A stretch of 50,030 bases of DNA, the filler included, from Sphacelaria rigidula (Eukaryota): assembly GCA_964200075.2 (NCBI GenBank). It is 3 parts of 3 records of this genome, joined end to end, with 100 filler letters (N's around TTAATTAATTAA, not from the genome) between each part and the next. Parts side by side here need not be neighbours in the genome. Positions count along the whole stretch, not along the records: positions 1 to 16,619 come from CAXNAA020001300.1; positions 16,720 to 33,332 come from CAXNAA020001301.1; positions 33,433 to 50,030 come from CAXNAA020001302.1. One strand, given 5' to 3'. Below the pieces are notes generated by a model. It did no database searches and had not been told where the DNA came from. It saw only the letters and a list, made by a program, of their open reading frames with translations. Within the stretch, counting starts at the first letter, position 1; every line of letters starts with the position of its first letter. The position numbers and the translations under genes are program-made. This document shows positions 1-50,030 of the stretch, one piece after another.

Positions 1-159
1 AATACGAAGGCAAAGCATACGACGCGGAGGCCAATACCAACTCGCCCACCCTGTGCGAGTTACAATAGCACAAGCGGAACACCACAGTAGTCACCACCTG
101 CTTGTCACTGAAAAAAGAGATCATTCCCAATGTCAGCGGAGGGGGTATAATATTATATT

Positions 160-1100
160 ATTGATTAATTGATTCGATTTCTCTATTGATTGTCGCACTG
201 TAACTGACCCCCCAGGGGTCCAGCCTTGGTCACATGATAGATGTACCCAAGAAAAGCAAAACTACGGCACACAAACAAATCTGAGACACAAATATATGTC
301 CGGTGTCAACCCTATAGCTGGACGTATATCACCGAAGAATGTCGTGGGGCGGTATCCTCCACTGTGTGTTGTGGTTTCCATACCATCAAGCTGAGAGAGG
401 CTCTGATCGACTCCAAACCTTCAGTTGCGCGCGTGATAGGATCATCATCACCCCGTTTGAAAAGGGTTCGTATCCACTTGAACGTCCACAAGGGCACAAT
501 GTATGCTGAGGATACGGAGAAAAATGTTTCTCGTAATGAAACATGAATCGAACCTAATCCAACAGAAACGCCATATTACTCTGAGGAAAGCATTACGAGC
601 TTCCACAAACTTCAAAACTATGACAAGTATAGGCTGAAAAAAGATATGCTGGAAAATATGCGTCCCCATGACCGATTGTCGCACATAGATCAATCCGGAA
701 GTACTCCAGACGCAGTCAGGAGATAGATGTACCCAAGGTAAACAAGCGGAAGCGCGCGCTGGAGCAAACGAGAGAATGCTGTGGACTAAACATGAGAAAC
801 AAACAGGAGAACATAATAAACTGAGAACGAGACAGGAGAGGAAGGAAAAGGAAAAGAACAATAAGGAGATCAATGTAGAGCTAATTCTAGTACAGTACGG
901 ACCCTGAGAAAAAAAAATGATACTCCCCTACGCATGGCTTCAAGCGAGGCCGTACGAAAACAAAACAAAACAAAACGAAACGAAACGAAACGAAACGAAA
1001 CGAAACGAAACGAAACGAAACGAAACGAAACGAAACTGACTAAGTCATCAACTCGGCTAGGACGGAAACACAATCTTTGGCAGAAACTCGTTATCCATAT
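160..1100 (-). mobile_element. Two degenerate 3'-end remnants of an RTE-like LINE (about 160-300 and 670-1100)
   Basis: Motifs gattgtcgc...tgaccccccagg...ggtcacatgatagatgtaccc and ctac(g/c)(c/t)catggcttc recur at 3910-4145, where they adjoin an APE endonuclease fragment. A (GATT)-like tail lies at 160-190. Confidence 0.45.
956..1036. repeat. (CAAAA)/(CGAAA)n pentanucleotide microsatellite
   Basis: Directly visible tandem gaaac units. Confidence 0.95.
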
Positions 1101-1299
1101 AATTGTGTCTCTGATTAAGGGTGGCAAGAGGCGCACGGGAGTTGATACTCCTGCCCCGTTGTTGTCTGCTCCCTCTCTCTCTTTATGAAATGATTGCGGT
1201 GCAATAAAGTGTGACATATTCCGCCAATATCCATAGAAACAGACGCCTGTTTCTGGCAGACGGATCGGAAAGGGATTCCGCCGAGTGAAGAGATATATA

Positions 1300-1518
1300 T
1301 GTGTGTGTATTGCCATGTCATCTATTCTGGACGTCAGTCTACACCTTTCGGTATAGGTGGACGCATCAGCCAGGGTCACACAGGAGAAACATGAACACAG
1401 GAGTTTTGTCTTTCTTGTTTCGTTTCAGCACCCCACCTTCCTACTGAGGTGCTTGCCTTAATTCTTATCGCGAGGAGGGCTCAGCGGTTCGTTTCCCTCG
1501 TCAACCGTGAAGTCGACT
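1300..1518 (-). mobile_element. tRNA-derived SINE, 3' body fragment
   Basis: Shares gtgtgtgt tail, cagcc.gggtcacacaggag, gtgcttgcctt and ttccctcgtc.accgt with copies at 3484, 21093, 25778 and 49400. Confidence 0.7.
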
Positions 1519-3483
1519 TTTTTGTTTGAGATATATACAAGAGTTTTGGCGGCTTTCGCCACCACGTTCAATGGATCGACAGTCGTCAAGACACATGAGC
1601 ACCAGTGATACTCATGTGCGTTGCGTAATGGGTACATGACACAGATTGGCGAAGCCGAAGCAGCTCATGAGCTGAGCGCGTTATTCGACACCTTGCGCAA
1701 AATTTGCCAGAATTCGATGACAAACGATGATTTGTGTGAGACACGCGTCCACCACACATAAAAGGGTCAGCACCCGTTGAGCTGATGCCGATTCAAAGTC
1801 GAAACGGCAGTGCCGCTGATGGGTTTGTTGTTACCTCACCCCAATCAACCCGGGGGCGGGGGGCGGAGGGGGACTATCGCTCTATTTTCTTGACGTCTCT
1901 TTCCTTGTTTTTTGTTTGTGTTATTCTGTTTGTTTCATTTTGTTTGTTTCTTGCCTAAGGTCTTAGAAGTAACTATGAGAACTTGTGAGGAATAACAGGG
2001 ACGGTGTTGGAAAGACGGGCCTACGTCTGTGACCACGGGTACGAGAGATCGTGCTGATGTGCCAAAAATACTCTGGAGTAAGAACTATGAACCGCTGCAT
2101 ACGGCTGGTCATGATGAATGAAACTATAATAGCATGTGTACCGTAAAGCAGCAGCAGCAGCAGTAGCGCAGAGACAGGGAGAAAATAAGTACAAATGAGA
2201 CGATGGGACCTGCGTGTAAGATCAAAACCCGCTGCAGGGGTGCACGCGCTGTCTCGAGAGGTGGACTACATTCAATCCCTCGGCCGCGAGGGTAGCTCAT
2301 CTGGATCATGCACACCTTTATCAAGTGAAACTGGAGCAGTTTCAAGAGAAGATGTCATACTCTGGCCGTGAAAGGGTTGATGGAGATCGGCGGCACGAAC
2401 TTGTCGTGTCTTCTGATTGTTATATGAGCATGGTGCCCGTTCGATTTTCACGTAAAATCGATGCCGATTCCACAAATGACTTCTTTTGTTTCGTTTGCAG
2501 CCCGAAGAGAGACATGGATGACGGGGGCGCGTACGAAAGCTCAGCACAGCCCATCACAATCAGTGAAGTTGAGGAATTGACGGGCCCCGCACACCAATAA
2601 CACACAGCTCAAGCCGTAGTTGTCCATCAGCTGAGCTGCTGGGGAAATATCAGTTTCCCCTGGCATCTTCACCGTGTCCTTCCTCGGGTCGGCAGCATCA
2701 CCGTCATCAGCCTCGTGGTCCCAGATCCCGAAGGGAGTCATTTGGGTCATACATTATATTCTCAACTGAAATTAATGCCGATTCAATTTTGGGATAGTGG
2801 TATCTCGAATTTGACCAATTCATTGCTATGGTGGGTGGGTTATGTGTCGAAGCGGCATCACTTGCATGTGAGAAAAATCACTGCGTGGCCCGGATGACCT
2901 ACCCTTACGATCGAATGATTGAAATAGTATATACCGTTGTTTTCAGTGCCTCATGAAAAAAATCGCATGCACTGTGGAGTAGCAGCAGCAGCAGCAGCTA
3001 TAGCAGCAACCCAGAACCAGAAGAAAATGAAGTGAAGTCGGAACGATGCGATATACGTGCAAGATAACAACGCGCTAGAGGCGTGTCAACCCCACCCCGA
3101 GCGTTCAGTGGAGAAAGACGGCACGCTGCTAATTTATTCATTTTCTGATTCTCAACTGAAGGTGATGCCTATCCTATTTTTGGGTGAAAATGATGCATAA
3201 TCCAGAAATCAATATTTTCCTCGTTTCTAGCCAGAACAGGAACATAGGTGTCCCGTTGACAGACGCTCATGCAAAGGCTTGACATATGACGAATAACCAA
3301 ACACAATCAAGGGTGGACGCGGGGAAGTCATTGCCCCCGCAAACCGAGAACACACAGCTTGGTCTGGAGGTGCTCATGAGCTGAGCTGTGCGTGACCTTG
3401 CACGAGTCTGTTCAGAATTCAATGAGAAACGATGATAATCTGAATGAGACCCGCGCGAGCCAGTGTAGTTGTGTGCGGTACGT

Positions 3484-3773
3484 GTCACACAGGAGGAAGG
3501 CCAACACAGGAGTTTTTTTAATATATTTTCCATTTGTTTTAGTCCTCCACCTTCCTTCTGCGGTGCTTGCCCTATCATTTATTGCGAGAGGGGTTCAGCG
3601 GTCGCTTTCCCTTGTCGACCGTGAAGTTGAATTTTGTCTACCCACGACACAATCGCTCTCCACTGTGGGGCATGATGTGACAAAAAAATCCAGATCGTGT
3701 GACTGCACTGAGATTCGCAGCCACAACCCAACCGTCATAAGGTTGCGAGGTTACCAAATGAGCCACTGGGGCG
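3484..3773 (-). mobile_element. tRNA-derived SINE (head plus body)
   Basis: Minus strand starts cgccccagtggctcatttggtaacc (A-box-like); body homologous to 25778-26132. Confidence 0.75.
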
Positions 3774-3902
3774 ACCGGCTGCCGACTCGAATCTAAAACA
3801 ATAAACGCCTTTATTTTCAGCGCCTCATGATGAAAAAAATAGCATGTACGGTAGAGTACAGTAGTAGCAGCAGCTACAACAGCAGTCCAGAGACATCGAC
3901 TG

Positions 3903-4800
3903 ACTTGATCGATTGTCGCCAATTAATTGACCCCCCCAGGTAATCATGATCCAGCCGTGGTCACATGATAGACGTATCCGAGACAAAACAAAAATGAAAC
4001 GCTCGCTACAGAAAAAAGAACGAACAGGAAAGGTAGGACAGAACAGCATAGTAGACGAAGATGTAGAGAACAATATAAATTGAGAAAAATAAGAGAAAAT
4101 AAAAGGCAAGAACAGAAATGGCCGCTCTCTACCTCATGGCTTCGGCGGACAAGGTCTTGCGCAAAACCACAGTCATAGTCAGTCGGAGAAAACAAAAGGC
4201 CAGAAAAAAGCGAAGAAAGAGCCGCACTGAGGCGGACACGATGTTGTGGTCAGAGTCCGGTGCGTTGGGGGGGGGTGAAGGTAGGCAGTGACATTGCGAA
4301 CAAGGCTGCGGTGATCTTGCCGTGTGAGGATGGAGTCGATGCGTTTTTTTGTCCGCGGGGCGATCCGCAATATCGTCGAACTGCAGAGTACGCGACGTGC
4401 TTCCCTTGGGGGTGGAAAAGAACGTGTTGACCAGGGCAAACCTGTTGTCGCATGCAAATTGCAATAGAGAGATGCCGTTACTATCGTTGGATCGGGAGTC
4501 CCTGTCGTATGCCCGCACAGGTTTACATCTCTCCTCGCCAGTTCGTACCCGTGTCCTCGCGTTGGCGTCCATTTAAATAAACAGGTGACGCTTGTGGGGG
4601 ACTCGGTTCACGATGCTGTCTAACTCAGTCCAGAACACTTCTTTCTCTCCTCTTCACTGTGGAGTATCTGTAGGAGCATTCGCTACAAACATTGCAGCAT
4701 TTGATTTACCCGCAAGGTTTCAAGTCATCGACATGAGGCTGTCGCTGATGAGACAGTAAAAGGAAGGCACAGTCGAGACGATACAACAAGCGGGCAAGAT
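3903..4800 (-). mobile_element. RTE-clade LINE remnant: degenerate AP-endonuclease joined to 3' UTR
   Basis: Translation MDANARTRV...SNDSNGISLLQFACDNRFALVNTFF...KKRIDSILTRQ...DSDHNIV matches the APE motifs GDxNA, NxNG, IDY and SDH. Frameshifts are present and no RT domain is seen. Confidence 0.8.
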
Positions 4801-5177
4801 CACAACAGGCTCGAGGTATGCCCCGACAGTCAAACGGAGTGAGATAGCACGCTGCCGTTTCGCAAGGTTCCGATTTAACTGAGCACGATGCCGAATAAAT
4901 TCTCAAGTTAAAACGATGCCGATTTCACGAATGAATGTGACCTGTGTGCGATCGAGAGGTGGCATCTCCGACGGTCAAAGGGTCCACCGAGACGTCCAGC
5001 GAGAAAATGCATCAAACGAACGCAACGCATCGTCAAAACGCCATGCAGAACACAGCACAGAAAGCGTGTGCACTCCAAACCCAAGCAGAACCGGAACGCA
5101 GCCTCATGCCCAGCGAAATGAAAGCGAAGAGGCTGACGTGTATAGTCAGCGAAAACGTGAACTCTAAAATCGAGTGA

Positions 5178-5691
5178 AGAAGAAATACTGGCTTTTCAAA
5201 GCTTCAGAAAGTGAAATGATCCCGAAAGATATGTACTCTAAGGTCAACGAAGAAATGCAGCAAAATGACACCTGTCTGCAGGGAAGCCGTTATAGCCAAA
5301 AGGTAAATGATGAAAATAAATAATATCTAGTGATGAGGGTTTTGTTGAAGGATTTCGTCGGGTAGATGGCGTGTGGCCCATTGTTCAATGTTTGGTTCAT
5401 CTTCATGTCCAGTGAAATGCAAGGAAAGGGGTATCGGTCAATAAAGGTACCCTTAAATCAAATGAAGAAATTCTGGCTTGTCAGAGCTTCAGAGAACGAT
5501 TTAACCCCAAAGATAGTTACTCAAAAATCAAGAAAAGGCTGAACACTCGTCCGTGAGAGCTCCACAGTAAAATGATCCCCGTCTGCAGGAAAGCGATTCA
5601 ATGGAACTGTTAACTGCTATTACCGTTATGATGAGGGTTTTTTCAACGGTTTTCGCCGGGTAGATGGCATCTGGCCCAGTGTTCGATGTTT
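5178..5691. repeat. Diverged direct tandem duplication (period about 285-290 bp)
   Basis: gaagaaatactggcttttcaaagcttcaga...gatgagggttttt...gggtagatggc...tgttcaatgttt recurs at 5464-5691. Confidence 0.8.
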
Positions 5692-7662
5692 GTCGCTATG
5701 GCTCAAGAGTGAACATCAAGTTTCATCACTCTTGAGAGATCGGTGACGTCATATTTCGCCACGGGTGACGTAACAACTTGAAATTTATGGTTACTGCATG
5801 GAGCGTTTGAACCCTTGCTCATCAGCGATCCCACACCAGCTTACTTACTCATCCGACCCACTTTAGCAAACAGCACGAACCGTACGGTTGACTATCAGTC
5901 AAGAATCATCAAGGGTTTGAGTCACTGCCTCTCAGACTTATATCCTGTCGTCGTCGGGTGTTCCAGCCTCCTTCTATCGGACAGTGCGTTAGTCAATCCG
6001 TACTGGAAGAGTATCATAGATCGCTTTTTTCCCGTCACATTTTGAGTGATTCGTTATGAACTGAAGTGCTCAACGGTAGTGGCCGAGACTCGGGCTGCTT
6101 TTAACAAGTGCAAATCCGAATCGAAACGCGTTCGATTTGATTTCCTGAGGAGAACGACAGCCAACAGCGCCTCGTGCTGAGAGATCTGGGATCTTACAGC
6201 ATCTCTGGCTTGTAAGTCTAGCTCCTCGAACCATCCCACCGCAGGGGGCGGGGTGTGTGAATTGTTACCCAAGACAGGCGGATTCTCGGCTGTGACGTAC
6301 AAACGAAGCACACATTCACGAGCAAGCCCTTGGAAGTGACCGTTGTCAAGCTCTCTCTATGTCCCTGAATACAGACATTAACAAGGTCACAAAATCGTAA
6401 TACTGCCTGGGTAAGGTCTCAAGGTGGCCCCTTCCCGCCTTCCTTGCCCGTCCGTACGGTACGTGGGATAGGGCGGCCCTGTTTTCATTCTCTCTTCATC
6501 TTCTCTGTGATGTACTCTGATTTCATATTTTTCCTTGTGTTTCCCCTTGCGTATGCTGTACTAGTGCTCGTGTCTCCTTTTCATCACATCAAGTCGTTGA
6601 AAGTTCCTGCTCGAGCCCTAACGGGGACCTGTCGAGGTTTCCCTGAAGACCATTCCTGGTCCATCTTCTCCGTCAGCATTGTTCAGTCGTTTCTCTTCTA
6701 TACGAGGTGGTTCACGCTCATCACCCAGATTTCACTCATCCGCACATATTCACGCTGAGTCGTGGAGCTAGACTCTAAGCATGTGTGCATATATACCGTG
6801 GGAAAAAGTTATCATATTCATAAATGGAGTCCCTCAATTTTTGTTTTTCGCCAGTCATCGGCGGTCCTAGAGTTCGGGGGCATTTGACGGGATCACATGC
6901 CCTTCTGATAACCCCGATAGCTTGCGGTTCAAAAACTCGAAAACAAAATCATTCAAAACAATCATCATGCTCCATAGTATACATGTGCAAAGATTTAGGG
7001 TCTAACGCCAAGAATCGGCTTGAACGTTTGCGCTTTGGTGCGATGAACTGAGCACGGAAGGTTTCAACTTCCAACTACTTGATTTTGGAACGGAAGTGTA
7101 TTTGAGCGTTGAAATGAGGGAACCTCATGAGGATTTCGAGTGTTGCGATGAAACGTTGTACAAATGTTCCTTGGACTACCATCGGACGCGGGAATGTGTC
7201 GTTTTTCTTCAACTTATCATGTACCGGCTTCCTAGGGTCTCCACGCGTGGACTCCCGGAAGCCGGTAAAGACTGGATGAGCTTTGACGTATATCCCATAC
7301 TATATTTTTGCATTCGAAGCATGAATACCGACCGAACTGCCAAGTTTGAGAGCGATCTGCGATTCTCTACAAAAGATATATGGGAATCCGGTGCGTATCA
7401 TCAGTGAAAATCCGGCGACGCCGAAGCCTCTGTGACAATTTACAGGCAACCGATTGGACTACCGTACCGTCAGCGGTGACTGTACGGTAGACAAACTCTT
7501 TCCCAGAGTTTGTGTACTGAGGTCCCTATCAGTCAACTCGGGGATTGGACTCTCCCCCATCACCCTTTTTTTTATCGGAGGTGGGATTTTCTCTTTTTCT
7601 TCAAAGAACGTGCGTCCAACGGGAATCGAACTAGCGGCTAACTTTTGTGACGATTAATAGAT

Positions 7663-7716
7663 AACCGATTAGATTACCGTACAGTCAGCGCTGACTGTAC
7701 GGTAATCTAATCGGTT
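7663..7716. repeat. Perfect 54-bp palindrome (imperfect extension 7647-7732)
   Basis: aaccgattagattaccgtacagtcagc|gctgactgtacggtaatctaatcggtt is its own reverse complement. Confidence 0.95.
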
Positions 7717-8069
7717 GCCTATAAATCGTCACACCCCGCATCACCGAAATACCGCGGTTCGGGGTACAAGTCGATCCCATCGTAACCGTTTTCAAATTTG
7801 TTTCTCTTCGTTAGATTCCCGAGCTGACGGCGGTTTCCACGATTTGGAGCATGTGGAGATTTTGAGAAAAACATTGAGTCAGGAATTAGTATGCTCGATT
7901 TCAGAATAATCCGGAGGCCGTTGATTGGTCGAGATGAAACTTCCTCCTGAGCGCCACCCCTATGACCTTGAACACAATTCCGGCAACATCACCCTGTTAG
8001 GTTGTCTATAGCGGTCATGATATGATACCATGAATGCTCCTATTGGATACGTATTGTGAAACGGGTTTA

Positions 8070-8298
8070 CTGCCAGCACACGTTGGGGTGATGAGCCTGA
8101 CCAGCTCGTGCGTGATTTCTTGTTTTGTGCTGTTTTCTCCTTTCGTTTCTTGTTCTCGTTTTGCTCTATTTCTATCAAGCGAGAGTCACCGGGTCTATAT
8201 ACCTCGGGTAACTCTGGCCATCTTATAATAGCAAAACGGCTGGATCCGCTGCGGATTACTTGAGGTGAGATTACCGATCGACCTTGCAATCAATCAAC
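8070..8298 (+). mobile_element. Probable LINE 3' end with (AATC)n tail
   Basis: Pyrimidine-rich UTR-like stretch ending ...cttgcaatcaatcaa, the same tail type as the RTE remnants on the minus strand. Confidence 0.35.
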
Positions 8299-9004
8299 CT
8301 GTATGTACAATTGAACAGTATGTGTGCCAAGCTATGGAGAAAGCGGATTGTTCAATCACCCCATAGATCCACGCAATGAAAGTCGTGCTAGTTCACACGA
8401 TTGCAAGACAAAACACGTTCAATAGTGCCTCCTATAGTATGCTGTCCCACAAAGTGCGGCGTCCCAGCCACAGTGCACTCGAAATACATTTGCACGCGCC
8501 CACGTCGTCATCGAATATTTCTAGACCGTTGCACTACTCTGAATACGCAATTTATCCGTCTCACACTTTCGACTCCATCCCTCCGTCAGAAAGATATTGT
8601 CGTCTCGAGGGATCGGTCAATCTCTCTTTCGGTATCCCCGCCTTGCACAATCATCAAAAAGTGAATCACCACTCCTGCATCCCGTTGACGTTTATCAAAC
8701 AATTCTGCCAGCTCTGGTTTGCATATACGGGGACGATAGGGACCAGAAATATAACTCCATTATGGGACTTCCGACTAAACAATCCGCCCCCCGTATGGTC
8801 GATGTGACAGATTGACCACCGAGGCGCGGCGGAATTATGCACGCTGAACTGTGGGGTCCGCCATGGTAGGGGCGGGGCAGTCTCAAGACCGATCGCACGA
8901 ACTCGGTACCACGACTCGTACCCAAAAGCCCATCACTACACGTTGATAGCATTTTGCCTTCACTTTGAAAAATGACTCACCTCTTGCCGGGTGCGCCGAA
9001 GGTC

Positions 9005-9044
9005 ATCCCCGTCCTCGTCCTCGTCCTCGTCGTCGTCGTCGTCG

Positions 9045-9075
<31 letters not shown>

Positions 9076-10373
9076 CGTCGTCGTCCTCGTCTTCGTCCCC
9101 GTCCTCATCCTCCTCCTCCTCCTCCTCATCTTCGTCGCCAATGCAGAGAAACATTGAGCACAAGGCGGTCGTGGGACCTTGTCGGTGTTGTACTTCTAAA
9201 ATGGAGGCTTTCTTTCCACATGTTCCCCTTGAGAAGGAACAGAGATAATGTGGAGATTTCCCGGGAAAGTGGCAATCCTTTCCTTTTTGCTGGGGGTTCT
9301 CACATATCTAGAACCGATTTCACATCTAAACGAAAAAGTTCGAAGCACTGAAGAAGTTGCCGAGTGTGAAAATTCAGGATTGCAAAGATGTTCATCTATG
9401 AATCTAACGATATCATAGTAGCCACCTCCGTTGGGGAGATACGAAATGCATCCCATCACCGACCTTTCTCATGGAACAGGGGGAGTAAACATTCAAAGTA
9501 CTTTCGTATTTGCTATCGGGTTATTATTGTCGGTAGGACATCTTCTGTGCAATCCTGAATTTTCACATTTGGCAACTTCTTCAGTAGTTTGCACATTTGT
9601 GTTTATATGTGAAATGGGTTCTAGATATGTCAAAAATTCCAGCAAAAAGGAAAGGATTGCCACTTTTCCGGGAAATCTCTTCACTATCTTTGTTCCTATT
9701 CAAGGGTAACATGTGGAAGTAAAGCCTCCGTTTCAGAAGTACAACACCGACAAGGTCCCACGCCCGCCTTGTGCTCAATGTTTCTCTGCATTGGGGTTGT
9801 GCAGAGTCCGAGGACGAAGATGAGGGCGGGGAACACGATGAGGACGAGGACAACGATGAGGACGAGGACAACGATGAGGACGAGGATCATCCTCATCTCC
9901 GTCCCCGTCCTCATCGTTGTCCTCGTCCTCACCGTCGTCCTCGTCCTCATCTTCGTCCTCGGACTCTGCACAATGCCAATGCAGAGAAACATTGAGCACG
10001 AGGCGGTCGTGGGACCTTGTCGGTGCTGTACTTCTGAAACGGAGGCTTTCCTCCAACATGTTACCCTTGATAGGAACAAAGAGTGTGAAGACATTTCCCG
10101 GAAAAGTGGCAATCCTTCCCTTTTTGCTGGAATTTTTCACATATCTAGAACCCATTTCAAATATAAACACAGATGTGCAAACCACTGAAGAAGTTGCCAA
10201 ATGTGCAAATTCAGGATTGCGCAGACGATGTCCTTAATAATTCGATAGCAAACACGAAAGTACTTTGAATGTTTACTCCCCCTGTTGCATAAGAAAGGTC
10301 GGTGATAGGATGCATTTCGTATCTGCGCAACGGAGGTAGCTACTATGATATCGTTAGATTCATTGGAAACATC
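9005..10373. repeat. Inverted triplication (fwd-rev-fwd) containing a ~985-bp palindrome centred on 9888
   Basis: Segment ccaatgcagagaaacattgagcac...aattcaggattgc is forward at 9138-9392, reversed at 9536-9793 and forward at 9975-10233. The centre is gaggat-c-atcctc. Spacer 9393-9535 reappears inverted at 10234-10373. Confidence 0.92.
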
Positions 10374-10530
10374 AAGTCATGAAAATGCTTATAGATACAA
10401 GAACAATCGGAGTCATGATTATTGAGAATACTCAGGATGGAATTGTTCATGTTCTGGGATTTGTTTCGAGAATTGCACGCTTTTCAAGACCAATCACGGC
10501 GTTTCATCGTCCACTACGTACCACAACGAC

Positions 10531-11900
10531 GATGTACGCTCCCGGGCACACATCCCGACGCCGTCAACGTTGCGTCGAAGCATCATTGGGTCGCCGCTAC
10601 GACATGGCAGAGAGAGCGCTGGCCATTCCGCCAGGAAATTCAAGGGTGCCGAAGGATACTTTAGGTCGTGCCCACCGAGCGCTACGGTGTTGGTCCCGAG
10701 TACCCGATAGAACTATCGGGAATCTGCAAAATTTAGAAAGATGGGACCGCGTAGCTCGTTCTTGCACACAAACGTCGGAGTGGGCGGCCGTCGCTTCCCA
10801 CTCCAACAGAGATAGGCTACGGACGGCCATCAAGCAGAATCGGTACAAGATGCCCACGCGAGCGTCGAATCAGCTGAAAAAGGTCGGGCTGGAATACGGC
10901 GAAGAGACCGTGAAGCTGTGGTTCAGGGGGTCGGGGACGGTAATGGTGCCTCGTCGCACCAAGCATGCCCTTTGCCAAGCCCAGAAGAAATCCGAGGAGT
11001 TAATTTCTGCGATCAGGTGGACGAGACAATTGGGGACAAACTCCCGTGACCGAGAAAACGCTATCCATCTAGACGAAAGTGTTTGATTTTTCAAGAATAA
11101 GGAGGGGGTTAGAGTCTTCCCGGGTGAATCTATTCTCGGATTTCCGCATACAGCACAAGAGCCACCCTTCGAAGATAACGATGACGTGGCAAACGCGCCG
11201 CGGTACCCGAGCTACGATTTCGGTGCAATCATTGGTATCTGGCGCATTCGCGTCCTGAGAACGGCCTAGCGATTGTCCCAGAGGAAGTAGAAGGGGCAAG
11301 AGTACAAGTTCGATTGTACCATCGACGCCGACAGGTACAAGGGGTGGTACGTCGACAAATTTCTTCCTGCAATCAACCTCAAGATACCGTGGCTACGTTC
11401 AAAGCGATTAGCAATGCAGGAGGAAGGCATAGGCCCCCACACGGGGGAAAGACAAACCCCGAAATTCTCGACTCTGCGGACATGGGGCGGGATTGGATGG
11501 TAGAGCTTGTGACGCAGCCTCCCAGGTCGCCTAACTCGAACATTGACGGCTCGGGCGTTGCATCTCTCAAGTCAAAGGTACGGGGGATGAGCGACATTTC
11601 GATATACAAGTTGATGGAGACTAGCTTCAAGCGGTACGAAGAGGACGACAGAAGCACGTTAGACTGGATTTGGCAAAGCCTCTTCAAGGACAACCAAACA
11701 AACCGTGGCTTTGGCGAGAAGGACTCTAGAGTAGAGCAGAGCAGTGTTCCGGTTTGAAAGAGGATCGGAACGTTGGAAAGGGTGGTGAAGTACGATAATG
11801 AGGTCTTTTCGGTGTGCGAACAAGATATTTTTCCGACTAGAACAAAGCGCCAATGATTTTGAAAACAATACCCCTTACGCATTGGACACGGTTGAGGGCC
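10531..11900 (+). pseudogene. Tc1/mariner-superfamily (plant/oomycete DD39D-like) transposase pseudogene
   Basis: Frameshifted motifs AIHLDE (cf. VHIDEKWF), QHKSHP, YVDKFLPAI...PW, and VTQPPRSPNSNID..VASLKS (cf. QPPNSPDLNVLDLGFFASL). Stops are present and no TIR pair was found. Confidence 0.82.
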
Positions 11901-14751
11901 TGTGGAAACAAAACACACCATGGTTGTGGGACGGAGAGAGTACAGCTTCACCGCCTTTTGAAGGCACTCTTCGTTCTGTAATATACAACTAATTGTGGAA
12001 GAATGACAAGCGCCGTTCCCTTCCGTACAAATCGCGGAGACCGAAGTTGCAGGGTAACGCTTCACTATATCTCCGGTTATTCGACTGGCTCATTTAGCAC
12101 GTAGATTTTGGTACTGACCTGTATTCAAGTCCTTCAAAAATGTGGGATACCTGAACACTTATAGCTCAGGCTTTCATACAAACCAACCAAGTACAAGTTG
12201 GAATTTCGTACCGGTGCATTCAAAAGAGCCCCGGAAACTAAACAGTTCAGTCTGATGTACAACAAAAGCTAAACTATGCCAGTATGTTTAATGGCGAATA
12301 TGTACCTATTTCGGGAACGTGTTTCACGCTCGGTATATATGTATAGAGATAGGTTTTACGGGGTCAGTTGTTGCCGTGATAAAACGTTGCCCGAGTGTTC
12401 ACAAATGTACGATAAAGGAGACTTCGGACCGTAATACGTGTGAGTAATAGATTACTCCTAGCGTTGCGCCAGCCTGAGAGTGCTTTTGTTTGGTAGATTC
12501 AGAAGTGTAAATCCTTCCTCCCGGGTTCTCTTTTGGCTTGCCCTGGTCCAGGCACTTATCCCCTTTGCTGTTACTGCGGATTTCACACAAGTAGGGGGAT
12601 CTTTACTTAATGTTCTACCTGTGATAACACACAGTAGACACCGCAAACGCGCGGACGCCGCCAACCGCAAAGTCTGACATATCTGGACGACGCCTGGATA
12701 GCGGTTTGCACCCGACAAAACACGTCGATAGACATGATCAGAATCATTTTCATGAAATATGCAACATCTGAGTGGCGAGTACATATCCACAAAAGCGTAC
12801 AAGGACTTGCCGACGCGGCAAAATACGCTGTACAGCTAGCTCACGACATGCATGCTGTGGCGTGTTCACAAACCGTTTGCTCTCATGGGTACTGATACTA
12901 TGTTTTTTTCATCTCGAAGGCGACCGTGGGCTCATCCTGTCGGCTTCGGGCAGGTTCCGTGACGGTGACGGCTGCTGAGACCAAAGTACGCAGTTTCGTT
13001 CGAGGAAAGTGACGGAGAAGGACCGAGTAGATCCAGGGGCACCGCCGACGCTGCGGATCAGGGGTGCAATAGCTGCTCCGATAAAGGTTGAGGGGAGAGA
13101 CCAGGCAAGTTCCGCGACGATGCTGGTGGCGCAGAAAACAAATGTCGCAGTTCTGCCGACGGATATATTGGTGGAACTGCCGTATATGTAGTGTGCGCCG
13201 CGAGCGCTGTCAATGGACTTGCCTGACCCTTTTCCGCCACTTCTGTTGGAAAAAACGTCGCGTTCTTGATGTGCGCCTCCAAGAAAAGTGCATCGAGTCT
13301 CAGCACGGGCAAGGTATGTCAATATCTCGTGCGCCTTCAAGAGAAAAGCGGGGTGCTCCGCCGCAGGTACCACTGCTACATGCCCCTCCCTACAAGTAGT
13401 GATTTCCTAGGATGACTCCTCGATGTTGCTACATCACAGATGCACATGTGAAATGGGCCGGGGTTGTGGCTGGTTGGGGCGTGCTGGAGTCGTGATTTCC
13501 AGCATCACCACGGTGGCTGCTGCGGCTACCGTCGGACGTCCAATAGACACACCCGGCGACCGTTGAAGACACAGAAATGTAGCATCCACGGTACCGTCTG
13601 ATAGACATGAAGTGACCAGCTACCCTGCAATCATTCGTTGTCCACTTTGCCCGGTTTTAGAGCGTACATCGTTCACTGCCGAGCGATATGCTGATATCCA
13701 ATGGCGCGCCGATCGATGCGAGAGCAAGCGATGCAGCGAGGTGTTTTCCAGCCCTGGAAACAACACGATAACTTTCCTGTTCGGGTTGACGGTATGCCGT
13801 CAGTTTTCGACACTCCCGCACTCACGCCTCCTAATACACTACTTCAGGAATACAGCTGTGCATGTATCTGAAGTCATACGCAGTGCATTGCAGATCTAAT
13901 ACGTCTGTTTGGTCTGATCGCCAGTTCATGCTTTGGCACTAGAATCGTTTGCACTGGCATCGATCCACTCTCATGATTTCTACCCTTGAGTCTTGCGCCT
14001 ACTGACGTGGCACCCGGTAGTAACACCGCGCGGTGGAGTTGCATTCATAAGGTACACTACACCCTCCGAAAAGACACTCACCTTCCGGCAGTCCCTCGCT
14101 GCTCGTGTCGGTGTGTATATCACGACCATCATCAGGACCGCCATCACTGCCTCCGCCGCCATCATCACCACCATCACTACCACCGCCACGAGCACCGTCA
14201 GCACCACTGCCATCACTGCCACCGCCACCCTGGTCTGTGGGCCCCATGCCACCCTGTCCATGACGAAAAATATAATTTCATACATACATAGCCAATGGGA
14301 CGTGGGATCGGTTGGGGTGACTCCTAAAAAGGTTCGATTCTGTGTTCGGGATGAATCGAGTTTTCGTGCAGAAGTGGACATAATTTTCCAGATTTATATG
14401 ATGGTTGAAATCGCTAGGAGTCATCCGCAACATATGAGCCTGATCGATTGTTCGTGGGATGAGTCAGGTGGGATGATTCAGTGTGTGGGAAGCAACAAGG
14501 TACAAGGGCAAGTGCATCTGCGGTCAAGTAATCATAACCGTGTGTGGATCAAGGTCGAGGTTTGTGAGATACTGGAGACGGGTGGCGCGACTATTGGCGG
14601 GTGACGGTATCTCGAATCGCGGTTGTCTGAGTTCGTTGGTTTGTTTTGTTCTCTTGCTTCGACTGTCGCCGAGGCAAGCGAGGTCAAATCAGGCTGCTGG
14701 GGCAGGCGGCAAGGGCAAACGTGAGGCTAGTGGGGGAGAACACCCCCCCCC

Positions 14752-14821
14752 CCCCCCCTCCGGCGAGGTCAATGGTCTGATGACTATGGCATGCATGATC
14801 ATGAGTACACCCCCCCCTCCG
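14752..14821 (+). mobile_element. Oligo(C)-tailed retroposon-like insertion, copy 1 (47-bp core 14763-14809, TSD CCCCCCCTCCG)
   Basis: ccccccctccg [gcgaggtcaatggtctgatgactatggcatgcatgatcatgagtaca c] ccccccctccg. Confidence 0.8.
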
Positions 14822-14888
14822 ACAGGAGCCTTCGTCTGACGCATCCGTTACTATAGGCGATTTTACAGGCGGTGGTGCTTCTTCGTAG

Positions 14889-16500
14889 TTGGGGTGGATC
14901 ATGTCGAGTCCACCGGAGCAAGGGATAATGGTGGGTCTTCCGCGAGCCACAGTTCAAGAGATTGATACGTTGGACAATTTAGTTGGGGACCTGAGTGACA
15001 GCTTGGACCACGTGAGCAACCGCTTCGATCGCGTCGCAACCAAATTGGACGACACCAAGGAGGGTGGGAGAAATTTGGCTTTGCAGCTCACGAATAACAA
15101 CGACGGGGTTCGCCGAATGAGGAGGTGTTGAACCGTCTGGCATCACCATGGAACAGACCTATCACACCAGGGACTGGCTCTATCACATCAGGTGCTGGCT
15201 CTACCAGCCGCTCCGATGACGGCAATGTGCCCCACATGACGCCCGGTAGGGGTACTGTCGCAGACGCGGCTTGGTCGCTCGGTAGTGAATGTGACGATGT
15301 GACATTGTCGTCGCGAAGCCGTCCGGTGGTGGTGTGGTCAGGCATGTTGGCTATACGCTCCGAGTCGTTAGGTGCGCCAGTTGGGCGTCAAAGGAAATTT
15401 GCGAGTGCTGGCTACGGTGTAGGTGGATCTCGCCATTTCAACTTCGGTATACCGACCCCATTTCGCATCCCCGCCGGTGGGTGGGACAGTGTCAACCCGC
15501 AGACATCTAACATCGCCGGAGCTGACGCTGTGGGTGGGGTTGGGGCCGGTTGGGCGTATTTGCAGCGGTGGCGCGTTCCGAATCAAGCGGCAAATCAAGT
15601 AGCAACCTGGGCTGAAGTGGAACAAGGACGCAAGTATAAAGTGCGGGCTCGCGTGCAGCTCTGGCAAGATTCATCCTCGCGCAAGTGGTGGCTCCTAACG
15701 GCAAACCTCCTGCGCAGTCCTTCACCTCAGACGAATCGCAGAAGGTATTACGCTCAATGATCCCCGTCTCGTCAAAGGTGGAAACGGAACGCTTTCAGCC
15801 ATCGACGTTGCAGCCATCATGCCGCGCGGCGCGGTAGGTTCCGGTGCGGGCGAAGAATATTTTCTTGCTAGATCGATCGGGTTTGATGAGCGAGGTTTTT
15901 GGGCGCTGGTTGGGTGCCGGTTTAGGGGCGCCGTCTGGTGCAGGTGAGGTGTAGTGCGCCAGGCGGACGGAGGTGCTTCAGACGGCCGTCTGGTGCAAGG
16001 ATAATATTTTTACACAAACGTCAATTTTCCATGGTGGTCCAGCCTGCGGCCACCGGTGCCATGGCGCACATCATCAACTCCGACCTCGGCAAGGGGTCGG
16101 ATACCCTGGTGTAATGGTCGCAGCATATCTATGCCCGGAATTGCTCTCCCCCGCCAAACACCGGCGTTTAGGCGCGTAGTCATTTCCGCCTCTCCTCGCC
16201 TTCCCTTAGCTACGCTCATTCATTGCAACCGGGTACGACGCCGTCAGATAGTGAGAGCGGGGTATGTTGATGCGTCGGAAGTGGTGAGGATGGGAGGTTA
16301 CAGTGGTGTTGGCGCGAGTGGTGCAACGGGAACCGGTGCCGGAAGCGGCAGTCGTGGGGCGGCGGCTGGGGGCACCGTTACCGCAGGAAGCGGACAATCG
16401 GCGGCTAAACGAATTCGGCGAAGCCAGCCGTGCTTCGGGTTTCTCGACTCCGGGCACTATCGATGGGGTGACAAATACGGGTATAGCCACGACGTACAAC
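14889..16500 (+). pseudogene. Degenerate gag/ORF1-like sequence with coiled coil and a CCCH-like zinc finger (possibly DIRS/Ngaro or other retroelement ORF1)
   Basis: Heptad-like QEIDTLDNLVGDLSDSLDHVSNRFDRVATKLDD; a Gly-rich linker followed by PCFGFLDSGHYRWGDKYGYSH (decayed C-x8-C-x5-C-x3-H); broken frames. Confidence 0.4.
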
Positions 16501-16550
16501 GAACTGGAGGTTGTGGTAACTCGAGTACCACCAGCAGGGGTGGCGGCAGT

Positions 16551-16619
16551 GGTGTACTCATGATCATGCATGCCATAGTCTCAAGACCATTGACCTCGCA
16601 TCCCCACAATGCCGGGACG
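16551..16619 (-). mobile_element. Oligo(C)-tailed family, copy 2 (runs into gap)
   Basis: ggtgtactcatgatcatgcatgccatagtctcaagaccattgacctcgc is the reverse complement of the copy 1 core. Confidence 0.8.
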
Positions 16620-16719
16620 NNNNNNNNNNNNNNNNNNNNNNNNNNNNNNNNNNNNNNNNNNNNTTAATTAATTAANNNNNNNNNNNNNNNNNNNNNNNNN
16701 NNNNNNNNNNNNNNNNNNN
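16620..16719. other. Assembly spacer: N-run with TTAATTAATTAA linker
   Basis: 100 bp; ttaattaattaa at 16664-16675 gives stops in all six frames. Confidence 0.95.
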
Positions 16720-17168
16720 GCGACCTGGGGTCGCGGTTTCGCCGCTGGTTGCTGGTCGTGGTGTGGGGGGGGGGGGGGGGGGGGGGCAACACAATACGTT
16801 CTTGTATGGAGGTGGAATATAATATTTGTGTGGATGAATTTTTGATGGTTGATGTTTGGTTGTGGTGAATGATATACAGTGGGCTTTTCTTCTTGTGGAG
16901 GAGGGGAAGACAAAATATATACCAGTCATAAGGACACAAGATGCGACACCAGTCAGCATCGTACTGTGAATCACATTTGTCATTTTTTCAAGTACACAAT
17001 AAAAGAGGAAGAGGTTGGGAAAAATATATATATAAATATCCAAGTGAGGGAGAGAGACAAAAGCGAGCGCGAGTTGAGTGATGGAACAGCGGAGTTCAGA
17101 GAACCGCACCTTGGCGGGACCCACCCTGTATATCCCCCGCCCCCATCCCCATTTATCCTCATCCTCAC

Positions 17169-17378
17169 CTCGAACATGGCCGCGGCCTTGGTCAGAAACT
17201 CGAACAGTCCCGGACGCATGCGCACGTAATAGGAAACCTGCTTGACCGTCGGCTCTTCCTGCTCCCCGTCACCATCACCGTTCGGCTCACCCCCACCCTT
17301 CTCGGGTCCATCGCCTTCGGCGTTGTCGACCATGCGAGTCGCCGGGGGAGGGTCTGTGTTGTGGATCTTGAAGATGAT
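17169..17378 (-). CDS. FCP1/SCP (NIF-domain) CTD phosphatase-like gene, exon 3
   Basis: ttttacag acceptor and GAG|gtgagg donor; 210 bp, phase 0; encodes ...SYYVRMRPGLFEFLTKAAAMFE (NIF motif YVxxRPxxxEFL). Confidence 0.88.
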
Positions 17379-18887
17379 CTGTAAAAGAAGGGGGTAAGTG
17401 CGCGGGTGAGGGTAAAGCAGGCGGGGGGATTGGTGATGGCGCAAACAGAAAACAATGTACGTCCGTGTACTAATGTAATATGGGTCTTGCTAACGGGTTT
17501 GTTTTAATTCCGAGGAATCTAAGAAATTTTCGGAAAAGTACCAAAAAAAATTCTGAAGGAATGTGCGAGCAATCTCTTCAACCCTCAGACGGCGAACCCC
17601 CCTCGGATGGACGTTCGAATGGAATTATGCCTCAGTTGGCATTCAGAACAGCTTTTCTATCGCTGCATAGAGCGTCTTTTTTCATTGACATGTGTGGTTG
17701 TTGGGCATCGATGTAGAAAATAGTCACGGAGAACCCCTGGCCGGTTTTGACCCTGCGGTCAATTGCGTGCAGAGTCAACACGTGTGTTGTATGTCTCCGC
17801 TGGATACGGCGGCAAAAAACGGCTTACTATTGACCTTCACTGCACATGCTCAGTGTTTCAAAACACTCCAGTGTGGAGGAGCTATGCTGGCAACATCAAA
17901 GGGGTCAAGCAGGCGGCACCAACCACACGTAGAATACAAGGCACGTTATTTGCGCACATCTAGAGTTGAATTCTAACGATCAAAATGATAGACACGACTA
18001 TTATAGATAGCGAAGTAGGCCAAATGTAGGGGAACAAAGTGACCATTTTGATAGCCGTGAGTGGTCAGAATTGAAGCCTCGCTCCCGTAAGACCCCGTTC
18101 CCGGCGTTTGATTTTCCATGAGAAACATCCGAGGGTCAGACGAATTAATGATCCATGTGGAAATTATTTGATTTTAGTGCGATTGATTCGTACGGTACGA
18201 ATCAATCCTCAGGCTTCGTTTTCAGCGTTGCAACCCAGGTACGCGCAGCCCGGGCACGTGCAATGGCGCGAGAATCGCGTGGAGACCTTTTTGACTAGCG
18301 GTCAACTTTTTCATCTCTTCTCGAGAAAGCAACCAGGCCTGAAAAATCGTGGATTTGGTGATTCGAACCGGCCATGATTCGTCCGAACCGTGGACATATC
18401 GAAACACACATGGTTGACTGGTGAGCTCGCTTTTCGAGTGTTATACGAATAGGTCCCCCGCCCACTGGAAACCCCGAGATGTCCCTGGACCGTTAGCCCG
18501 TAGAACTCTTCCGAGGGGGAGCTCGCTGTCAAAGGGGTATCCCTTATACAGACCCTGTACTAGGATAAAAAGTAGGAGCCACATCTCGCCATGCAGTAAT
18601 TTTTCACGTAAAAACTGATGCTGATTCAACAGATGACCCATACACGCCATCAAAGGGGTAACCAGGTAAGCCGAAGAGAGTAATTTAAGACCGACTTGTC
18701 GTACAGAGAGGGAAAAAAGCGAAAAAATGCCCGTGCAAAAAAAGCCGTAATTATCAAAAAAAATTAATCTTCATTTTTCATACTTCTCATCTCTTTTATC
18801 GTGGACTTCGGACTCCTCAAAAGACGACCAGGAGTGCCTAGCGCACTATGCGGTGTTCGTTGATTTTTTATATTCCCATCGCAGAGC

Positions 18888-18932
18888 TAACCCTTAGATC
18901 CAGAAAGACTAATCTCGCGGTCTAAGGGTTAA
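18888..18932. mobile_element. Internally deleted piggyBac-type MITE
   Basis: taacccttaga...aagactaatctcgcggtctaagggttaa, same TIR as 25226-25323. Confidence 0.6.
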
Positions 18933-19715
18933 AAAGGACCGACTGTATCTCAACCCCCACCCCCCCCCCCCCCCCCCCCCCCCCCTCCCTCCCCTCCCCT
19001 GCTCTCCNNNNNNNNNNCGCCCCAACCCCAACACCCACAGCCAAAAAAAACCAACACGCTCGGTTTTGAATGAAAAAAATCCAAAACCCTCCCCCCCCCC
19101 CCCCCCCCCCCCCCCCCCTTTTCTTTTTCGCCGCGCAGGGATACCCGAGTGGGATCGTCGACTTGGCACCAACGGCCCGTTCTAACGGTAACCGGGACAA
19201 AAAAAGTGACAACGCACCGTGAGAATGATTCTGGCGGGTGGAGTTGACACTTGAATCGGGATAGTAGACCATCAAGGTCATGCATACTACTTTCACGTGA
19301 AATTGATGCCGATTCAAAATATGAATTACCTACCCTCGCCGTCCAAGGCCCAGGAGTTAGTTCTTGTTTTCTTCTGTACTTCCACTTGGTTGCTCATCAG
19401 TTCTCAACCACTCGGAAGGGCAGAAGAGAACAAGATTACAAGATAACGCCTGAATCGCTTTCACGGCACATTCTTGCTTTCCTTGTCTCGTTGATTAAAA
19501 CACGGCCTTACGCACGCCCCCACAACATCGAGTGAGAATGTCCGTCCGGACGGGGAAGTCGGCTCAATGTCAGTCAATCGCATCATCTCGAATACTGTAC
19601 AACAACCAATTGTTGGTCCTTTCACCGCGAGGGTGGGATAACGTGTTGCACCGGAATCATTTTCTCGTGAAGAGTTCGGACCATCTTTCATGGCAGTCAC
19701 CAATTTCGAGCTTAA

Positions 19716-19896
19716 CCCTTCGACCGCGGCACGGGTAGTCCATCTAGGTCATGCAAAACTTTGTCAAGTGAATATTGATGCCGATTCAGCAGGTAAGCTA
19801 CACTCGCGGGTAGTTCATCTCGATTCACGTGTACTTTTTCCACGTGAAATTGATGCCGATTCAGCGGGTGACCCACCTACCATCCCGGTGAAGGGG
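19716..19896. mobile_element. piggyBac-type MITE, TTAA-flanked
   Basis: TTAA|cccttcgaccgcg...ccggtgaagggg|TTAA, with two internal aa(a/t)attgatgccgattcagc motifs. Confidence 0.7.
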
Positions 19897-21092
19897 TTAA
19901 CGTAGACCGGAGGGAAAAAAATCGGGAAACACATGTCGTGAACCGATCCGGGCCAAATCTACGGAGAAAAAATCGGGGTGTCACGATTTCTGAACGAATT
20001 CCCCAGGTTTTTCATCGGGGGGAAAGGGAGGTCTCCCCGATTTGGAGGTGACGTACGCGCCTTGACGTACAACAGTAGGGTACGAGGCGTTTGATATTTT
20101 TGCAACAGCAGCAGGAGACAGTCTCGTAACAGCACAGAGCGTGCCTGCCCGCGCCAGCTGCTGAAGCAGCTTCGCACGGGGTTTTGACAAGCAGATAGTA
20201 AGTGTTGACGCCGTACCCTACGGCAATAGTAGTATTTCATGCTGCACTGCGCTGCCATATATATCACTGTCACGAATGACGCTGTACTATCGTAGTCTAT
20301 TGTCGCTGTAGCAGGGTCATGTATAGCACTGCAATACAGTACTGAACTCTTGTCGCACACTGCTCGTCCACTGCTCTCTCGATACCGACCGTGCCATTAA
20401 TGTATGATAGAGTGTCCTGCACTCCATCACCATAGGAAACCAAGATACGACACTGTTGTACTCGAACGATTATTCACCACCTGCCTGCCCTTCGGCTTCA
20501 TGCAGTTGTACGCGATACTCGTACCACTCTCATGTAGAAAATGATTTGTGTGTACCGAACGGTTCCACAGATTTGTGTCACCATAAAGCGGTGCCCCCGA
20601 TTTCGAGTTCGCAAATTTGAGTCCAGGTCTCAAAATAGTCCACATTCGTAGCCATGAAAGATGGTCTGTGAGTGTGAGACGCAGATCGCCCACCCTCGCT
20701 GTCAAAGGGTTATTAACCCTTTTTTGGGACCGCACTCCGACAAACATGATTTTTGCGCCTGGGGGCCTTGTTGTGAATTGGCATCGTTTTCAGTCTTTTC
20801 CAAGTAGAACTGATGCCGACTCACGAAAAAAACTCACAAAAAAGTCCCTGCGCACAAACACAATATTTCTGGGAGTCCGGTCCTCCAAGGGATGGATCCT
20901 TTAACCGCCACAACAGACCATCTGAACCATGATCTCATTCTTCAAGTGGAGGCGGTGCCTATTCAGCACACGACCTGCCCTAACGGTAAAAATCCCCTCT
21001 CTGGCGATGTGGCCGTGGAAGCGACAGCTTCGGAGCTGCCCCCCTGCATAACGTGCATACGGGAACAGTCCTCACCGGATCTGCTAGCGATT

Positions 21093-21390
21093 TGTGTGTG
21101 TTGTGTTTTGTTGTCATCTCATCTGCTCTGGACGCCGGGCTACACGTTTCAGTATACGTGGGCGCATCAGCCGGGGTCACCAGAGGAAGATGACCAACAC
21201 GGGGACTTTTGCTTTTTGCTTGTTCCCACCCTCACTTTGCAGTGCTTCAAGACTCATCTTCTATCGGGAGAGGGGTTCGTCGGTTCCTGTCCCTTGTCGA
21301 CCGTGGCGTCGAATTTTGTGTACCCACGACATACAAGTAGTCGCTCTCAGCTGTTGTTGGGCATGTTAAGAAACGAAAAAAGAATCACCC
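21093..21390 (-). mobile_element. tRNA-derived SINE body
   Basis: Homologous to 25778-26060 (tgtgtgtg tail, gggcgca.cagccggggtcac, gtcgaccgt, gtcgctctc). Confidence 0.7.
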
Positions 21391-21781
21391 ACGTATATAT
21401 TCCCATGATCATCAGTGTTTGCCGTTACCGGCTATTTCATACTAATTTCCTGTGCATACTTTATAATTTGACTGCACAAAGGAGGCCTGAAAATCACAGT
21501 TGAAGAGGAACACGTATGGGGTGTCACGTGAGACGGAGGGCGCTTCGAACGCGACGACGGAATTGTTCACGTCAATGACGCGTGAAGCGGTACACAACAA
21601 TGTCATGATATTCAGTCATCTTGGAGCCCAGCCCCCACACAAGTAATGCATGCCGTAATATGCAACCAGGCTTTCCAAGTTCATTATACATACAACAATA
21701 CACGAGTATGATTTACAAATAATGGAAGCCATCCATCCTCTTCACAGACGTCAGATTATTATTTTCGGTTGATTCTCTGAC

Positions 21782-22075
21782 CTGGAAGTCACACGGGCAT
21801 GGCTTGCGAGTGCTCGACACAAGCGTCTCGTCTAAATCCAGCACCAGCGTCGTTCTCTTGCCCGAAGGTGTCGCGCCGCCGCTCGATCGTTCTCTGCTGT
21901 TACACTTGTCTCCCGTCACCCCCGTGTTGACCCGCCGGAAACCTGAGCGCCGCTGCTGCTGCTGCTCAAGTGATAACTGTGGCTCCAGAAGAGGTGGCAG
22001 AGAGGAGGACTCGTCCCCAACGTCCACGTGCTTGAGGGAGCGGATGAACTTCTTCTCCGCATCGGGCACCACGAC
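21782..22075 (-). CDS. FCP1/SCP CTD phosphatase-like (CTDSPL2/SCP4-like) gene, exon 2 with catalytic DxDxT motif
   Basis: ttcag acceptor and CAG|gtcaga donor; 294 bp, phase 0; encodes VVVPDAEKKFIRSL...KRTTLVLDLDETLVSSTRKPCPCDFQ. Confidence 0.9.
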
Positions 22076-22521
22076 CTGAAGATTCACAGAAACAGTGCGT
22101 GCAATATACGCATGTTTAAAAACGAAAAGAGGATCAAGTTGTTCGGGTATACAGCAGTTGATTACGAAAAAAAATGGATAATGACCACAAAAACGACCTA
22201 TAGGTAAGGACGAACTACCGTAGTAATCACATCCTGGAAAAAACATTGACTTGTAAGAAACGTACTGCGTACAGTATGGAATCCATTGTCTGCTACAAAA
22301 TGCGCAATAGTCGATACTGTACACAGTACACTTTGTGACAAGTGTATTCTTTTGTTCAGGGTGTGGTCGTAATAATGTTGCCTTGAGCTTGCCAGGAGGC
22401 ATCCGTCTCGGATACGAAGAGGGATAGGTAAATGAAGTACTTGCCTACTATGGCGCGCCCTTTCTTCTCTCTGCATGAGGAAGCATTCATCCCTACCCCA
22501 AACAACACTCGAGTGGAGTGT

Positions 22522-22722
22522 GGGGGTGTACTCATGACCTCACATGCGGTACGTAGTCATGAGGCCATTGACCTCGCATCCCTACACAAGCCGGGACGGA
22601 GCACGCCAGGTTTTGGCCGGAACACGCTCGCAACTCATCACCAAGCAAAGTGCCGTCATGTGTCCGGCGGATCGCATCAGTGGTGATGCTACATCCTGCA
22701 AGGATTCTCCGGCCCGAAACGT
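22522..22722 (-). mobile_element. Oligo(C)-tailed family, copy 3 (long, at least 200 bp)
   Basis: gggggtgtactcatga...ccattgacctcgcatccc...gggacggagcacgcc; aligns with copy 4 over about 200 bp. Confidence 0.75.
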
Positions 22723-22831
22723 TGTGATTATTTTGTTTGTTTATGGGTGGACCCGATTTCCTAGCTTGCGTAGTGAGTGGCGTGTTTGAAAGCGTCGACG
22801 CCAACCGACGCCAACCCTCAAACGAGGCAAA

Positions 22832-23030
22832 GGGGGGGGGGGGGGAGGGGTGTACTCATGATCTTGCATGCCATAGTCACATGACCATTGAACACGCATA
22901 TGGCGGGACGGAGCACGCCGGGTTTTCGCCGGACCTGGCTCGCAATCAATCACCAACCGCGGAGCACCGTGGTGTGTTCGGCGAGTCGCATGAGCTGCAT
23001 CCTGCTAAGATTGTTCGGCTCGAACCGTAC
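22832..23030 (-). mobile_element. Oligo(C)-tailed family, copy 4 (long, G14AG4 tail on plus strand)
   Basis: G-run followed by tgtactcatgatcttgcatgccatagtcacatgaccattgaac...gggacggagcacgcc. Confidence 0.8.
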
Positions 23031-23138
23031 TGATTCATCTTGCATTTGGATGACCGCCTCCAACGAGTTGCTTTGTTTTCTGGTATCGCCACTTCCAGAG
23101 ACAGTCACGGCTTTTATACTGCCTCATGGGCGTCTTAC

Positions 23139-24551
23139 CATTTCAAAGGGAAGGGGAGGGGAGACAAACGAAATCCCCAGCTTCCACCACCTCCTTTGCC
23201 CCCCAAATGACCCTTTCCCAAAACTAACCTTTGCGCGACGTATCGCCCCAACCGAATCTCCCGAGGTCGGCGGACAATCCCCGCTATCAGATTCGCAAAT
23301 CACCGCCAACTGGCCGGCCGCCGCGGGACCACCGCGAGCGGACATGCTGCGGCCCCTACGGCGACGGCGCAGACTCTCGCTGTCCACACCGCCGGATCTC
23401 ACGTGGCTTGCGCCCCTGTCCGGGGTCATCTGCGTGAGCGAGTCGCCCTTCTTTCGGCTGTTCGTGGGGGCACCACCCACAGAAGATACTGAAGGGCGAT
23501 GGCGGCCGCGGGCAGTGGTGGCGCTGCTGCTTTTGGGGGCGTTGTGGTGTAGAGCACGACGTGGTGTATCCTTAACCTTGTCGCCACTGTTCGTACTCCT
23601 ACCCCTGCTGTTGCTGCTGTCGCTGCTGATGCTGATGCTGCTGTTCATGTTCGTGCTTCCGCCTTTTGCAGACACAGCAGGTGTGCCCCTGCCAATCCTA
23701 CCACCACTACCCATGCTGCTGTTGCTGCTGCTGCTGCTGTTCATGTTCATGCTTCCGCCTTTTGCAGACACGGCAGGTGTACCCCTGCCGATTCTACCAC
23801 CACCACCACCACCACCACCGCGGCGGCCGCCACCCCAGCCGCCCGCGGTAGGACCCATCGCTTCAGCATAGCGACCGCCAGGCTGTGGCGACAACGACGA
23901 CGACGAGCGAACCCTTGAGGCATTGCCGAAACCCCGTCGCCCCGGGACCGAAGCGGCTCGACGGAAGCTCGGCGCCGGAGCCACGTTCGACGCCTCGACT
24001 ATGGCGTTGTACAGCTCAGCCCGCGACGTCGGGGAGAGGGGGGCGGCGGAAGCAAGGCTTGTAGCCTCCTCGTATGAGGGCAAGCGCGATACCGGCGCCG
24101 GTCTAGCTCGGGTTCGGTTTCTTCTGGGGGTGGTGCTGATCTTGTTGCTACCGCTGCCGCTACCGACTAGCCTCTTCTGCCGCACTGTCTTTCCTTTCTC
24201 TCCGGCGGAGTGTGTGTTGTCGCGGGGGCTAGTATTGCTCGAGCTGCTGCTTGTCTGCGTGTCAGTGTCGGATCCACTGGAGGGTGGGTCTTGTCCGCGC
24301 TCTCGCTCGCGTCCCCGCTGCGTGGCTGGTGAGGGCGGCCTCGACAGCTTCCGGGTCCCGTGCGATTCGCTGAATCTTACCGCATTATCGATGTTGGCGT
24401 TGGTAGTGCCCCTCATGGTGGGCGAAGTGTAGGGGGAAACGCCAGTGGCGGACCATCGGGATGAGTCGCTGTGGCTGCTACCCGAATAGCATGTCGGGTT
24501 CGTGCCGAAGCTCGATTGGCTCAGCGACCTGATGCCGTCTTTTTCTGCCAT
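23139..24551 (-). CDS. CTD phosphatase-like gene, probable exon 1 (471-codon Ser/Arg/Gly-rich disordered N-terminus)
   Basis: Long ORF from ATG 24551 ending at a strong ATG|gtaaga donor in phase 0, compatible with exon 2. A long disordered N-terminus is typical of CTDSPL2-like proteins. Confidence 0.72.
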
Positions 24552-24650
24552 ATCCTTGGCTGTTGCATGGTGGAACGCTGGCGCTGCCGTCGATCTGTTC
24601 GGGGTGTTTGTTTTTTCCGTTTTTCGAAGAACAAGGAAATGAGAAGAAAA

Positions 24651-24698
24651 GGGGGGGTATACTCATGATCAAATATGCCGTAGTCGTAACACCATTGG
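24651..24698 (-). mobile_element. Oligo(C)-tailed family, copy 5 (short, diverged)
   Basis: gggggggtatactcatgatcaaatatgccgtagtcgtaacaccattg. Confidence 0.65.
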
Positions 24699-25225
24699 GG
24701 AAGAGGGGCCGAGCGGGGGGGGGGATTCAGAAAAAAACAAGGCGGGGGCGAGTGAGGGTGGACAAGAACGCCAAAGTCTACGAGGCTGGGATACGAACTG
24801 GGCCAGCCGTAAAACTTGTGAACATACAGCACGCAAGAACTTCTCAGCTTTCCCGAAACACTCCCATTGGAGCATATCGCTGCGAACTGCTTACCAACCT
24901 CGCAATGCACGGATTCACCGCTAGTCGATTGGCGCAGGTTTGGCCATCAAGGTACTCTACTGCACTGAGTATCGGGTGCCTCTCATTTCGTGGCGTGAAA
25001 GCATGTTTTGATTTTTTTCACTCGAAATTGATGCCGATTCAACAGAAGACTAACCTCGCGGCCTAAGGGTTAAATTTGATGCCGATTCAGCAGGTGACCT
25101 GCCCTCACCGCCGGAAAAAAAAATGGTGACGGGGGATACCGCCGTTTTTTCCAAGGGGTCACGACATTTCACAGTTTTTCACACAGAGCACCGCGTTACC
25201 CCATTCCCGACAAAAACACCATTAA

Positions 25226-25323
25226 CCGTTAGACCGCGAGATTAGTCTTGCTGGATCGTGAATACTTTGTTTCACTTGAAATTGATGCCGATTCAACAGA
25301 AGACTAACCTCGCGGTCTAAGGG
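25226..25323. mobile_element. piggyBac-type MITE, 98 bp, TTAA TSD, ~24-bp TIR
   Basis: TTAA|ccgttagaccgcgagattagtctt...aagactaacctcgcggtctaaggg|TTAA; a half copy lies at about 25015-25073. Confidence 0.85.
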
Positions 25324-25777
25324 TTAACTAGCTGGGCTACCTCACAGCACAAGCGGTCGTTGCAGTTCTACACCTAGTCTTTTTTGCTCCGTGTATTGTA
25401 CATGAATTGTCAACAAACACGACGCATATCATGTCGAACGTGACTAGTTTCTGTGCCAGTAAGCTTTCTTCACTGCTATCATGAACCCGGCCATGTTACC
25501 ATTTTACAGTAGAAGGTCTGAGAACGAGAGTAATGAAAATAACGGGGTTCAGATCGGTCTGGTGATGCCCTCCCCCCCCCCCCCCTCCCTCCTCGCCACT
25601 CCGCCCCCACCCCAACTTTTCCCCCAACCAGAATTTTGACACCATCATCCAGAAAAACTCCATAAAGAATAACCTGAACATAGAACATACATTCACACGA
25701 GATATTCAGACGTGGGTAACCAAACACGCAACAGCCCAGAGATTGATGAATTTCGGAACAGACGCATTTCCCTAGTT

Positions 25778-26132
25778 TGTGTGTGTGTGTGTGTTGTCGT
25801 CCCATCTATTTTGGGCGCCGGTCTTCACCTCTCGGTATATGTGGGCGCACCAGCCGGGGTCACACAGGAGGAAGGCCAACACAGGAGCTTCTTCTCGTTT
25901 ATTTGTTTTAGTACCCCGCCTTCCTTCTGCGGTGCTTGCCTTTNNNNNNNNNNAGAGGGGTTTAGCAGTCCCTTTCCCTCGTCGACCGTTAAGTCGAATG
26001 TTGTGTACCCACTACATGGTCGCTCTCCACTGTTGGGCATTGTGTGAGAAAAAATCCAAGATCGCTCCGAGAATTGAACCCATGACCCAAATGTCAGAAG
26101 ATGTCGAGGTTACCAACTGAGCCACCGGGGCG
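25778..26132 (-). mobile_element. tRNA-derived SINE, near full length, (CA)n tail
   Basis: Minus strand: cgccccggtggctcagttggtaacc (A box)...gggttcaattctc (B box)...body...(CA)n. Confidence 0.82.
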
Positions 26133-29100
26133 AAAAAGGCTTGTACCTCATAAAATTTACGCAAAAACACACGGGGAAAACATGTACCGGCGGCGCAGCA
26201 AAGGTTCGACCGTCGTACGGTACGTTAGAAATGTACGGGACAATTATGTACCGGTAAATTGGGGGTACGACCTGCCCACGATAGGTTACAAATGTAAGGG
26301 TATTATAGGAAACGTACGCTGATCCTGACACCGCCGTTTTCCTTTGGGGGGGGGGGGGGGGGGGGGAGGGAGGGGTGCTATCGCGGCATAACTCGACTAG
26401 TCCACTTTGCACTTTTGCTATCCTGTTAGTAGTGTGGTGAAATGAGGCCTCCTGCCGTTGCGGAACGCGCGTCTCACCAAAACCGTTACCGTATACACGT
26501 TCACTTCAGGATTGATTTCTCGCTTCTCTTCTTGGCACGAATCTGTATGCGCACGCACCCATTGAGGACACTCTCCGCTCAAGGAACGTTCTTTCAATTT
26601 TTTCGCCCATCCTGACACCGCCATACTGTTTAGTACCTGTACGGTTGTAATTTCGCACAGGAGTATGGCAAGATCCATACTTGAAAAACCAACTGACAGG
26701 CCTGGTGTCCAAGAAGCGGCCTCGAGCCACAAACAGGACATGTTACCCTCATCATACGTCTAGACACTACAGCAGCGCGTCGTACAGCAGTGCATCTCAC
26801 AGGGCCGTATCATATGTAGAAAATGACGTGTTAATGTTACTCTCATCATACGTCCGGACATACAGCGGTGCATGGTCACAGCAGTACATCTCACATGGCC
26901 ATACTGTAGAAAAAGACCTGTTGATCATTTCGCGCACACATGTGTATATGTATACATCGTCCATCATTTCCGTAATGGGAATAACGAGGGCATGGGGTTC
27001 TACTGTAAGGATCATGGGAAAGACTACGTGTGGAGCTCGTGTAGAGTGAGCAAAATCAAGGCAACACTAGTTGCCCCCTCTTTGAATGAATCGCGTACAG
27101 TTATCACATGCCAAAGTTTGAGTATGAGTAAATACAAGCCAGCAATGGCATCTCTAGACGAAACACGCGCACGTGCAGACACACACACGCACACACATGG
27201 GAAGAAGAACTCGACGCTTGAAGTAGGAGTGCTGTTTTAGTGGCACGGGGTATCCTAAGCCGGAAACGACAGAGTCGGGCTGGAAACGACGAAATCGGGA
27301 AAAAGAGGGGAGAGGAGGAAAATGCTACGCGTATTACCGCCGTTACTCTATTTACCGCATTTACTCCTGCATCCAGGGTGGGGAAAACAACCCAGAGGCG
27401 CACAGGCTGTGGTAATGATTCTAGATATTCAAGTGGGAGAAATCCGTCTGGTGTCCCAAAGGGTGCATGTCATGCCTGAGGGGAGGTGTCGTTGGTAGAC
27501 GTCAACTCAGCGTTTAGGTGCCGATTGACACGAAAACGCGTTCGGCGCACGCTGAGAGCGCACGGGACGGTCGAGCCTCACTAAAGATTCGATCCTTGTT
27601 GTTAAAACCTAAATCGAGCAATCCAACTTTGTAGCCCAACTCCGGTCAATTCTAATCCAAGGCCTAAGGGCTGCCTGGGCTGTGAGCTGTGACGAATCTG
27701 GATATGGCTTTTCGCGAAGACTGCGATAAATCCCTATTTTACCCCACAACATTGGTGATGGTGGTAATCGGGGGCGCATGGCTCGTGAGAGAAAAATGTT
27801 ATACCTCGTGGGAGTGAGCACACTTCGACAGAGTGAAAACACGGGATGGCACGCACTGCCACATGTGCGTGTGTTTTGTGTGTGCCCATATTTTCACATC
27901 AAAAGTTTTGGAGTAGAGAAGGCAAACCAGTGTACTTACTGTCTGGAGTGGTCCAGGGAGTTTTGATTAGTTGATTGCTTGTTGCACTTCAACTGATGTC
28001 CAACCTGTATATGCACCTGTGATGGCCTCATCGCATGCCAACATACTTCTCCCTTTCGGATGCATGATACTTAGCTATTCCCCCCTCCTGCAGCGCAATA
28101 TGGCGTACGGATTGGGGCGCCATCGTGAGCGCTGGCGTCGCGTGAGCGATGCGCATCATACGGTGCACTTTGGAAATATATTATAATAGATGGTGATACA
28201 GAAGGCAGAGAGTACAGTATACGCTCACTACGGCCAAGTGACATTTCGCCAACATTACAGTACAGTATCCGTAGACGACCACCATCCGCAGCTTGGGGTG
28301 GTGTTCATGACTCGTTCCTTCACCACCGACATCAATGGAGAAGGAACAGCCTTATCCACGTGTGCGTTGATGCTCGAAGCCCACCCTGCCCACGGAGCAC
28401 GTTCCCAAGTCATCATCATAGGCATTGATCTGCAGTTGGTGCGAGTCTTGGTGCGGACATTTAGAGTGCCAGCCTTGACCCTTTCGACAGCGGCGGTAAA
28501 GCTTTCGAGCTTCCGAAACTGTGAAATGTTCGACAAAGAGTGACTCCCGACACAAAAATCAAGTCACTGTCAGAACATGTCTCACTCGTACTTGTTTGTG
28601 ATCCATTTTTAGCATGAATGGATATCGACTTTGACTGACTGTACTCTAGAGAGAGTCGAACAGGTGAAGGAGGACCCCCAGTACTGACCGCGGATTCGCG
28701 GCATGCATGGGTCATGAACAATGCGAACTCACTTCTTTCTCCCGAACAGGGCGCGCATGGACGAGGTAATACCCAATAGGCCACGCCGTCGGGCCTGGCC
28801 GGACAGGGTCTTCGAGGACTCCGACTTTCGCCCAGAGTCCAAAGCACGTTGTGACCGCATCTGCATCATCCCGAAGAACCTTTCCTCTTCTTTAAACTGT
28901 CGTTGTAACAACGAGACCACCGCCGGTGATAAGGTGGCTATCAAGGGGGAAATGCAGTAGCCGCTCTTCAATTCGCGTGAATGCCCACTATACTGGTGTT
29001 GCTGTTGCTGTTGCCGCTCCTGCTCCTGCAGCTCCTACTGCTCCTCCTGTTGTTCTTGCCACCGGTGTACTGGGTGTTCGATGTTATTGCTGCGTAACCT

Positions 29101-32100
29101 TGCCGAGGAGGCGCTGCGGTGTCGACCAAACTGTAACTCGGGAACTCGGTGATTCTTGACCTGAGGTCTGGGGTACACGACCCAGCGCCCCGGTGGGTGC
29201 CAAACTACAGTTGGTGTGAGGGTAGCACCACCACCAACCCCGATGAGATATAGAGTAGCCGCTTATTTGCTTGGCTTCGACACCGCTTGTAGCTGTTGTA
29301 TAGTTCTTGTTGCTGCTGCTTGTACTGCTGCTGCTCGTGCCGCAGCTGCTGCTATGATGTGCCCGTCGTTGGTTGTCTGGATATTATTCTTCGAACTTTT
29401 TTACGCACAACGATGTCCTCCGACTACCTCCGAGAACCAGCAAACCGTAACACCGACAACCAGCACACCGCAACAGCAGTGATGCACTGTCTCGGCTCTT
29501 TCGTTTACACTCAAATTTAGAGTGCGTGCTCGTACCGTGTTTATGAGGGTCTGACGGTGTGCAGTGGAAGACGAGGGGCGAGTTATTATGGGAGAGTATA
29601 TTTGTGGCACCCTGCAGCTTGCGGAGGAATGCCAAAAGGCCACAACTAGTCACAACGACCCTGGGAAGTTGGTAAAAAAATTCCAGAACTTCCATAGTAA
29701 TCCCGGACCATTCGTGTCGGGGCCCTCACCTTCAAAATCATTGTTGTTTTCTAATACCTCGATCAATATGTTCTGTCATTTTTCTGTTACATTCGCATAG
29801 AAATGGCTATTTTCCGATAGCAACCCTGCCCGCCAAGAAGGGGGTGTGAGTGCACAGAGAGGCTGCTAGATCAGGTGTTCGTTCATCGTGTCTGTAGTAT
29901 ACTAAAGATTACTCTGTATTATATATTCTTGCGGTTCCGTCAGTGGTGTTATCGTAGAAATAGTCGCGACTCTCACAACTGTCGTGTGCAATTTGATCTT
30001 CAACAGTCGACTTCTTTCAGAAACGTCACCGGAACTACTGTCTGTACTGTAGAGCCTGATCAGTGCGCGCGTTGCGGCATCGCGACGCCGCCACATCGCG
30101 ACAGCTGAAGACTCACTGTTGCCTGAGTGTGTGGTGCGGAGTACACTTTCCAGTGCTTCTGACCCTCAGCCCACCTTATTGTCGATTTTTACCTGCTCGA
30201 GTTGTAGCGAGGTTTCGTTGCGAGAGTTGTTCGGGAGGGCGATCTTTCAGGGATTCCGTCCGTCGCCATGACGGCGCAGCTGATGGTACAGCAGCGAGAG
30301 TTGCGGCGGGGGCGGCGCGCGTTTGGAACAGCGGGCGATGACGTTGCTTCGGTGAGGTTCCTGTTTTGGTTGCTGTTGGTAACTCAGTCAATTTGTTGCA
30401 TGCTCCTTTATGCACCATTGCCGCACCTACTGAACTGCACCGCGGTTGTACTTTGTGCCTATACATATATATATATATATATACTGCAATAGATTTTATG
30501 TACGGGCATGGCATCGGCGGTATTTGCCAGCTGCTGTTAACATGAACATGAAAAACGGGCGAGACCGAAAAGTGTTGGCAGCAGAATTCATTAGTGGGTG
30601 GATCGTAGATCCTCGTTCCTGAGGTTCACAGATTGACCTGTGCTGCAGTTGCCTGGGCAAGGAAGGAGTCTGAAATAGAATCACCGCAAGGCAGACAGAT
30701 CCATGAACGGTCGATGCTCCTCTCTCGTCAAAATAACAGGTTCCAACTTCATTTCTCGAGTGACACATCACGTTCGTTCCCCCGAAGATCACGTTTGCGG
30801 CCAAAAACGCATTTGGATTGGATACTCGTATGGAACACCGATGAATTTCAGAATTTTCTCGATGGAATCCGCAAATTGAACATTTCGACGGATATCCGGG
30901 ATTAGCGACGAATTTGAGTACCCTTCCCAATATACCCTCGATCAATCGGGATTCGTGACAGGTTCCGGTATCAATTGGAATTTTCAATCCGCACATTGAC
31001 GAATTTCCAGCGGATTGACGGGTTTGGGCACAAATATGCTTCCTGTAGACTCCTTTTCGACACTATTTGGTGTTCGGCTCAGATTCATTGAATAACACAG
31101 GCATATGATATCTCTGGAGCCACACGGCCCCTTGAGTCGAGCCCGAGCATCGTGGCGTGGCCGTTTTGAGACGGCAAATGAAAGGAGTTGCATTGTGTCA
31201 TATAAGAATATGTTTCCCGCTCCGGATCAACGTGATATTCCCGCGGTTTTCCGAGCCCTACTTTAATAGCTGGGCCGCACAAAAAGTTCACTTTCCTTTA
31301 GCCCGGTTCTAACTGACGATGTATCAAGAATTGTGCCTACTATGACACACGTGGTAATCGGCAAATCAGCACGCGTCTTCAAATCCATGTAGCACTGCGA
31401 TCCGATAAGCTCTCATCAAACGAAATACCAAACTGTATTCGAGTGCCGAAGTGTAGAGAGTTGAGGGTACCATGTGCGGCGGAATTGAAGAAAAAAACGG
31501 CTGAAATTGGATTCTCGGTTACAGTCGGTTGTGCCGCGTGGTGCCGCACAAGCTGCGATTGCACAACAACACATGTCGCACTTGGCGCGCAGTAATGCAC
31601 GCAAACGAGGCCCTCAGCGCGCCAAGGCGTCTGGTGGTAGTGTGCGAACAACGAGCTGTTTGTGAAGACCTCTCAGCCGAAAGTAGAAGAGTCGATTTCG
31701 AGAGAATGACGCGATTCCCGAGTTCAATTTTGAGTCGTTTTCGATTAATTTTTAACCCTTTTGGAACCGTTGATGGAAAATTGACGATTTACATTTGACG
31801 TTTTTTTGGGCAAGAAATGATTGTTTTTCTACAGCTTCTGAGCAAACGCTTCGCCCAAAGTGTGTTTTTCAGACCCGTGCGAATGGAACGTGGAAGAAAA
31901 GAAGGTTCGAAGGTTCTCTATTTTACGGGTTTGACAACCTTGTTCGACCCGTCGGTGTTTTGTAACCCCGGCTAGAGTGCACAGCCGACTCTCCGTGAAG
32001 AAATCTTCACACCGCACCTGCAGTACATGCTTTGCACCACATCGTAGCAAGCTTGCGCCTAAGTTGAAATAACAAACGCGAAACCGACGGCACATTTACC

Positions 32101-33332
32101 TCACGTATGTCCCCGTCTACTGTCTGTATTCGCAGACAGTCACCGTCAGGCCCTGTGGGGACGTGTTTACCTACTCCTCTGTACTGCGTGCGATCATGAT
32201 ATTTTCAGCTCATGTCAAGGGTAAACTCATGCCGTGCACGCTACTGTGCTCTGTCGTACGCGTTTATACGGCACCAACCTACGGTTTGATCATTCATTCC
32301 ATAACGGCGACGAGGATGTCATGTACCCCGCCGTTATACATCCCATCCTGGTGCAGCGTAGGCGGGGGCCATTACTTTGGCATATCCGATACAGGCTGTC
32401 ACTTTGTAGGCTGTGATCTTACGGTATATCTCATCCTGCGCTTTGTGCTGTACGTGCCCACGACACCACCTCTATACTGGGGGTTGGTCATGTCTGAACG
32501 TTGCACAGCCGTACTTTGTGCGGCGTGAGGTCTATCACTCCGGCTGGCGTTATCGCCTTTGGACCGTCTTACGTCGTGGGTGGCGTTGGGGTTTCATGCA
32601 ATGATATTGCATAGCTCCTGTCTTCTGGCATGGAAAACCGTTGCATCATTCTTCAGTTATACTGGACTGTAGTGAGGTGTAGTTACTGACTGTAGTTATA
32701 GTCGGGTTAGGCTGGTTGCGAAAGGCTGTCCCGGTCGGTTGTCGGCCGTTTGCTAGTACATCGCCTGTCTGGAAGCTTGCAATCACGTCCGCCTGGTGTC
32801 TCCTACATAATCCTGCGTGCCTCGCAGCGTTTTCACTAGCCGCGGTTACTGTGTTGACGTTTAGTAAGCGAGCGGGGGGGGCGGTGTGCGCCGGGGGGCA
32901 TGGGCTGCCCCAACCGCTCTTGTAGCTTTTTCAGCGAAACGCCTGGCAGCGTCCTGGCCGTGCTTCTCAGCCATCTCTTCCAGCTGAACGTGAATTGCGC
33001 ATGGGTCGCTCTTCAGCGCTTCCACATGTGGCGACGGGATTTCCACGTGCCCCGCCATATCATTGTCGCCGGCCGTATAGTGTGGCTTCCTACGCTCGCG
33101 AAGTGTTGATGACGCAGCCCACCAAAACGGTGCACCATTCTAATTTCAAGTATACTAGTGCGCCACTCTAACTTCAAGTATACTAATGCGACGGGTTCGT
33201 GCACCGACCTCGAACTGAGGTATTTCACAGATTCTATTGACAAAAATCACATGTATAGGAGTTTGTACTGTTTTGCGAGAGTTTCTTCGTCGATGCACAC
33301 AATTGGACACACTTCACCCGTCGCGTGATATC

Positions 33333-33432
33333 NNNNNNNNNNNNNNNNNNNNNNNNNNNNNNNNNNNNNNNNNNNNTTAATTAATTAANNNNNNNNNNNN
33401 NNNNNNNNNNNNNNNNNNNNNNNNNNNNNNNN
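33333..33432. other. Assembly spacer: N-run with TTAATTAATTAA linker
   Basis: 100 bp, linker at 33377-33388. Confidence 0.95.
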
Positions 33433-33759
33433 CCTTGTTGATTAATGTATATTATACTCTCCACCAAAACGTAAAAATCCAGAAACGTGCACTGCCAAGA
33501 AGGGGCGTGATCAATCATGAAGAGCCATTCATGTAGAAAAACAACACGTCAGAGCCTAATTCTTTGGCCACGCGATTGGGCGTGTGCCTCTTCAGCGGAT
33601 TCTTTCTGCAACCAACAAATCGGGTATATCCTTGAACATAACTGTATCTCTTATTTCAACTTCACCCATATGCCATAATCCAACCACAATATCAATTTCC
33701 CATGCATCCAGGTCTGATTACATGCATCCATCATCATTGAGTATGAGTATGTTCGATTA
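33433..33759 (-). repeat. Copia 3' LTR (visible homologous part; left end cut by gap)
   Basis: About 95% identical by eye to 41036-41364. Confidence 0.85.
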
Positions 33760-34483
33760 GCCCTCGTACTCACGGCTCAACTCTACTCAATTCCCACGTC
33801 TCATACTCTCACATTCGATTAGCCCTCCTACTCACGGGCTAATTCTACTCATATCTCAAACCCTACTAGACAATAGTCAATGCTATATTATCAAGCACAA
33901 GAAAACGCCCCACCTGTGTACAGACATTTGGTAACGCCATCTACTTAGCAAACTGAAATTTCTTTCTTTAGTCCTTTTCCTCAATACGGCATGGCATACT
34001 CATGCTATTCATCCATCCCATCACGCCTTTCAGTACTGAAAAAGGATTCGAATTCAAAACTCAAATCATCGCAAACCAAAATGTAAAAAAATCCCAGAGA
34101 TATATTCAACAAAAATAGAAAAATTCATCAACCAACCGCAAAGTCGAAAACCAGTCCAGCTTCCCCTATTTGCTATGGCAACTTTTGTGGCACCCGAAGT
34201 CCATACCAAAAACCATTGAAGAATATTTCGGCTGCAACAAAAAATCAAATCTGGTCGTACCCGTCGAAGACCGAAATCTTCCACCAAAAACCATTTGAAA
34301 AATATTTTGCCTGCAACAAAAATCAAATTCGGTCGTACCCGTCGCAGACCGAAATCATTAATTGTAAAATTGAAAATATTGCAACCATGGCCTCGTACCC
34401 CTACTTTTCCGGGGTGGAGAAATGTCCCCGAAAAGAAATCGAACCAGTTCAAACCAAACCACCGTACCAGTGTCTGGCAGACT

Positions 34484-35141
34484 CTACATGATGTTCATGA
34501 CAATTTTACGGTGAAACTCAAAAGACTCTGTCGGCAACACTTTAGTGAGGAAATCTGCGTGTTGATACTCCGATCTCACGTAAATAACCGAAACCTCATT
34601 CCTCCCGACCAACTCCCTGATAAAATGATGCCGTACGTCGATGTGCTTGGAGTTGGAGTTTGTGATTGGGTTCTTTGCCAACTGAATAGCTCCCTGATTA
34701 TCCTCAAACACCGGGATGCATGGCATTCCCATCTGCGGCAACATGAAACGCCAAACCTGTCTCGGAAACAACACCTGCTTCAGAATATCTGTCATGGCAA
34801 CGTACTCTCTTCCGTTGTTGACAGTGTCACACACTTCTGAGTCCTTGAAAACCAAGACACACATCCACCTCCACTCATTACCAGCCCTCCTGATACCGAT
34901 CGCTTATCAGCTGCCTTACTTGCGTAGTCTGCGTCTGCAAACACATGAAAGCTCCACTCCTGTATACTTCCTCTGCAAAAAGAAATCCCCAGCGAACTTG
35001 TTCGCCTAACATACCCCAAAATCCCAAGCGCGGCATCCAATCAAGGTGTTTTGGTGAGGCACAGTACCTCGTTACTGCACGTACTGCGTTAGATATGTCT
35101 GGCCTCGTTTGTATTGCCAGCCACATCAATGACCCTATCAA
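34484..35141 (-). pseudogene. Copia RT C-terminus and RNase H (frameshifted)
   Basis: IGSLMWLAIQTRPDISNAV; FADADYA...RSVSG; TLSTTEE; EDNQGAIQLAKNP...KHIDVRHHFIRE...QHADFLTK. Confidence 0.93.
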
Positions 35142-35312
35142 TTACCGAAACGGAAATTCCATTGCCTGTTCTTCTACACTGAACTCTTTAAGCTTCGCAC
35201 CAACAGCGATGGGGATACTCTTTCCCGACTCTACTCCGTATTCCTTCGCCAACTCTTCTGCGTATGTTTGTTGAGAAATTTTCAGAGTCCCCCTTGCAAT
35301 ATCTCTCTCATA

Positions 35313-36005
35313 CTACAGCCCAGAATACCAACGCAAATCCCCGAGGTTTTTGACTGGAACCATCGTGTTGAGATCTTTACCAAACTCGTCACATCTGTCC
35401 CCCTCTCCCACTGCGAATATATCATCTACATGTACTACGATGATGATAATCACCCTGCCATCCTCAATCAACCGAAATACACATGAATCCGCGAAGCACT
35501 GATCAAATCCCAAGACAAATAAACATTCCGACATATGATTCTGCCACTGCCTACTTGCCTGTTTCAATCCGTACAAAATTTTGTTTAGTCTTACTATTTT
35601 ACCAGATAAGCTACCACAACCAAGTGGCAACCGCATGAAAACATCCTCGTCCAACTCAGACTGTACAAAAGCTTGTACGATATCAAAATGCCGCAACGCA
35701 AGATTTTTCTCACAAGCCAGAGTCGCCAACAAACGTACGCTAGAAACTGCTACAGTGGGGGCATACAACTCTCCAAGATCTATGTTCTCCCTCTGCATAT
35801 CTCCTCTTGCTACTAGTCTCGACTTCATCTTCGTGGGCCATCCGAACTCGTCCGCCTTCCAGTTATATACCCACTTTGCATGGATATAGTTGTCCACGAG
35901 TTGCTCTTCCGCTGAGTCTATCGTCCCCACCTCCAGAATTCCCCGCCATTCCCGCCCCATCGAGTCCCTCCATAAATCACCGTACTCCGAGCGCACCGCC
36001 TGCAT
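35313..36005 (-). pseudogene. Copia reverse transcriptase (RVT_2)
   Basis: KWVYNWK...KSRLVARG, FDIVQAFVQSELDEDVFM, LYGLKQASRQW, VHVDD. Confidence 0.95.
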
Positions 36006-36128
36006 GTATCCCTATGGGACCTTGAGATCCTTTGCTGGACAATGTGGGAGTTCCGGTGGGATGTGCGGCGGGCGCTGCTCACGCAAAGTGGTATCTATAT
36101 CTTCACACGTCGCCAGCCTCGTCGCGAG

Positions 36129-37829
36129 TCACATCGGTATCCCCCCGGGTCCCCCTTTCTCAACATCGTTGCCCTGTCGCCCGGCATCAACCACGCCGCG
36201 CGTGAGGAGAGCAGACAGCAAAGATCGCTTATCCAACTGCTGCATGAGTCCCCAGCTGTGGTACAAGAGTGCAGCCTTGTCTGTCTTGTATGGCGTCGAC
36301 CCTGACCGCGTCCGCCCTGGCTGCCTGGGGTCTGTTTCCAGATCCAGCTCCTTCCTCACGTTGATTGGAAGCGGCGAGAAAGAATGGTCCATCACTTCAG
36401 GGGCGGATAATGTATCGCGCGACGCAGTCGAGGAAGATGCTGATGGTATCGGGGACGGGATCGGGGCCATAGAGCCGGAGAAGATCGTCGGGGATGTCGG
36501 CGGCGATCGATGCATCGGCGGAGTGGACGGGTCCGTCGGCGGCGGTAGTACCGGCTGAGGCGGGTGAGTCGGCGGGCGCGGTGGCTGCAGGATCGGCTGA
36601 GTCGGCGGAGTCTGCTGGCGCGACGGCGGCGGCGGCGGTGGCTCGAACTCCACTGTGTGGTATGTCGGCGGCAGCAGCGGTGTGGCGACGGCGGCGGCGG
36701 TGCTACCATGAACCTCCTCCCCTCCAACGAGCGGCGTCCCGTGATGCTGCTCTGCTGACGGCGCGGCGGCGGCGACGACGGTACTGGAATGGGTCTCCTC
36801 CCCCCTGACGATCGGCGTTGCCGACGATGGCAGTGGCAAACGTGGTACCGTCCAGACAACGTTGTTGGTGTAGTAGACGGCACCGGTAGCAGCCTTCAGG
36901 ACCTTGACCGTCGATGAAGAATGTTTACTGCCATTATTGAGGTAATGGCAGGCCACGGACTGAGCATCCATCTTGCCTCGACGGCTGACCCGCATTATGC
37001 CAGGTTGCAGAAACGGCACAATCTGTAGCGGCGGGCGCTTGCCAGCGAACAATTCATACGGCGACAGTCTTCCCGGGTTCGCTGTAGTAGCGGAACGATT
37101 GAACCCGTCCGCTGCCCACACCGCGGCCTCCAGCCACAGGCGCTCCATGTTCTCCCCCAGATGAGGTATGTCGTCGAAGCGGTACTCTGGGAATAGGCGT
37201 CGCGCTTCAAGACGGGCGGCGTGGCCCCCCTTCATGACCCTCCAAATTGCATAGTCCACCACAGCGTTGTGCTTCGGAGTGTCTGGGGCAGTGTACTCAC
37301 GACGAATCGTTGCATCGTCGCAGAAGGCACCGAAATCGTTGGAGGTGAACTCGCCCCCGTTGTTCATGCGAAAGCAACCGGGGGTACCGATGGCGCTGAC
37401 GTCGGCGATGAAACGTTTCACCTTCGCTAGCGTGTCAGACTTACGTGCGAGGCCATAAAACATCATGAAGCGCGACTTGCTGTCGACGCAGCCCAACATG
37501 TGGGTTGATGCGCCCAGAGTACGAGGGTGTGGACCGGTGAGGTCGAGATGCACCCTGCCAAGTATAGTCGTTGCCCTCGTGCCCAGACTTCGCGGAATAC
37601 CTGCTCTCTGTCCCTTCGCTCCCAAACACCCAGCACATGGCGCCAGTACCCCCGTCAATGTAATGCCCTGTTGTTTCGCAGTTTCTCGGAGTAACGTCTC
37701 ACGAATGTGGGGGAGGGAAACGTGGAAAAAGCCAATGTCGACTTCTTGTTTTGGTTTTCCAACTGCGAATGGGTGAGGGCTGGGGGCAAGAACAGCAAGG
37801 GCCGTCCCGTTTTTAGCTACAACTCCCAT
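36129..37829 (-). pseudogene. Copia pre-integrase (HHCC) plus rve integrase and Pro-rich linker
   Basis: FHVSLPH...CAGC; RVHLDLTGP; RMNNGGEF (catalytic D to N); PKHNAVVD (catalytic E to D), so probably inactive. Confidence 0.92.
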
Positions 37830-37964
37830 TCATTCACTCAGAAAACGCGGAAAACACTCTTGGGGGGGGGTCATGTCAAATCCAGCCATCAGGGCTTCAT
37901 CCTTGAAAACACTCAAGTCTGGACAGTGAAGCCCTCGGACTGCATGGAGGGAACCAACACCATT

Positions 37965-38285
37965 CGTGGGAGCAGTTACAACGATTGCCGGTGAAGCGGA
38001 CTGTAAACCAACACTTGAAGTTACCACGTTCGCCGGAGGAACGGACTGGACACGAACGCTTGGGCGAGGGGAAGTTACAACGCTTGCCGGTGAAGCGGAT
38101 TGTACACCAACACTTGAAGTCACCACGTTCACCGGAGGAACGGACTGGGCACGAACGCTTGAGGGAGGGGCAGATACAATACTTGCCGGTGAAGCGGACT
38201 GGAAACCAACACTTGAAGTCACTACGTTCACCGGAGGAACGGACTGGACACGAACGCTTGGGGGAGGGGCAGTTACAACACTTAC
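37965..38285 (-). repeat. In-frame 99-bp (33-aa) tandem repeat, about 3.2 units, between protease and integrase
   Basis: ccggtgaagcgga at 37988, 38087 and 38186; unit VVTAPPPSVRVQSVPPVNVVTSSVGFQSASPAS. Confidence 0.92.
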
Positions 38286-38420
38286 AGCTGGTACGGCAAG
38301 TGGGGGGTTCTCATATGTTGACGGTAAACGAGTGGCCCTTTGTGACGAAGACCGCTCATTGCGATCGAAGCGAAGCCGACCGTCAAACATATGTACTCCT
38401 GTTTCAGTCAGGAGTACATC

Positions 38421-38910
38421 CTACTTCTTCTGCACTTGATGCAGAGAAAAAAGGTTGAAATGTACTCCTTTCAGTACGTAAACATCAGTCAGTTGCACGC
38501 AAAATTCTGAGGACGCACCTGTCGGGGCGGTAGAATTTCCCATGTGGAATTCGAGCTTCAATCCCCCTACTGCTCTGACGGGGAGAATTGTCCCGTTCCC
38601 CACGATCATGTGCTCATTTCCTTTGGGGGGGGGAAGGGGGGGGCGTACTCATTTGTTGCTTGCCTTAGTCATTTGACCATTGACCACGCATCCCTTTCGA
38701 TTCGGAGCAATTTCCTTTGGGGGGGGGGCGTAAATCAAACATACCAACCATTGAACTACTGGCATGGTGAGAAGCACCATAATCACTTATCGACTCCTCT
38801 GTACGATCATCCACATCAAACCCTGACCCACTCTGGTTGAGCAAAGCAACACCCAAAGTAAAATCACCCAACTCAAAACGTGACTCGCCTTGGGACACAG
38901 AATGTGCCAT
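38421..38910 (-). pseudogene. Copia aspartic protease region (interrupted)
   Basis: ISDYGASHHASS (cf. DSGASxHM), then IVGNG...LTDVYVLKGVHFNLFSL. Confidence 0.8.
38616..38728 (-). mobile_element. Oligo(C)-tailed family, copy 6: 76-bp insert (38634-38709) with 18-bp TSD inside the copia protease region
   Basis: atttcctttggggggggg is duplicated at 38616-38633 and 38710-38727. Removing the insert restores FDLRPPPKGN-EHMIVGNGTILPV in frame. Confidence 0.88.
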
Positions 38911-39370
38911 GCACAGGTGAAGCGACGCAGAGGATGCAGCTGAACCGGGGGAAGGCAGGTTGGAATCAGGTTGGGCATGATGAGGTTGTTGTTGCTGCTG
39001 TAGTTGATGAGAGTATTGCAGTTGAAGTTCACCTTGCTGCGGTGATGACTGGATCTGGTAGTTGGTGGCAGCTGCGGAGGATTGCGGGGGGTTGCGGGGA
39101 AACTGGATTCAGTGCGCATAACCTGCACCGCTGAAGTCGCTCTTATCTTCCGACACCCACCCGTCTTCATCCGTTCCGTTCCACTGTTGTTCGTCGTGGC
39201 TGCTCTCTTCGTACCCCCGTTGGTCACCGTAAAGCTGCACGGTGTTGACCGATCCGTAGGAATGAGTCCAAGGGGGGGGGCTGGTGCCCTCCGTGACGAG
39301 GTTGATTCTGGGTGGGATGCGCATGACGTACCCCCGAATCGACTTGCGGCGTCACCACTCTACGCCATGG

Positions 39371-40899
39371 GCAAAACGTATGCATGTGGCCCAGTTCATC
39401 GCATGTGATGCATCGTTTACGGGGGTCGGCGTGGTGAATTGGGGGTTCGTTGCCTACAGGGCGGTATGAACCATCAGGATAAGCTGAATAGTCATACCCA
39501 CCTTGAGGCGGATCATAGTGGGGTAGTTGGCTGCCGGGGTGGGCATTCCCGCCCCCGCGCCCCGAAGCACCGTACCAGTGACCAAATCCACGCCCTGCGC
39601 CCCGTCCTTCACGTCTCGCTGGCGTTGTTGCTGCTGCTGTTGTTGCTGAGTGAGCTGCGGTGATTGGGTGGGAATCCTACCGCGTCCACTACCCCCACGA
39701 TCTCCAAAACTGTCTGCACTATGGTGCTGCTGCTGGCGAACACCATTCCATGCACCACGATCACCACGACTTTCTTGTGCGTGCATGTTTCGTTGTGCGT
39801 GGCATTTGGAGTCATCATGCTGCGTCGTATTGTGGAAATGAGAGAAGATCACTCTGTTGTTGACATCTCTCACCGCCTTGTCGTCGTCCGTTTTACAGCA
39901 CGCCCCCACCTCTGCCACCCCCAGTGGCAGCGACGAGCGCGTGGCCTTGAACCCCATCCTGATTCCTGCCTGCCCTACTCCTGGCCAGTTCCATCTCTCC
40001 ATGCGCCGTCATCACCTTTCGCTCCAGGGTATCTGTTGTTACTTCATCGAAAGCAAGCAATACACCACGAACGCTGTCGAAGTCACTTGAAAGGCGGCGT
40101 ATGTAGTGCCAATTGGCATCTGCATCTGAAATCACGACTCCAAGCTTAGCACGGCTGCACCTTATCAATTTCGCTCTATCTAGAAATATACGGGGGTCCT
40201 CTCCCAAGTTCATATCGAGTGTCTGCCATGCATGATCCAACTGTACCTTTTCGGTGGTTGGAGAAACGGTGTAATAGTCTACAACGTACTCCATCCCTCG
40301 CTGGGGTTCCCCAGTCTCACAAGTTGTTGTACAAGCGGAGCATAAGTAATTTTTTCGACTAGTATGCTCCATGCTCTGCTGGCCGTCCCTACCAACTCGG
40401 TCCCAAACCTCTCGATCAAATCCCGCTCATTATCAAAATGTAACCTACTTGGAAAAGATGTGTAAAGAGCCTCTTCGCAGAACTCTTGCTTAAAGTACGC
40501 TGTCATCTGTAGCTTGAAAGCCATGAACTCCTCTCTTGCTTCCTCACCAGTCTTTGCCGTACCATCCCACGCTGCAATACTGCTATGCGAACGTACCCTC
40601 AAAATGCCAGACTGTACCATCTGGGCTTGACCCTGTGTATGCAGGCGTGCGTCTTGAACGTCCTGAAATGCTGCTGTAGTAATCGTAGGTTGGAATCGCT
40701 GCTGGGGGGGCGTAGCTCTTGTTGCTGATGCGCGCACTGCCAGGCTTGGATCCTCTTCCTGTGCTTGACTTTGTTGTTGCAGGTCTTGTATCTGATTCGC
40801 TTGCTTCTGCATGTATCCTGTTAGTATCTCCCTGGCCGCGTCTGGGTCGGCGCCTTGCATCTTCACGATGATGTCGTTTACTTGATTTTCGAAGTCCAT
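39371..40899 (-). pseudogene. Copia gag (UBN2-like region plus CCHC zinc knuckle), frameshifted
   Basis: ATG at 40899; GEDPRIFLDRA...YIRRLSSDFDSVR; C-IT-C-DELG-H-MHTF-C at 39412-39371. Confidence 0.85.
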
Positions 40900-41035
40900 T
40901 TTTTATGGCTGAATCAACCCTGAGGTTGCCTGTGCGAAGGGTAGCCTGATCGCTAGCGTAAGGGCTGAATCTCCTACTCGGCGTGGGGTCTATGTGTAAG
41001 AAAAGTTCGTGAGACCTCTGTTGTTGAATTCATTC

Positions 41036-41364
41036 CCTTGTTGATTAATGTATATTATACTCTCCACCAAAACGTAAAAATCCAGAAAAGTGCACTGCCA
41101 AGAAGGGGCGTGATCAATCATGAAGAGTCATTCATGTAGAAAAACAACACGTCAGAGCCTAATTCCTTGGCCCCGCGATTGGGCGTGTGCCTCTTCAGCG
41201 GATTCTTTCTGCAACCAACAAATCGGGTATATCCTTGGAAACATAATTGTATCTCTTATTTCCCCTTCACCCATATGTCATAATCCAACCACAATATCAA
41301 TTTCCCATGCATCCAGGTCTGATTACATGCATCCATCATCATTGAGTGTTAGTATATTCGATTA
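41036..41364 (-). repeat. Copia 5' LTR (homology stops abruptly at 41364)
   Basis: Direct repeat of 33433-33759; may extend left to about 41019 (tgttgttg). Confidence 0.85.
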
Positions 41365-41390
41365 CCACGCCCCTGACCATAACCCGAACA

Positions 41391-41420
41391 CTAACCCTAA
41401 CCCCAACCCTAACCCTAACC
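41391..41420. repeat. Interstitial telomere-like (CCCTAA)n tract
   Basis: ctaaccctaaccccaaccctaaccctaacc. Confidence 0.8.
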
Positions 41421-42384
41421 ATAGGGATGCTCAAATTCCGACGCGGTCCTCTAAGCACGCGGTCCTCTCACACATTACAGTATGTATAAGTATGCGTGTT
41501 CCCACGGCAAAGCTGTGGAAGGGAGGCCCAGTCACGAATTTTGTTCGTGATTTGTAACTTGTGCAAGCAGAGAATGTTTTTGGAGGTGGGATATCCAAGG
41601 TCAAGTACTTTTGAGTGCTATGGCCGTCCATTCAATGGTCCGATAGCAATCAATACACAGTGTGTATCCAGTTCATAGGTGGATCACCACAAAAGTCACG
41701 AAGTAAAGGTGAAGAGTAATGCTACGGTAGGGGTGCACACATCATTTTTGAGGATACCATCATTAGAGACCCTTTATTTAGTCCAAAACGAGGGTTGTGA
41801 AATAAGTGAGAGTACGCCAGAAATACTATCCCAATGTGCTGGGGATGTCGCAAATGAATTTGCAGACGGGGATGTCCGGACCTATACTTTGGTGCATCTA
41901 GAATCGCTAGTAGCCCCTGAAGCAGACAAGATTTTGCGCAAAACGTCACCCCTACCGCAGCATGTTTGTAGCTTCGTGACCCCGTGAGGGGATGGGGTGC
42001 AGGCTCGACTCAGATGGTCGATCAATGGACACGACTGCGGTAGTCGATCGATGGACACGGCTGGCTGCCGATCAAGATGAGGTAGAAATGTATATAAAGC
42101 TTTGTTGATGAAGAGGAAAGGAAGGGGAGTGGACCCAGTAGGGGCCGAGGTCTCAAGATGCGACAAACACCACGCACGTATATCTATCCACTAACATCAC
42201 AATATATAGTCATCCCGCGTAGTACCCGGAACTCAAACAGGTATGTCACTATACTATTGTACCTTATCCTGAGAAAGTGTACCTTATTGACTACTCAAGG
42301 CCATCCTACGGACACAGCATTGCTCGGAAGTTTTTATGTTTACCATCAAGTCGACTAGTTTCTATCATTGTTGAATCATTGCCA

Positions 42385-42731
42385 TGTTTAGGTGAACAGC
42401 CTTTTCAGTGTAGTCTACAGTACTGATCAGCCACGGTACAGAGGTATCCGTCTTCACGGGTTGTGACAGTTACATGCGGTGGGATTTGACACCATAGCAG
42501 GCGTATGTCTTGTACTCACGTACGCAATGTCTGGGAACTACGCTTACCACGGCTTTGGGTAGCCATACGAGTTCACTTCATTTTCTTCCTTCTTTTCCTT
42601 CCTTGACTTACTTAGCCAAGCTATGTAATACTGCTCTTCCACAACAACATGATCGGCTCAGCCGTGTCCTTTGATCGACTTCATCAGTCGTGTCTAGCTG
42701 TCCCTGTTTACGGATCACGTATCAAGGAACA
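42385..42731 (+). repeat. 5' LTR, 347 bp
   Basis: tgtttaggtgaacagcc...caaggaaca; 5 substitutions versus the 3' LTR by manual comparison. Confidence 0.93.
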
Positions 42732-45700
42732 CTCAAGGGTCCACTTGATTTGCCAACGGCTTGTGGTCCAAACATTCGACCAAGATGGCAGCACCAAGGG
42801 ACGCGGTCATACCCTCAACAGCGACCGGGGACGACGCGGACTTTAGAGGCAGTTTGTATTAAGCAAAGGCAGCGATGTCCCGATTAGTGCACGGGGCACT
42901 GCCCGCGGGCGGGGAGAAGAAGTCAGGTGGTGAGACGCACCTCACCACGCGCTCGGGAGTTGGGACGTCCGGGCGCAGCACGGGCGAACAACCAGTTCAG
43001 GCTAGCTCTGAGGAGCGGGTTTTGTTCCTGAGCTATCCACTTCACCTGTGGGAGACGTGTTCTGCGGAAACGACGTCACCACTCAGCTGCAACACTGTGC
43101 AGGGGGCGCGCACCGTCTACCTTGTGCGTGGAGAAGGGGTAAAGAAGATGCATTGGGGTCATATGTCCCAAACGTGAGTACTGCACCGAATGGTGTGGTA
43201 CCGCGGGGATTTCTTGATTTGCAAGGTGTTCTAGTTCCCGGGACTTCAGTACAGTATTCACGCAGTGATGGGTTTTGATTTTGTGGGTGGAGCCAGACTG
43301 TTACATTACAATCATGGGGATGAAACGTGATGTTGGCGGTAAGCGTGTCTGCAGGTGGCTGCTGATCGGTGTGTTCCAGACGGATATGAGGATGTGATTG
43401 GCGGTGCTGTAGTATGCTTCTCATGTTGCAACAGTAGGGTGAGCTGTCAGAGGATTTGAGCTGAAGCGACTGTTTGAAAAACTGCCGGGTATTTTTTCCC
43501 TATCTCGACGGGACAAAGTTCCTCGAGGGGATAGTTGGTGCATCCCGTTCTGCGGTTGTTTGTGACAAGATATCTGGGCCAACACATAAAACTAGACAGG
43601 GTTGTACGACGATGTATGATGGTAATCAAAGGAATGCGCACAAGAACCTCACGTGTGTTGTGAAACATGAAATACTGTCAGGCTGATCACGGTATGTGGA
43701 TGACCTTGGCCGGCGTTGAGACCTTTTGACAGGGATATACGGATCTCAACGTTAGTGAATTGCACGTTCTATCATCCCTGAAAGTCTTGGTTTAATTTCC
43801 TCTAACTTGGTTGGTCGATGGGTAGATATCTTGATTACATAACAAGCATTGCACAATCCGCCCTCCCTTGGAGTGTAGTTGAATTTCCCGAACTTTGCAT
43901 GTCAACCATGAAATATGCTCGTTGTCATATCGGGTGGATGGCTCGATTACATGATGATCTCGGTATCTGACCGGCGTTGAGGCCCTTTTCAACAGGGATG
44001 TACTGCTCTCAACGTCAGGTGTACTCTATACGCTTTCCCCTTCAAGTGCCGGTAGATGCTCTCTAGCTTGCTCGGTAGAAGGGTAGGTATTTTGATTGCA
44101 CAAGAAGTATTGCACGATACGCCTTCCCTCGGGGTGTAGGGTAAATGTCCCAGAATTGATACGGGTGATGGCGAAGTGTATTTTCGGTACTTGTTCATCT
44201 GCGGATGAACCAATATACATCTTTTTGGCGCTGGGGTCATGTTTACATGAAGAGCCGACCCAGTCCCATGTATTCCATTTTTTTCGTCACCTGTGGGTTG
44301 TGGGCGCGGGGTACCGTTCCCAGCCAGCACGGTTGTCGACAGAATCATGAAGACCATCTCAATAGGTGCAGTAGGGTAGGACGCTATACCACTGCCTTGA
44401 TTGTACAGGCGATATCGGCATTTAATCATCTCCGTAACGTGCAGAAGTATCCATGTGAGTAATTACGATCAGTTGAATCCTAAGACATATACTCCGTAGA
44501 GTCAATCTTGGTTTAATGATACTGCTTGGTCCTTCATTTTTACAGAGTAGGTAGGGGCACTTCTCCTTTTGAATTTGCTTGGACTGCCCCTTGATCTCGA
44601 TTCCTAAAAGGTGGAAACACGAGAGGTGTCAAAGTGCGTTTGGTCACGGCTTGTGGCATTGACGGTTGATTAAACTGGGGGGGGGGGCGTCCCCCCCCCC
44701 AGTGAGTAAACTGGGGGAGGGGCTGTTTGAAAAAGGAACAGTAATAACCGGTGCCCTATGGGGTACAGACTAAATACACATCACGTATTCCGAATGTGGT
44801 AGGTACGAACAAAAGACATGTTACGCATGACATGAAAAATAAGAAATCCTAACTTTGAACCCGTTTTGGATGTAGTTTTGAGGCTATGAACGAGCAGAAC
44901 TAGTACCAAGAGGTGAACAACAAGTGTTATTGCATGACGCGATGAAGTAAGAAATGCTAATTTCCCCCCCTACGTAATTGGTGGTCAAGATATATATTGA
45001 TGGCACTGGGATCATGTGCGATGGAAGCATGCTGGCACGGCATGCCAAAACAAGAGTGTAGAGCGCAAATTGTTCTTGGTTGGACGGAGTTGTAACCTGG
45101 TGAACTGACCAAAACGGCGCGGGCATGTTCACACAACATGGATAAACAAGTGTGTAACTGAAAGCAAGGATGCGTAAGATACAGATGACTGTTGAGATGT
45201 GAATCTTCGTGGATTTTTTTTACTGATTGTAACGGTCGGTGGAGTGGACATCACTATATTGATGAGGTCTGGTAACTGATACAATTCTGGATATTTCCCC
45301 AAATTTTCACTGTGTCGCGTCGAGTCTCAATTCCCGGTGAGGCTCGATATTCGAAATTGTTTTCTGCGGTAGGTGGCATGCTAATGTTGGGTGGACGCGG
45401 ACCAGCAACGAGCACAACACCTGCCGCGTGGATCTCTCGATGGACATCGGTGGAGAGACGGAACCACGCTCCACGATGCCGACGCCCCCCCAGTGCCGTA
45501 GACCGAAACGAGGGGGGCAAGAGAGAGACGCAGACTGTTTGAAAGCAAAAAAATAGAGGGGGGAGGAAGGATGTGATGTCATGTTGTGCTTTTGATTGCG
45601 CGTGTTGAAAACAGCTGAGCAAAATTTCGCTCTGCCGATTCGCGAAGCAGAAAGTTTGGTACACGATTGATTAAACATTTGATTGACTGCATGCCAGAAG

Positions 45701-46296
45701 GTGTCGAGAATTATTGCTCCGCCAGATCGCGATGTAAGAGTCGCATAGTCTTTGACTGAAATATTTGTTCTCTGCTTTTTTGTTTAGAAGATTGATAGCT
45801 CGAAGATTCGAAAAATATGGCATGTGCATTTGATGATGCGTACGCTATACTGCAAGATATGCGTGAGGATCTTGATTTTGTACTATGCTGCAGGTTTGGA
45901 TACATGTCTGAACCGATACTCAGTGTACACTGTGTTGCTTGCGCCATGGGAAAGCGCAGAACATGAGAGTTTGTTTGCAAATTTCCAAATATGGATATCA
46001 TTATTTTTCTAGTTCCAAGAGAGCTTGGTTTTGGATCTTGGAACGATGATCGGGATCTTTAAGCGCAAGATTTTGAATGGGGTACAGAGAGTTTTGAAGT
46101 ACTATAACTTTTCGAAAGTAGGGGCGCACATATGATTCTGGTATATATTGTCTATGGGGGTGCAGGTGCGATTTTTCTGCAAATGTTCCTGTTCAGTGAC
46201 GTGAGTAGTCTTGAGAGACATCCCCGCTCACAGGATGAATCGCTGTCTAGATTGGTTTCCCGTGAGCCTACCACTGAAACGACTGCCCAAGGGGGG

Positions 46297-46643
46297 TGTT
46301 GAGGTGAACAGCCTTTTCAGTGTAGTCTACAGTACTGATCAGCCACGGTACAGAGGTATCCGTCTCCACGGGTTGTGACAGTCACATGCGGTGGGATTTG
46401 ACACCATAGCAGGCGTATGTCTTGTACTCACGTACGCAATGTCTGGGAACTACGCTTACCACGGCTTTGGGTAGCCATACGAGTTCACTTCATTTTCTTC
46501 CTTCTTTTCCTTCCTTGACTTACTTAGCCAAGCTATGTAATACTACTCTTCCACAACAACATGATCGGCTCAGCGGTGTCCTTTGATCGACTTCATCAGT
46601 CGTGTCTAGCTGTCCCTGTTTACGGATCACGTATCAAGGAACA
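46297..46643 (+). repeat. 3' LTR, 347 bp
   Basis: tgttgaggtgaacagcc...caaggaaca, preceded by a polypurine tract. Confidence 0.93.
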
Positions 46644-48639
46644 TGCCATACTTTAGTGAAGTGATAAACACCTGCAATACTCCATCCAAGTGAATAGTGG
46701 GCCAACACAAAACTCAAGAAAACGCTTATACAGACGCCCTACAGAGCCCCGTCCTTGCGCCAATAAAAGGCAGTATGGAGTTCATACCTGCATTGAATTC
46801 CATGAGCTGAACCGAAGCAAGCCACTGAATTTCCGTGTGGTTATATTCAGCAATGTGAATCTCAATATATATGTACGTGTATCATTTCACATTTTTCACC
46901 ACTTTTGCCGAGTTTTCTCTGGCAGCAAGGTATTTCATCCCGCGCTTTCTTTGTAGCGCACGGAGAAGGCGCAGCGATACATTGCTATTTAGGTTTGTAC
47001 CTATGGCGCGTGTTCTGACCACCGAAAGTCGTCCAAACTGGCTCTTTTTCGCGGGGTGTCGATGCCGAACCACAAAAGCCTTTTCAAGATCGTGGAAAAC
47101 TTCGAACAGAGACCCGGACCACAAAAGCCTGTTCATGGAGAGGATTTTTTCACCGTGATTTTCGTTACGTTCTCGTTCATTTTGGGAGTACGAAGACAGC
47201 GGTTATGCAGCGGATGTCACGAGAACATGAGAGCAAATCAGTTGAAAACAGTTGAACATTCTTAGTCAGCAGCAAACACACAAGTCGAGTGATCTGAGAT
47301 CCCTTACTATTTACTATTTACTTTTGACGTGATGTCTCCAACACCGTCATATCTGTTACAGATTCATTGGTCATTTTTCAATCGACTAGGTTCCTTGTGT
47401 CATACTTCGTCATGCTCGGCATCTGATGGGCCATGCTACATTGGGTGGTAGGATTCGGCTGCCGGCCCACATGTGTTTACAACGTTTTAGGACTAGCATC
47501 TCAATGAGCACAGCAGCAATCAGCCTGATCGCCGATAGTACAAGAAGCATCTACGCCATCACGGACTGCGATATCAGAGGTGGCTCTGGTCTTCTCCTAA
47601 TGTAAGCATGACTTTCCTGCAACAAGACGCTGTTCTGACATCTCTGCTGGACAAGCACATGCCGCTCGACTGTATGAACAGTCGTCTGACTCGGTGTTCT
47701 ATATGTCGAACTCAGCGAATCGATACCCTTGAATGGGGTTAAGCACAAAGGCACGGGTGCCCACCGAACTGGCACCCTTCACCCCTAGACGGTAACCATC
47801 GATTCGTGACATGGTGTCCAATGCGTGCTTGTGTAGAGTCAACCCCGACATGCTCCCAACGCAAAATCTTGGAGGGTAGTTTTTTTGGGGGTGTAAATCT
47901 GATCCAGTTACACGTTACTTCTTTTGTATGAAGTATGGAGTAAATAAATAGAGCGCCTGTTTATAATTTGCTGGTTCACAACAGAGTGCCACGCATATCT
48001 TAGCTGCAACATCACTTCGTTTAGTACAGTATGAAGTAGACATAGTGCTATTATAGTTTACAGCTGGGTGTCACCGATATGTTTTGAGAGCATGAATAGC
48101 ATGAACAGTGTACCATGGTCCGCAGCTTCTGGTTCCCTGCACTCTATATTTGGGTGGTCTGTTTCAACGTGAAGTACGCTGAACAGGAGAAGCGAGCATG
48201 GGTTATGTAGTTTGTTCTTGTCCGGTGGTGCCCTGTGTTCCTCCCTGGTTTTGCCCCGTGGGTGCCCTGTGCCCCGTGTTCCCGCCCGCTGCATAATTAT
48301 ACTCATGCCCAAACAGATCATTGTAGCTTCATTCACGGGTGACCATAAACAGTTGCTTGCAACAACGGAGTGTCGCACTCTACAATACGATGGAGATTAA
48401 CCGACGTCCAAAGCACAACTGACCTAGTCAAGAAAATTGATTGAAAGGCATATACGGTCGCGAGCATGAACGAGCATCTGAACGAGCTCATCAACACGCG
48501 CTATAATTTATCATCTCGACGGATGTGTCATCTTCGAGCGCCGCACTTCAGGGCGTTTCGGGGTAGACGTTCCAGACAGCTGCTAGGGCTGTGCAGCTTT
48601 TTTGCTGTGTGCATTTCGCTACCGCGTTGGTGTGCCGTT

Positions 48640-48820
48640 GCTATTAGTTGTTGTTGTGCTTTCGCCTGGCGGCTGTGCTGTTGCTTGTTGCTTGTTGCTT
48701 GTTGCTGCCGTGCCGCTGCCGTTTTGTTGGTGTCCCGTTGCTCTCTGTTGTTTTTGTTGTTGTTGTTGTTGTTGCTGTTGTTGTTGTTTCTGCTGCTTGT
48801 CGCTTTTGTTGCTGCTGCTG
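48640..48820. repeat. (TTG/CTG)n low-complexity tract
   Basis: Visible trinucleotide repeats. Confidence 0.85.
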
Positions 48821-49212
48821 TTTCCACCGTACTTTTCGCGACCAATAATGAGAGTTGAAGATATGATTGAGAATAACCCTTTTTCCGAACGGCGGTGGCA
48901 TCCCCCTTTCACATTGTTACACGACACGTTGGCTTCTACAAAAATAAGAGGCTCGTTGATCCTTACAGCAGTAGACCTAATAAAATGTTCGTACACAATG
49001 GTTGACAGGGATGACTGCTCGACTTTAGACTTCATAAAGTTCTGAAACAAATATGGTTTGGGGCAGGTGAGCAGTGGACCCAGCTAGTACAGAACGTGTT
49101 TTTGTCGAAATCGGCGCCTGCCGCGACGATTCGACGTCTGCTAACGCACACTTTGCCTAAGGAAAACTATGCACCCTCCTCGCCCGAGGGTCTCGTGCGC
49201 TTTGGTTCGAGT

Positions 49213-49234
49213 TTAGGGTTGGGGTTAGGGTTAG
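49213..49234. repeat. Telomere-like (TTAGGG) tract, inverted relative to 41391
   Basis: ttagggttggggttagggttagt. Confidence 0.75.
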
Positions 49235-49399
49235 TATTAGTTTGTAACATTCCATGATGTTCCCCGTTAACCATTATCTACCAACATTTCTTCAGGTCCC
49301 CTCCGCCAGACCGCGACAGTATATCACCTGCTGCATCGGCATCAATTTTCACTTGAAAAAGTATGCGTGATCCAGATGGACTACCCGAATCGTACTGGT

Positions 49400-49656
49400 C
49401 GCCCCGGCGGCTCAGTCGGTCACCTCGGAACCCCTGACGGTTGGGTCGTGGGTTCAAATCTCGGAGCGATCTGGGATTTTTCTCACACCATGCCCAACAG
49501 TGGAGAGCGACTATGTCGTGGGTACACGAAATTCGAGTTAATGGTCGACGAGGGAAAGGGACTGCTGAACCCCATCAAAGGTTAAAAGGGAAAGGCAAGC
49601 ACCGCAGAAGGAGGATGGAGTACCAAAAACAAATGGGACGACAACACACACACACA
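49400..49656 (+). mobile_element. tRNA-derived SINE with (CA)n tail
   Basis: cgccccggcggctcagtcggtcacc...gggttcaaatctc...acaacacacacacac; appears inserted in a gatgccgattca-type MITE. Confidence 0.8.
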
Positions 49657-50030
49657 CCCCCCAATCACTGTCCAAGGGTTAACCCTTTGACCACAAGGGT
49701 AGGTGACCTACTGAATCGGCATCAACATTCGCCTGAAAAACGTATGCGTGATCTAGATGGACTCTCCAGTAGACCTTACGAAATGCACGTAAATAATCGT
49801 TGGTGCTCGATTTTACTTGATTTCAGACTGAAGAAAGTTCTGAGAACCTTTATGGTCTGTGGCAGGTGAGCAGTGGTGAGCAGTAGACCCAGCTCGTCCA
49901 GAACGTGTTTGGTCCAAAATCGGATGAAAGGCGTCGATTCGAGCTTTTGCAACGCACGCTTTGATGGGGTTCAGCAGTCCCTTTCCCTTGTCGACCATTA
50001 ACTCGAATTTCGTGTACCCACGACATAGTC

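Follow-up and report, generated by a model that had tools for sequence, protein, structure and literature searches.

The transposons of brown algae have been little studied, and several kinds of described retroelement come close to the family reported here. For many Chlamys Penelope-like elements, (C)n and (CA)n serve as insertion targets (Craig et al. 2021, PMC8557442), and the same paper describes for them strong 5′ truncation, head-to-tail insertions, non-autonomous derivatives with common 3′ ends, and target duplications that are often not discernible. Ectocarpus carries three Chlamys families with 4,782 copies; the non-autonomous family most numerous in it relies on RTE-X LINEs (PMC12477816). 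Among animal LINEs of the APE type, Waldo (ACAY), Mino (AC), Kibi (TC), Koshi (TTC) and Dong (TAA) target simple repeats that match their own 3′ tails (PMC3812793).

The DNA analysed here, a stretch of 50,030 nt from Sphacelaria rigidula (the window), contains a Copia element with LTRs at 33433–33759 and 41036–41364; the best matches of the Copia integrase orf are Ectocarpus sp. proteins, at about 50–56% identity. A retroposon family with a tRNA-like head and a (CA)n end is also present. A further set of six copies finds support as a highly abundant retroposon family that is non-autonomous and is marked by a constant 3′ end, by truncation on the 5′ side and by unequal flanking duplications. 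All six copies share the 3′ end ...ATGAGTAC(A/G), or ...GTATA in one, and what follows it is C-rich in all six and A in none. A 24-nt core pattern, allowing up to 3 mismatches, matches the window four times (none in 100 shuffles), and six matches, against a shuffle mean of 0.28, were obtained for a 15-nt terminal pattern when at most 2 mismatches were tolerated; the match at 33993 lies outside the family, and the other five are copies of it. A BLAST search of the window, queried with the longest copies, returned all six and no seventh.

Only one copy lies on the plus strand, a 5′-truncated 47-bp copy (14763–14809; identified by pattern, BLAST and flanks) that holds the 3′ core up to the fixed end ...ATGAGTACA and is followed after 14809 by C8TCCG. 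The other five are on the minus strand, with 3′ ends at 16553, 22527, 22851, 24658 and 38644. The first of these (16553–16619; pattern and BLAST) is followed by CCACTGCCGCCACCCC and measures at least 67 bp, its 5′ side being interrupted by the assembly gap and linker (16620–16719), past which no homology to it was seen. Copy A (22851–23143; BLAST) is the longest at 293 bp and is followed by C4TC14; among the contigs listed, those derived from other genomic copies stop aligning at 23141–23143. Copy B (22527–22763) is followed by C5ACACTCC and measures about 209–237 bp, with clear homology to copy A across 22523–22735 and a weak extension to 22763. A diverged copy of about 57 bp (24658–24714), ending ...ATGAGTATA, sits between a C10 run (24715–24724) and the C7 run that follows it (24651–24657), and a 66-bp copy (38644–38709), ending ...ATGAGTACG and followed by C8TTC9, lies within the Copia LTR element. 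The six copies with a single 3′ end that the initial annotation had described thus hold up against shuffles and in BLAST, and their variable 5′ extents (47 to 293 bp) are confirmed; the starts it gave for minus-strand copies fall in C/G runs and not at element ends, and its one copy of at least 200 bp proves to be two, copies A and B, which are 71% alike across 216 aligned positions in BLAST. These two lie head to tail, 320 bp apart, and, being only 71% alike, are read as separate insertions and not as a Penelope-type pseudo-LTR; a single Chlamys insertion can leave pseudo-LTRs, partial tandems or inverted copies.

Exact flanking duplications, both starting with a C-run, are present in two of the five copies that can be judged, the tally leaving out the copy at 16553 because of the gap. 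The 47-bp copy is flanked by CCCCCCCCTCCG, a target-site duplication of 12 bp (11 bp had been proposed), whose upstream occurrence (14751–14762, plus strand) comprises the end of a C16 run (14743–14758) plus TCCG, and whose downstream occurrence (14810–14821, plus strand) begins with a C8 that is indistinguishable from a tail. The 66-bp copy has an 18-bp duplication, CCCCCCCCCAAAGGAAAT, at 38710–38727 upstream and 38616–38633 downstream (both minus strand), and between the latter and the end of the copy lies C8TT (38634–38643, minus strand), which contains the clearest non-target C's. The earlier claim of two clean duplications of unequal length was therefore sound. Of the remaining judgeable copies, copy A has an imperfect duplication (18 versus 23 nt), with CCCCTCCCCTTCCCTTTG as its upstream half (23144–23161, minus strand) and C4TC14TTTG (CCCCTCCCCCCCCCCCCCCTTTG; 22828–22850, minus strand) as tail plus downstream half; the copy at 24658 is flanked only by C-runs; and the candidate duplication of copy B, CACGCCACTC and CACTCCACTC, is doubtful.

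Of the five copies with a 5′ junction inside the window, four have a C-run directly upstream (those at 14763, 24658 and 38644, and copy A, where the run is interrupted by T's). Because the C-run is also found on this upstream side, it was already in the target before insertion. C's unexplained by target duplication occur in two copies only, as the C8TT at 38634–38643 and as the C5 at 22522–22526 after copy B, whose duplication is doubtful, and these suggest that some C's travel with the element; two of the three copies with a readable duplication need no C beyond it. The oligo(C) tail proposed in the initial annotation as part of the RNA thus finds partial support, from these two copies only.

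Reverse transcription primed at C/G runs very probably gave rise to these insertions, and the combination of a fixed 3′ end, 5′ truncation, and unequal duplications starting with a C-run fits target-primed reverse transcription (TPRT) with the nick within a G-run, in support of the signature first recognised at this locus. An endonuclease would nick the G-rich strand within the G-run, and the DNA end, terminating in G, would then act as primer for copying the element RNA from its fixed 3′ end, where C's at or beyond that end probably aid pairing. Synthesis would often stop early, giving 5′-truncated copies of 47–66 bp, and a cut in the second strand 12–18 bp further on would yield duplications that start with the C-run. 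Since the duplications reach beyond the C-run, they would locate the initial nick within the G-run and the other one 12–18 bp away. As an explanation of the whole, we prefer TPRT at G-run nicks with a Chlamys-type partner enzyme as the most likely source of the activity, a reading in which confidence and doubt are about equal.

The partner enzyme itself would, by analogy, be a Chlamys-type Penelope-like element with an N-terminal GIY-YIG endonuclease and a reverse transcriptase, an identification that we put forward as plausible with doubt slightly ahead; autonomous Chlamys elements are characterised by the N-terminal GIY-YIG, CxC and an RT with IFD. It is favoured because Chlamys is the only retroelement group that we found in print with (C)n and (CA)n targeting, and because it occurs in brown algae. 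As in Chlamys and its non-autonomous derivatives (such as MRC1 of Chlamydomonas), as described in PMC8557442, the targets are (C)n here and (CA)n for the second retroposon family of the window, and the two share strong 5′ truncation, a short non-autonomous form, head-to-tail neighbours, and, in our search, no hammerhead motif; the lineage agrees also, as Chlamys is present in brown algae (PMC12477816). The family differs from Chlamys as presented in PMC8557442 in that no GIY-YIG/RT partner, single-event pseudo-LTR or 30–40-bp extension was seen in the window, and in that its duplications are readable and reach beyond the C-run. At the two clean junctions no 30–40-bp ‘tail’ extension of the Penelope type is present, the element running directly into its duplication or separated from it by no more than C8TT. 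The window shows no autonomous element, whatever its kind, with the 3′ end of the family, so the Chlamys link rests on shared target preference and lineage. Among 350 stop-to-stop orfs of at least 65 aa in the window, Pfam recognised only the Copia RVT_2 and rve domains, with no LINE orf and no GIY-YIG/RT orf. For one retroelement group, Chlamys, insertion at C/G runs has been published before (PMC8557442). The finding reveals no new mechanism, and the suggestion that no C-tailed, G-tract-targeting system had been described does not stand. The readable duplications do supply what the Chlamys paper calls usually unreadable (PMC8557442).

That the partner is instead a LINE or an undescribed reverse-transcriptase element, for which a real oligo(C) tail of the RNA must pair with the nicked G-run, seems doubtful to us. 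The strict form of the original model, in which a LINE (RTE-X, RTE or CRE in brown algae) drives a SINE-like element whose RNA has a true oligo(C) tail pairing with a nicked G-run, is a possible reading on which the balance is clearly negative. The C8TT before the 18-bp duplication and the C5 after copy B, which seem to be element-borne, speak for it. So does the combination of short truncated copies and clean 12–18-bp duplications, a classic outcome of LINE/SINE activity and no less typical of LINE-driven SINEs than of the preferred reading. That two of the three copies with a readable duplication need no C beyond it weighs against the model, as does the lack of a LINE orf in the window, and the literature that we searched offered no LINE whose tail or target is (C)n, whereas (C)n targeting is published for Chlamys. 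Four of the six copies can fold a hairpin some 25 nt from their 3′ end, its 5–6-bp stem (TGGTC/GACTA) closing a variable 4-nt loop. Stems of this sort are found at ‘stringent’ LINE/SINE 3′ ends (PMC3747384), but the stability of the hairpin does not exceed that of shuffled sequence (z between −1.5 and +1.0). Among the variants listed for the stem-loop stretch, the frequent ones fall only at loop positions 22880 and 22882, and none is a compensatory change in the stem.

The top family of Ectocarpus is non-autonomous with a 3′ end shared with RTE-X LINEs, and the family here resembles RTEX-N1_Ec32 and similar LINE-dependent Ectocarpus families in being a short retroposon with neither coding capacity nor a traceable 5′ origin, in representing the repeat type that is most abundant in a brown-alga genome, and in not being a strict SINE; RTEX-N1_Ec32 is, however, about 600 bp, against 293 bp here, and is defined by the 3′ end that it has in common with RTE-X LINEs (all as described in PMC12477816). 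LINEs targeting microsatellites that match their tails lend the LINE model further precedent, and the likeness to Waldo, Mino, Kibi, Koshi and Dong consists in the match of tail and target, not in any orf that would place the partner in R1 or Tx1 (the clades of the microsatellite-specific APE LINEs) or in another clade; those have di- to tetranucleotide targets in animals, whereas the target here is a C/G homopolymer in an alga (PMC3812793). A strict-SINE head, derived from tRNA, 5S, 7SL or snRNA and bearing an internal Pol III promoter, was not found for the family with Rfam or ARAGORN: the Rfam scan of the whole window at gathering thresholds gave no matches, an E-value scan of 22450–23250 gave four chance-level matches with none to these RNAs, and ARAGORN found none. 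The LINE/SINE pair envisaged in the initial annotation thus yielded neither a partner nor an RNA-gene-derived head in the window.

The family resembles L1/Alu priming by poly(A) at T-rich nicks in that the duplication starts with the tail base, copies are 5′-truncated, and the passenger reaches very high copy number, and it differs in that the base is C, not A, and that every copy here retains a specific 3′ core of 47 nt, which may point to sequence-specific (‘stringent’) recognition and not to recognition of the tail alone. Were a LINE or undescribed reverse transcriptase the partner, the system would be a homopolymer-C counterpart of the poly(A)-dependent priming of L1/Alu, and many long C/G tracts of the genome would have been seeded by a family of an estimated 10^4–10^5 copies.

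Two further origins are highly improbable. Read on the opposite strand, the copies show a G-run followed by TGTACTC..., much like the junction of a polypurine tract with the start of a 3′ LTR (a G-run plus TG... in four of the six), and there is a Copia in the window; an origin as LTR-retrotransposon end fragments is nonetheless refuted by the flanking duplications, since those of 12 and 18 bp enclose just 47 and 66 bp with the G-run on both sides, whereas the duplications made by LTR elements are short, constant in length and placed around the complete element; the motif is moreover absent from both Copia LTRs, and one family copy sits within that Copia. A DNA element, either MITE or Helitron, would account for a short hairpin close to a fixed 3′ end but is contradicted by the strong 5′ truncation, by the unequal duplications (12 and 18 bp, where a transposase would produce one constant length and a Helitron no duplication), and by the repeat search, which listed no inverted repeat at the two ends of any one copy, only pairings between separate copies.

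Public contigs from four runs were aligned to 22300–24900 at 80% likeness or more, giving 61,731, 34,850, 48,389 and 3,466 aligned contigs; the three DNA-type runs contribute 34,850–61,731 each. Summed contig depth over copy A in run X1, which is not equivalent to copy number, is 3.3–8.7 million, compared with about 10–60 on single-copy sequence (about 60 on the neighbouring gene), and the family may be among the most abundant repeats of its genome. Depth does not drop toward the 5′ end of copy A. Loose contig ends by the 3′ terminus, among the rows listed, finish in plus-strand G-runs (run X4 at 22847, 320 records; run X3 at 22554, 103 records), and that of one X6 contig at 24650 is G-rich, so that the genome-wide evidence on tails comprises these three loose-end rows among those listed. 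No empty site was seen among the contigs of X1, X3 and X4, which extend up to or across the junctions of copy A, copy B and the copy at 24658.

C/G tracts hamper sequencing and assembly, and G-quadruplexes can potentially form at them. By our count, 8 of the 23 C/G homopolymers of at least 7 nt in the window touch a copy of the family, which may thus both use and spread such tracts.

Each of the six copies of the C-run family (short retroposons with one 3' end, followed by C-rich sequence) reported in the initial annotation is present in the window, and no seventh was found. A 47-bp copy lies at 14763–14809 on the plus strand; the other five are on the minus strand: a gap-cut copy of at least 67 bp (16553–16619), copy B of about 209–237 bp (3' end at 22527), copy A of 293 bp (22851–23143), a copy of about 57 bp (24658–24714), and a 66-bp copy (38644–38709). 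Their 3' ends read ...GATCATGAGTACA on the element strand, with the exceptions of ...GTATA in one copy and ...AATGAGTACG in another; each of the six ends is immediately followed by C-rich sequence, and none by A. Beyond the gap that cuts the 16553–16619 copy, the sequence at 16720–16764 shows no homology with copy A, its score of 9 being close to the shuffle mean of 8.7. About 25 nt from the 3' end, four of the six copies fold a stem of 5–6 bp whose 4-nt loop varies; the stability of the stem is not above that of shuffled sequence, no compensatory changes were seen, and as a sign of 'stringent' 3'-end recognition, as reviewed in PMC3747384, it is no more than a lead.

Target-site duplications were sought with a script that compares the 45 nt downstream of each 3' end with the upstream sequence and reports exact repeats. 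The 47-bp copy is directly abutted at each end by a 12-bp duplication, CCCCCCCCTCCG. The duplication around the 66-bp copy is 18 bp long, CCCCCCCCCAAAGGAAAT; it abuts the 5' end, while C8TT intervenes at the 3' end. Two 7-mers found between the flanks of copy A (CCTCCCC and CCCTTTG) are parts of one imperfect duplication, CCCCTCCCCTTCCCTTTG upstream and CCCCTCCCCCCCCCCCCCCTTTG downstream; the 57-bp copy is flanked by C10 and C7, and the single candidate duplication of copy B is doubtful. In the two exact duplications the C-run is followed by TCCG (14751–14821) and AAAGGAAAT (38616–38727), and low complexity cannot explain these non-C parts of 4 and 9 nt. With the insert and one duplication taken out, the sequence reads C16TCCG at 14743 and C10AAAGGAAAT at 38719. 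Because the upstream half of each duplication contains the C-run, the run was present in the target before insertion, which would place the first nick within the G-run on the other strand and the second 12–18 bp from it.

Target-primed reverse transcription is recognised by three features: a constant 3' end, 5' truncation to varying extents, and duplications that differ in length. All three are seen here, and they give good support to the proposal that priming at C/G tracts starts the reverse transcription of these copies. The G-run of the opposite strand would take the first nick, with a second cut made 12–18 bp away.

No non-LTR or Penelope-like open reading frame (ORF) was found by Pfam among 94 ORFs of at least 110 aa and 256 ORFs of 65–109 aa in the window; these 350 stop-to-stop ORFs gave Copia RVT_2 and rve and otherwise weak matches to GETHR and PRC2_EED_ins, and a Pfam scan of 12 long ORFs gave a weak NIF match. 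Rfam and tRNA scans identified no tRNA, 5S, 7SL, snRNA, or hammerhead-like part in the C-run element, and no tRNA gene or Rfam family window-wide. With neither such an ORF in the window nor an RNA-gene head, the element is thus a non-autonomous retroposon rather than a strict-sense SINE.

The leading candidate for an autonomous partner is Chlamys, a group of Penelope-like elements with an N-terminal GIY-YIG and a reverse transcriptase. That a Chlamys-type partner drives the C-run family is a tentative reading, somewhat short of an even chance, and its whole basis is target preference and lineage. It is favoured over a LINE partner because of the literature on (C)n targeting, the occurrence of Chlamys in brown algae, and a second family in the window that ends in (CA)n. 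According to passages of Craig et al. (PMC8557442), many Chlamys elements insert preferentially at (C)n and (CA)n, with duplications often not discernible as a result, and non-autonomous Chlamys derivatives have 3' ends in common with autonomous ones and occur as head-to-tail insertions. The Ectocarpus repeats described in part of PMC12477816 (2025) include three Chlamys families with 4,782 copies, beside RTE-X, RTE, and CRE LINEs. The other Chlamys target is (CA)n, and the second family in the window, which has a tRNA-like head, also ends in (CA)n. Two observations speak against such a partner: copies A and B stand head to tail but, at 71% likeness, arose from separate events, and the clean junctions have no 30–40-bp extension of the Penelope type.

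That a LINE partner drives the family instead is less probable, though a real possibility. The top repeat of Ectocarpus is a non-autonomous, RTE-X-dependent family of about 600 bp (sections of PMC12477816); our literature search found no C-tailed or C-targeting LINE or SINE, and the LINE targets named in passages of a 2013 review (PMC3812793) are ACAY, AC, TC, TTC, and TAA repeats, with no homopolymer among them. The boldest reading, a LINE-type system truly dependent on an oligo(C) RNA tail, is less likely still, though possible. Whether the RNA of the C-run family also ends in C's, as initially proposed, is less clear: C8TT at 38634–38643 and C5 after copy B speak for such a tail, whereas the other C's are explained by the target. 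Transposase-made elements leave duplications of fixed length and Helitrons leave none, so the unequal duplication lengths rule out a MITE or other transposase-made element, and the presence of duplications rules out a Helitron. Reading the opposite strand as an LTR polypurine tract followed by the LTR start (U3) was also rejected, given that the units between the duplications measure only 47 and 66 bp and that the G-run is carried on both sides of the insert.

Abundance across the genome was examined in four public runs, chosen via unique sequence around the copies: three of DNA type (X1, X3, and X4) and a fourth, X6, which is RNA only by presumption and whose cover of the element is no evidence on transcription; the search for runs listed none of confirmed RNA type. 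Contigs were placed on 22300–24900 at 80% likeness, and the DNA-type runs gave 34,850–61,731, the majority below 95% likeness. In X1 the summed depth is 3.3–8.7 million over copy A versus about 60 on the neighbouring gene, and the ratio is similar in X3 and X4; summed contig depth does not equal copy number, and as a rough inference it suggests some 10^4–10^5 copy-equivalents of the C-run family, a figure compatible with six copies in 50 kb for a genome of several hundred megabases.

Depth over copy A shows no drop from its 3' part towards its 5' part. Among the contigs listed, several cease aligning at 23141–23143 yet run 50–900 letters further, which puts the 5' junction of copy A at 23143/23144, the same place as given by its duplication; the 293 bp is the length of copy A as delimited at this junction, and the full family length is possibly different. 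Loose ends beside the 3' terminus finish in plus-strand G-runs, at 22847 in X4 (320 records) and at 22554 in X3 (103 records), and X6 has one G-rich contig loose end at 24650. The C-rich flank therefore belongs to the family beyond these six copies, on the basis of three loose-end rows among those listed (there are 2,447 further rows). Among the 15 contig joints listed for 22300–24900 (copies A, B, and that at 24658), with 739 further joints beyond the listing, none takes out a copy cleanly to leave an empty site.

A piece of a related abundant family lies at about 22776–22817 (minus strand), with a bin depth of about 0.5 million in X1. Contig joints show that its body is common with the C-run family to about 22904 and is followed by the 3' module of 22776–22817, joined to the common 5' body in the joints listed via a different connector of 22–25 nt; 3' ends are thus exchanged as modules between the two.

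The mechanism itself does not have the novelty suggested for it, since retroelement insertion at (C)n and non-autonomous derivatives are already in print, for a group that brown algae are known to contain. The C-run family may be new, an exact 21-mer of its 3' core having no matches in metagenome, genome, and viral contig collections; its very large copy number and the readable duplications that fix the nick positions are also possibly new.

The window (G+C about 50%) contains 23 C or G runs of at least 7 nt versus eight A or T runs of at least 8 nt, and eight of the 23 touch a C-run family copy. Long runs are G22 (16765–16786), C26 (18960–18985), C28 (19091–19118), C14 (25572–25585), G21 (26346–26366), and G11 CGT C10 (44677–44700); the longest touch no copy. 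AAAGGAAA comes after both C21 at 26346 and C10 at 38719.

The second retroposon family has a tRNA-like head (GCCCCGGYGGCTCAGTYGGT...GGGTTCAAWTCTC), for which ARAGORN and Rfam make no call, and a 3' end of ...GGGACGACAA(CA)n, followed by C6 in one copy. Its members are at 49401–49661 (plus), 25776–26135, about 21090–21380, and about 1300–1540 (all minus), and 3587–3697. Pieces at 49509–49580 and 49959–50030 are inverted, 378 nt apart, and 99% complementary; the pair continues past the window end and looks like a single-event structure, either twin priming or a Penelope-like arrangement. A short repeat with core TTCACGTGAAATTGATGCCGATTCAGCAGGTGACC, found about 11 times and in both orientations (2433–2811, 18598–19889, 25003–25327, and 49311–49763), often adjoins this family. 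A 300-nt direct repeat (42385–42684 and 46297–46596; 98% identical, 3.9 kb apart) could represent the two LTRs of a small element, and Pfam gave no match between the two. At 8950–10363, dense inverted and direct repeats with arms of 129–251 nt, 88–93% complementary, surround GTC/CTC trinucleotide-rich tracts.

A Copia LTR retrotransposon occupies 33433–41364 (minus), with LTR-like direct repeats at 33433–33759 and 41036–41364 (98% and 94% in two blocks), RVT_2 at 35316–36011, and rve at 36132–37829 (Pfam; both minus), the sole Pfam-recognisable coding sequence among the 350 ORFs. It contains a 99-nt tandem repeat (37969–38290) and the 66-bp C-run copy at 38644; the best protein matches of its integrase ORF are in Ectocarpus sp. 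CCAP 1310/34, at about 50–56% identity over aligned parts. A feature search gave diatom clusters instead, and the source of this eukaryotic DNA was taken to be a brown alga or something closely related, other than Ectocarpus. The low-coordinate end of the Copia element adjoins one of two identical 100-nt scaffolding linkers (16620–16719 and 33333–33432), each of 44 N, the 12-nt stop linker TTAATTAATTAA, and 44 N; as the joins are artificial, being neighbours across them counts for nothing, and the window also has two 10-N gaps. A 512-aa Ser/Gly/Arg-rich open frame at 23127–24662 (minus), with no Pfam match, is preceded by the 57-bp copy and followed by copy A. Most of this frame is matched exactly by an X6 contig of 2,987 letters, and the frame is probably a host gene flanked on either side by C-run family copies.
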